Of a DNA stretch of 64,000 nucleotides, positions 1 to 64,000 are shown piece after piece. The stretch is from Pavona decussata (taxonomy: Eukaryota). The notes under the pieces are model-generated. The model had not been told where the DNA came from. It did no database searches and saw nothing but the letters and a program-made list of their open reading frames with translations. Both the position numbers and the translations under genes were made by a program. The stretch spans positions 868,001 through 932,000 of the forward strand of contig CDRNST010000049.1 in assembly GCA_977016875.1 (NCBI GenBank), in the 5' to 3' direction. Position 1 is the stretch's first letter. Each line of letters starts with the position of its first letter.

Positions 1-40
<40 letters not shown>

Positions 41-58
41 TTTTTTTTTTTTTTTTTT
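1..58. repeat. (TTA)n microsatellite plus poly-T, possibly the 3' tail of a minus-strand retroelement
   Basis: Direct reading of the sequence. Confidence 0.8.
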
Positions 59-1272
59 AAACAATATTTGAACACGACAATTGCTCTAAGGGCAACTAAG
101 TGCTCATCGGGAGAGCTTACGTCGGATCAACTAACTCCTGCATAAAAACACGGCAGAGACGGACTAATTTACAGGGCTAACACGAGTACAAGTTAAAAAA
201 AAAATACTACAAAGCTAAACTAAGAAAAACGAGATGAATGGGAAATAAATGACTGAACTTCTCGAAAAAACGAACATTTGATTGTAATTGCAAATCCGGA
301 GAACCAAACAGAAAACATTCAATCGTTTTCTGTTCCGAAGCCGGGAGCCATTTATCTCCCATGTAGGTGGGAAGCAGAGGTAAATAAATGCAATAGCATC
401 TTTCTTCCTTTTCCCCAGCATCAAAATAAGATGTAAACATCTCTTCTAAGTAGTGTGGTCTTAGTAATAGTTGAATGAGATGTTCTTGTGTTTGTACAGG
501 GCAATATGCGCTGATAATTTTCTATTGTAGAAAACTGTATTGTTATTTTTGTAGATGTTGTTTCTGTTGCCGTTGTTCTTAGCGTTATGGTCATCACCAA
601 TGATTTCATTTGGTATTTTTCCTAACGTGTTCAAGTAATAACCTCATTGATGGGACGTTAATTTGGCCAATGATCGATCTACCTAAACTGAGTACTTGGG
701 TCGAGTTGAGCTATGTCCGAACTTGAGTCAGGCCACCCTGCTAACGGAGGCTTTCTTGTCTTTCTCCATCTTTGAGGAGTCAAGAAAGGCTCTGCTCGCA
801 GGGTGGTTCCAGAATCGCAGATATTTTATTAGCCTTCAAAGGGCATAGTCACGTGACTTTAGACCTTTTCATCCCATGCAAGCTGATCAATAGAAAATAA
901 GCTCTCAATTAGTTTGGAAAACACCAAATCTACAGTATGGATGGGCAAAATTAGGAAAAGAAGCGAACCGCTGTCAGGTAACCTTGAAAAAAGATTCTCC
1001 GATGTTTTCTTAACTAAATCCGGATTGAATGAAAGTGACTTTATTTGGTCAACGATCGATCTACCTCAACTGAGTACTTGGCCGAGTTTAATGTCCGAAC
1101 TTGAGTCAGACCACTCTGCTAACCGAGGCTTTCTTGTCTTTCTCCATCTTTGAGGAGTCAAGAAAGGCTCTGCTCGCAGGGTAGTTCCAGGACCGCAGAT
1201 ATTTTATTACCCTTCAAAGTACTTAGTCGAGTGATTTTAGACCTTTTCATCCCATGCAAGCTGATCATTAAG

Positions 1273-1452
1273 TAGACTTTCTCAAAGTCGCTCGCTCGCT
1301 TCTCGTTGAATGGACCTGGCCCGAGCGACGAGCGGCGCCCGCTCGCGCTCCGCCTTCGCTCGCTGGCCGCTCTGACAATCGCGCTTAGCGCTTCTAAGCA
1401 AGGTGCACGATCGCGCTTCGCGCTCTCTGAGCTCGACTTCTAAGCAAGTCTA
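1273..1452. mobile_element. Small GC-rich non-autonomous element with TAGACT...AGTCTA ends and a 9-bp TSD (Academ-like)
   Basis: TSD atcattaag (1264-1272) / atcataaag (1453-1461). Absent from the paralogous site near 885. Copies at ~3174 and ~5074. Confidence 0.65.
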
Positions 1453-2141
1453 ATCATAAAGTAGAATAAAAGCTCATAATTACTTTGGAAATATCAAATT
1501 CAACGTGTGGATGGACAAAATAGGACAAGGCAGAAGCAAACTGCAGTTAGCTAATCTTGAAAAAAGGTCATCCAGCGTTTAATCAAGTGTATCCGAATTG
1601 CATGAAAGTGACTGTATGATCAATGATGTTTCTAATAATAACTGTAAGTCATCAAGGCATGATCTCCTCGATAACTAAATTTTACAGATTTATTCTCTTG
1701 TTTAGAGCTCTGGGTTAATTAAAGATGCGCCGGATCATTCAAACTACGATGACATAGGCTTTTTTAAAAGCTAAAAGCCATGAAATTTGGACCCGAATAG
1801 GAACCTTGGCCTGGCCAAGCCGTCCAGCCTAAGCACTGAGTTATTAAAATCGCATAACTGGCGTTGCAAGAAATATTGAAATTCTTCTTCGAATGTGCGT
1901 TATGAAAAAGGAGATTTGCTGTAAAAAAAAAAAAAAAAAAAGCGAAACCTGTTGCCGGTGAATTGCAATACCTTTTACCAAAAATCTTACATTGCATTTT
2001 AAAAAGACATCCTTGGTTACATTTCGTGAAATACTGATTCCACACGATTCACATTCTTCTCTCTCACTTAATTCGTCCTCCATCAGAAATGTGACGTGGA
2101 TGAAGTCACTCTCTCAGAAAGTTGGAGAAGCTATCCCTTGT

Positions 2142-2736
2142 CAGGGGAGTAGCGTGCGAATTTGAAGATGTACGCACGAGAATAAATTTTTCGTTAGCGC
2201 CTTTGGCGCTTACAACTAGTGGGGTCTGGGGGCATGTTCCCCCAGAAAATTTTGAAATTTAGGGTCTCGGAAATGCCAACTCCTGGTTGTTCTGCGGGGC
2301 ATTTTCAATAAATAATGCAGCAAAAATGCAGTAGAAAGTTGTTTATTTTAACCATTTCCCTAGTGTTCTCTGTAAGCTACAGTGTGCTGAAAAGAAAAAA
2401 AAATACAAAAACAATGAAGCAGGTCACAAGCAAAGGGCGATGCGTCGACCCTCAAGACCGTCAAATTCCGTTACCAACCTGTCAATATCCACGTTCTTAT
2501 GTTTATGTATTTGAAGGATTGCTAGGGAGCTTAATCTTTCGATCGTCCGTCATCGTAATAGTTATTAGTGGCCAGCACTGAATGATTAACGCTTGGATAA
2601 TGGGAATTATAATAAAAACGCCAGCATAATGTGAAAATATGAAATTATTACCTAGCAAATTTAATGAGAAAATTCTTTTTCTCAGATCTCAGCTGTACGC
2701 ACGGGCGTACGTGCGTATATGGACGCTACGCCCCTG
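2142..2736. mobile_element. MITE with CAGGGG(A/C)GTAGCGT TIRs (hAT-like); second copy 4042-4636
   Basis: TIRs caggggagtagcgt / acgctacgcccctg, flanked by a cttgt direct repeat. Empty paralogous site near 30270. Confidence 0.75.
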
Positions 2737-5700
2737 CTTGTACAGTGCGGGTCCCAGTTCAAGAAAGCACAAAATCATCTTACACGTGGCAAAGAGTCCT
2801 CAACTTTTATTTACTTTCAAACTTGACACGAGTTTGCGCGATATCGGAATACTATTTCAAAAAATGGCCCCAAAAAGATTACCAATGATTTATTTGGCAT
2901 CTTTGCTAATGTGTTTAAGTAAACCTTTTCGATGAGCCGTTAATTTGGCCAACGATCGATCTTCCTCAAATAAGTACTTGAGCCGAGTTTAATGTCCGAA
3001 CTTGAGTCAGACCACTCTGCTAACCGAGGCTTTCTTGTCTTTCTCCATCTTTGAGGAGTCAAGAAAGGCTCTGCTCGCAGGGTAGTTCCAGGACCGCAGA
3101 TATTTTATTACCCTTCAAAGTACTTAGTCGAGTGATTTTAGACCTTTTCATCCCATGCAAGCTGATCATTAAGTAGACTTTCTCAAAGTCGCTCGCTCGC
3201 TTCTCGTTGAATGGACCTGGCCCGAGCGACGAGCGGCGCCCGCTCGCGCTCCGCCTTCGCTCGCTGGCCGCTCTGACAATCGCGCTTAGCGCTTCTAAGC
3301 AAGGTGCACGATCGCGCTTCGCGCTCTCTGAGCTCGACTTCTAAGCAACTCTAATCATAAAGTAGAATAAAAGCTCATAATTACTTTGGAAATATCAAAT
3401 TCAACGTGCGGATGGACAAAATAGGACAAGGCAGAAGCAAACTGCAGTTAGCTAATCTTGAAAAAAGGTCATCCAGCGTTTAATCAAGTGTATCCGAATT
3501 GCATGAAAGTGACTGTATGATCAATGATGTTTCTAATAATAACTGTAAGTCATCAAGGCATGATCTCCTCGATAACTAAATTTTACAGATTTATTCTCTT
3601 GTTTAGAGCTCTGGGTTAATTAAAGATGCGCCGGATCATTCAAACTACGATGACATAGGCTTTTTTAAAAGCTAAAAGCCATGAAATTTGGACCCGAATA
3701 GGAACCTTGGCCTGGCCAAGCCGTCCAGCCTAAGCACTGAGTTATTAAAATCGCATAACTGGCGTTGCAAGAAATATTGAAATTCTTCTTCGAATGTGCG
3801 TTATGAAAAAGGAGATTTGCTGTAAAAAAAAAAAAAAAAAAGCGAAACCTGTTGCCGGTGAATTGCAATACCTTTTACCAAAAATCTTACATTGCATTTT
3901 AAAAAGACATCCTTGGTTACATTTCGTGAAATACTGATTCCACACGATTCACATTCTTCTCTCTCACTTAATTCGTCCTCCATCAGAAATGTGACGTGGA
4001 TGAAGTCACTCTCTCAGAAAGTTGGAGAAGCTATCCCTTGTCAGGGGAGTAGCGTGCGAATTTGAAGATGTACGCACGAGAATAAATTTTTCGTTAGCGC
4101 CTTTGGCGCTTACAACTAGTGGGGTCTGGGGGCATGTTCCCCCAGAAAATTTTGAAATTTAGGGTCTCGGAAATGCCAACTCCTGGTTGTTCTGCGGGGC
4201 ATTTTCAATAAATAATGCAGCAAAAATGCAGTAGAAAGTTGTTTATTTTAACCATTTCCCTAGTGTTCTCTGTAAGCTACAGTGTGCTGAAAAGAAAAAA
4301 AAATACAAAAACAATGAAGCAGGTCACAAGCAAAGGGCGATGCGTCGACCCTCAAGACCGTCAAATTCCGTTACCAACCTGTCAATATCCACGTTCTTAT
4401 GTTTATGTATTTGAAGGATTGCTAGGGAGCTTAATCTTTCGATCGTCCGTCATCGTAATAGTTATTAGTGGCCAGCACTGAATGATTAACGCTTGGATAA
4501 TGGGAATTATAATAAAAACGCCAGCATAATGTGAAAATATGAAATTATTACCTAGCAAATTTAATGAGAAAATTCTTTTTCTCAGATCTCAGCTGTACGC
4601 ACGGGCGTACGTGCGTATATGGACGCTACGCCCCTGCTTGTACAGTGCGGGTCCCAGTTCAAGAAAGCACAAAATCATCTTACACGTGGCAAAGAGTCCT
4701 CAACTTTTATTTACTTTCAAACTTGACACGAGTTTGCGCGATATCGGAATACTATTTCAAAAAATGGCCCCAAAAAGATTACCAATGATTTATTTGGCAT
4801 CTTTGCTAATGTGTTTAAGTAAACCTTTTCGATGAGCCGTTAATTTGGCCAACGATCGATCTTCCTCAAATAAGTACTTGAGCCGAGTTTAATGTCCGAA
4901 CTTGAGTCAGACCACCCTGCTAACCGAGGCTTTCTTGTCTTTCTCCATCTTTGAGGAGTCAAGAAAGGCTCTGCTCGCAGGGTAGTTCCAAGACCGCAGA
5001 TATTTCAATAGCCTTCAACGGGCTTAGTCACTTGATTTTAGATCTTTTCATCCCATGCAAGCTGATCATAAAGTGAACTTTCTCAAAGTCGCTCGCTCGC
5101 TTCTCATTGAATGGACCCGGCCCGAGCGACGACGCTCGCCGTCGCTCACTAGCCGCTCTGACAATCGCACTTCGCGCTTCTAAGCAAGGTGCACGATCGC
5201 GCTTCGCAGTTTCTGAGCTCAACGTCTAAGCAAGTCTAATCATAAGGTAGAATATAAGCTCACAATAACTTTGGAAACATTTAATTCAAAGTATGGATGG
5301 GCAAAAGAAGACAAAGCAGAAGCAAACTGCAGTTAAGTAACAATTTTGAAAAAAAAAGATGATCCTATGTTTATTCAAGTATATCCGGATTGCATGAAAG
5401 AGACTGTATAATCAATTATGTTTCTAATCATCTCTGCAAGTCACGAAGGAATAATCTTGTCAATAAATGAATTTAACACTGTTATTTTCTAGTTTAGAGG
5501 TCAGAATTAACTAAAGATGGACCGGATCATTCAAACTACGATGACATAGGCTCTTTTAAAAGATAAAAGACATGAAATTTGGATCTCTCCTCCATGTGAA
5601 CTCATAGTTTCTCAGTATTCTTATTAAACATGGATCCGAAGAGGAACCTATAAGGAGCTTGTATCAATAAACACAAACATAAGAAGCTCGATCAAGCTTC

Positions 5701-5866
5701 AAAATATTTTCTCTAATAATTTGGGTAAATCATATAGTCATTTTCTACTGAAAATCTTTGGAGTAAAGTATCGTGAATATTGATTTTAAAATTATATTTG
5801 GACAACTGACGCTACTATTCCAAATTTTTACGCCGTTTCTTGCTAAAGATGGTGGCAGCCTAAAGG

Positions 5867-5972
5867 CGGAGTCGGAGTCGGAGTCGGAGTTGGAGTCCAG
5901 GTTGTTAGAGCGCTGCCGACCTGGTGATCCAGTGAGCACTAGCTATAGATCGTCGGAGTCGGAAGCAGAAGC
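5867..5972 (+). repeat. (GAGTCG)n-containing dispersed repeat fragment; related reverse-orientation copy at ~21585-21810
   Basis: ggagtcggagtcggagtcgg here and ccgactccgactccgact at 21.7 kb. Confidence 0.65.
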
Positions 5973-8087
5973 GTAAGGACCAACCAATCGCAATATGCCA
6001 GTTCTCATCTTTCTGTTGTTTTTGTAATTCGTGGTCCAACCAAAGTCAGTAAATGCTCAAAGCGTTCGGGCGTCATGCGTATGTACCTAATGGCGAGAAT
6101 TTGCATTTATTATCTTTCCAAAATACACAAAAAACTATGACACATTTAAACTATGAGCGTCACTGTAAAACATAAAAATTGCCAAATTAAGAGTAAAATT
6201 ACACGACACCTACCCGCTGAGTTTTAAAAGAAGATAAAAAATCCGCATTCGTGCCTTTTTATTGACAACTAGCACGAGAGAGGTCTCGACGGAGGAGAGA
6301 ATCTCCCACTAAAGCTTGAGTGTGAGCCGGTGCAGCCGTCGCCTTCCAAACCTCACTTCAATGAGAGTGGGGTTGTGTGTTGTTTGGTCGTGTGGAGTCT
6401 CTGGTGAAGTAAAGTTTTGTACTTTTGCCAAGGGTTGACCGTGAGTTTCACGGCTAAAATGGTGCCCAATTTCAAGGCAACTTTGACAGTCAACAGAAGA
6501 CTGCCTCTCGAACAATGAACCTGTGCGAGGGTAAGCCGCACAGATAAATTCCTGTGACCATTCCACTTGGCAGGTGACTGAGATGGGAAAACTTGTTGCG
6601 CTAGAACTAAAAATAGAAAGAAAGAAGACGATTGCTCAAAATACGGCATTTGAGAGGTCAGGAAGCAACTGTTTTCTTACTTTTACAGGCTTCCAGAGAA
6701 ATTTGTTTTAAATTTTTCCATCTATTTTCAGGTTAGTACAAACTCTTATGCTGCACTTTGGTTACCTGTGACGAAACACGTTCGTACACCAAACAGTCTA
6801 TCTACGTTCAAAGTTGACGTTCCTGGGCTTTCCCCTTGATACATCCCCTTTGTAACAGAACTGGCGAAACACTACCTGGTGGGTTATTTTTCCTTTCGTG
6901 GAGACATTTTTTCCTCCATGGAACCCAGTAGATTTTGGAAAGTTCCCTGTCACTTAATTTTATTCTTCCCTGGTTTAGTTTTCCGTCCAACGAAAAACTC
7001 GCCAACCCATAGAATTCCGTATCAAAAGCGGCTAGCATCTATATTTCCTTCCTGGGAAATCCAGGAAATGTAATGTAATGTCTAAGAAGATAGAGCTTCC
7101 TGGACTCGTAAATCTCGCGCACATTGGGAGAAAATAAGCTGAAATGTTGCCCTGTGGTGCGATCACTCACCCCAAGCCTCCCCCCCCCCCAAAAAAAAAC
7201 TGTAGCTGGCTAGTAAATTGAGTGATTCTGAAGACCAATGCTTTCAATCCCCTCATCACCCAGCCCTACTGCAAGCCCCCCCCCCCACCCCCTCCCAGGG
7301 CTAAACCCCCCCCCCCCCCCCCAAAAAAAAAAATGGTAAGCTATCGGAAACGCGGTAAGTCATTACTACACTTTGCCTTTGTGCTGAAAAGTGAGGAGAA
7401 AGGGTTGGAGGGATATCACGTGGGTATATGGACAGGATGGGAAAATCATTACCTTCGAAATACAGATGACAGCGATACAAGTAGTTGATGGAAACTAGGT
7501 TTAACTAAGCTGTCCCTGGAGCTTGTGTCACGCATTTTCTGAGGAAGCTCACACAATGTTTGGAGAATGTGGTTACAAATCGGATATAATTTCCGCGCGG
7601 ATGGCTTGACACATTGCTCTGTTTAAGCACTCCCTTTAAATTTCTCCCATCTCTGTTTGGCAAAAAAACAAAGAAACAAATAATAATAAAAAAACAGTAC
7701 ATTTCCATTGAGTGTTTCCAGCAAGAAAACAGTAAACCTACATTTGACATCTCTCACCACAGACTATTATAGCCTACATGAAGGTCTGATACTCAGGTTA
7801 TTCCAGAATAGATACAGATGACACAGGTCTGATTTTACACAGTGTTTATTTGTTTGACGCAATCACCTACTTTTACAGTGTTAACATATTTTTAGAGACT
7901 ATCTATTTTCAATAATAACATTTGTACAAGCAATTGTTTAATTTAGACTAATACAAAATAAATAAACCCACTACACGCTGGTAATTTTCAAACATGGTTA
8001 TTTTTATTATGAAAGGTGTTTGTCATCGTGGTTTAAAATGATAGATGAGTTAATCGTTTGTCTCACGATTGAGTCACAAAGATGTGG

Positions 8088-8132
8088 ATCGCGACGTTTC
8101 GACCGCTATACTGCTGGTGTTCATCAGGCGAT
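8088..8132 (-). ncRNA. Minimal type I hammerhead ribozyme (inverted pLTR copy)
   Basis: Exact reverse complement of 9871-9915. Confidence 0.85.
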
Positions 8133-9870
8133 GGTGTCGACTGATTGCGTGACAGTATAAGTAGCACCTTGGTTTGTGTTGATTGGTGCGTTTCGATCCT
8201 CTCTTAGGCTGTTGTTGATTGGAGGATTTCGATCCTCGTCGTTCAGAGTAGAAATTGTTCCCTCGGCCGTCCGCCTTGGTACCGATCGGTTGCTGTGTAG
8301 TTTGATCGTGGGCATTCACGCTTCCGGAATTTCAATTCCATTATCCCTATTGATGTTGTCAGGGTGACAATATAGTTTCTTGTGTGAACACCTTTGCTTA
8401 TGATCTGTCTTCCTACCTAGCCGATGTGTTATCTCCCTTAATAGGGAAATCAGAGTATACAGTTAACAACTCAGCTCATTTCGTGTCCACTATCAACGGT
8501 GAGAGGGTACTAGAGAGCGAGATCATGGTGTCTTTTGACGTAGAATCACTGTTCACAAACGTACCTATCGAAGGCGCCGTACAGGCCGCGTTACGGAAAC
8601 TAGAAGCTGACCCGTGTCTTGCTAACCGCAAGACTTTAACACCTGCACAGATTGCGGACCTCTTGGATTTCGTTCTAAGATCCACATACTTCCAGTATGA
8701 TGGATTAATTTACGAGCAACAAGAGGGAGCAGCCATGAAGAGCCCAGTATCCGCTGTCATAGCTAACCTCTACATGGAGGATTTTGAAGAACAAGCTTTG
8801 ACTTCTACGCCTTGTATGCCTAAGATTTGGAAACGCTATGTGGATGACACCTTTACCATCTTGAGTCGAGACAAAGTTGACATTTGCCTGCAACACCTCG
8901 ATAGTCAACAACCAACGATCCGCTTCACTATGGAAACTGAGACCAACAACACCATACCCTTTCTTGACACGTTGGTAACTAGAGATTCGGATGGCTACCT
9001 CTTACCAGTGTTTACAGAGAGCCTACACACACTGACCAATACCTAGCGTATGATTCACACCACCCGCAATCTGTAAAACGCGGTATTGTCAAGTGCCTGT
9101 ACGATAGATCGAAACACCTCATAACTAAACCATCAGTTATCTCGCAAGAAAAGAAACACCTCTCATCAGTTCTTGTTTCTAACGGTTATCCGTTTTCGTT
9201 TGTGAAAAACATTACGAAAACAAAGAAACAAACAGCCACAAAAGGTCCAGCGCCTGAAATTAAATCTACTGCGGTGCTACCATACGTCAAAGGGTTATCA
9301 GAGGCTCTTCCCCGTTGCCTACAACAGCAAGGCATACGGACAGTTTTCAGATCTGACACAACACTTAGATCACACCTAGTGCGACCTAAGGACACTGTCG
9401 ACCCTGCAAAACAAGACGGAGTAGTCTACAAGATTCCCTGTGAGTGTGGCAAGGTCTATATTGGAGAGACGGGGAGATCTATGCATGAAAGGATTAAGGA
9501 ACATACAGCTTGCTCGAACCCAATCCTCCGCCGTTTTAGAACGGGCCACTATCCGCTCTGGGATGAGGTTAAGTTTATTGACCGAGACCCACATTGGTAC
9601 ACCCGTAGGGTTAAAGAGGCTATTCACATAAGACTTCACCCTGACAACATCAATAGGGATAATGGAATTGAAATTCCGGAAGCGTGGATGCCCACGATCA
9701 AACAACACAGCAACCGATCGGTACCAAGGCGGACGGCCGAGGGAACAATTTCTACTCTGAACGACGAGGATCGAAATCCTCCAATCAACAACAGCCTAAG
9801 AGAGGATCGGAACGCACCAATCAACACAAACCAAGGTGCTACTTATACTGTCACGCAATCAGTCGACACC

Positions 9871-9915
9871 ATCGCCTGATGAACACCAGCAGTATAGCGG
9901 TCGAAACGTCGCGAT
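9871..9915 (+). ncRNA. Minimal type I hammerhead ribozyme in the Penelope pLTR
   Basis: atcgc-CTGATGA-a-cacc..ggtc-GAAA-cgTC-gcgat. Stem I atcgc/gcgat, palindromic ACGT helix III, GUC cleavage triplet. C-C mismatch at the base of stem II. Confidence 0.85.
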
Positions 9916-10210
9916 CCACATCTTTGTGACTCAATCGTGAGACAAACGATTAACTCATCTATCATGGTTATTTTTATCTTTATCATAACATTTCTGCAAC
10001 TGATTCTTCACTTTAATCACACAGCACTTTGAGCCTCATCATAGTTAGCCAAAAGACAATAATTTTTTTCGAGTACACCATGTTTAACGTTGATAATTTA
10101 TGTACATTTTAATAATTATTCTATGAAAATGGAAATATTGTTCGTGGCAAGGGTAAACTTTGAGCGGCGAACAAGCCAATATATGGCATAAAGTGAATTA
10201 CAACAGGGAA

Positions 10211-10521
10211 TTAAGCAACTACAACGAAAACGCCAACGAGAACGTAACTTGAAAATATCAGTTCACGTTTCTGAAAATGACTTGGAAATAATTCCAATTC
10301 GTTCAATTTGTACAATGTAGCCGAACTATCTAGGAACAGAATGGGAGTTACCGCGTTCATGTTAAGACAGAGATTTACCGCCATGTAAATTTGGTCATTT
10401 GTCTTGGACAGCAAAGAAATGTATCACAATTTATAACCCACGTGCAGAGCTATTTGGATTTCCCCTTTGAATATTGTTTTGTTATCTTCCGAGTTGTTGC
10501 GGTCTCCGTAATGGCTGCTTA
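10211..10521. mobile_element. Degenerate MITE-like dispersed repeat
   Basis: Imperfect inverted ends taagcaac... / ...gctgctta. Absent from the paralogous flank near 31.6 kb. Confidence 0.45.
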
Positions 10522-11110
10522 CACTTCCTTCTATGCCAATCATGTCTCTTTCCAGCGAACAGTATTGCGTCAGTTAACATGCTCGTGTCAAAAACTCATA
10601 GAAAGAAAGATATCGAGGGCATTCCATTTCAAGAAAATACAAAACAATCAAACAACTTTATAAAGAAAACATTTTCTTAATGTAACACTTTCAGGTCCCG
10701 GATGTTCAAACGAAGATTGATTCTAATTCAGGTTACAACAGGAAGCTAACATTTTGGTTTCTTGATTAAAAGCGTTTCAAATTGCTTCTAAAAATTAGTT
10801 CATTTGTTTCCTATTACTCAAGACTAAAGCTAACAGGAAAAGAAACGAAATTTTTATTGAAACTGAACTGAAGTCAAACAGGGGCCCAATCCTGAGCAGA
10901 TGTTTGTTCTGCTTTGCTGACCTATGTCCGCAATAGAAACCTTACAGCTTTATTTTCTTTTCCGGCTTTTTTAAAATACTGTTTGAGTCAAAAGGAACAA
11001 CATACGATTGTAAACAATGGATATGTTAACGGAGAAGGGTTCCAACCAAACTTAAAATCAAATAAAAGAGATTTTATTGTTCTCCTCGAAATTTGTGAAG
11101 AGGGAAATTT

Positions 11111-13342
11111 TCATTCAAATATTTGAATTCGATGATTTTTATTATCAGACACAACAATTTGGCTATTACTTAAAACTGCAACGGACCAAGGATAATTCAA
11201 TTGTCCTAAGTTACTACCGTTTGTCGCAAACTTACCATTTAATTCAAAGACTTGAATTCTATGATTACTCTGATCACACACCATCAGTAGTCCTGACTTA
11301 GTCACTGACAAAAAACGTGGACGATTAAACTCCCCATCCCCGCACCCCTGCTTACCAAACTTATACTTATACTCCCCCTTTTTACTGAAAACGTTTATGC
11401 TATGATCATCAGCATCTGACACTATGAGATATTCATCACACTGAACACAGTGGACAGGACAACTGAAAGAACCAGGCCCACCTATCTTCATGAGGAAATT
11501 GCCATCAGGGGAAAAGATCTTAATCAGTTTGTTACCTGCATCAGCAACAATAATATTACCCTGACTATCCAAGGATAAACCCCAAGGACAAGAGAGCTGA
11601 CTATCAAGGCTTCCTTTCCCACCAAACATACCCATATACCTACCCTCCCCATTGAAAATATGCACTCTATTGTTAGAATGGTCTGCTACAAAAATCTTTC
11701 CATCCTTATCAAAGGCTATTCCAAGTGGAAAGTAAAATTCTCCCAGGTCGTTACCTTGGCGACCAAAGGATCTTATGAAATCGCCATTAATGTTGAAGAT
11801 TTGAACCCTGTGGTTGGACTGGTCAGCTACTGCTATTTCATCCCTGTTACTCACTGCTACCCCGACAGGAGACTTAAACATTCCAACATCCGAACCTTGT
11901 TCTCCAAAAGATAAAACAGGTTTGACATGAAATGGTTTTACTAGTACATTAAAAGGACTGCCACAAACATATTCCCCGTTTACCTTAACTGACAATTTAC
12001 AGCTACCTTGAACTCTAGGAGAATAGCTAATGTTGTAGCTTCCATCTTTGTTATCACCTATTTGCTCTTTTGTCACGAATTCTTGCCCATGCTCGTCTCT
12101 CAACTCTACTGTTACATTGTCACGCTTATTATAACACTGTCTTTTGTTAGCGTTTCTTGTGGTCAAATTGAATTGAGCTTCACGCCCAACAGTTCCTTCT
12201 ATGATTCCTTTGCCTTCAGCTAGACAATCGCTTGCTTTTGCTTGATACAGGTTTTCCAGGAAGCCAATTTCTTCGCCGTTGACAATGTGCAGTATCTTGT
12301 GATTTTCCACAAAAGCTAAAGCTGGAAGACCTTCAGGGTCACGGGAATTGTGCTTGGTTTGTTTGACTTCCTCAAGAATTGTTCCCAATGACTTTTTCAG
12401 CTGAATGACTTCAGCGTTTGTACTTCGTGTAAACAAATTTTCAACTTTTTCTAGCGATAATTCGATCTTCTTTATTTGTTCTTCAATCTCAGCCTTTTTC
12501 TTTGTTAGATTTTCAAGCAACTTCCCTGTTTCGTTTTCAACCTCAGAGATAATATTCTGCTTCTTCGCTTGAATTGTTTTGATCACGTTATCAGCAAACG
12601 TTTCGACATCTCTTATCAGGTTTCCGCTTTGTTGAACCAGTTTAGCGTAGTCTTCATCAAGCTGAGAAACAAGATTCATCTTTTCCTGCAACTTTTGTCT
12701 TTGTTCTTCTATAAGAGCTTTCATCTCGATCTTTTGGAGCTCGGCTTCTTCTTCGATTAATTTCAAAGTATGGCCATTGTGATCCAACATGACGCAGGCT
12801 GGGCAAACTGCTGAATCGCATTTTTTGCAGACGTACTCAAGCTCTTTTTTCTGATGTCCCTGTATTGGACAAAACACGGGTCGCTTCAATACATCCTCAT
12901 AGTTCTTGTCTTGGAATTCTTTCACCGCAAGAATACGATGATCTTTGTTGTTTCGCATGATGTTGTGTGCAATTAAGCACTGTTCACAGTAAAATATGCA
13001 ACAATGAAAGCAGTACGAAGCCTCGGAGCTTTTCTTGTCGCAGTTTCCTCACGTTACTTGGGTTGTGTTGCATTCTTTTATGGCCAGCACATCAATCAAG
13101 CCGTTCAGATAAAAGCTGGTCGGAAGATCCTTCAGATCGCCACTTGCAGGCACTCTGCTAAGGGTTTGGCACTTCGGACATCTGAATGCATTTTGACCGC
13201 CACTCGACTGATGCCAGTGTTTCAAACAATGCAGACAGAAACTGTGTAAACAGGAAAGCTGTCTGGGATTCTTAAATAAGTCCGAACACACCAGACAAGA
13301 CACTTCTTCACGGAGATTGTAAAGCAATGTTCGGATATCCAT
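11111..13342 (-). pseudogene. TRIM-NHL E3 ligase copy 1 (TRIM71/TRIM2/3-type architecture), intronless, with an in-frame TGA at 13049-13051
   Basis: RING (CLVC..CLHSFCLHC..CPKC), B-boxes, coiled coil, filamin, six NHL repeats. TGT(Cys)->TGA relative to paralogs, plus a 4-codon in-frame deletion between NHL repeats 5 and 6. Confidence 0.85.
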
Positions 13343-13622
13343 GTTGTTTTCACACACAAACGAGGAGTGACCTTGGGCAGTCTGCACAACACAATGGAGT
13401 CTTGTGATTTTCTATCTTTAGCTTTTCTAGGAATCTTAAGCGTATGAACCAATCACAGAACGCTTTTGTAAGAGGTTGTTGACTTTTTTGTTCCCAAGGA
13501 ATGTACTCCTTGTGTGTTCAAAAGACACGTAGTTCAGTCAAAACAGACAAGCGACCAATGCAACGAGGTCAATTAAGTAAAAATTATTGTATGTAAATCC
13601 TTTTTTACGAGGATAATTATCA

Positions 13623-13839
13623 TTATTAAAAACTGCATCATTGTATAATGCAATTCGAGCGATTTGATTGGCTTAGCGACCATGGTATATGAGCAATTAT
13701 ACCATGGCCGAGAAATGGCGACCATTAAATTGCCTTCTGGTCGTTCTTGCACAGCGAAATCAGTAAGATCTAGCAATATTTCTCGGTTGTTTTTAATAAA
13801 ACAATTATTCCACTTGCGCTTGTTGGATATGAGATGATT

Positions 13840-13897
<58 letters not shown>

Positions 13898-13917
13898 GCT
13901 CGTGGAATAATTGTTAA
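13623..13917. mobile_element. Short non-autonomous repeat with a long terminal hairpin
   Basis: Palindrome aacaattattcca...tggaataattgtt (~13800-13915). Empty site in the paralog at ~34755. Confidence 0.7.
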
Positions 13918-14006
13918 GTAACGCATCGGTTCTAATGGAACAGATGCGGTTCTTAGAAGTTCTCAGCACTCCATCTCGCCACGCAATTTTAAGTCTTGAG
14001 ATTTTT

Positions 14007-16336
14007 GGCTTATTCTATTTTGCGAAACGAAACGAAACGAAACGAAACGAAATGAAACGAAATATGCTGCAATAGGTGACAATCGGCATGAATGTCTTAA
14101 TAACGTGATTTCAAGACGAAATCGCTGCCTTTGCAAGCTTATTTGATGACAATTAACGCCATTTCGCAAAGTAGTAATTTTACAATATTACTATTTTGCG
14201 AAACGGCTTCTAAATTACCTTTTAAACCCAAGTTAACCATCCATGCGCTTAAATTATCAACCTAAGTTGTCTGTTGGGCATTTTACATTTCTCTTTTCGC
14301 TCTTAAACCTTGTCCTGGCGATAAAGAAGCTCGTTTCGCAAAATAGTAATTTTTAGCAAAATTACTATTTTGCGAAACGGCTTCTAAATTACCTTTTAAA
14401 CCCAAGTTAACCATCTATGCGCTTAAAATATCAACTTAAGTTGTCTGTTGGGCATTTTAAATTTCTCTTTTTGCCCTTAAACCTTGTCCTGGCGATAAAG
14501 AAGCTCATTTCGCAAAATAGTAATTTTTAGCAAAATTACTATTTTGCGAAACGGCCTCTAAATTACCTTCTAAAATATCAATAGTCTGTTTTGTCATTAA
14601 TCTCGGCATCTTGAAGACGAAGAAGTTCCTTTTGCAGTAAAATATATTATGATAATTGTTAATTCTTAGTACAGTCAAACCTGTATATAACGGTCACCCT
14701 TGGGAAATGGCCAGGGGACCGTTATATGCAGGGTGACCGCTGTACACAGGTTTCCTTTAAACTCCCCCAGAAGTCAATAAATAGCATTTTTATGTGCAAA
14801 TAATCACTCAATTTACGTTTAATTGACAATAACGAGTAACAGCAACGTAATAATCACGATAAAAAGGCCGATGAAATGTCCGTGGTGTATTTTAGGGAGG
14901 TGCAGTAAAAGTCTACTGGAAGCTAATGGACAACGTTTTTAAGTGGAAAATCACTCAATTTACATTTATTGACAAACGCAATAAATACGACAAAAATGCC
15001 CATAACATGTCCGTGGTGCACTTTAAGGGAGGTGCAGTATACTTTCAGTGAAAAACCGCGGCTGTCAACTTTAAAAAATTACGGTACAGGGTTATAATCA
15101 GGGAACTATGGCGAAAGTGAGAACAGTGTGGTACGGTTGTGTTGTTACAGTTACAATAACTGCTTTTTCGGCACTTAAGTTATCTGCCACAAGCATGTGT
15201 CGAACGTCGGCGATGACATGTATTAGTAGTTGTATTTAGTACTAATATTTGTATTTTTGTGAGACCCCTGCCTTGGTGGCTACTATTTAACGAGCTGATG
15301 AATAAAGCTTGTCATTATTCGTTAATCATAACCCAATTTCGTGACCGTTATATACAGGTAGAAGATAATGAAATTGTGTATTCAGGAAGTCTAAAGGGTG
15401 ACCGCGTCTGTTATATACAGGTGACCGCTATATGCAGGTCAACTTAACAGTAAATATAAGGGAGAGCCATTTTGTCATTATTGCCCATATATTTATTTAA
15501 TAAATACATTTGACAGAGTAGTAATTTTATAGTACAGTCGACTCCCGATAACTCGAACCCTCGCTAACTCACACCTCGCGCTGACTCGAACCAATTTTCC
15601 TTTCCTTTCAGGTCATTTTCTATTTCAGAGGCCGTTTCGCAAAATAGTAATTTTGCTAAAAATTACTATTTTGCGAAATGAGCTTCTTTATCGACAGGAC
15701 AAGGTTTAAGAGCGAAAAGAGAAATGGAAAATTCATAACAGAGAACTTAGGTTGAAATTTTAAGCGCATAGATGGTTAACTTGGGTTAAAAGGTAATTTA
15801 GAAGCCGTTTCGCAAAATAGTAATTTTTAGCAAAACTACTTTTTTGCGAAACGAGCTTCTTTATCGCCAGGACAAGGTTTAAGGGCAAAAAGAGAAATGT
15901 AAAATGCCCAACAGACAACTTAAGTTGATATTTTAAGCGCATAGATGGTTAACTTGGGTTTAAAAGGTAATTTAGAAGCCGTTTCGCAAAATAGTACTAT
16001 TTTGCGAAACGAGCTTCTTTATCGCCAGGACAAGGTTTAAGAGCGAAAAGAGAAATGTAAAATGCCCAACAGACAACTTAGGTTGATATTTTAAGCGCAT
16101 AGATGGTTAACTTGGGTTTAAAAGGCAATTTAGAAGCCGTTTCGCAAAATAGTAATATTGTAAAATTACTACTTTGCGAAAAGGCGTTAATTGTCATCAA
16201 ATAAGCTTGCAAAGGCAGCAATTTCGTCTTGAAATCACGTTATTAAGACATTCATGCCGATTGTCACCTATTGCAGCATATTTCGTTTCATTTCGTTTCG
16301 TTTCGTTTCGTTTCGTTTCGCAAAGTAGAATAAGCC
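14007..16336. mobile_element. Foldback/Mutator-like DNA element with long modular TIRs and a 9-bp TSD
   Basis: Ends ggcttattcta / tagaataagcc. TSD gagattttt (13998-14006, 16337-16345). Arms of ~0.6-0.7 kb built from (GAAAC)n and ~174-bp subrepeats. Empty site at ~34873. Confidence 0.9.
14670..15452. mobile_element. Tc1/pogo-type MITE nested in the foldback element
   Basis: TA-CAGTCAAACCTG start and repeated gtgaccgctatat.cagg subterminal motifs. The right end looks truncated. Confidence 0.55.
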
Positions 16337-16539
16337 GAGATTTTTCAATCTTAGCTTGTCCAGGATTCCATGTATATTCCGTGTAATCTTGGACAGATCA
16401 AATGAAAAATTAAGACCACCCCTCCCCCCCCCCCCCCCCCCCATTTCAATGATGGGAAAATGGCGCGCTTTGCTTTGCACGCGAATTCATCATTGAATTT
16501 GGGGGGAGGGGGGGTTTAATTTTTCATTTTAAATTTTTT

Positions 16540-18436
16540 CACTTTGGCACCACATGCCCGCAAAGACTGAGGAGGCGAAAGAAATGGATCGATTTTATGC
16601 TGGAGTCAGTGAAGGAAGATGTGAACGCCCGCCTGGAAAGACCTCGTCCTTGTGCTCGATGCACTTCAATGACGGGGATTTCACAAGGCTGATGAATTCG
16701 GGTTTAAACTTAAAACGTGAACTGAAGTAGGATGACATCGGCGTTTGTGTTTATCCTTCAAAACATGCTAAGCAAAAGGAAGACGAAGACCAAGAGCCAC
16801 CTTCGAAGAGGAGCAGGGAAAAGCGAATGGTAAGCCGCTTTCGATACTGAATATTCACACCCGCTTATGACATTCTAAGCGTTGTGACCTTCTGAGGTTT
16901 ATAGTTTGACCTCACTGTTAACTCAGTCGCAAGTTTTATAAAATATGGCGTAATTGTTTTGGTATATATTCTCATAGATCGTGAGATCCGCGAAGTTTCG
17001 TTGTAAATAGATCGATGCGAGAACAGTCGCCCTCGGCGAACACAGAAAACATTGTAAACCACGATGTAGATAAGGTAGATAAACTGCAGCAAGAATTCAA
17101 CGAGCTCAAACAAATATTGTACACACATGTGTTGCAGAATTCTGCAAACAATAAAAGTGTTGAAAAGTATAACAGCGTTATCTCTGAAAACCTAACCACC
17201 ACAACGGGGGTTCAAAATCAGAAAAGGGGCACAAAACAAATAACAAGCGCAAAGAGCGCAGAAAAAATTGGCTAAAAAACGGATTGAGATACAAAGAGAA
17301 AAGCACGAAAAAATATGATTCATAAAGAATTTTTCAAACCAACAACTTAGCGAAAGCCTGTTAGCGTTTAATATTTCTAAAGGGCTCAAATTTGTCCCGA
17401 CACCGGTGACAGACGCGAATATATATTTACATCAGACGCCAACTCTTGTTAGACTTCGAACATTTCGCAAGACGTATGCACCTAAAAGATACAATGGATT
17501 TCGTAAACTTTATGAACAAGCTAACAAATTCCATCCTACAATTAAATTTTTGGCCGAAATTTCAGAGAACGAGACAAGCTATTATTATCACAGTTCAACG
17601 CGTGTCCTTCCTGTAGTGCCGCGAGAACAATGTCGCTAGGTCAGCGCCGGCTTCCCAATTGCTTTCGAGTTCCTTGCAGCAGTAGCACTCGCTGATATTT
17701 GATCACGGCTACAGTTACCACAAGTACACCTACATGGAAAATAATTCGTTCGAATGTATGTAAGTACTTGGCCATAGTTTAATTTTGACAGATGATAATG
17801 AAGAGCGCGTAGTCAAAATGGAAGGTGAGAACTTCACACGCACTCTATTCCCCAAGCGTTTCGTTAAATCTTCCTCGAGTCGTCGCTTCTCCTCTTTTTC
17901 TTTGCGATATCTTTTTAGCCATTCTTCGTCTGCTATCGGCTCGTCCGCGTACGGTTCGAGTGTATCATCATCTTCACACGTATTACTTGTTTCGTGGACG
18001 CCATCTATCGCCTCGACTTCGACGCTTTCAAATTCGTCCTAGCTGCTTTCTTCAGCGGTTTGCTCACTTTCCGTGTCAGATGTCAGATAAGTTTTCTGCC
18101 ATGGGATATACTTATTTGGAGCTAATTTTTTCTTTCCTACCAGTGAATCTGACGATTTTCTTTCTGCCGCGAATGTACTTTACTGAAGGTCAAGTAAGTG
18201 CATAGACTCGAGAGTTCCTGAATGTACGTCACAGACTATGTCACGTGGCCCGATTGTGAGCCCGTCGGCATTCTCATCAGCGGGGCGGGTGGACCGCAAT
18301 AAAATAAGATTTTAAAGATTTGTAAAATTCATAAAAAATTTGCGTTTCATTCAAATCGAAAAATTTTTTCGCGGAAGTTCTTCGCGTGATGTAAAGATTC
18401 AGATAAAAAAATAAAAAAAATTCCGTTATGGGCACT
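16540..18436. mobile_element. Kolobok-type transposon remnant: THAP fragment (+) and convergent KolX/P2X7-ballast-like fragment (-)
   Basis: LCSMHFNDGDF (THAP CSxHF motif) at ~16650. Minus strand has EPYADEPIADEEWL and a spliced CTCGNC...ECYCCKE segment (~17650-17729). Terminus gggcact|TTAA at 18436, with an empty TTAA site at ~26162. Confidence 0.7.
17280..17580 (+). mobile_element. Heavily deleted Penelope-like fragment nested in the Kolobok remnant
   Basis: Translated pieces SKGLKFVPTP and EQANKFHPTIKFLAEISENET, typical of PLE ORFs. Confidence 0.6.
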
Positions 18437-20293
18437 TTAAACTAAAATCTCGGGAAGCTAACCTTCGGTGATGGTCTAAAATCGTTAGGCTTGGCATGCA
18501 TTCCCGCGGGAAACGGGCCGGAAACGGGAAACGAGCTCTTGGGGACGTGAGAGCGTTGTTGAAGTTGAGGCTGATCACATACACTGATTAGGTCAAAATC
18601 AACATGTCACACTATAATAAGAGGTACCTCCGCACATACACACAATCGCCGGTGTACTTGCAAACTAGCCACGATACCAAATGGATTCTTCCTGGCTGCC
18701 TGCTAAGTGGATTTGTACGGCTTTGCATATTAGCTCCTTACGCCACACACGACAAAGATTACGTGAAGGCCCCGCGTGCAATATTGGACTTGACTGCGTG
18801 CGACAACTGCACTTTCTCCTGCGCTCAGCTGCTACGAAGACAAGAAGGTCTTGTCAGGAACTAAGTTAAACTCAAAAATGCTGATAGATTACGGGTAGTC
18901 CCGTAATTTTCCTTAGAATAATGATCCAAATAACGAGGCAAGCGAAATACGCGAGTGCCCGCTTAAACTGCCTTCTGACTCTTCGCAGGAGATAATTTTC
19001 ACGCGCGCGCGTGTTTCGCTTGCTTTACTAACAAAAGTAATGGACTACTCGAAGTCTGGAAATTCAAAATCGACTTGACTGCGCGCAACAACTGGGGCAC
19101 TCTTTCCTGCGACACGAAGACAAGAATGTCTTGTCACGAACTAAGTTAAACTCGACAATGCTGATAGACTACGAGAAGTCCCTTAGTTTTCTTGGAATAA
19201 CAAGGCGAGCAAAATACGCGAGAGCGCGAAAACTGCCTTTTGCCTCCTCGTGGAGGAGAATTTTCACGAGCGCGTCTTTCACTTCCTTTATTATCCCTAA
19301 CAAAAGTAGTCCACTACTCGTAGTCCAGCAATGCATACTCGGTGTTTCTAACAAAGAACATTTCTTTCAACCCAAACTTTAAAATATTTCTTCACTTCCT
19401 TCACTCTGCTGGTATTACAGCGCAACGAACTCAACCGGGGCAACCCAACATTGATCAGACAATCACAAGTCACGTTTATAACAAAGGAGTCTGGCTTTGG
19501 TTGTTTGTAAACCAATAAAAAACGAGAACATGTCTTTAAATTTCAAAGCGACGGTTTTATCGGTGGCCCCGGTTGAGTTCACTACGCTGTAAGAGTCCGT
19601 AAAACGTGATTATTTAGATTTTGTTAACAAATGTTACATCTCATGGCTCTGTGTCCGATTAAATATCTCTGACTGGAATATACCCAACTAGAATTGCATA
19701 TATTTGCCTCCTAACGAGGTGGAGATTGGAAATGCTACAAGTAGTTGGATATATATATTTGGACTAGTTACACATTTTTCATCATCATCTTTCAGGATTA
19801 CAACATGCATGAATTTACTAGAATTTAAAACCCGGCTTTTAACAAACAGTAGTACACTCTGGCGTAATGTGATGATGTTTCTTGTATCTTCGTCGTTTGG
19901 AAATCGCAGCGATTGCACTACTTCAACGGTTCTCCCTAATTCAGGTACACGTTAGAACAAACAACGTAGGGTGTACTTTAATTCTTCTGAACAAAAATTG
20001 GTTGGCCGCTTAATTCATATTCACCGTTGTATTTGGTTTGTATTAACACGCACATGGGGACAAGATAATGGACGATTTTTTCCACATATAATTTATTAAA
20101 GGTAAACACTTGTTTCCATAGCTCGAACCGTCCTTCCCCTTTTCAAATTTTCATTCTCGAAGAATAAATCACCCTTAGACATTTACTTAAAATTACATAA
20201 AGTGATGCTTAGGTTAGCATAGATAGCAACCGTTTCTGTCTCAAGCTTCACTTCATGTAATCTGAAGTAAACGTCCACGTGCAATTTATACCC

Positions 20294-21158
20294 AACAACA
20301 ACAACAACAAGCTTTATTTGCATGACTATAACAAATACAGTATTGCAAAAGCTATTCATAGCTAATTATTAATTCGTTAACTAATTCTTAAGATAACTTA
20401 AAATAAAATAAAATAAAATAAAGTAAATGAAGTCTTTGCTTATTTTAAACTATTCATACAGTAGAAGTAATCATTCCGGAGAGAAGTTTATCTCTCAATT
20501 GGAAGCACGAGGAAACAAATGAAATTAATTGAGTGTTTATAAAATAGTCTGTTGAGTTCATTATATGCAATAGTAAAGTTTCTTTTACTAATAGTCGTGT
20601 AAATGGAAGGCTAGGTTCTATTTTAGAAAAGAACATATCTCTTAAAGAAGAGTAACTTGGGCAATCTAATAAAAAATGAATTTCGTCTTCAATGGTTTTA
20701 CGGTTGCAAACATTACACATCCTTTCATTACGGGGTATGTTGTCGTATCTTCCTGTTTCAATCAAAAGCTTGTGGCTGCTTATTCTTAGTTTCACTAATG
20801 CTTTCCTAGAAGCGTTTTTCCTTGTGAGATCTAGGTAAGCAGAGGGGCCAAAAGTTTCTTTGATTGTGTAATAAAAGCTGAGTTTTTGTGAGTGTTGAAG
20901 GGTTGGGTGCCAATAAGAGATATATTTCTTTCTCATAAGATCTATATATTGTTTGAAGTTATTTTCATTCAATGTGTAATAATTAAAGTTGGGGAAATTA
21001 TAGTATTCACTCATCTTCATGAGACTGGAGTAAAAGCCAGTTTGACCGCTATAATGAAGGTCAACAGATATTCTTAGGGATTGTTTTGCTATAGAATGTT
21101 CATCCTTTCCTTGGAGGTAGTGTACGTAATTAAGTATCTTTTTATTTATGTCAACGAC
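20294..21158 (-). mobile_element. 5'-truncated non-LTR retrotransposon (RTE-X-like ORF2 C-terminus)
   Basis: LRISSHKLLIETGRY..CNVC..IEDEIHFLLDC zinc-knuckle region, AATAAA plus (TTG)n tail, taccc direct repeat. Empty site at ~39280. Confidence 0.85.
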
Positions 21159-22004
21159 TACCCCGTGTATGAAAATTTGAAGAGGGGGAGGGCGGTTTAA
21201 GCTATGGTAGCAAGTGTTTACCATTTTCCTTCATTGTTTTGGAAGCCATTTTGTAAAACGTAACAAAGCATTTTGATGTGTAAGTACGCTGCTCATAAGT
21301 ACCGCAGTTGAGAAAATAGAAAGTGAATTTTTGAGATTTTTTTTAATCGTATTTCTTAACAGTTACGAACCGGAAGCGTCTGAAAGGCGTGGCCAAAAAA
21401 AAAAAATAAATGGAATGAATGTAAAGTTAGAAAATCACAGGTCCAAATTTAACTTAAGCTTCCATCTGAAAAGCGGGGAGTGGGATAGGGAGGGGGAGGA
21501 TATGACGTGGGTTTTTATACAGGACGGGAAAAATTACCGTACATTATAGCATTGAAGGTAGTTGATCGAATTCTTGGGCTTCTGCTTACAACTCCGACAA
21601 TCTAGTTTTCACTGGATCATAAGCGTTGGAGCCATAAGCGAAATCGGAAGAAAATGGAACCGTTCTGATTCTTCCGACTCCGATTCCGTCCAGCTTTCAA
21701 CTCCGACTCCGACTCCGACTCCGACTCCGATTTTCGATTTTCACTAGGTCGGAAGCGCTCACACGACTCCGACTCCGACTCCCACTCCATCGCCAGTGAA
21801 AACCTGCCTTGAAAAAGGTGTTGGCAACCTGTGATTACACAGAATTCACAGAAAATGAAAGGATAACCTGCCGAATTAGGAGGTGTTCTCTTTTACGGAT
21901 CGCAACCACGGACATTTTATCTCCTTTTTTGGAGTTTCTAGTATGAATATGAGAATGATGTATTATTCAGTTAGTGGCACAGGCATACTCGGAAAAAATC
22001 CGAG

Positions 22005-22078
22005 TGCTCCTATCAGTAGTCGAACCGAAGACCATCCGATTACTAGTTCGGATGCTCTACCACTGAGCTACAGGAGAC
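22005..22078 (-). mobile_element. tRNA-derived SINE-like head (not a functional tRNA)
   Basis: A box tagctcagtggtagagc, B box ggttcgact, 8-nt anticodon loop. Part of a repeat recurring at ~22430-22500 and ~55640-55820. Confidence 0.65.
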
Positions 22079-22163
22079 TGGGACAAACATCCTGCATACT
22101 GCTAAGATTGGAATGTCATGTGTGGCATATGCGCAATGGAATAAATGTGATAGAACATTTTAA

Positions 22164-22418
22164 GCCTGGCTCCAGTTGTTCAAACAGCGGATAATTTTAT
22201 CCACTGGATAGGTCCGGCGCTATGCGGCAGATAAAATTTGTACAAGAATTTCGTTATAGCCCTATAATTTGTGTATAAAGTAGAAGCGTCTGTCTAATCT
22301 AAGTATGGGATTGTGTGAAAAACTTGCCAAAAGCTTTGGTTGGAGTACATTTTATTCGCTGGAGAGCAATTTATCCACCTGGATAAATTTATCCGCTCTT
22401 TGAACAACTGTGGCCTGG
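22164..22418. mobile_element. MITE with cagttgttcaaa...tttgaacaactg TIRs
   Basis: Inverted ends and a gcctgg direct repeat. Related fragment at ~52380-52465. Confidence 0.65.
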
Positions 22419-24882
22419 TGAATAAATGAGAATGATGTATTATTCAGTAAGTGACACTGTCATACTCGGAAAAAATCTGAGTGCTCCTATCAGGAGTATG
22501 AATATGGTAGTAAATTCTTAACCTTGTACTAAGAACCGTGCCATTGTGGTTATCTTATGTCTCGCTCATCTGCATGCATGGAAACTGCGCTGCTTTGTGG
22601 TAAAATGTCATGCCCTTAATTATACTTTATACTGAGGGTTGCAGCAGAATTTGGTAGAAATTCAAACCCGCTGAGTTTTAAAAGAAGATAAAAAATCGGC
22701 ATTCGTGCCTCTATAGTCACCGCTAGCACGAGAGAGGCCTCGGCGAAGGAGAGAATCTCGCACCAAAGCTTGAGTGTGAGCCGGCGCAGCCGTCGCCTTC
22801 CAAACCTCACTTAAATTGGAGTGGGGATGTGTGTTGTTTGGTCGTGGGGAGTCCGTGGTGGAGTAAAGTTTTGTACTTTTGCCAAGGTTTGACCGCAAGT
22901 TTCACGGCTAAAATGGCGCCCAATTTCAATGTAACTTTGACATGCCGTCAACAAAGGAATGTGTCTCGAATAGTAAACCTGTTCGAGGTTAAACATTACA
23001 CCGGCAGATCTTGTAACCATTCCACTTGGCATGCGACGGACATCATGAGAAAAGCAAGTGCTTTGGTTTAAACAGAGAAAAAAACTGCTCAAAGTACGGC
23101 TTTTAAAAGGTAAAGGAAGCGACTATTTTGTCACTATTACAAACACGTTCGTACACAACGGCTGATCATAAATCTGAACCTACATGCCATCCAGACATTT
23201 TTTAATCAAAGTCCACGTTCCTTGGCTGTCCCCTCCATTACATCACTCGGCAAAATATCTGAGCTGACAAAAGCCAACCTGGTGGGTTAGTTTTCTCTCC
23301 ATGGATAAATTTTATCCTCCCTCGAAGCTAGTTATATTCTAAAAAGTTTCCTGGACGATTTTATTCTTTCCTGGTGTAAATTTTTTAAATTTCGTCGGTG
23401 TAGTTTACCATCGGCGGAAAAATGCTCGAACCCACAACACGCCCTATTAAAAGATCTTTGTGTCCCGTTCTTCATTTCTGTCCCTTTTCATTCGTCACCT
23501 AAACTCAAATCGACGTCCTGTGCTCGACAAAAACGAGACTGAATTGTAGGGAACTGTGTGCATTATGCGAATGTGTTGGGCATCTGGTCCCCAGATTAAC
23601 AGTTCTGAAAAATTTCCTTCGTGGAAAGACGAAAAATGTTATTTCCAAGCTCACAATTTTACTGCTAGAGGATGTCCACGCTTTCTCCTAGAAGGTAGTG
23701 CTTCCTGGACTCGTTAATCGTATGTACATTACGAAAACAAACAACAGGGACCGGTGACGCAGTGGTGCTGAACATTGAGTGGCTTTGAAAACTATTGCCT
23801 CACCACCCCCCCCCCCCCCCCCCCATTCCCTCTCTACGGGTCAAATTCCGACTAAAACCTAGGCGTGGTCAACAAATTGAAAAGGCAAGAAATCACTAAT
23901 CCACTTTGCCCTTGTACTGAAAATGGGGGGAGAAAGGGTTGGGTGGATATCAGGTAAGGACATAGACAGGATGGGTAAAGCATTACCCTTTAGGATACAG
24001 ATGATAGCGATTAAAGTAGTCGATCGACTCGAGGATTAACACAACTTCCCCAGGGGCTTGTTTCACGCAATTTCTGAGTTAGCACACACAACGTTTTAAG
24101 AATGTGGTTACAAATCGGATAATTTCTACGCGGATGGATTGATCTGTTTAAGCACTCCCATTTAAATTTCTCCCATATCTGTTTGGCAAAAACAGTACGT
24201 ACATTTCCATTCAGTGCTCCCAACAAGACAACAGTAAAACCCACATTTGACATCTCTCACTACCGAATATTTCCAGAAAAGATGCAAATGACGCAATTTT
24301 CATTTTACACAGAGTGTTTATTTGTTTGGCGTAATCAAACTACTTTTACAGTGTTTATATATTCTTAGAGACTATCTATCTACAATCATAACATTTGTAC
24401 GAGCAACTGTTTAATTTAGATTAATAAAGCAATTTGAGCCTTACTATTTAAAAGTAAACCCACTATATAATTTTTCGAGTACATGTAAACTAAAGTTGGG
24501 AATTTTCAAATTTGGTAATTTTTTTCTCTATCATATATTTTCTACAAGCAATTCTTTACCTTAATTGCTTTAATTCCCTCTGAATATTAGACTAAAACTA
24601 ACAGGAAAAGAAACAGGGGATTCTTATTGAACCTGAAGTGAAGTCAAGCGGGGGCCAATCCTGAGCACACATTTGTTCTGCGTCCCTGACTTATGTCCCC
24701 AATATAAACCTTGCAGCTATATTTTTCCTCTTCGGCATTTTTTTTCTAAAAAGGTCTGAGTCAAAAGAAACAACATACGATGGTAAACGATGGATATCTT
24801 AGCGGAAAAGGATTCCAACCAAGATTAAAATCAAAGTAAAGGAATTTATTGTTCTTCTCGAAATTTGTAAAGAGGGCAATTT

Positions 24883-25749
24883 TCACTCAAATATTTGAAT
24901 TCTATGATTACCGTTTTCACAAACAACAATTTGATTGTTATTTAGAAATGCTGCAGACCACGGTTTATTCAGTTCTCCTACGTTGCTGCCACTTGTCCCA
25001 AACTTGCCAACAAACGTTCCATTTAATTTAAAGACTTGTATTCTGTGATTATCTTCATCACACACCATTAGTAGACCTGATTTAGTCACAAGCAAATGAC
25101 GGGGATAATTAAACTCCCCATCCCCTCCCCCCCGCTTACCAAACTTATACTTATATTCCCCCTGCCTACTGAAAATTTTTATGCTATGATCATCACAGTC
25201 TGACACTATGAGATATTCATCACATTGAACACAGTCTACAGGATAACTAAAAGAACGAGGCCCACCTATCTTTCTTAGAAAATTGCCATCAGGGGAAAAG
25301 ATCTTAATCGTTTTGTTACCTTTATCAGCAACAATAATATTACCCTGACTGTCCAAGGATAAACCCATAGGATAACAGAGTTGACTATGAAGACTTCCTT
25401 CCCTACCAAACATACCCATGTACCTACCCTCCCTATTGAAAATCTGCACTCTATGGTTATTTTGGTCTGCTACAAAAATCTTTCCATTCTCATGAAAGGC
25501 TATTCCAGAAGGATATTCAAATTCCCCCTGATTGCTACCTTGGCGACCAAAAGATCTTACAAAATTTCCATTGCTGTTGAAGATTTGAACCTTGTGGATG
25601 GACGTAATTGCTATTTCATTCCTGCTACTCACTGCCACCCCACGAGGATACTGAAACATTCCGACATCCAAACCTTCTTTTCCAAAAGTTAAAACAGGTT
25701 TGACAAGAATACGGTGATCTTGTCCAGGAATCCTTAAGTCGTGAGCCAA
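24883..25749 (-). CDS. TRIM-NHL copy 2: NHL-only truncated derivative (open frame; first in-frame ATG at 25659), possibly a pseudogene
   Basis: Six NHL repeats without stops. B-box-region peptide DHRIL is fused directly to VKPVL. RING, B-boxes, coiled coil and filamin are deleted. Confidence 0.7.
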   Translation of the reverse strand: MAHDLRIPGQDHRILVKPVLTFGKEGLDVGMFQYPRGVAVSSRNEIAITSIHKVQIFNSNGNFVRSFGRQGSNQGEFEYPSGIAFHENGKIFVADQNNHRVQIFNREGRYMGMFGREGSLHSQLCYPMGLSLDSQGNIIVADKGNKTIKIFSPDGNFLRKIGGPRSFSYPVDCVQCDEYLIVSDCDDHSIKIFSRQGEYKYKFGKRGGGDGEFNYPRHLLVTKSGLLMVCDEDNHRIQVFKLNGTFVGKFGTSGSNVGELNKPWSAAFLNNNQIVVCENGNHRIQIFE

Positions 25750-25967
25750 TTACGTAACGATGCTAGCTGTTTCGTTCTGGTTTCTGATTCCCGCCGGAAA
25801 TGTTCTCCTGTTGAGCGCAGTTTATAGCTTGATAAGAGTTGGCAACTGAACACAGACAAAACTGAAATAAAAGGAGTTTAAGAAAACAAACTTTACGGTA
25901 AAGCTGAATTACAAAAGTCGTAAATATAAACAATGAAAAGTCAGGAACGGCGAATTACTAATTTTTT

Positions 25968-26140
25968 NNNNNNNNNNNNNNNNNNNNNNNNNNNNNNNNN
26001 NNNNNNNNNNNNNNNNNNNNNNNNNNNNNNNNNNNNNNNNNNNNNNNNNNNNNNNNNNNNNNNNNNNNNNNNNNNNNNNNNNNNNNNNNNNNNNNNNNNN
26101 NNNNNNNNNNNNNNNNNNNNNNNNNNNNNNNNNNNNNNNN
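25968..26140. other. Assembly gap (N run)
   Basis: 173 N. Confidence 1.
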
Positions 26141-27867
26141 TTTAAGATAATTAAAATTATCTTAAACTAATATCTTTGGGAAGCTATAACCTTCGGTGAT
26201 GGTCGAAAATCGTTAGGCTTGGTATGCATTCCCGAGGGAAACGGGCCGGAAACGGGAAACGAGCTCTAGAGGACGAAAGAGCGTTGTTGAAGTTGGGGCT
26301 GATCACAGATTACATCAAAGTCAACACGTTACACTATAATAAGAGGTACCTCCACACATATTCACAATCGCTGGCGTACTTGCAACTAGCGTCTATACCA
26401 AATGGATTCTTTGTGGGGATATACAATCGAAGAGCTTCCTGGCTGCCTGCTAAGTGGTTTTGTACGGCTTTACATATTAGCTCCTTACACCACACACGAC
26501 AAAGATTACGTGAAGGCCCCGCGTATAAACTTGGACTTGATTGCGCGCGACAACTGCGCTCTTTCCTGCGCTCCGCCGCCACGAAGACAAGAATGTTTTG
26601 TCAGGAACTAAGTTAAACTCAACAATGTCGACCAACATGTCGACCGTTACCATCGATCGGGGCCCCCTATAAGACACAAAATTCCCTTAATTTTCCTTGG
26701 AATAATGATCCAAATAACAAGGCGAGTGAAATACACGAGCGCCTTCTGCCTCCTCGCAGGAGACAATTTTCACGCGCGCGTGTGTCTCGCTTGCTTTACT
26801 AACAAAAGTAATGGTTACTAGTCTTGAAGTCTAGAAATTCATAATCGACATGACTGCGCGCAACAACTGCACTCTTACCTGCGCCACGAAAACAAGTATG
26901 TCTTGCCAGGAACTAAGTTAAACTCGGCAATGCTGATAGGCTACGAGAAGACGTCCCTTAATTTTCTCGGGATAACAAGGCAAGCAAAATAGGCGAGAGC
27001 GCGAAAACTGACTGCCTTTTACCTCCTCGTGGAAGACAATTTTCACGCGCGCGAGTTTCGCTTTCTATATTATCCCTAACAGAAGTAGTCGACTACTCGT
27101 AGACTAGAAATGCATACTCGGTGTTTCTAAATAGGAGACATTTCTTTCAACCCAAACTTTAAATTATTTCTTCACTCCCTTGAATCTGCTGGTGTTAAGA
27201 CTCCGCAAATCGTGATTTTTAGATTTTGTTAACAAATGTTACATCTCATCCTAGTTAATTAAAGGCAATGGTTATGAAACCTGGCAAAATTTTTTGTTTG
27301 CCTTTTTGGCCTTAACCCTGCATAAACAACAATGTTCAAAACAAAACTTTAATAAATATTAAAATAACTAACCGAAATGAATAACAGAAACTGAAACAGT
27401 AATAAATAGTTGAAAGTTCAGTTGCTTTCAAAAAAATTGTTCATTTTAGCAGTAATAAACGGTATACATGTACGGTACGGTGAATGTTCATGAGTTTATC
27501 TATTCGACGTCGATGACTTCAGTGTCACTTGCGTCAATTATCAAGCTATCTGGTGCTGCATCCTCAACGTCGGATTCTGTGATCCCGTCGATAGGATCTT
27601 TGAACTCTGAAGGCGCTGTAATAATATTAGAATAGGGGCGCTTTTTAACAAAAACACATTCGAAGGGGGGCGCTTATTTGGAAGGGGGCGCTTATTGGAA
27701 GGAGGGCGCTAATTCGAATCATTACGGTACATATAAATGTCTCCTGACGAGGTGGAGAGTGGAAATGCTACAAGTCGTTGGATATGCATTTTGCATTAGT
27801 TACACATTTTTCATCGTCATCTTTCAGGATAACAACATGCATGAATTTACTGGAATTTAACGAATAA

Positions 27868-27994
27868 GTATAGGTAATCACATGATTCCGAGTGCAATTT
27901 GGAATAAATAAGCGCGAGTAAAATTTTAAAAGGCTAACAAAATTGCACGAGCCCGCAGGGCGAGTGCAATTTGTGGTCTTTTAAAATTTTACAA

Positions 27995-28030
<36 letters not shown>

Positions 28031-29862
28031 GTGATTACTTGTTAATAACATACATACAAAAATTTCAAATGACTTTTTTGTTTATTTCTTGTCCGTCAGC
28101 TCATGCTCCGCCTACATGTCTTTGATGGTTTCAAAAATGACAAGCTTGATTGACATACATGTTCGTACGTACGGAAAACATGCTAAAAATACCGTCACTC
28201 TAAAAAGAGCAAGTTTTCAAATCACAAAGCATAATTTTAAGTAAATGTTAAAAGAAGTCTGAAGTCAATCACCGTCCTCGGCATGTTTTCGAACTGACTG
28301 AATTTCAGGAGCCGGGGCTTTGCAGACAGTCCAGACTGGCGTGTTTTAAGTGGCCGAACACAGTTTGCGTGCGCTTTACAGATTCTGTTAGTGATGCTAT
28401 TAAGCGCGCGCTAGGGTTGTGGTACGTAAATACGGCGGTCGATAAAGTGATCCCTCAATTTCACATGAAATGGATAATAAAGGTAAGTTTTGATCCTAAA
28501 TAACTAAGTTTCTTGTTTCTGGACTCTTTTTCTTTTCTTTCTGAGCAAAAAAGTCATTCACCGAGACCTTTTGCATGCTTTTCAACTTTGCCATGAAACC
28601 CAATTAAAGCCACGCATGCGCATTTGACCAAAAAATTGCGATTGGTTGTTTTCCTGGTAATGAACTGTTTTCTAAGGAACCGCTCATTAGAATTTCGTAC
28701 AATTTGGCATGTAAATAGTTCCCTAAAAGCGTAACTCGCCTACAAAGAGAAACCTAAATCTAACAGAGGGTATCTTCACAAAACGTTAAAATGCAAAATC
28801 AATATTTACAGGAGATCTCTCTGTTAAAATTACATGAAAATAGTGCAACTGTGTCAGTGTTTTGTGAGTTTATCTGGATACAAAAAATGGAAAAAATCTA
28901 ATGAGTTCATTTTCTAAAAATAAAGGAAACCTACAATATATGGACGTTTAATAGTTCGCTGCGTTGCCATGGAAACGGTACTTAGCTCGACAAGACGTAC
29001 AAAAATCCATTCTTTTTTAGTTAGTCTTACACCATACCAATTTTGGGCGCCCAGAAGTACATAGTTTCCAAATAACGTCTTCTAACACCTGTACAATAAA
29101 AAAAACTGTATTCGGCCACCTTAATCTGGTTCTCAATGAATTCAACGTTTGTTTTCGTCCAAGCCGACATGGAAATCTTCAACATGATGCTCTACGCCAA
29201 CATATTGAGTCAGGAGCTACCAAACCGTTTGTACCAGGACTTGTGCTTCAAAGGGTTTTGCTTTGTTTGTCAGACTTCCAAGACTTGTTCGGCCGCTTGA
29301 CTTGATCAAGACTTGCTCGGCCGCTAACCTTGTTGTCGCAGTAGTCGAGCGTCAAAAACTTGCTTCGAACCTTTTTACTCTCAGTTTATAATTGTGGAGT
29401 ATTTGTAACCTTACCTTCTTAGGTAACGTTCAATTGCAGTGTGAAGACTGCCATGCTCGTATAGTCTTTCCCGTCTTCTTTACGCACTGTTGCGTAGAAA
29501 TCCTCGAGAATTTTGTTGACTGCCTCCGGTTCATAGTTTTCAATATTTTGGTCGTAGCCATTTTGTGCTGTCCAAGACCTCCAAACCTTTAGCCAGTGTG
29601 TTTGTGCTTTGTTGAATTTCTTACCATTTTCCTTTAAACTTCGAATTAAAATGCTGTTACTCTCTTCAAATCTGTTCGCCATTTTGTTTCGAGATAGCCG
29701 ATTTGCAAATTTGCATACCTGTCAATCATTTTAATTTCACCTTTGTTGCACTAATTTCAATTTTCTGCACTCAATTTCACACTTCTGCACTACATTTAGG
29801 ATAAATTGAGCCGCTCTCCACCAATCAGATTGCAGAAATTTTTGTATGTATATTATTATAGC
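27868..29862 (-). mobile_element. Crypton-like (DUF3504/ZMYM-type tyrosine recombinase) defective element
   Basis: ORF 29419-29682 WLKVWRSW...ILEDFYATVRKEDGKDY. Terminal hairpin at ~27875-28037. Inverted catacaaaaatttc / gaaatttttgtatg. 8-bp direct repeat acgaataa. Absent from paralogs (~19835, ~38815). Confidence 0.7.
28350..29120. mobile_element. TTAA-specific MITE (Kolobok-like) nested in the Crypton-like element
   Basis: TTAA|gtggccgaacacagttt ... aaactgtattcggccacc|TTAA. Confidence 0.75.
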
Positions 29863-32213
29863 ACGAATAATAGTACACTCTGGCGTAATGTGATGATGTA
29901 TCTTGTATCTTCGTCGTTTGGAAATCGCAGCAATTCCACTACTTACAACGGCTCTCCCTGATTCAGGTACACATTAGAGCAAACAAGGTAGTGTGTAGTT
30001 TAATTTTTCTGAACAAAAATTGGTTGACCGTTTAATTTATATTCACTGTTGTATGGGGTTTGCATTGAGGAGCACGTGGCGAAAGGAAATGGACGATTTT
30101 TTTGCCACATATAATTTATTGAAGGTAAACACTTATTTCCATAGCTCAAACTGCCCTTCCATTTTCAAATTCACGATTCAAATTCTTCTCTCTCACGGTT
30201 TAACTCGTCCTCCATCAGAAATGTACCGTGCAAGCAGTCACTATCTGAGAAGGTTGGAGAAGCCATTCATTGTTCAGTGCGGGTCCCAGTTCAAAAAAGT
30301 ACAAAATCTTCCTACACGTGGCAAAGAGTTCTCAACTTTTGTTTACTTTCAAACTCAATACGAGTGTGCGCGATACGATAATTATTTTAAAATGGTGCCA
30401 AAAAGATAACCAATGATTTATTTGGTATTTTTGCTAATGTGTTCAAGAAAGCCTTACCGATGAGCCGTTAATTTTGGCCAACGATCGATCTTCCTCAACT
30501 GAGTACATGAGCCGAGTTTAACGTCCGAACTTGAGTCAGACCACCCTGCTAGCCGAGGCTTTCTTGTCTTTCTCCATCTTTGAGGAGTCAAGAAAGGCTC
30601 TGCTCGCAGGGTAGTTCCAGGACCGCAGATATTTTATTAGCCTTCAACGGGCTTAGTCGAGTGATTTTAGACGTTTTCATCCTGAGCTGGCGAAACCAAA
30701 CCCAGTAACAGGTAAGTTTTCCTTAATTTCCATGGGAAAAATTAATCCGCCTTGGAACTTAGTAGATTCCAAAAAGTTTCCTGGTCAATTTTACTCTTTT
30801 CTGGTCTAAAATTTAATTTCTTCGGTGTATTTTGCCGCCGAAGGAAAACTTCTCAAGCCCATATCATTCCCTATTAAAAGATCTTTGTGTCCCGTTCTTC
30901 TTTTCTGTCCCTTTTCAATCTGATTGTCACCTGCAATCAAATAGACATTTTGTGCTCGACAAAAACGAGAACTGTGGGGAGACTAATGAACAAACATCTG
31001 TAAATTGCGAATGCGTTGAGCATCTGGTCCTCAGATTCACAATTCTGAAACATTTCGTTCCTTGGAAAACGCAGGAAATGTCATTTACGAGCACACAAAG
31101 TTACTGGTAAAGTATGCCCACGTACCCTCCTAGAAGATAGTGCTTTTTGCGCTCGTATTCATCGTGCGTACATTGCGAAAACTCCCCCCTCCTCCCTCTC
31201 ACTCACGGTCTGTAGCTGCCTGGAAAATTAAGTGACGCTGAAGACTACTGCTTCCAATCATCTCACAACCCGACCCACAAGAGAACAAGAGAACAGTCTT
31301 TTGTATCTCTTACCAATATATTTCAGAATAGATTTAGATGACACAGTTCTGATTTTAAACAGAATTTTATTTTTTGTCGCAATCAACTAGTTTTACAGTG
31401 TTTATATATTGTTAAAGACTATATTGTTAGTGCCATTGTATAGCACTTTGAGTTACAGTTAACCAAAACACATCATGATTTTTCGAGTACATGAATGCTT
31501 AAGATTGGTAGTTTAAATATATTTAATTAGGTAAATATTCTATGAAACCGGACATATTGTTCATGGCAAGGATACACTTTGAGCGGCGAACCAGCCAAGA
31601 CGCTAAGAACATGATATAACAAAATAATAGCAAGAAATACCATGCTTATCGATATCACGGCGTTTCTTACAAGAAAATATAAAACATGCAAAAATGGGCA
31701 ATGAAGTACTTTAGTTCAATTTCCTTAATCTTCAACTTTCAAGCCCAGAATTCAGTTCAAAGCAGATTGTCCCTTATCCAGGTAAAAAAAAAAAGAAAGA
31801 AATCGAACTTTTTGGTTCCTTTAGTGATATAAAGCGCTTCAAATTACTTATAAACATTATTTCATTTGTTTTGTACTAGTCAAGAGAAAATAATCGATTG
31901 CAGAATTCTTCGTTGAAAAGAATTTTCATTTAAACTAAACTGAAACGAGACTAATCCTACTCGGATTATATTTTTGAGTTCTGCCTTATCTTATTTCAAC
32001 AAACTGACTTCTATCAACTATACAAAAGTTACAACTATTTTTTTCTTTCTTGATTTTTTAAAAAGGTTTCGATTCAAAAGGAAAAACGTACAACGGTAAA
32101 AAATTTAACAAGTCCCTGACTCTTTAAAATATAATGCACATGTTGAAATCAAGCTTAAAATCAAAGTAACACGATTTTATCGTTCTTTTCCATATTTGTG
32201 AAGAGGGCAATTT

Positions 32214-34451
32214 TTACTCAAATACTTGAATTCGATGATTACCGTTATCAGACACAACAATTTGGTTATTACTTAGAACTGCTACAGACCACGGACAACT
32301 AAATTCTCCCAAGTTTCTCCCCTGTATTCCAAACTTGCCAACAAACGTGCCATTCAGTTCAAAGACTTGTATTCTGTGATTAGCCCGATCACACACCATC
32401 AGTAGTCCTGACTTAGTCACTGACAAAAACTGTGGGGCAGAAAACTCTCCATCCCCTCTCCCCTGCTTACCAAACTCATACTTATACTCTCCCTCCCTAC
32501 TGAAGACTTTTATTTTGTGATCATCCTTGTCTGACACTATGAGATATTCATCATACTGAACACAATGGGCAGGACAACTTAAAGAGCCAGGCCCACCTAT
32601 CTTCATTAGAAAATTGCCGTCAGGGGTAAAGATCTTAATCAGTTTGTTACCTGAATCGGCAACAATAATATTACCCTCAAAATCCAAGGATAAACCCCAA
32701 GGCTTGATGAGTTGACTATCAAGGCTTCCTTTCCCACCAAACATATTCATGTACCCACCCTCCCCATTGAAAATCTGCACTCTATGGTTACTATAGTCTG
32801 CTACAAAAATCTTCCCATCCTTATCAAAGGCTATTCCATAAGGACATATAAATCCCCCCTGATTGCGACCTCTGCAACCAAAAGATCTTATAAAATTGCC
32901 ACCACTGTTGAAGATTTGAACTTTGTCGTTGGACGTAATCGCTATTTCATCCCTGCTACTCACTGCCACCCCACGAGGATTCTGAAACATTCCAATATCC
33001 GAACCTTCTTTTCCAAAAGTTAAAACAGGTTTGACAAGAAATGGTTTTACTAGCACAGTGAATGGACTATCACAAACATGTTTCTCGTTTACCTTAATTG
33101 ACAAATAACATCTTCCTGGAACTGTGGGAGAATAACAAATGGTGTAGCTTCCATCTTTGTTATCATCTATTTGCACTTTTGTCACGCATTCTCGCCCACG
33201 CTCGTCTCTCAACTCTATCGTTACATTGTCACGCTTTTTATAACACTGTCTTTTGTTAGCGTTTCTTGTGGTCAAATTAATTTGAGATTCCCGCCCAACA
33301 GTTCCTTCTATGATTCCTTTGCCTTCAGCAAGACAATCGCTTCCTTTTGCTTGATGCAGGTTTTCCAAACAACCAATTTCTTCGCTGTTGACAATGTCCA
33401 GCATCTTGTGATTTTCCACGAAAGCTAAAGCTGGAAGACCTTCAGAGTCACGGGAAATCTGCTTGGTTTGTTTGACTTCTTCAAGAATTGTTCCCAATGA
33501 CTTTCTCAGATGAATGACTTCAGCGTTTGTACTTCGTGTCAATAAATTTTCCACTTTTTCCAGCGATAATTGGATCTTCTTTATTTCTTCTTCAATCTCA
33601 GTCTTTTTCTTTGTTAGGTTTTCAAGCGACATCCTTGTTTCGTTTTCCACCTGAGAGATAATATTCTGCTTCTTTGCTTCAATTGTTTTCATCAAGTTAT
33701 CAACAAACGTTTCGACATCTCTTATAAGGTTTTCGCTTTGTTGAACCAATTTAGCATAGTCTTCATCAAGCTGAGAAACTAGATTCATCTTTTCCTGCAA
33801 GTTTTGTCTTTGCTCCTCTATGAGAGCTTTCATCTCGATCTTTTGGACCTCGGCTTCTTCTTCGATTAATTTCAAAGTATGGCCATTGTGATCCAACATG
33901 ACGCAGCTTGCGCAAACTGCTGTATCGCATTTTTTGCAGACGTACTCAAGCTCTTTTTTCTGGTGTCCCTGTACTGGACAAAACACGGGTCGCTTCAATA
34001 CATCCTCATAGTCCTTGTCTTGGAATTCTTTCACCGCAAGAATACGGTGATCTTTGTTGTTTCGCATCATGTTGTGTCCAATTAGGCACTGTTCACAGTA
34101 AAATATGCAACACTGAAAGCAGTACGAAGCTTCGGAGCTTTTCTTGTCGCAGTTTCCACACGTTACTTGGGTTGTGTTGCATTCTTTTATGGCCAGCACA
34201 TCGATCAAGCCGTTCAGATAAAAGCTGGTCGGTAGATCCCTCAGATCGCCGCTTGCAGGCACTCTGCTAAGGGTTTGGCACTTCGGACATCTGAACGTAT
34301 TTTGACCGCCACTCGTCTGATGCCAGTGTTTCAAACAATGCAGACAGAAACTGTGTAAACAGGGAAGCTGTCTGGGATCCTTAAATAAGTCCGAACACAC
34401 CGGACAAGACACTTCTTCGCGGAGATTGTAAAACAATGTTCGGATATCCAT
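32214..34451 (-). CDS. TRIM-NHL E3 ubiquitin ligase copy 3 (TRIM71/TRIM2/3-type architecture), intact, intronless, 745 aa
   Basis: Single ORF from MDIRTLF: RING CPVC..CLHSFCLHC..CPKC, B-box1, B-box2, coiled coil, filamin (DNKDGSY), six NHL repeats ending NHRIQVFE. Confidence 0.95.
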   Translation of the reverse strand: MDIRTLFYNLREEVSCPVCSDLFKDPRQLPCLHSFCLHCLKHWHQTSGGQNTFRCPKCQTLSRVPASGDLRDLPTSFYLNGLIDVLAIKECNTTQVTCGNCDKKSSEASYCFQCCIFYCEQCLIGHNMMRNNKDHRILAVKEFQDKDYEDVLKRPVFCPVQGHQKKELEYVCKKCDTAVCASCVMLDHNGHTLKLIEEEAEVQKIEMKALIEEQRQNLQEKMNLVSQLDEDYAKLVQQSENLIRDVETFVDNLMKTIEAKKQNIISQVENETRMSLENLTKKKTEIEEEIKKIQLSLEKVENLLTRSTNAEVIHLRKSLGTILEEVKQTKQISRDSEGLPALAFVENHKMLDIVNSEEIGCLENLHQAKGSDCLAEGKGIIEGTVGRESQINLTTRNANKRQCYKKRDNVTIELRDERGRECVTKVQIDDNKDGSYTICYSPTVPGRCYLSIKVNEKHVCDSPFTVLVKPFLVKPVLTFGKEGSDIGMFQNPRGVAVSSRDEIAITSNDKVQIFNSGGNFIRSFGCRGRNQGGFICPYGIAFDKDGKIFVADYSNHRVQIFNGEGGYMNMFGGKGSLDSQLIKPWGLSLDFEGNIIVADSGNKLIKIFTPDGNFLMKIGGPGSLSCPAHCVQYDEYLIVSDKDDHKIKVFSREGEYKYEFGKQGRGDGEFSAPQFLSVTKSGLLMVCDRANHRIQVFELNGTFVGKFGIQGRNLGEFSCPWSVAVLSNNQIVVSDNGNHRIQVFE

Positions 34452-34549
34452 GTTGTTTTCGCACACAAACGAGGAGTGACCTTGTGGCAGTCTACACAAT
34501 GGAGTCTTGTGACTTTCTATCTTTAGCTTTTCTAGGGATCTTAAGCGTA

Positions 34550-34990
34550 TGAACCAATCACAGAACGCTTTTGTAAGAGGTTGTTGACTGTCTCGTTCTG
34601 GTTTCTGATTCCAATGAATGTACTCCTGGTGTGTTAAAATTTTGGTGATGACACTAAGACGAGTAGATCAGTCAAAACAGACAAGCGACTATAATACAAC
34701 AAGGTCAATTAAGTCAACATTATTTTATGTAAATCCTTTTTTACGAAGATTATTATCAGTAACGCATCGGTTCTAATGGAACAGATGCGGCGGAGCATTG
34801 TTTGAAAAACTTTAACTCTATTCAGTCTTAGAAGTTCTCGGCACTCTATGTCGCCACGCAATTTAAAGTCGTGAGATTTTTCAAGCTTAGCTTGTCTAGG
34901 AATCCTTTTTAGCTAGGTGCGTGAGCCAATTACATTACGATGCTAACTGTTTCGTTCTGGTTTCTGATTCCCGACGGAAATGTTCTCCTG
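34550..34990 (-). promoter_or_regulatory. Duplicated conserved upstream module (CCAAT + gtttcgttctggtttctgattcc...ggaa), proximal and distal copies
   Basis: CCAAT at 34554 and ~34926, followed by the same motif. Homologs at ~13449, 25746, ~43758 and ~44360. Function is inferred from position and conservation only. Confidence 0.45.
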
Positions 34991-35647
34991 TTGAGCGCAG
35001 TTGATGGCTTGATAAGTGTTGGCAACTTAGTACAGACAAAACTGAAATAAAAGGAGTTTAAGAAAACAAACTTAAAAGTGTAAAGCCACTTATTGGGTCA
35101 GCAACGGTGAAACACTAATTTTAAGCTAACCTTCGGTGATGGTCTAAAGTCGTTAGGCTTGGCATTAGTTCCCGCGGAAAACGGGCCGGAAATGGGAAAC
35201 GAGCTCTAGAGGACGTAAGAGCGTTGTTGGAGTTGGGGCTGATCACAGATTAGGTCAAAGTCAACATGTTACACCATAATAAGAGGCCCCTCCACACAAT
35301 CGCCGGCGTACTTGCCCGTAGCGTTGATACCAAATGGATTATTTGTGGGGATCTACAATCGAAGAGCTACCTGGCTGCCTGCTAAGTGTTTTTAAACAGC
35401 GTTACATATTCAGCCTCCTTACGCCACACACGACAAAGATTACACGAAGGCCCCGCGTATAAACTTGGACTTGACCACGCGCAACAAATACACTCTTTCC
35501 TGCACTCCGCCGCCACGAAGACAAGACTGTCTTGTCAGGAACTAAGTTAAACTCAGCAATGCTGATAGATTACGGGTAGTCCCTTAATGTTCCTAGGAAT
35601 AATGATCCAGATAACAAGGCGAGTTAAATACGCGAGCGCCCGCTTAA

Positions 35648-36259
35648 GACGAACATTTTAGGTAGGGGGGTAGGGGGGTAGGGGGGAGCAGAGACGGGGG
35701 AGCATTTTGCTCAAATTATTTTTAATTTTTTTCATTGTTATATTAACATGTTAAAAGGCGCGTTTTAACTTGTATCTACTTCAGATGGATATATCTGCCA
35801 CTGTAAATTCGATTTAAATGTTAAGAAAGGTATGTTCTTGTCCCCCTTTAAGGTGGGGCTCTACCTGAATTTGAGTGAAATTTGAAGAGTTTTAAGAATG
35901 GATAGAAGAAAGAAAATGATTTTTGGAACACTAACAGACAGTCGACAACCACGCAAGAGCACCCCAGGTTGCTAGTGGACTAACTTGGTATCCGTCTATT
36001 AATTATTAACTACAAATTCTAATTTTAAAACTTCACTAAATCTTCAACATTCCTTATTTCTTTTAATTTTACCAATCCTTCAAGAAAAATTATTTCCTTC
36101 CAAATATACCTAAAAATCACCCAAAAATTCATAAAACACCCCAAATCATTAATTTGTGCTATGAATGGAGGGTTTTTGTATTGCTTGAAATGCAAACAAG
36201 ATATTTTCATTTGACCGATTTTAAGCGGCGTGAAAATGGCTTTTAGGTGAACCCCCACC
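35648..36259. mobile_element. Two adjacent TTAA-bounded MITEs (35648-35847, 35852-36259), Kolobok-like
   Basis: TTAA|ggtggggctctacct ... aggtgaacccccacc|TTAA. Empty site gcttaaactgcc at ~18961 and ~36897. Confidence 0.7.
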
Positions 36260-37649
36260 TTAAACTGCCTTCTGCCTCCCCCGCAGGAGACAATTTTCAC
36301 GCGCGCGCGTGTTTCGCTTGCTTTACTAACAAAAGTAATGATAATCTCGTACCCAGATCTCCCACGGTCGACATTCCCGAACCGACTGAGATCAGGGTAC
36401 GAGATTAAAGTAATGGTTACTTGAAGTCTAGAAATTCATAATCGACGTGACTGCACGGAACAACTGCACTCTTTCCTGCGTCACGAAGACAAGAATTTCT
36501 TTTCAGGGACTAAGTTAAACTCGACAATGCTGATAGACTACGAGAAGTCCCTTAGTTTTCTCGGGATAACAAGGCAAGCAAAATACACGAGAGAGCGAAA
36601 ATTGCCTTTTACCTCCTCGTGGAAGACAATTTTCACTCGTGTCTTTCGCTTTCTTTATTATCCTTAACAAAAGAATTCGACTACTCGTAGTTTAGAAATA
36701 AATACTCGGTGTTTCTTCGGAAGAGACATTTCTTTCAACCCAAACTTTAAAATCTTTAAAATATTTCCTCAATTCCTTTACTCTGCTGCCAGGAACTAAG
36801 TTAAACTCAACAATGCTGATAGATTACGAGAAGTTCCTTAATTTTCCAAGGAATAATGATATGAAAAACAAGGGGAGCGAAACACGCGAGCCCCCGCTTA
36901 AACTGCCTTCTGCCTCCTCGAAGGAGACAATTTTCACGCGCTTGTGTTTCGCTTGCTTTACTAACAAAATTAACGCATTACTCGAAGTCTAGAAATTCAT
37001 AATCGACTAGACCGCGCAAAAACTGCACTCTTTCCTGCGACACGAACACAAGAATGTCTTTTCAGGAACTAAGTTAAACTCGATAATGCTGAAAACTACG
37101 AGAAGTCCCTTAGTTTTCTCGGGATAACAAGGCGAGCAAAATACGCGAGAGCGCGAAAACTGCCTTTTACCTCCTCGTAGAAGAGAATTTTCACGCGCGC
37201 GCGTCTTTCGTTTTCTTTATTATCTTTAACAAAGGAAGTCGACTACTCGTAGTCTAGAAATACATACTCGGTGTTTCTAAGGAAGAGATATTCTTTCAAC
37301 CCAAACTTTGAAATATTTCTTTACTTCCTTGGCTCTGCTGGTGTTAAGACTCCGCAAAACATGATTATTAAGATTTTGTTAACAAATGTTACATCTCATG
37401 ATAGTTAATTAAAAGCAATGGTTATGAAACCTGAGAAACTTCTTTGTTACATGTCTTTTTTTTTTTGTTTTTTTTGTTTTTTTGTTTTTTCTTTTTTTGG
37501 CCTTGACCCTGCATAAGCAACAATTGAATTTGGAACGTTTTGGAGCAACTGACCAATCGAAATGTTTTTGTTAAGATATTCAACTATGGTGTGAACGTTA
37601 AAACAAAGGATTGTGCAGGGTCGCAGCCCTTCCAACATAAATTGCAGTA

Positions 37650-38575
37650 CAATTTTTTTTTATTTGCTTTACATAACACAATATTTACAATACTGAACAC
37701 TGCTTACACTGTTTACAATAAATACAATACTTACAATACTGACAATACTTATTGCTTACATTGTTAACAATACAGTATTTACACGTACAAATCTTACAAT
37801 ACTACGTCTACGACTACTTACATTGCCATCTAACAACTTTAAACACACTTCTTATGTAAGTTATGCTAGTTATTTTTAACTTCATACAATAATGTCCATT
37901 TTATTGAGGATGAGTCAAGCCCGACTACTATTAACTATGATTACAAACATTCCTAAGTTTCTTATGCTTTAAGTACATATTTGCATCGGAAGAAACTTGT
38001 TTGCAAGATAATTGGCGTTATTGAGGCAGGATAAACTAACGGATGAAGGACATAAAGAATATCACTGAGGGGCGTTGGGAATAACGGCGCTATAGAAACG
38101 ATAGTTTCTAGGTGATATCGTGTAGGAATGATCATTGTTTGGGTAGAAAATTGTTTGCTTCTGCTTGTACTTGTATGCTGTAAATTGTCTTTAGGTATTT
38201 GAGAAATCCTTGCAATAGAGGTATAGATTCTTTTGTTTTGCAGAGCCAGATATAGTGCCTGGCAATAAGAAAACAAAAATTGATCTGGTTTAGAAGAGTC
38301 TGATCTCAGGCCTAGTGAAACAGTCATGTCTGCAGAGTAGCTATCGGGAATAATTCGACAGAGTTTTAATCGCGTTATGATGCTCTCCCAGAAGAGTGCC
38401 GTTTTGGGGCAGGACCAGAAAAGGTGTATGAGTTTTTGTGGTTCTTTTTTACAAAAGGAGCAGTTGGGGTTTTCTTTTATTCTTATCTTAGTTAAGAAAG
38501 CATTTGTGGCATTCTTCTATGTAAAAGTTTAAACTGAAATTCCCTGAGTTTTGTGCTTTTTATGATTTTATGGGC
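37650..38575 (-). mobile_element. L1/Tx1-clade LINE 3' fragment
   Basis: Degenerate KSTKLREFQFKLLHRR...CSFCKKEPQKLIHLFWSCP (zf-RVT), followed by a 3' UTR and A-rich tail. Confidence 0.8.
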
Positions 38576-40887
38576 TTGTTGTTTTCTTGGCAAGGTTTCC
38601 TCACCAGTCCCTCAATTGACTATGATCTCATGTCCGATTAAATATCTCCGACTGGAATATACCCAACTCTAGTTACATATATATGTCTCCTGACGAGGTG
38701 GAGAGTGGAAATGCTACAAGTAGTTGGATATATTTGGACTAGTTACACATTTTTCATCGTCATCTTTCAAGATTACAACTAGCATGAATTTACTAGAATT
38801 TAAAACCCGGCTTTTAACAAATAGTAGTACACTCTGGCGTAATGTAATGCTGTATCTTGCATCTTCGTCGTTTGGAAATCGCAGCGATTGCACTACTTCA
38901 ACGGTTCTCCCTTACTCAGGTACACATTAGAACAAGGTAGTGTGTAGTTTAATTCTTCTGAACAAAAATTGGTTGGCAGTTTAATTCATATTCACCGTTC
39001 GGTATAGGGTTTGTGTTAAGGACCACGTGGGGACAAGGTATTGGAAGATTTTTGCCACATCTGATTTATTGAAGTTACTGACACTTGTTTCAATAGCTCA
39101 AACCGCCCTCCCCCTTTAAGAATTTTCATATACGAAGTATAAATCACACCTGGACATTTACCTAAAATTACGTGAAGTGAAGCTTAGGTTAGCATAAATA
39201 GCACCCCGATTAGAAACTTCATTTTCTATTTTAACCTTCACTTCATGTAATTTTAAGTAAATGTCCACGAGCAATTTATACTTCGTGTATGAAAATTTGA
39301 AGAGGGGGAGGGTGGTTTAAGTTATGATAACAAGTGTTTACCGTTCTCCTTCGTCGTTTTGGAAGCCATTTTGTAAAATGTAACGAGGCATTTTAATGTG
39401 TAACTACGCTGCTCATACGCCCCGCAGCTGAGAAATAGAAAGTGAAGTGTTGAGATTTTTTTAAATCGTATTTCTTAACTTTTACGAACCGGAAGCGTCT
39501 GAAAGGCGTGGCCACAAAAAAATGGATGGAATGGACGTAAAGTTAGAAAATCAAAGGTACAAATTAAACTGAACCTTAGCTTCCTTCTGAAAAGCGGAGA
39601 GAGAGGAGGGGAGGGGAGGATATCACGTGGGTACTTGTACAGGATGGGAAAAAATTACCGTACATGATAACATTGTATGTAGTTGATCGAAACGAGGATG
39701 AACTCAGCTGCCCCTGAGGCTTGTGTAATACAATCTCTGAAGTAGCCACACAACTTTTTTAGAAAACAATCTGGGACCAGATTGACTTAGCCCTCCTAAG
39801 ATCCATCGGTTCTGCGAGCCGGTCAACAATAGCAAACGTGGCTAGATCGTCGCCGGCATCTTCCAAAGGAGAAGCGCTGGTGTTGTAATCTTCACTATCT
39901 GTTAGTCCGTCAATGAATTCCTCAGCTGCCGAGGATAGCTCGCGTTCTTTTCAAGATTTCGAACTACCGTTTTCATTAAACCCTGGATCCCTTTCTTGTT
40001 TCAACATTGACCTAAAAAAGTTTTTTTTTTTGAGAAAAATTCGACCTTTCTTCCCTATCAGTAACCTTAAGTAGGGTCTTAAGAGTATCTGAGGTATTGT
40101 TACTTAACATTATGCTGTTCTTTGTGTCTTTAAAGACGATTTTTCGAGACACAGTACTAAGGGTTCATCCTAACTTATGAGGGCTTCGAGAATCTGGAGC
40201 CTTGGACAGATTGTTCTGTTTATAGCCTCCCTTGCAGACGCTCTCTTGGCTCGTTACGCAATCTTCCCTCCTCGTTGAGGAGGGAAGATTGCATGACGAG
40301 GGAAGATTGCGTGACGAGCCAAAAGAGCGTCTGCTAGGGAGGCTATTCTGTTGGATTAAGCACTCCATTTAAAATTCTCTTACCTCTGCTTGGCGAAAAC
40401 TTGTAAATTGCCACTTGCTTCTAACAAGACAACAGTAAAACCGACACTGGACATTTCTCACCACCGAATATTTCCAGAAAAGATGCAGATAACACAGTTC
40501 TGATTTTATACAAAAGCTATTCATTTATTTATTGATTTGTTTTACGTAATCAACTACAGTTTTAGAGCGTTTATAAATTTTCAGAGACTATAGTCTATCA
40601 TAACATTTCTTCAAGCGACTTGTTTACACTCCCTTTCAATAAAATACAAAATGATCTATCAAATAGGCAAAGAAGTAAGTTACATTTTCTTAATTTAATA
40701 ATATCAGGCCCTGGATGTTCAAACGCAGATTGACATTAAAACAGATTACAACGTGAAGCTAACTTTTTGGTTCCTTGATGTAAAGCGTTTCATATAACCT
40801 CTGAACATTAGTTCATCTGTTTCCTATTACGCAAGACTAAAACTATCAACAAAAGAACCATCGGAATTTTTATTCAAACTAAACTGA

Positions 40888-41183
40888 GAAGATGGATCAG
40901 AGAGGTATTGCTCACTGATATAATTAGTTCTTACGTTTGATAGATTTAAGTGAACCCTTAGTCATCATTGATTTCTCTGGGAGGGAGCCTAAGTTTTACA
41001 AGCCCTATGGTTTTTATTAGGTTCCCTCGTCGCTTCTTTTCTATCTCTTGTACTTTAAACACTGCAACTTTATAATCATTTGTAACCATTGTAATCATTG
41101 TAATCATTGCAATTTATTAATCATTGTAACTGTGACTTAAATGTGTGTGGCAAATAAACTAAATAAAAAAATAATAATAATAA
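40888..41183 (+). mobile_element. LINE 3'-UTR fragment with (TAA)n tail
   Basis: Stem-loop gagggagcctaa / ttaggttccctc, AATAAA, (taa)n tail, TSD taaactga. Absent from paralogous flanks. Confidence 0.7.
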
Positions 41184-41415
41184 TAAACTGAAGTCAAACG
41201 AAGGGCCAATCCTGAGCCCAGATATTCGTTCTGCCTTAATACTTCTGCCCTCAGTATATTTTTCTTCTTCCGCTTTTTAAAACTGTTTGAGTCAAAAGGA
41301 ACAACTTTCGATGGTAAAATGAATGGATATGTTAACGGAGAAGGGCTCCAATCAAGTCTAAAATCAAAGTAAAAACATTTTACTGTTCTTCTTTATATTC
41401 GTGAAGAGGAAATTT

Positions 41416-43664
41416 TCACTCGAATATTTGAATGCGATGATTTCCCCATTCACACACAACAATTTGGTTATTACTAAGGACGGCAACAGAGAACGGGCAA
41501 TTAAATTCTCCTAACTTGTTTCCCTGTGTCCCAAACTTAGCAACAAATTTACCATTCAATTCAAAGACTTGTATTCTATGATTATCCGTATCACACACCA
41601 TCAGTAGTCCTGACTTAGTCACTGACAAAAAACGGGGAGTTTTAAACTTCCCGTCCCCTCCCCCCTGCTTTCCAAACTTATACTTATACTCCCCCTCCCT
41701 ACTGAAGACTTTTACTGGTTGTGATCATTACCACCGTCTGACACTATGAGATATTCATCACACTGAACACAGTGGACTGGATAAGAAAAAGCACCAGGCC
41801 CACCTACCTTCATTAGAAAATTGCCATCGGGAGAAAAGATCTTAATCAATTTGTTACCTGAATCAGCAACAATAATATTACCCTGACTATCCAGAGATAA
41901 ACCCAAAGGATAGATGAGTTGACTATCAAGGGTCCCTTCCCCACCAAACATGCCCATGTACCTACCCTCCCCACTGAAAATCTGTACTCTATGGTTATAA
42001 TAGTCTGCAACAAAAATCTTTTCATCGTTACCATAGGCTATTCCAAAAGGATGTTTAAATTCCCCCTGATTGCTACCTTGGCGACCAAAGGATCTTATGA
42101 AATCGCCATTACTGTTGAAGATATGAACCATGTGGTTTAACTGGTCAGCTACTGTTATTTCATCCCTGTTACTCACTGCCACCCCGACAGGATACTGAAA
42201 CATTCCAACATCCGAACCTTGTTTACCAAAAGACAAAACAGGTTTGACATGAAATGGTTTTACTAGAACAGTAAAAGGACTATCACAAACATATTCCCCG
42301 TTTACCTTAACTGATAATTGACAGCTACCTTGAACTTTAGGAGAATAGCTAATGGTGTAGCTCCCATCTTTGTTATCATCTATTTGCACTTTTGTCACAC
42401 ATTCTCGCGCACGCTCGTCTCTCATATCTGCCGTTACATTGTCACGCTTATTATAACACTGTATTTTGTTCGCGTTTCTTGTTGTCAAATTGAATTGAGA
42501 TTCCCGTCCGATAGTTCCTTCTATGATCCCTTTGCCTTCAGCAAGACAATCGCTTCCTTTTGCTTGATGCAGGTTTTCCAAACAACCAATTTCTTCGCCG
42601 TTGACAATGTCCAGTATCTTGTGATTTTCAACGAAAACTAAAGCTGAAAGACCTTCAGGGTCACGAGAAATGTGCTTGGTTTGTTTGACTTCCTCAAGAA
42701 TTGTTACCAATGACTTTTTCAGCTGAATGACTTCAGCGTTTGTACTTCGTGTCAGCAAATTTTCAACTGTTTCTAGCGATAATTCGATCGTCTTTATTTC
42801 ATCTTCAATCTCAGTCCTTTTCTTTGTTAAGCTTTCAAGCGACTTCCTTGTTTCATTTTCCACCGCATAGATAATATCCTGTTTCTTCGCTTGAATTGTT
42901 TTGATTAAGTTATCAGCAAACGTTTCGACATCTCTTATCAGATTTTCGCTTTGCTGAACCAGTTTAACACAGTCTTCATCAAGTTGTATAACTAGTTTCA
43001 TCTTTTCCTGTAAGTTTTGTCTTTGTTCCTGTATGAGAGCTGTCATCTCGTTTTTTTGGACCTCGGCTTCATCTTGGATTAATTTCAAAGTATGACCAGT
43101 GTGATCCAACATGACGCAGGCTGGACAAACAGTTGTTTCGCATTTCTTGCACACATACTCCAGCTCTTTTTTCTCATGTCCCTGCAACGGACAAAACATG
43201 GGTCGTTTTAATACATCCTCATAGTCCTTGTCTTGGAATTCTTTCACAGCAAGAATACGATGATCTTTGTTGTTTCGCATCATGTTGTGTCCAATTAGGC
43301 ACTGTTCACAGTAAAATATGCAACATTGAAAGCAGTACGAAGCCTCGGAGCTTTTCTTGTCGCAGTTTCCACACGTTACTTGGGTTGTGTTGCATTCTTT
43401 TATGGCCAGCACATCGATCATGCCGTTCAGATAAAAGCTGGTCGGAAGATCCTTCAGATCGCCGCTTGCAGGCACTCTGCTAAGGGTTTGGCATATCGGA
43501 CATCTGAATGCATTTTGACCGCCACTCGTCTGATGCCAGTGTTTCAAACAGTGCAGACAGAAACTGTGTAAACAGGGAAGCTGTCTGGGATCCTTAAATA
43601 TATCCTTACACACGGAACAAGACACTTCTTCGCGGAGATTGTCAAGCAACGTTTGGATATCCAT
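41416..43664 (-). pseudogene. TRIM-NHL copy 4, frameshifted in NHL repeat 4 (~41718)
   Basis: The ORF from MDIQTLL stops at 41712. The remaining NHL sequence VKVFSREGEYKYKFG...NHRIQIFE continues in another frame to 41416. Confidence 0.85.
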
Positions 43665-44670
43665 GTTGTTTTCGCGCACAAACCAGGAGTGACCTCGTGG
43701 CAGTCTTTAGCACACAATGAAGTCTTTAGCTTTTCTTGGAAGGATAGCAGTATGAACCAATCGCAGAGCGCTGTTTTTAGTGGTTGTTGACTGTTTCGTT
43801 CTCGTTTTTAATCCCAAGGAATGTGATCCTGACGCGTTCAGTTTACGCTAAAGACATAAAGACATGTCAGTCAAAAACAGAGACGCGATCAATATAACGA
43901 GGTCAGTGAAGTGAACTTTATTTTATGTAAAATCGCTATCAAACTACCGAGATAATTAGTACTGCATCTTATCTGATACAGGGCTACATAATTGTCAAAA
44001 CCAATAGTAGTCTCATTTTATGTGCTTTAATTCAAATTTTGATTCAAATGTTGTTCTGTTGATTTCAAAACGTCCCACATGGGAAAGAACTTTTCGTTGT
44101 TTGTAGCCAGCGTTTGAAAACAAAGTTGTTTGTATGCGTGTGTCCGTTCGAAGGAATCAGATGCGACGCAACATATAGCTAAAAAAACAAAGCGTCAAGA
44201 AATATATATATATATAAAATGAATTCCCCTGTCTTTGACCTTCTCGGCACGCCATCTCGCCACGCAATAAGGGCTTGCGATTTTTTTATCTTTAGCTTAG
44301 GTGCGTGAGCCAAATAAAGAAAGCTGCTCTAAAACGTTACTTTAGCTTAAGTGCGTGAGCCAATTTTAAAAAGAAAGCCGCTCTATAAAGACGTTACATG
44401 TTATAACTCAACGGCTGACATCGGTCGGAAATGATCTCCTGTCGCACACAGTTTAAGCTTGATGAGAGATAAGAGATGTCAATTAAACAGACAAAATTAA
44501 GGCGAGCGATTACGTGCAAAATTCAAGAATACGAACTTTATTGTGTAAAGCCTCTTCTGGTGTCAGGAGATACGGAATTCTTGAAACTAAAGAATCCAAA
44601 TGCAGAGACGATGGAATACTCGCAGAATGATCCTGAAAGCTTTAATACTCTAAATCTAAAATTTTAGCTC

Positions 44671-44713
44671 TGGCCCTGAGGAAGACTAATTCTATTAGTC
44701 GAAATATTGGCCA
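44671..44713 (+). ncRNA. Solo minimal type I hammerhead ribozyme (probable Penelope pLTR remnant)
   Basis: tggcc-CTGAGGA-a-gactaat(tct)attagtc-GAAA-taTT-ggcca. Perfect stems I and II, palindromic ATAT helix III, AUU triplet. Confidence 0.8.
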
Positions 44714-46302
44714 CTAATAAATCTGCCCTTTGCCGAAGTGCAAAGTGAACTTTGTAGTAATTACCATGGAAAGGTTGATAAAATACAAAATAACTTTTAT
44801 TCTATCCCAAAAACTTTTCTTGCCTGTGTAGGGCATTCAGACTCTCCAGTGGCTTGAAAAGCAGTGAAACTAGGCACACCTTTGCACCACTTAAAATAGA
44901 AATAACGTTATAAGGTTAAATTAATAAGGTTAATTTGTGTTAAAAACTTAAAATGCATTTTGCACGAAAATATATAGTCTCGTCACGCAACGGAACGGCT
45001 GCGAGGGAGACTAGAAAATATACAGATTTTCATAGGAGCGCAAATGACAAATACAACTTTCATAGGACAGGGAAGTTTTATTTTCAATGGCGCCAGATTA
45101 GATTGTGACTGAAATTAGTTGGTTGCCGTCCTTGGTTAATATGAAAGAAAGGGTGGGACATTGGAGTCTGCCATAACCGATTCAACTTAATTAATCACAA
45201 CGCGGGATATGTCGACTGCGAACAGTAGCAATACAGTAACTTAAGTCAAATTCAACATGTAACACGATACGGCAACTTAAAAAAGTAAAAACGTCCCACG
45301 AAACAAACACGCAAGAGCTACAATGAAACATGTATTAAGGCATTTAAGCGGACACCTTAGGGAGCCTCGCTAGGGGGCCGCTTAACCCTATCTAGACCGG
45401 GGAGAGGGAGGGGCTGATTGTACCCGCGGCGTACAGTGGTCGGTTAGTGTACATAGACTTTGACGTTACCATGGCAACCAGAAAATAGAAAATCCCTTTT
45501 TTAAATGAAGAAAAATCACTTTTCTTCAGGTAATTTTCATGTTTTTAGCTCATAATGGTGTTCCTGTCATGGCTTTGACAGGTTCTGTCAAGCTGTGCAA
45601 TAACAGTTCATTATTAATCGTTACATTCTCACTTTGTTCGTTGTACGCCTATTTCATTACATCTTAGTAACTTGTAACTGCCATTTCAAACTGAAACAGT
45701 CTTCAGGATACGGTACACCTAGAAAGCCGCCAACAACTTGCTCGGACGGTTACCACATTTTTCTGTCCACGACATTCTACCGTCCACTTCATTATGTTGA
45801 CGCCATTTCATTGGTTATGGCATTCAATTCCATTGTCCTCGACATTCCAGTTCTTCTCTAGGACCATTTGCCGCCCACTCAGATCAGGGGACCATTTGCG
45901 GTTCAATTTAAGGATCATTTGCAGATGTCCACTGAATACAGCTTCATTTTACGGTAAATATGGGAAGAACATTTTGGTGCTCAAAGCTAGTGTACACTCG
46001 ATACAGGGTGTCCGTTTACAGGTTGCACTGTAGTGTCCGATTGTAGATCCTCTCGAAGAATCCATGTGGTATCTGTTTTGCACTCCATTGACATTTTTGT
46101 TTATTTTTCTTAGCGGCAAAACCAGATACGCGAGATTCCCGCCAGTTCAGTTATCAGAGTTAGATTATAGCTCTCGCTTGGGGACTGGAGCGAGTGGAAA
46201 ATCGAGCCATCAGGTTACCAAAAACAGCGTGTTTGTGCTTTTTTCTACAGAAATAGGGAAATAGTATGGGGATTGGTCCCACAGAATAGTATGGCGAGTT
46301 AA

Positions 46303-46702
46303 GGGGGGATTCAACCTAAACGCCATTTTTCCGCCACTTGACATGGCTTTAATGGAAATATCTCGTTCACGTTTCAAGCAATCCAAAAACTCTACGCTCA
46401 TCCCGTGAACCTATGTTGCGGGGTGCTTTGTAAATTTTTGGGTGATTTGGGGTATATTTGGGAGGAGAAAGTTTTTCTAGAAGGATTGGTAAAATTAAGA
46501 GAAATTATAAATATTGAAGATTAAAGTTTTAAAATTAGAATTTGTAGTTAATAATAAACGGACACCAAGTTAGTCCACCAGCAACCTGGGATGCTCTTGC
46601 GTGGGTATCAACTGTCTGTTAGTGTTCCAAAAATAATTTTCTTTCCTCTATCCCTTCTTAAAACCTCTTCAAATTTCATTCAAATTTAGGTTAAGTTCCC
46701 CC
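46303..46702. mobile_element. TTAA-bounded MITE, same family as 35852-36259, opposite orientation
   Basis: TTAA|ggggggattcaacctaaa ... tttaggttaagttccccc|TTAA. The interior is reverse-complement similar to 35.9-36.2 kb. Confidence 0.75.
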
Positions 46703-47649
46703 TTAACTGACTCCGCGCTGAAGGCATATTTGGGCTCACTCGCTTGCGTGTTCCGTTCGCTTTCTATCCCTAACAAAGTAAGGGACTACTTGAGGGCTAG
46801 AAATTCAATACTCGGTGTTTCGAAGAAAGAGACATCTCTTGCAACCTAAAATTTAATTTTTTCCTTTATTTAATTCTCCTGCTGTTTGCACTTCGTAACA
46901 TGTTAATGGATTTTGTTAATGAATGTTTGATAGCATGGCTGTGTCCTATTCCAACCTTAGCGCGGACACGATATAATTTCATACACTACCACACTATACT
47001 ACTAAGGTACACACTTTTTAACCAGATTATATTCCTTGAATCTTCCTCGTTTGTTGTTTGTAGCACAAACATGATTGCATTGAATATTCACTTTTGTAAA
47101 AGATGACGTACATCTAGACAAGGTAATAGTTCTTTTTTGTTACAACTTAAAAACTGATAATTGAAGACTAATATGGGGTTAATGTATTGCTCTCAGCCAA
47201 TCAAATTGGAGTTTTCAAAGAACAAGATTCAATAAGATGATAGATCTTTTATTGCATAAAGCTTGCATCATTCTCACATTCTGTACATCTCATCAAAGTT
47301 ACATATAGTTCTTCTCATTGATTCACATCCATTATTGCTACTTTATGTACATCCTTCAATTAAAATTGACAATCTAAACACGTTTGTTGCAATTTTAAAT
47401 TTTTTACTTCTCATTCATCAATACCCAAGAGTTCACATATGGAACATTAATACATGGTAAAGCTTTCGTAAAATGGAAATAGAAATTGTTGGAGACCTGA
47501 ACTTTAACATAATTATGGCACCTACAGCATTTTTATACAGATTTTACAACTCAAAACGTAGTGTACAGCTTGGAAAACCTACTAACGAAATTGCATTTCG
47601 TAGCCACAGTAAAAACCTTTGCTAACGGACAACACCGTAACGAACACTA

Positions 47650-48019
47650 AGGGTCCGCGTTCTTTTGGGACTATTCCGGAGTAGTAACACTCGGAATAGA
47701 CGGTATTTGTGTTCTTTTTGGGAGCTATTCCGTTTTTTGAATGAACGGATAGGACTGCTTCCGATAGCAGAATGAACAGAATGGAAGGAATACGGTTTAT
47801 TCGGAATAGACAGAATACGCGTTCTTTTGGACAAATTTTTTGCGGGAAATCCTACGCGGCCGCTCGCGTAGACATAAGAGTTCTCAGGTCACCTCCGCCG
47901 TGGGTATTAATATTTCGTGTCCAAATTTTACGTTCTTTTCGAGATCGAAATTCCGTGTATTCTGTTATTCCTGAACCGGAATAAGAATGACAAGAATTGC
48001 TCCAAAAGAAAGCCACCTA
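47650..48019. mobile_element. MITE-like inverted-repeat element
   Basis: ttcttttgg / ccaaaagaa ends, with internal attccg / cggaat repeats. Confidence 0.5.
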
Positions 48020-49936
48020 CTGAACCTTTGTTACGGTTGTCAAACGGTACTTAAAACTGATATTTGATCATTTCTTTTAACACTGGTTTTCCAAATCCTC
48101 TGCTAATTAACGAAAGGAACGACCTAACGCAACGATAACAGTAGAGACAGACAGTCGCACAATAGAACTTGCAGCGCTGCAAAGTTGTATGGAAGGTGGT
48201 ATTTCAAACCAACACCTAGCAGTTTTACATTTGACAGCTCAGTCAAAGCAGAAACTCTTAAACATAAACGAACCACATACAATTAAAATGCTTTCTTATT
48301 TTTTCCGTTATTTATACGACGGTTAAGTCAGTCACTATGATAATGAGCAAGAGGCAATACTACATTTTATATCAGTCCTCTTTTTACTGAATTTATTTCC
48401 TAAGATAGGAGAACCTCTCTATGTCAATTTGTTGGACATTTTTTAATAGTCTCACCCAAGAACGTCTGAGAAATTAGTGGAATGGGTAAAAATCTAACCT
48501 TAGAAGAAAAACTAACTTACTCGACATGAAGGTAAACTAGCAGGAATAGTGACTAAGGTACCTACAGTAGTTTAATAGTTGTGTGCAGATCCCAATCTTT
48601 CCAGAGACAATTCGCCAGCAATGATTCCCGAGCCATGAAACTGGCTGCTGGTCTAGCTGTGTTACACTGGTGTAGAACTAAGTTTGTTTACACCTTAAAT
48701 TCACAACAAAGCATTCTCTAATGCTTGGTATTCATTGTTGATGTTTTGCTCACAGCTGGCAAATCATGTTTGAGAAACGCTAGTGTACTCTTCAGCGCAG
48801 CCGTCACTGAGGTCGTCACGCAACGCTTCTCACTACTTAGAGGGAAGAAGCGTTGCGTGACAACCCTAATAACGGCTGTGGAAGAAACTACGTTAGCGTA
48901 CACATAACTGCAAAATTAGCTGTAACAATGCGACAATCAGTCCATAAAATCAGGTTCTACATAAGCTATAACAACCAATAACGCTCACAGTAGCAAGTTT
49001 GTCTACACCATAAAGTGGAATAAATGTTGTGTTATATAAACAATTCTTGAAAACAGCACTTTCGTGTTGCAAAAATAAATTAGGTCAAGAAATAAATACA
49101 AACGAACATACAAACGTTTTAAAATGTGCAAATACCCTTTGAAAACATTAAAATTGGTGTGAATTTTAAAAATAGCATGCACAAATGAACCAATAAAAAA
49201 CCATACATCTGGTTATTTAAAAACCAAAATATAGCTTGATCCGGTGAAATCAAAGTAAATTATCTCGTAAGAAAGTCAGTTAGTTGTCGCTGAATTCAAC
49301 TTGTAAAAAAATAAAAAAAAAATTAAGAATATATAGCAGTCGTGTGCCACAAGACAATTTAATTTATCCTTCACTGGACTGGCACCCCGATAATTTTCCA
49401 CCAAAACGTGGCATTAAGTTCATTGTTATAATTATATCATCCATTCTTGTCGATAAAATGTACAACATTTCTTCTCGATTTCGCGGTCACTACATTTGCC
49501 AAGTGACAACTATTATAATATTTCTAGATAAGTAAAAATAATAATCTTTTCATACTCTAAATCATTGTTTTGCTTGTAAATTACACCTAAAAGTCTATCT
49601 ACCATTCACTGGCATTTTAGACAAATTCATTGTCTGTACTCTGTACTCCCGTACAGGGAAATTCTATATCTAGCATTGCTTCTACTCTTTTGAGTAGACA
49701 AGACCTCCCTGCGCTAGGAAAGCAGGTTAGTGCATTTCCCGCTTGGAAACAGGGAGAGGGATATTTTAAGGATGGTGCGACATGGATTTACCTCGATGTA
49801 TAAAAACGCACTCGCATATGATTCCTACGATAGGTAAACACGGGTAAATAGCGGAACACTCCCTGTTCGCATCGTCCCTTGGATGAACTTCAAGCACGCG
49901 GGTTCGTTGTGAAGTTGTTAGGCACATTCTAGAACA

Positions 49937-50023
49937 CTAAAACAGACCAACGGCTTTCTTAAGGTTCACTTGTTTCCAGCCAGGCAGTTTATTAAATGCT
50001 TCTTTGTTCATCTTGAAAACGTC
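49937..50023 (-). CDS. SVIL: Supervillin last coding exon (headpiece)
   Basis: DVFKMNKEAFNKLPGWKQVNLKKAVGLF*. Confidence 0.9.
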   Translation of the reverse strand, partial: DVFKMNKEAFNKLPGWKQVNLKKAVGLF

Positions 50024-53000
50024 CTAAAAAAACACGACACAAAAACAACATTTTCCAATTTAGCTGTCAAGAATTGTTGGCTGCTCCATTCACCAAGATG
50101 TTAAGGCCCGTTTAAACGGTTTCAACAATTGCTTCAACATGCGCTCAACACAGTTGTTGAACCAAATGTCAGGCGTTTGAACAGGTCGTTCAACATTGTT
50201 GAAAGCTTGTTGAAAGTGTGTTCAATCAAACTTAAATTGGTTTAAAATTACATTCAACATCGCTTCAACATTTCCTTTGTTCTTGAAAATGTTGAATGGC
50301 GTTGAAACAGTTTGAACACTCCGTTCATTCAACATACGCTCAACACCCGCTCAACTTTTGTTCAACGAATGTTGGGCAAATGTTGAAACCGTTTAAATGG
50401 GCCTTTAGTATTTACCCAAATTTGGTAGTACTGTTGGGAAAAAATAAACAGTGGCAAAAATAGCCAATCATAATGCAATACTCAGGGATACTCAACAGGT
50501 TTATTTCAGCGGATATCTGTTCGGAAGACCTCTATCGCCTCGGGAACTTGGATTTAGTTGTAAAGATAATCGAAATTTTTTTTCAGTAAAATGTACGCTC
50601 GAATTCCTTTCATTTTTGAAGGAGAAATATGTCGTTAAAAATCCGAAAAAGGGTCAACTAGCTTTATTGTAAAGCCAAAGAAGGTCCTCTTTTTGGTGAT
50701 TCAAATTGAATCAATAAAACGAACAATGGACATTAAATGTAACGGTCAATAAACGAAAAGAAAAACGTTTAGGAATTTTTTTAGATAGACCTTTTTTTTT
50801 TCCAGGTATGAATCTTCAAAACGAAGAGTGTTTGTAAACGTTGGGGAACAAGTGGCCGCTGCGATAACACTCTTCCAAAAAGTGGAAAAGAGGACAACGG
50901 AGAAAGAATGTGAAACGGTAAGCAGTGCTATACTCGATCATTCTGGGCTGATGATAGAGATACTGTACTTTAGAATGGGTAGTTCTGATAGCTAATCCGT
51001 CAAACACAAATCTACAAACTGCTAACCTTACCTGAAAAGTGCTGTCGCTCAGATAAGCTTCTAGCTTGGCGGGATCTACTCCTTGTGGGGGAGGAACCTT
51101 CTGGAGCTCAGCCAACGTGTAAAAGTCCCTTTGAAAACAAATTACAAACATGACAAATGTGTACAACAGTTACAAGCATTTTAATGAATATGTGAGGAAT
51201 ACAATGCCATTACCCCCTCTCCACTTCCCATTGGGGAGGAGAGTGGGTGGAAGTCCCTTCTCATCAACCACCTATAAGCAGGCATACTTGTAATTTATTC
51301 ATGGCCAGTTTGGTCTATTTAGTTACATCTGTGATACTACTTTCCCTTTCTCTTTTGTTTGGTTAAATCTGCTATGGGCGACATCAATCTAACGATACCT
51401 ACTTTGTGAACTCTTGTAACAAATCGCTAGCAGAGTGTCTGACATTTGGCTGCTTGCCATCCTGTAAAAAACATATCAACGTATTTTAGAGTCTAATTAT
51501 GTGATAACCTAAAAATGATTTACAAAGATACACGAGGGGAAAACTTTGAAACTGATATGATTAATTGTTCAGCAACTCTAGATTCATTCCCAAATCCCAA
51601 AGTAAAGGCTCAGATGTGTTTAAAATGACTCGACTAAACACTATGGGTCAGTTATTTAAGCAGAGTCTAACTTGGGCCCCGACATAAGACAATCAGTGGT
51701 CCTCCAAATCTGTTTATAAGTGGTCTATTTTAAGTAGATAAATAGTATTCTAGTCTGGGATGCAAGCCTTCTTGTTACCGTCGGTAGTAGACAATGTTTA
51801 GATATGATTGTTGGCAAAATTGAAAATGGCTTAGGACGTGGTTTTGTTAAACACCGCCTAAACTGTCTTTTAATATCTGGCCCTATATCAGTCTTGCTAT
51901 GTATCGCCAGAATAGAAGTGGATCGGAAGGTCTTCCTCGACGTTATGGTAAAAAATCGGTAAAACAGATTTGTTCCCCATTAAAGAAAAAAAAAAAAAAA
52001 GAAAAAGAAAATACTAGATATATTCCATTAATTTTGATCCTTGAGGCGCACCAGATGTCCAAGAAACTAGGTTCAACGTTTATTTCGGCACAGTCCAAAA
52101 AATATAAAAACCCATAAGAGGTAGCCATGTTATCTGTAATCCACTCAGGTGGTTTTTTCAATCCTCTCTTATGGTACAAACCTGCTTCTGTATTCTGATA
52201 ACATCTGGTGTGTCATTCCAGTAAGGGAAGAGAGCCTTGAAGGTCATGGGTTCCATGCCAGCATAAACCACATAAACCCGGTGCGAGACTCGTTTCCCAG
52301 CCTCTGCAACACCAAAATTAAATCAAACCATTTGTTAGAAAAATAAAGAAAAATATACTGAGAATGGAATCATGACCTGGCCATCCAGCGGATTAAATGT
52401 ACTGCAGCCAATCCATTGTATCCGCTGGATTAAGTTGTCCGCTCTTTGAACAACTGGAGCCAGGCCTAGAGCACAACATCACAATTCTTTCACATTGACG
52501 ACAATGTTATACAATTTTTAACTCTGTTTATATTGCTGTAATTTGTACTTGTTGGTGAAGATTGTGAAGGATAAAAACGTTCTGTTTGCTATGGTGTTTA
52601 GAAAAGCCAAAACGAGAGATGGGGCATCACGGGACTTAACAAAACAAAACAAAAAAAAAATTGGATTTAACAATAGATTAATACAACAAAGTTAGTACAG
52701 GTATATGAAAAGTCACACCTAAAAAGACATACTGGTTTAAAAGCAAACCTTTAGCATAACTCAGAGCTGTTTCCATTGCAAGTCGCCTGTCTCTGTCCCA
52801 GCGCTGTCTTCCTGATCCAGTTCGCACGTCATCATCCTCCTCCGGCATCCATCCTTCCCATACATACACATCATAATACCCATCAACTATGAACAATGCT
52901 GCAGAGAGAGCAAAAAGGACAGCATTTTAGGGGCTAGGAGACATTGTGAGGGCAGGAAATGTTTCTTTTTCCTAATCAGGAAAAGTGTCCTTCAAAGCCT

Positions 53001-56000
53001 TTACTAGACATAACGACAAAATTACTTGGACATCTGACATTAGGAGTTGTTGCCAGGGACACAATCCGCTGGCATAAATGACATTGTAAACTGTTCGTCA
53101 AGCACGAAAGATAGATATGGAGGGCTTGGGCGTGTGACTGGGGTTTACCACAAAACAAGGCATAATTTCTCTTAGAGCCACAAACAAAGATGACTTTCTT
53201 TTCAATGCTCTGTGGCCAGTTGAGATCTTAAAGAGAAAGAATGGCTACTTTGTCCAAGCACATGTATGTATTATAAACAGTTAAACATTGCACAATTTTG
53301 GTGGAGCGTTCAGCCATGATTAACAATTACTTCCAATTCCGGTTTGGTAACGGTGCTTTAGGTGATTTTCCCATACTAACAAACATGCCCATACCGGGAT
53401 AACACTTTTACTTACAGTACAATGATACCTGCTATATGTGACCTTGTAGCTCACAAGAAACCAAATCTCCGACCACATAACAAACACTGTCAGCCATTTA
53501 ATCTACCAGGCTTATCAGGGCCAATAGGCCTCCCTACTTCATTTGACCCGTTTCTACAAAAAGGAAGCTCAAGGTACTTAGAACGCCTCATACACAACTT
53601 AGGACTGGTGGTGTAACACTTTGAGACATTGAACTCTTGACGTTGCCTGACGAAATGGTGGACAATTTTTGAGTGTTGACTGTTGTTATTGAAACACGTG
53701 AAAACGAATTCACGTGATGAAGTTCCACAAGCTTTTCAATTGATGGTTTGCATGTGACGTCATGGCGGCTATGTTGTTGGACAGGAACAATAAGATTTTT
53801 CTCCTCTGGGAGTTCACTCCATTTTTATGCAAACTTTGTGAACAAATTTCTTTTGCTTTGTCCACCAACATGGCGGCAATACAAACCACCTATTGTCATG
53901 CTTTTTAATTTTGAAATAGAAACAAAGGCTTCTTCAACGAAACTTGCTCCATGTTTAGTGTGATATAAATATAAATATCATCAACCAATATGTTTTTGTT
54001 GTAGTACTCCACAGTGCAGCACTCAATTGCTATTTGGTTTCAAAATATGTTTCCAAATGCCCCAGTGCTTTTCATTTCCCTAGGAAATAACTAGGTCATA
54101 CCTGGTTGTTTGGCTGTATAAAGATCTTCTTGAATGAATGGAAATGGACACAGCTTTGGTTCTGATCGTGACGGGCACAACACTTCACTGGCAGTAAACT
54201 TTCCCGTGGCACTACTCAGCTCAAAAAGACGTGGCTGATAGTTGTGCTTAGATGGATCTGGAGAAGATTAGTTATATGTATTAATAAGCTAAATAATTTT
54301 TTGCCATTCCCCATTTCATGACTGGCCAAATATGTTTATCTCACAAAACATTTACAAGAAACTCGACAGCCTAAACTCACATTATACTGAACTTTTCATT
54401 CACGAACTCGAACCAAAAGCTATTCCTTAAGCTGCCGCCCTCGAATAAAATCCTAGAAGCCAAGTGGTAGGAGTTTAAAAAAACGAAGCCTGCTGTGAAA
54501 TGCTAGTGCACTTTTTTTTCTTTAGTATTGTTACTATTGTTCTTTCTTTTATCCCCTGCATGCAAATCTGTAATATGTATATTCATTTCTGTATAGTTTT
54601 AGGTGTGGTAAAATACTCATTCTGTACAAAAAGGTTTGAACCTTAAGTAAGTGTTACTGAATCCACTTAGTAAAATAATTACCATGCGCCAGACTACAGT
54701 AGTACTTCTTCCCTCCAATTGCCTTCCAGAACTCATCTGGTTCATTCCCTTCCTCGACCTCAGTCAAATGTATCTCTGACAATCCTGCCATGTTGCACTC
54801 AACACTTTTCCTGCAAATAGAAACATTGACCAGAGTCAAGGTGGGTAATGTTAAGGATATATCTAATGCAATTCAACGCTACATGTAACGGAAAACACTA
54901 TAAACAAAACTCTATTTGATGAAGTGTTACTGAACTAAAGTATTGTGCTTTTTTGCTGCTGTTGAAAATGTAATTAAGCTCTTCCTCAACAAGGCGGCTG
55001 GCATATGGGATTATGTTTTGGGGTCTAACGATGGGAACTGCTTGGGCATTGACGTCACAGTTTGTATTACCTATCTATAAATGGGTCCATACAGTGAGAT
55101 GTCAAACTGTTCAAGGATTTTGGACCAGACAAACAAAGCCTCTGTAAAATGTAAGATGTGCCCAGTTTTCTCAAGTAATTTGCTTATGACCCTGTATCGA
55201 ATAGCTGTCTTGCCTTAGTTTACGGGTGGAAATATTTGTTAAGGGCGATTTACACAGTACGACTTTGTCGCATGCGACAAGCTTACGACAGGCCTACGAC
55301 AAGAATTGTTTCGTGTAAATCAACCCTACAACTAGCTTACGACTGTCGTGTACGTCACAAAAAATGTCGTAGGATCTTAAAACATGTTTTAAAATCCTAC
55401 GGTAATTGTAGGTATAGGATATGTTGAGTGACGAGAGTTGTGTGCGATGTTTTGCATGACGCGAGCAGAGCGCGCTCCAGAAATTGCATGCGACAGTCGT
55501 GAGCAAAAGTTGTACCACCCCAATCGACCTTTACACTTCCATTTCTATCTTCGCAAGGTTATCTTGTTTGGTGTGACGATTTTTTGGTTTCCCAGAGAAC
55601 ACAGACGTGAGATCAGTGTAATCACATCTGATAATGGGAATGTATTATTCAGTAAGTAACATCGGCAAACTCGGAAAAAGGAAATCCGAGTGCCACACAT
55701 TGACATTCAAATCCTAGCAAGTATGCAGGATGTTTGCTACTCCTAATAGGAGCACTCGGATTTCGTTTTTCCGAGTATGCCTGTGTTACTCACTCTGAAT
55801 AATACGTCATTCTCATTCATTCACCGGGCTTAAAATAAACAACATCACGTTTATTCCACATCTGTTAATGTTTACAACTACTATAAACATGCTGAATAGG
55901 TACCTTTCCTGAACTTTCTCGGCTGCTACTTTAGCTGTTTTACGAGAATCAGAACTTGACTTGCAGCCATGCCACAAGTAGACATAAGCCTCCTTCCGCA

Positions 56001-57156
56001 CCACGAGTACAAAACTGGTGCGTGATCGCAGAGAATAAGAGCTGAAAAGAGAATATAACAGTTATGGCATCAGACGTAAGGGACTCAAACGATAAACTCA
56101 ACGTTCCATTACCGCGCACAAACTATTACAAAAATAGCTTTAGTTACAGTGGCGCCATTCTATGGAACAGCCTTCCATGTGACGCAAGGCAAGCAGAGTC
56201 CCTTGAGAAATTCAAGCGTGCATACAAATAAGTACTCTAAGGGACTGCATTCGTGGAAAGCGGCTTTTTACTAATTTTTATATCTACATCGTTTACTAGT
56301 GAATTATTATCTTTGTAATGATTTAATAGGCCATTTCCGAGTTGCTGTGAACCTCACTATGAAAGCGAGGCTAAGTGCAAAACTTTTCAGATGAAAATAA
56401 GTCTTGTTTGCATATGAATGAAAACTAATTTTCGTAACAAAAACTTTGCACCTAGCCTCGCTTTCATATTCAGGTTCAAAGCAACTCGGAAATGGTCTAT
56501 TAGTTGTCGCTGATGAATTCTCCGTGATTAAATAAAGATAAAGTAAAAAATATATAAACACACCAAAAACTGTCTTTGTTTTTTAAATAAACTGACGAGG
56601 CAAAACTTAACGCAAAGAAAACGATTTCAGTCACCAGGTTGAGATTCATGAAGCTCATCGGCCTTTACAGGAAGTATAACATCGCATTCTTTAGTACAGG
56701 TTCTCAATTTGGACAATACAGAGTTACAAAAATAATGATCTACAGTATCTGGGTTCACGTTAGCACTGCAACATACAGTGCAGATTAAATTCTCTGATCC
56801 ATCATTTGTGGCATTACTGCTTGTGGAGCAACATTCATTGCATCCTTCTCTACTCGTTAGCTGTGTTGCAGATTCAAGGTCTGAACGTAACTTAAGTTAT
56901 CATCAATAATGTCACTACATGTTAACCCTTGTTTTCTTGCGCTTAAGGACGGTGCCTACTAATACCGAAGTATTTTTGTGCGGTTTATGACTATGCGGGA
57001 AAAGCAGATTTTAGCAAGGCCTATTAAAATCCAAAAAGAAAACTGGCGGTAACCACGCATTTTTCGGAGATAATTAAGCAATAATATCTCTAAAAAGCGC
57101 CAAAATATAAAGCAATGTACGGGATTTTTTCCTAAATTGAAGTTTAATTATCTCTG

Positions 57157-57187
<31 letters not shown>

Positions 57188-57296
57188 GAGATACCAAAAG
57201 CATTTGCTAAGTTCTGCTTTCTCCGTATAGTTTTAAACCGCGCAATAATATCCCTGTATTAGTAGGCACCACCCATAAGAAACGCGAGTATCTCGC

Positions 57297-57331
<35 letters not shown>

Positions 57332-60300
57332 AACCGTCCTTAATTGAGAAGCTTCGCAAAATCAAGTACCAAAACTTAACTATTTAAAGGCAGTTTCCCA
57401 AGTACTGAAAACCTCACTACAAAACGTACCTTGCCTTGACCTGATTCAAGCAGGCTTCTTCTGGCTCTTCATTACGAATTACGTACAAACGAGTTGTAGA
57501 AGTATCTAGAAAATAAAAAGCTCAGTATTAAATTGCTGAGGTATCTACAAAACAAGTGATACTCATGAAAGAACTTCCATAATTCTGTTTTACACGGAAC
57601 GAAGGTAAAGATAAGTTTAGCTAGTGAACTTGAGCAGAGGGATGTGAGATAGACTAGAGAGTTTTGACAAAGCGCACTCAATAATGCTTTCCTTTTCTCG
57701 CAGGTTACTCAGTAGTAAACTCAAGGTTAGCCTCCTGGGACTGTCATGAACAAGCCTCAAGAGCGTCTGACCAGGAGACCAGCTCAAGGTAGGTTCATGT
57801 ATGTGCGTGTTTCCTTCACCGGATAGCCATAGTGCATCAGAATTTAGCTTGGAAGAAGGGGAAACTGAAGCCTGCGTAGAAACGTCTCCTTTCCCTTTGC
57901 TTCAGCGTGAAGCAAAGGAAGTAGGAGAGGTTTGCGCAAAAGCTAGGAAAACAAGTTGCAAACAAAACTGTCTAGTGAAACAGCGCCTTTACTTAAGGGG
58001 CAGTTTATAACAGGAAAAAATGCTGACATTTAATATGATCTTAGGTAAAGGAGAAATATAGCAACAAAACGAGAGAGCACGTGTACCCTAGATTGTACAA
58101 TGCAAAACATAACTTAGTGCGGAAATGGCAATCTGGACCTACCTGAAAAAGTGGCTGTACTCTCATCTACAGGATTTTTCCTAATAAGTAAAATACAAAA
58201 CACGCTTTTAATTGGAGGACCACTCATTAGTCACCCCTTGTAGTAACTACTTGATGAACATATGCAACAAGACAGCGAGGGCTAGAGAATGGTAAAGGTA
58301 AAGTATCTGTGACTGCCAAACGAGAAAGGTCATACATGTATCAACATGTATATTCTCCTCACTGCCCACCCTTATTTCTTATGGCACTATTTGGGAGAAT
58401 TTGTTTCAATCCTAGGGTAAATCAGATGCTGATCTCTACTGGCCTTGAAGTGTTAAAATGAATCTTTTAGACACAATGAAAAAATGCGTAGTTACCGCAA
58501 AGTTTCATTTTGGATTTCAATACCTCTTTCTAAAATCTGCGTTCCCCGCAGTCATAAACCAAGCAAAAATACCACTGCATCAGGAGGTACCAATACCATC
58601 CTCAAGAAGTCACAAGAGGGAACAAGGTACAATCCAAGATCGAGTAGGCAGCGAGTTTGCTGCCACGCTGAGGTAACACAAGACCATTTTTTCAAACTTT
58701 CCCTCTATAAAACACCCTGTTGCATAAGCTCTAAATTATCAGGTCTTGTAGGGGGATGTAAGTACAATTCTGCGAGAAGTGCTGTGTTGGTGAAAATGTA
58801 AACGACAGTGCGTAGAGTAATGAATAAACGTTGGATATATTATTTCGCAACTTTACAAAATTTATTATTTCATGTTTTAGAGAAACATTTATATTATGAA
58901 TTCAAGGTAGTCGTTTACCGATTAACTGAATATTTGTTAAACAATAAAATGATATTGTCACTATCTTTGATGACTACAAATGGTTTAGGGGATCATGTCC
59001 GTATTGATCTCTTATTATTAATTACATTAAGTTTAACATGCCAGGAACGAAGCTGGCAATATAAAATATAATATTTTTTTTCAGAATTTGTGTAATTGAA
59101 AGGCAGAAATAACAGCAACAAAATTGACCTCCGGTATGTTATAGAATAATTAAAACATTTTAATTTTTTTTTTCACCAAATCACCAACTGGTTCCTTCAC
59201 GATAAGTAACATTCGAAGCAAAATGTTTCCTACTTAATTAACTTCATTTCCCAATGCTACCAATGCCACTATTTTAAAAGAAAAACAATGTGTCAATAGA
59301 GTTCGATGACACATTGACTTTTTGAGCATTCTAAAAGATTTCTGACGCAGTCTGTTTGAACAGGCCAATCAAAATTTAAGGGTTTGTAAAGACGCAAACT
59401 AGTTTTCCTTTATATGGCGGTTGGGCTTTCTTGTGACTCAAATGTGCGTGCGTTTTTTTTGTTTCTTTTTTTGGTAGAATTAGAATTTCTACACTTCATC
59501 GACTTGGGATACAGTTTACCTGCCTGGTTAATGGTATGTACCTTGTCTTCATACCTTTAACATAAATTACTGTACATTTGACCAAAAATTAAGGGAGCAA
59601 GATGCCCATAAGACAACCCACGTAAAGCAACACAATTTTTCACAGTGTTATTGTTGTCATCGGTTTAGCTCACGAAATCTTTCTTCAAATTAAGCTGAAA
59701 CTTAATATTAGTCATTAATTTACTCATATTTATATTTTGTTTATATTTACATACACTGGAAAGTCTGCATTCGTTCTAAATTGCACCGTATTGCATTGCA
59801 ATACTACTAAACAGAAGTAGCTTTTTACCAGATTACCCAAAGAGAAAGGAAGCTACAAAACCAAATGAAACTTACTTTTCTGGGTCAAACCAGCACTTGG
59901 GTACGCTGTTAATAAGAGAATTAATGTGAACATTAAAATGTACATGCAGGGACCTGGGAAACCTGCTTAAAACAATCCTTTGCCGTAATGATGTTTACAA
60001 GGTTAGTATATTTAAGTGTACATGCAGGGCCGGGGCGGACTACAGTGTTCCACTAGTTACATCATCTCTTTTTCAAGGTTAGAATAATAACATGCTTTTA
60101 AAGAAAAATTTAAACCAGTTGTCAGTTTAAAGGTGGAGGTTGCAGGGGTAAACACGAAAAACGGTCATTGTTGGTGATTCATGAAATGACGGCAAGGAAA
60201 TGCATATTTACTGATCATGCAAAACTCGATGTTAAAATGAAAGCATGCATGTGAATAAACTGATCATGCAGTAACTCGTTGAAAGGAAGGCGTGCTTGTG

Positions 60301-63300
60301 AATAAACTGATCATGCAGTATCTCAATGTTGTTGAAAGGAAGGCATGCATATGAATAAACTGACATGCAGTAACTTAATGTTGTTGAAAGGAAGACGTGC
60401 ATGTGAATAGACTGACCATGCAGTAACTCGTTGTTGTTGAAATGCAAACATGAACATGCAAATGAACAAAACGAACATGCAGTGACATATTGCCGTGGTG
60501 GATTCTTTCTTCGATGCATTTCTCGTACATCATGCAATGTTCAAAGCAAGGTGCAACAAAAGTGAGGGACCCAGTAATGCCCCTTTCCAAGGCAGAAGTT
60601 ACAACCTTTACTTGACCATCAGTGAATCGTGTATTATTTGCGTTTCCTCTCTTCATACTTCTTGAGAAGTATGCCGTGACCCATTCGGGTGAATGTGCAT
60701 GGTGTTCATGCCATTCCAACATACATTTTCAAACTGGTAAACACATTTTCAATCTCAAGCTAAACAAAGCAGCAACTAAAAAATCATTTTCACAGACAAC
60801 TACGCAAAAAGGACACCTCATTACAATTGTTGTTACATGTATGTCCGCTGCACATGATAAACAAATTTAATTTTTTTGTAGAGAGGCTAGGTTCGCCACA
60901 ATACAAAGGCAAAAAGGTTGGAATGGGCACCATGTTCAAAAGCTATTTTAAACTGTCAGAATTCCTGCATGCTAATGACTTCAGATGTAACATGCGCGCT
61001 TTTGTTAACAGAAAATAAGGCAAATTCTGCTCGTGCTTTTCCATGTTATTGTAAAAAACAAACCGACGGGAGTTTTCTAGGGTCTTTACTCTTACAGACC
61101 ATAAAATGACGCTATAAAAACACTCAAAACTTGGCAGTGAAACAACTCGCCTGCGACACGTTGTTCCACTTGAGTTTTGAACATTTTAAGACGTCATTTT
61201 ATAGTCCATAAGAGTATAGACCATAGAGAACTGCAGTCAACTGTGCATGCACGCACACCTGTTGCACTGTCAAAAATTTCGTGCTGTTGAAGGCACGTGA
61301 AAAATTTTATGTGCTCCAGAATAAAGTAAACATCGTACATTCAAAACGAAAACTCATGCTGTACTTATTAATTTCAAGCAAAACGCTGACAGGAAGCATT
61401 ATGCTCTAAACAGTCCTGTACCTGCCACTGTGAATGATCATTCCTCCTTTGAAAAGATTCAGAAAGACTGGGTTTTCCTTTCCTTGCACCACCCTTACCT
61501 ACAAACAGAGGTAAATGCAAATTTATAAATGTAAAGACAAATTCTGAGTTGAAGATACATGTAGTCTTTTTCAGTTAACCATACTACAGGAAGATTTTGC
61601 TTTTCACAATAACTGACAAAATTCCTGCACACTGATTGGCTCGTAGCCATTGTCTATAATATTACAGACAATAAAAATGATGTCAGATGTAACGCGCGCG
61701 CTTTCTTAACGAAAAATAAAGCCAATTCCACTCGTACTTTTTCCATGTTATTGCAAAAAACAAATCGATGGCAGTTTTCTATGGTCTATACTCTTACAGA
61801 CCATAAAATGACGCCATAAAATGCACAAAACTTGGTAGTGAAACCACTCGTTGCGGCTCGTGGTTCCACCATAAAAAACTGCCGTCAATTTGTTAAACAT
61901 ATGCATATTTTGTATGATATAATAATAATAATAATAATAAAACTTATATAGCGCCGATATCAATAAGACTATTTTCATCAGCGCTTAAAAACGTAAAACT
62001 AGAAACTATATAAAATTATAAAAAAGCTTTCTGAAATAAAAATGTCTTGAGTGTCTGTTTAAAAGATGCTACAGACGGGCTACTCCTGATCGCATAGGGC
62101 AGTAAATTCCATAGTTTAGGAGCAGCCACAGCAAAAGATCGATCTCCTAACGTTGTTAAGGTCTTGAATTTCACAGTGTTAAGTAGCAGTCCATCACAGT
62201 CGGAGCGTAACTTGTATTTACATGGTTCTTTAACATTAATAAGTTCCTTTAGATAAAAAGGCGCTAAGCCATTGATAGCCTTATACGTCAGCAATAATAT
62301 CTTAAAGTCAATTCGAAATTTAACCGGCAGTCAGTGCAGATTAAACAACAGTGGACTTACATGGCAGTATTAAGATTTCTGGAAAATAAACCTAGCAGCA
62401 GCATTTTGGACTCTCTGCAGCTTATGAAGCTGATAGGTTGGCAGGCCATAGAGCAGGCTGCTGACTTGATATGCCACTCCCACGCCATTTATAAAATCCC
62501 ACTGCTATTCCTCCTTGTGGAGTGTTGGAATGTTACGTTTTCTTTATTCTCTTGATAGCGTCAATTTACGTCATTCTTCAATTCAATTATTTAGTGCTTG
62601 TACGTAATAAGTTTTAATTAATGTAATTTTGTGCTAATGTATTTTGTTGTACCTTTCTGTGGTCAATAAAATGTTACAAAAAATTGCTGTAGACTGAGAG
62701 TGCTGCAGTCCCTCTTTGATTGGAAATATCAGAAACAACCGTTGAAAAGTATTTTGCAAATCAGGTTCAAGTTCCATATACAGAGTGTACAAGTAACTGA
62801 AACACTGTTTTCATTACTAATGATAATTATACACTTTAATTTGTAAAGTTCAATTTTCGACGTTGAAGAAAATGGCATGTAAGCGCAAAATCTAAATTCA
62901 GGGTGGCTATTCCCCTGCACCACCCTAGGATACCATGTACCGGTAGTTATATTGTCACTGCAACCGTGGTGAACCTTGTTCCATACTTGATCACACAGAA
63001 ATGCACGCAAAAGGCCAAGTGATACCTAGGGTGCTACCATTATTTTACGCAAACCACCCACATGAAAATTTTTGGCATAAATACGAAATGATTTAGCAGA
63101 TGGATAACATGCAAAATGTATGAATATCAGCTGCAAATCCCAAAAGGAGTAATAAAACTGCATCACTTTGACCAGAAGCCCATAATTTCAAGAGTACTCC
63201 AAATGGAATGATGCATACCATTTGATTTTCCAACTGGAATTTCCGGGTTTTCCATTTAAATGGTAAGTACCCCGAGCCTCCTACACAGACGTTCTTAGAC

Positions 63301-63591
63301 TCGTAACATCACACAATGCTCCCCACAAGGATTGCCTGACGTACGTGACAAGCCAAAGAATATCTGCATCGGAGGCTAAGTGTTACCCTACCTGTGGCCC
63401 TTTCTCTTCATCAAGCTCCACAGCCATGATGGCAGCAGCTCCTTTCTCATTCACAGAACAATCATTTCCTTGCCAGAAAAAGTAAGCACAGCGCACACGA
63501 CCCGCCACAGTGGAGCGACAACGTGACTTCCGGTCTTTGACAATTCTGTCAGCAAGTACAAAGTATGCCCACCTGATGACATAGCCTTCCC
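49937..63591 (-). CDS. SVIL: Supervillin (gelsolin/villin family), 3' part; 12 phase-consistent coding exons, gene continues beyond the window
   Basis: GT-AG exons with matching phases translate to gelsolin repeats, the supervillin-type PFIQEDLY..QPALFIVD..VYVWEGW motif and a villin headpiece ending KKAVGLF*. Confidence 0.9.
50104..50404. mobile_element. PIF/Harbinger-type MITE in the last supervillin intron
   Basis: TTA|aggcccgtttaaacggtttcaaca ... tgttgaaaccgtttaaatgggcct|TTA. Confidence 0.8.
51032..51128 (-). CDS. SVIL: Supervillin exon (headpiece N-half)
   Basis: DFYTLAELQKVPPPQGVDPAKLEAYLSDSTFQ; AG/GT borders. Confidence 0.9.
51403..51461 (-). CDS. SVIL: Supervillin exon
   Basis: DGKQPNVRHSASDLLQEFT; phases fit neighbours. 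Confidence 0.8.
52182..52303 (-). CDS. SVIL: Supervillin exon
   Basis: VYVVYAGMEPMTFKALFPYW. Confidence 0.88.
52749..52898 (-). CDS. SVIL: Supervillin exon
   Basis: LFIVDGYYDVYVWEGW...RWDRDRRLAMETALSYAK. Confidence 0.9.
54102..54257 (-). CDS. SVIL: Supervillin exon
   Basis: PRLFELSSATGKF...PFPFIQEDLYTAKQP. Confidence 0.9.
54683..54810 (-). CDS. SVIL: Supervillin exon
   Basis: EVEEGNEPDEFWKAIGG. Confidence 0.88.
55242..55530. mobile_element. Harbinger-type MITE (degenerate)
   Basis: TTA|agggcgatt...aatcgacct|TTA with tgtcgcatgc / gcatgcgaca subterminal inverted repeat. Confidence 0.6.
55904..56041 (-). CDS. SVIL: Supervillin exon
   Basis: SLRSRTSFVLV...YVYLWHGCKS. Confidence 0.88.
56075..56550 (+). 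mobile_element. CR1/L2-group LINE 3' fragment, interrupted by a palindromic MITE (56325-56501)
   Basis: LPRTNYYKNSFSYSGAILWNSLP...LEKFK. MITE ends aataggccatttccgagttgc / gcaactcggaaatggtctatt. Confidence 0.7.
56947..57339. mobile_element. TTAA-bounded MITE (Kolobok-like)
   Basis: TTAA|ggacggtgcctacta ... tagtaggaaccgtcc|TTAA. Confidence 0.8.
57430..57505 (-). CDS. SVIL: Supervillin exon
   Basis: TRLYVIRNEEPEEACLNQV. Confidence 0.85.
58143..58180 (-). CDS. SVIL: Supervillin short exon
   Basis: KNPVDESTATFS; required to bridge phase 2 to phase 1. Confidence 0.7.
59876..59905 (-). CDS. SVIL: Candidate 30-nt symmetric microexon of supervillin
   Basis: ttctcttattaacAG|...|GTAAGT; frame-preserving phase 2-2; VPKCWFDPE. 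Confidence 0.5.
60205..60440. repeat. Minisatellite, ~5 copies of a ~50-bp unit
   Basis: Recurrent ctgatcatgcagtaactc..gttgaaaggaaggc.tgcat.tgaataaa. Confidence 0.75.
61422..61498 (-). CDS. SVIL: Supervillin exon
   Basis: VRVVQGKENPVFLNLFKGGMIIHSG. Confidence 0.9.
61919..62460 (-). mobile_element. L2-clade LINE 3' fragment with (TTA)n tail
   Basis: LPVKFRIDFKILLLTYKAINGLAP...LGDRSFAVAAPKLWN...FKQTLKTFLF. Confidence 0.85.
63392..63591 (-). CDS. SVIL: Supervillin exon
   Basis: YVIRWAY...CAYFFWQGNDCSVNEKGAAAIMAVELDEEKGPQ. Confidence 0.9.
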
Positions 63592-63689
63592 CTGCAAGAA
63601 TGAAACAAAAACTTTTGAGGGTGATACAATACATGTACATAAACACCACCAGTTCATTACAGTGTAGCCCTTTTAAATATTAAGTGAAT

Positions 63690-63890
63690 TTCATGTGATG
63701 TTTCACTTTCATCTCATCACCTCTAAGGGTATATTTCACATTCAGAAAATGCCATGCAGCTTCTACATTCTAGTTGCCTTGACAACTCAGTTGGTACAGC
63801 ACAGCAACAGTATCACAGAGATCATGGGTTTGAATCCCATTCAAGATAGAATTTTTATTTTTCATGCTTTCTTTTTGCAACTGCTTATGG
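63690..63890 (+). mobile_element. Degenerate tRNA-derived SINE
   Basis: ctcagttggtacagca (A-box-like) and gggtttgaatccc (B-box-like). Confidence 0.55.
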
Positions 63891-64000
63891 TTATTTGACC
63901 ACATTTTTTTTTTGTATGATTTATCAATGAAACTGGACATAAATGAAACAAATTCACGTTTAGTTATGTCTTCAAAGACGCTCACAAGACCATAATTTCA

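Follow-up and report, generated by a model that had tools for sequence, protein, structure and literature searches.

A partly decayed tandem array of single-exon TRIM-NHL E3 ligases with a hypervariable propeller face in a stony coral

Corals have no adaptive immunity, and to our knowledge little has been established about how their cells discriminate internally among viruses, pathogens and algal symbionts. An earlier note, made from the letters of a 64,000-nt window of a stony-coral contig (the whole stretch of DNA analysed here), described a tandem array of intronless TRIM-NHL ligases with a variable binding face, which raises the question of whether this locus belongs to a diversified recognition system. 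A combination of tblastn, an ORF list and Pfam indeed identified four copies, all on the minus strand, with RING, B-box, Filamin and NHL regions (Table 1). The window holds a small, partly decayed tandem array of single-exon genes for TRIM-NHL E3 ligases, which belong to a very large family specific to this lineage. The term "intronless" holds for the coding sequence, which forms a single open frame at this locus and in the majority of scored paralogs, and is to be limited to it.

Table 1. Features of the array in window coordinates (c1 to c4, the four copies)
Feature	Position	Strand	Basis
c1, full-length but disabled copy	11114..13342	-	tblastn, lesion comparison with c3
c2, NHL-only remnant	24886..25709	-	tblastn, self-blastn
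c2, upstream-like DNA joined to the NHL part	25710..25967	-	equals c3 34891-35122 plus an 18-nt piece
Assembly gap (N), intergenic DNA collinear with c3 upstream region	25968..26140	.	self-blastn
Duplication unit around c3 (CDS, ~0.5 kb downstream, ~0.3 kb upstream)	31719..34761	-	self-blastn
c3, intact single-exon TRIM-NHL CDS, 745 aa; stop codon 32214-32216	32217..34451	-	ORFs, Pfam
c3 six-blade NHL propeller, aa 469-745	32217..33047	-	Pfam NHL E 2e-39; AF2; Foldseek
c3 hypervariable top-face sites, aa 482, 493, 527, 535, 536, 553, 583, 585, 600	NHL propeller	-	site posteriors
c3 hypervariable top-face sites (continued), aa 642, 643, 663, 689, 710, 719, 721, 736, 737	NHL propeller	-	site posteriors
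c3 filamin/ABP280 repeat, aa 370-465	33057..33344	-	Pfam Filamin E 6e-17
c3 B-box2, aa 157-194	33870..33983	-	Pfam zf-B_box E 1e-7; alignment
c3 RING finger, aa 16-58, C3HC4 pattern	34278..34406	-	Pfam zf-C3HC4 / zf-RING_UBOX, E 5e-10 to 5e-8
Upstream 25-mer GGAATCAGAAACCAGAACGAGACAG, 161 nt before c3 ATG	34588..34612	-	sequence comparison
c4, full-length copy, frameshifted	41419..43664	-	tblastn, lesion comparison

Only c3 is intact within the window, as had been noted, and c1, c2 and c4 are each damaged. In c1, an in-frame TGA (13049-13051, where c3 reads TGT) replaces the first Cys codon of B-box1, and blade 6 has lost 12 nt in frame near 11237. In c4, a net gain of 5 nt in the D-x-x-N (B-to-C) loop of blade 4 leads to a premature TAA at 41712-41714, with blades 5-6 still readable in another frame. 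Two internal deletions removed the RBCC and filamin regions of c2, so that its NHL part begins at the equivalent of c3 33040, the junction carries an 18-nt piece equal to c3 34054-34037, and 25719-25965 matches the c3 upstream region 34891-35122. The assembly gap begins 258 bp upstream of the point where the resemblance of c2 to the other copies ends; its flanks are both collinear with c3 upstream DNA (c3 35122 on one side and 35127 on the other), and no reading frame crosses 25968-26140, nor is any copy interrupted by it. Since the junctions that made the remnant all lie in read sequence, the truncation of c2 is independent of the gap.

The c3 duplication unit is 84-86% identical to the c1 unit (10671-13625) and the c4 unit (41186-43931) by self-blastn, which also detected repeats between the array copies. 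The 25-mer has a second copy at 34947-34971, and among the 19 close-clade loci checked (L001-L019), 17 carry it upstream. That the four copies are haplotigs or a mis-assembled repeat might be suspected from the gap within the region and the repeats between the copies, but this is extremely improbable, given that the copies differ by 14-20% in DNA, each damaged copy carries its own lesion, a DNA-like run (X16) spans the whole c3 locus with near-identical contigs, and many contigs bear ordered arrays of this family. The c3 protein is already on record as an identical sequence in a protein collection (P0001). Moreover, c3 is likely transcribed: the region 31350-34472 is covered at a depth of about 10 by assembled contigs, with the 1.2 kb upstream uncovered. 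The runs behind these contigs comprise just 132 million letters, and their labelling as RNA is a guess.

The c3 protein has the domain order RING, B-box(es), coiled-coil region, filamin and six NHL repeats, and hence the features of class VII (TRIM-NHL) proteins, namely an N-terminal RING, a B-box following it, and filamin followed by a six-blade NHL propeller. Pfam also called the RING in c4, and in c1 the C3HC4 pattern is visible in the alignment, upstream of the ORF that Pfam scanned. A B-box1-like Cys/His stretch at aa 98-135 of c3 was recognised by eye, with no Pfam call, and about 170 charged, heptad-like residues between B-box2 and filamin form a putative coiled-coil region in the alignment. 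The AF2 model of the NHL domain (pLDDT 94.8) shows 24 strands in six blades, and Foldseek aligned it to Thin, TRIM71, LIN-41 and TRIM2/3 with a TM of 0.92, an rmsd of 1.5-1.8 A and an identity of 36-39%. No SPRY match was obtained by Pfam in the array proteins, whose C-terminal domain is NHL.

Across the genome, at least 137 NHL domains of this type were detected (E<=1e-30), spread over more than 20 contigs and in most cases lying within open frames of 650-830 aa, with arrays on contigs C519, C91, C56, C90, C129 and C183. The family has expanded by tandem duplication, and copies have been lost through point mutation, frameshift and internal deletion; lineage-specific tandem expansion is thus accompanied by pseudogenes, as in TRIM5/finTRIM-type arrays. 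The proposed birth-and-death turnover is therefore borne out as far as the loss of copies by mutation is concerned, but the ratio of one intact copy in four is only local. Because most copies in the genome lie in long stop-free open frames, the window gives an exaggerated picture of the turnover.

We then compared the four copies along their length. The mean pairwise amino acid identity is 89% in the RING, 96% in the linker and B-box1, 88% in B-box2, 83% in the coiled coil, 81% in filamin and 77% in NHL. The description of the RING/B-box regions as almost identical was right about high conservation, but with a measured 89-96% it is a slight overstatement. Within the NHL domain, every motif string quoted earlier was found in the alignment, and the 28 x positions of the F/L-x-x-P-x and D-x-x-N motifs are 31% identical, as compared with 82% for the other 249 positions, which upholds their hypervariability; 25 of the 28 vary, versus 81 of the 249 (Fisher p 6e-9). 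The synonymous divergence (dS) is 0.12-0.13 in RING/B-box1 versus 0.28-0.54 in the other segments. This low value suggests that the near-identity of RING/B-box1 reflects gene conversion in addition to constraint. RING/B-box1 is indeed homogenised across arrays, whereas B-box2 and the coiled coil are array-specific. The paralogs thus exchange segments, and such exchange can inflate site tests.

Site models were fitted with our own GY94/F3x4 code, whose M0 likelihood equals that of IQ-TREE, with branch lengths fixed up to a scale factor and 20 close paralogs as the main sample. For NHL, the M1a/M2a LRT was 196, with 10.7% of sites at omega 4.1; the M7/M8 comparison that the earlier note had called for was likewise positive (LRT 253), and M8a/M8 gave an LRT of 192. 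By contrast, the RBCC-filamin half of the same 20 paralogs gave no signal of positive selection (M1a/M2a LRT 1.5). Taken by domain, omega in this part is 0.15-0.48; the ligase half is under purifying selection, in agreement with the conserved ubiquitination module described before. The NHL signal was retained with the 14 intact genes only (LRT 152), and a second array (C91, 14 genes) gave an LRT of 126, with nine selected sites common to both (Fisher p 1e-9), so that the diversifying NHL surface is strongly positive by standard site tests in two independent arrays. When separate trees were used for three segments as a recombination control, the signal was kept in five of the six segments. Among the residues at selected sites, W, Y, Q, C and R are over-represented, and each paralog bears a signature of its own.

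The top-face loops may instead be merely unconstrained (omega = 1) in redundant duplicates and coincide with mutation or gene-conversion hot spots, in which case the variation would be neutral and no recognition repertoire would exist. The synonymous rate is indeed 2-3 times higher at the hypervariable codons, so the apparent omega of 4-5 is partly inflated; with the synonymous rate freed, omega falls to just 1.5-1.9, and of the two cross-validated tests, that in one array is not significant (p 0.17). The mosaic histories of the segments and the decay of three of the four window copies into pseudogenes point the same way, as does the tree-free pooled pairwise dN/dS at cross-validated sites, which is 0.97 for the 20-copy clade, with differences there close to saturation; among the four copies of the window it reaches 1.74. 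However, the M8a/M8 and M1a/M2a nulls, which include a neutral class at omega = 1, were rejected, this rejection survives gamma rate variation, with omega above 1 still favoured, if more weakly (LRT 20.5 and 35.7), and the result stands with intact genes only. Furthermore, the 28 positions of the earlier note, evaluated in previously unseen paralogs with their own synonymous rate, gave an omega of 1.93 (p 0.004) and 1.62 (p 0.052), versus 0.35 and 0.54 outside them, in line with their proposed role as selected sites. Most family members also keep long open frames, and the enrichment of W, Y and R at the sites is not expected of unconstrained codons. We thus regard the neutral explanation as quite unlikely. 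Hypervariability affects about a tenth of the NHL codons, whose omega is at or above 1, and selection is focused on the binding loops beside a conserved RBCC, as in TRIM5/finTRIM-type systems, with omega shrinking to the lower range given above once the synonymous rate is freed. The reading that best explains the whole, with a probability of roughly 0.7, is that of a partly decayed array of a large TRIM-NHL family with a constant ligase half and a diversified ligand face, through which each paralog would bind a different ligand; such a pattern is what a diversified recognition repertoire should show.

The selected sites fall in the D-to-A or B-to-C loops in 15 of 18 and 12 of 13 cases, and none of the 51 bottom-loop residues is under selection, in accordance with the suggestion that the variable residues cluster on one face. 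From strand topology and homology to solved complexes, these loops are predicted to form the top face of the propeller. NHL domains bind RNA through the top surface (PMC9070667), and the RNA contacts of LIN-41 are R564, R581, R611, K628, D629 and Y658 (PMC5908797). Mapped by hand through the TRIM71 chain, where all six residue types agreed with the offsets used, these contacts correspond to x2 of FxxP and x1/x2 of DxxN in blades 1-3. The selected sites include the equivalent positions, supporting the earlier identification of the variable loops with the RNA-binding loops of LIN-41/TRIM71. The basic pocket of DrLIN41 (the same six residues) is not conserved, however, c3 having N491, a gap, C536, Y553, S554 and K583 in their place, and the equivalents differ in every paralog; LIN-41-type RNA binding therefore cannot be assumed.

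These positions also bear on the possibility that the paralogs act as endogenous regulators, post-transcriptional or in proteostasis, similar to LIN-41, Brat and TRIM2/3, subfunctionalised to many host mRNAs or proteins, with no role in defence or symbiosis. The nearest solved relatives are developmental RNA-binding TRIM-NHL proteins, the variable positions are those of the LIN-41 RNA contacts, and a coral TRIM71-annotated gene is developmentally regulated (PMC12924552). Nevertheless, we consider such a role unlikely, as the residues of the basic pocket are not retained, both arrays have changed repeatedly at shared binding positions and genes turn over rapidly, which is more typical of conflict than of stable host targets, and a scleractinian-restricted NHL gene of Acropora tenuis with Ka/Ks above 1 is induced by the uptake of native symbionts (PMC7783167).

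As for a recognition system, each paralog would bind a different ligand, RNA or protein, via its NHL top face, and a coiled-coil dimer would bring the RING to the ligand for ubiquitination of the ligand or a bound partner. The diversity of the repertoire would be maintained by selection from changing targets, of which viruses, intracellular microbes or symbionts, and transposons are probably the likeliest sources. It is possible, although we put it forward tentatively, that the germline of stony corals encodes a repertoire for intracellular recognition based on the NHL propeller, in which more than 100 ligases, each with a different top face, target RNA or protein of viruses, symbionts or transposons for restriction or signalling that depends on ubiquitin, convergently with the SPRY-based TRIM5/finTRIM systems. 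In such a system, paralogs might regain diversity by exchanging short patches through gene conversion, and the faster synonymous change at these codons would then have the same cause.

A family with a constant effector half and a copy-specific propeller face would be a concrete, testable candidate for intracellular discrimination in corals, and a second, independent instance of the TRIM5/finTRIM design that uses another fold. The implication for NHL biology would be that the positions fixing RNA specificity in LIN-41 are those that evolution varies when specificity must change. These genes are annotated as "TRIM45-like" or "TRIM71-like", and coral expression studies can easily mistake them for developmental regulators. 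Expanded NHL-repeat and B-box orthogroups have been reported in merulinid corals (PMC11639872), and a TRIM71-annotated orthogroup of Montipora/Acropora has a Ka/Ks of about 1.1 (PMC9145168). These reports and that on Acropora tenuis give whole-gene statistics in passing, whereas the mapping here is at the level of loops; no mapping of variation to the top-face loops, array comparison or contrast of ligase and NHL halves was found in the searchable literature.

Finally, the coral proteins share the domain order and NHL fold with the class VII TRIM-NHL proteins (TRIM71/LIN-41, TRIM2, TRIM3; TRIM32/Thin, Brat and Mei-P26), and their ligand face would likewise be the top surface, where RNA is bound in the complexes of Brat and LIN-41. 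Known class VII proteins are single-copy, conserved, multi-exon developmental regulators, whereas the coral family comprises more than 100 single-exon tandem paralogs, in which the equivalents of the LIN-41 RNA contacts are the most variable positions and the basic pocket is unconserved. TRIM5/TRIM22 in primates and the finTRIM/bloodthirsty-like TRIM genes in teleosts form lineage-specific tandem RBCC arrays with a conserved N-terminal module and frequent pseudogenes, in which positive selection is concentrated in loops of the recognition domain at the C-terminus. The coral arrays are alike in all of these respects, and the parallel drawn earlier is a fair description of the evolutionary mode. 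The pattern appears to follow the TRIM5/finTRIM logic, but with an NHL propeller following filamin, rather than PRY-SPRY (B30.2), as the recognition domain, and with a cnidarian as the host.

A tblastn search with the single intact ORF located four TRIM-NHL copies in the window (c1-c4), on the minus strand in every case, in which Pfam recognised a RING finger, B-box, filamin repeat and NHL repeats. Among named proteins, the nearest are annotated as 'TRIM45-like' in the stony coral Oculina patagonica (65% identity), and parts of the locus are present in coral metatranscriptomes, which together mark the source as a scleractinian. The duplicated unit measures about 3 kb, consisting of the coding sequence with 0.5 kb of downstream and 0.3 kb of upstream DNA, and is 84-86% identical between copies. 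Apart from the intact c3, the copies carry three kinds of lesion. The stop of c1 replaces a TGT of c3, the codon for the first Cys of B-box1, and a 12-nt deletion in its blade 6 keeps the frame. In c4, a net 5-nt insertion within the blade-4 D-x-x-N loop shifts the frame, with blades 5 and 6 still readable in another one. The disabling frameshift thus lies inside a hypervariable B-to-C loop in which the paralogs vary in length too, and changes in loop length may often lead to new specificities as well as to gene death.

Features of the window, with positions in window coordinates
Feature	Position	Strand	Description
Tandem repeat	1040-5583		unit ~1.9 kb; 1040-3692 vs 2940-5583, 95.7%
Relatives of the 1.9-kb repeat	593-892; 30270-30682		300-400 bp
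Probable retroelement fragment	8038-9965	+	ORFs 8384-9046 (weak RVT_1 match, E 1e-4) and 9202-9879, bracketed by 330-bp inverted repeats (8038-8367, 9636-9965; 99% identical)
c1	11114-13342	-	full length; disabled by a stop (TGA, 13049-13051); small deletion
256-aa ORF	20454-21224	-	between c1 and c2; Cys/His-rich tail (CNVC...HFLLDC)
c2	24886-25709	-	NHL only
c3	32217-34451	-	intact; encodes 745 aa
c4	41419-43664	-	frameshifted (41715-41735); premature stop 41712-41714
25-mer upstream of c3	34588-34612; 34947-34971		two copies
Highly repeated element	35642-36300		upstream of c3; related copies at 18437-19417 and 26162-27307

The third lesion is that of c2, whose similarity to the other copies stops abruptly at 25709, with 258 bases remaining before an assembly gap. 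Within these bases, 25719-25965 matches c3 34891-35122, which lies 440-670 bp upstream of the c3 ATG (93.5% over a 154-bp core, weaker at both ends). An 18-nt piece beside c2 is identical to c3 34054-34037 (KDHRIL codons), and overlaps the start of the c2 NHL part (c3 33040) via TTCTTG microhomology. Thus, c2 has lost DNA in two internal deletions, both of whose junctions are in read sequence. Since the homology ends at c3 35122 before the gap and picks up at c3 35127 beyond it, both flanks are collinear with the DNA upstream of c3, and these flanks together with the sequenced junctions lead us to reject a 5' half hidden in the gap as the explanation for the truncation of c2. The gap itself lies in intergenic sequence, is crossed by no reading frame, and has no bearing on our conclusions.

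Several other elements accompany the copies. The two ORFs and inverted repeats just downstream of c1 are probably a retroelement fragment. The 256-aa ORF gave no match in a Pfam search, and could be a C-terminal portion of LINE ORF2. The element at 35642-36300 is highly repeated and probably transcribed, with very deep contigs in every run examined (up to about 145,000 in the DNA-like run X16 and 17,000 in X4, a coral metatranscriptome) and many loose ends.

Expression was assessed from assembled contigs, including two runs of 132 million letters from one sample, for which the RNA label is a guess. Error-free contigs of these runs cover the 3' flank and coding region of c3 (31350-34472), and none from either run covers the 1.2 kb upstream, of a region that X16 covers entirely. 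The two runs are most likely RNA, because DNA at 0.2-fold coverage would not assemble to a depth of 10. Transcription of c3 is hence probable, with 0.85 kb or more of 3' UTR, for which these contigs are suggestive rather than proof. We also considered a 5' UTR intron of c3, as an X4 contig passes from 34536 to 34914 with six additional letters in between. This junction lacks GT..AG ends and both of its sides are copies of a ~360-bp upstream repeat, so it more likely represents a paralog or a repeat-length variant, and we do not score it as an intron. The 25-mer upstream of c3 (GGAATCAGAAACCA[G/A]AACGAAACAG) lies within a tandemly repeated upstream unit of ~350 bp. One to three copies, near positions -165, -530 and -870 relative to the ATG, precede most close-clade paralogs (loci L003-L019), and the 25-mer is absent upstream of more distant clades (L020-L030). 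Judged by sequence, its AANNGAAA core resembles IRF-binding sites.

The family extends well beyond this locus. Querying the 602-Mb assembly with the whole protein returned 831 first-look candidates, 60 of which were scored, and an NHL-only search gave 137 matches at E<=1e-30. Arrays of about 20 copies each are found on contigs C519 (75-80% identical to c3) and C91 (62-70%), with further arrays on C56, C90, C129 and C183 (50-59%). The C91 array (G000:C91:1289909-1602607) is regular, with all genes on the plus strand at a spacing of 10-18 kb, and 13 of the 14 genes analysed are intact; its proteins, of ~793 aa, are roughly 45 residues longer than c3, and the matches break between filamin and NHL. 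Nearly all family matches fall inside a single open frame of 650-830 aa, so the coding sequence is single-exon across the family. The proportion of intact genes reported in the earlier note, one in four, is therefore true of the window array but peculiar to it.

The variability among the window copies is highest in the NHL domain. Mean pairwise identity is 89% for RING, 96% for linker plus B-box1, 88% for B-box2, 83% for the coiled coil, 81% for filamin and 77% for NHL. The earlier note had singled out 28 variable residues of the F/L-x-x-P-x and D-x-x-N motifs, and all of the motif strings that it quoted were found in the alignment. These x positions are 31% identical, versus 82% at the other 249 NHL positions, and 25 of the 28 vary, versus 81 of the 249 (Fisher p 6e-9), so that the pattern is real and far beyond chance.

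We then analysed a codon alignment of 20 close paralogs (the four window copies and 16 others on C519 and C45; stop codons and the frameshift were masked) by site models. Our own GY94/F3x4 code was used with branch lengths fixed up to a scale; its M0 likelihood equals the IQ-TREE value exactly (-6325.98), and later trees were built with FastTree and their branch lengths rescaled in this code. The NHL domain yielded an M1a vs M2a LRT of 196 (p 2e-43; M0 omega 0.51, 10.7% of sites at omega 4.1) and an M8a vs M8 LRT of 192 (p 5e-44). The comparison of M7 vs M8, which the earlier note had suggested as a check, was positive too (LRT 253, p 1e-55). The M1a vs M2a signal persisted in the 14 intact genes only (LRT 152, p 1e-33), and RBCC plus filamin from 19 paralogs gave no positive-selection signal in the same comparison (LRT 1.5, p 0.47), this ligase half being under purifying selection. 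In 14 genes of the C91 array, the LRT was 126 for NHL (p 4e-28; 9.5% of sites at omega 5.2) and 9.7 for the N-terminal half (p 0.008). Nine selected sites are common to both arrays (Fisher p 1e-9). Inter-blade recombination is not the cause, because five of six segments retained the signal when three two-blade segments were given separate trees. Tree-free pairwise dN/dS at the hypervariable sites, which are near saturation (pN 0.45-0.48), was 0.97-1.74 and does not discriminate between omega above and below 1.

The omega of 4-5 is, however, inflated by a locally high substitution rate. At cross-validated hypervariable codons, chosen in one array and tested in the other, the synonymous rate in both arrays is 2-3 times that found elsewhere in NHL (c3 aa 490-737, window 32241-32984, and the same columns in L003-L044). 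When this rate was freed, omega was 1.77 in one array (p 0.03 vs omega = 1) and 1.51 in the other (p 0.17), and gamma rate variation added to M1a and M2a fitted much better, with LRTs reduced to 20.5 (p 4e-5) and 35.7 (p 2e-8). The 28 x positions, a prior hypothesis tested only on paralogs outside the window, had an omega, with a free synonymous rate, of 1.93 in C519/C45 (p 0.004) and of 1.62 in C91 (p 0.052), versus 0.35 and 0.54 for the rest of the domain. A fair statement is that protein-level change at the hypervariable positions is 4-5 times faster than in the rest of NHL and somewhat above neutral, the strength of positive selection being moderate once rate variation is allowed. Possible sources of the high synonymous rate are selection for multi-nucleotide codon replacements, short patches of conversion, and local hypermutability.

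The regions of the gene also differ in synonymous divergence. Within and between arrays, dS is 0.12-0.13 and 0.13 for RING plus B-box1, 0.17-0.25 and 0.54 for B-box2 plus coiled coil, and 0.18-0.32 and 0.28 for NHL. Furthermore, a long branch parts the C49 (window) copies from the C519 copies in the N-terminal tree, a split that the NHL tree lacks. These unlike trees and dS values indicate gene segments with different histories. Accordingly, the near-identity of the RING/B-box region noted earlier does reflect purifying selection (dN/dS 0.15-0.23 for RING/B-box1), but is partly due to homogenisation, given the low dS.

An AlphaFold2 model of c3 aa 465-745 (mean pLDDT 94.8) has 24 strands in six four-stranded blades, with an N-terminal strand closing blade 6. 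In Foldseek it groups with Thin, TRIM71/LIN-41, TRIM2 and TRIM3 NHL domains (TM 0.92, 36-39% identity), with Brat and Mei-P26 further away. Each repeat has F-x-x-P-x at the end of the D-to-A loop, leading into strand A, and D-x-x-N as the B-to-C loop. Both loops lie on the so-called top face of a beta-propeller. By strand topology, the selected sites fall mainly in the loops of this face, in line with the earlier note: 15 of 18 in the first clade and 12 of 13 in C91 map to the D-to-A or B-to-C loops, with three in the first clade at strand edges, and no bottom-loop residue (0 of 51) is selected in either clade. They form three periodic classes, namely the x's around the Pro of F-x-x-P-x, the x's of D-x-x-N, and the second residue past the FG that ends strand D.

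NHL domains bind RNA via the top face (PMC9070667; PMC5908797), and zebrafish LIN-41 contacts its RNA stem-loop through R564, R581, R611, K628, D629 and Y658 (Kumari et al., PMC5908797). HMMER mapping to PDB chains was rejected, as several alignments were off by whole blades owing to the repeats, and we used only the in-register TRIM71 alignment and motif positions. Mapping went via the human TRIM71 chain, with residue numbers shifted by 44 from one species to the other and by 580 relative to the chain index; the expected residue type stands at all six indices. In motif terms, the six contacts are x2 of F-x-x-P (blades 1-3) and x1 or x2 of D-x-x-N (blades 1 and 2). At these places c3 has N491, a loop position that is deleted, C536, Y553, S554 and K583. 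Of the six, four are selected sites in the first clade, and S554 has a posterior of 0.89 there and is selected in C91. The coral family thus varies exactly the residues that set the specificity of LIN-41, whereas the basic pocket of LIN-41 is not kept. The selected sites are rich in Trp, Tyr, Gln, Cys and Arg, their net charge ranges from -2 to +6 among paralogs, and the signature is unique to each paralog.

We infer that each paralog recognises a different ligand, be it RNA or protein, and directs RING-dependent ubiquitination, with the diversity upheld by conflict with changing targets. An immune or symbiosis role is plausible: in Acropora, native symbionts induce a scleractinian NHL gene whose Ka/Ks exceeds 1 (PMC7783167), and merulinid corals show expansions of NHL and B-box orthogroups (PMC11639872). 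In the literature searched on corals, other cnidarians and oysters, a search for hypervariable NHL faces turned up only passing mentions, such as those of NHL and B-box gene expansions in corals, and we found no description of top-face site diversification, its replication across arrays or its overlap with RNA contacts. The array design itself is known, as tandem TRIM arrays combining a conserved RBCC with a positively selected recognition domain occur in TRIM5 and the finTRIMs. The selected domain is SPRY in those systems, whereas it is NHL in the coral family.
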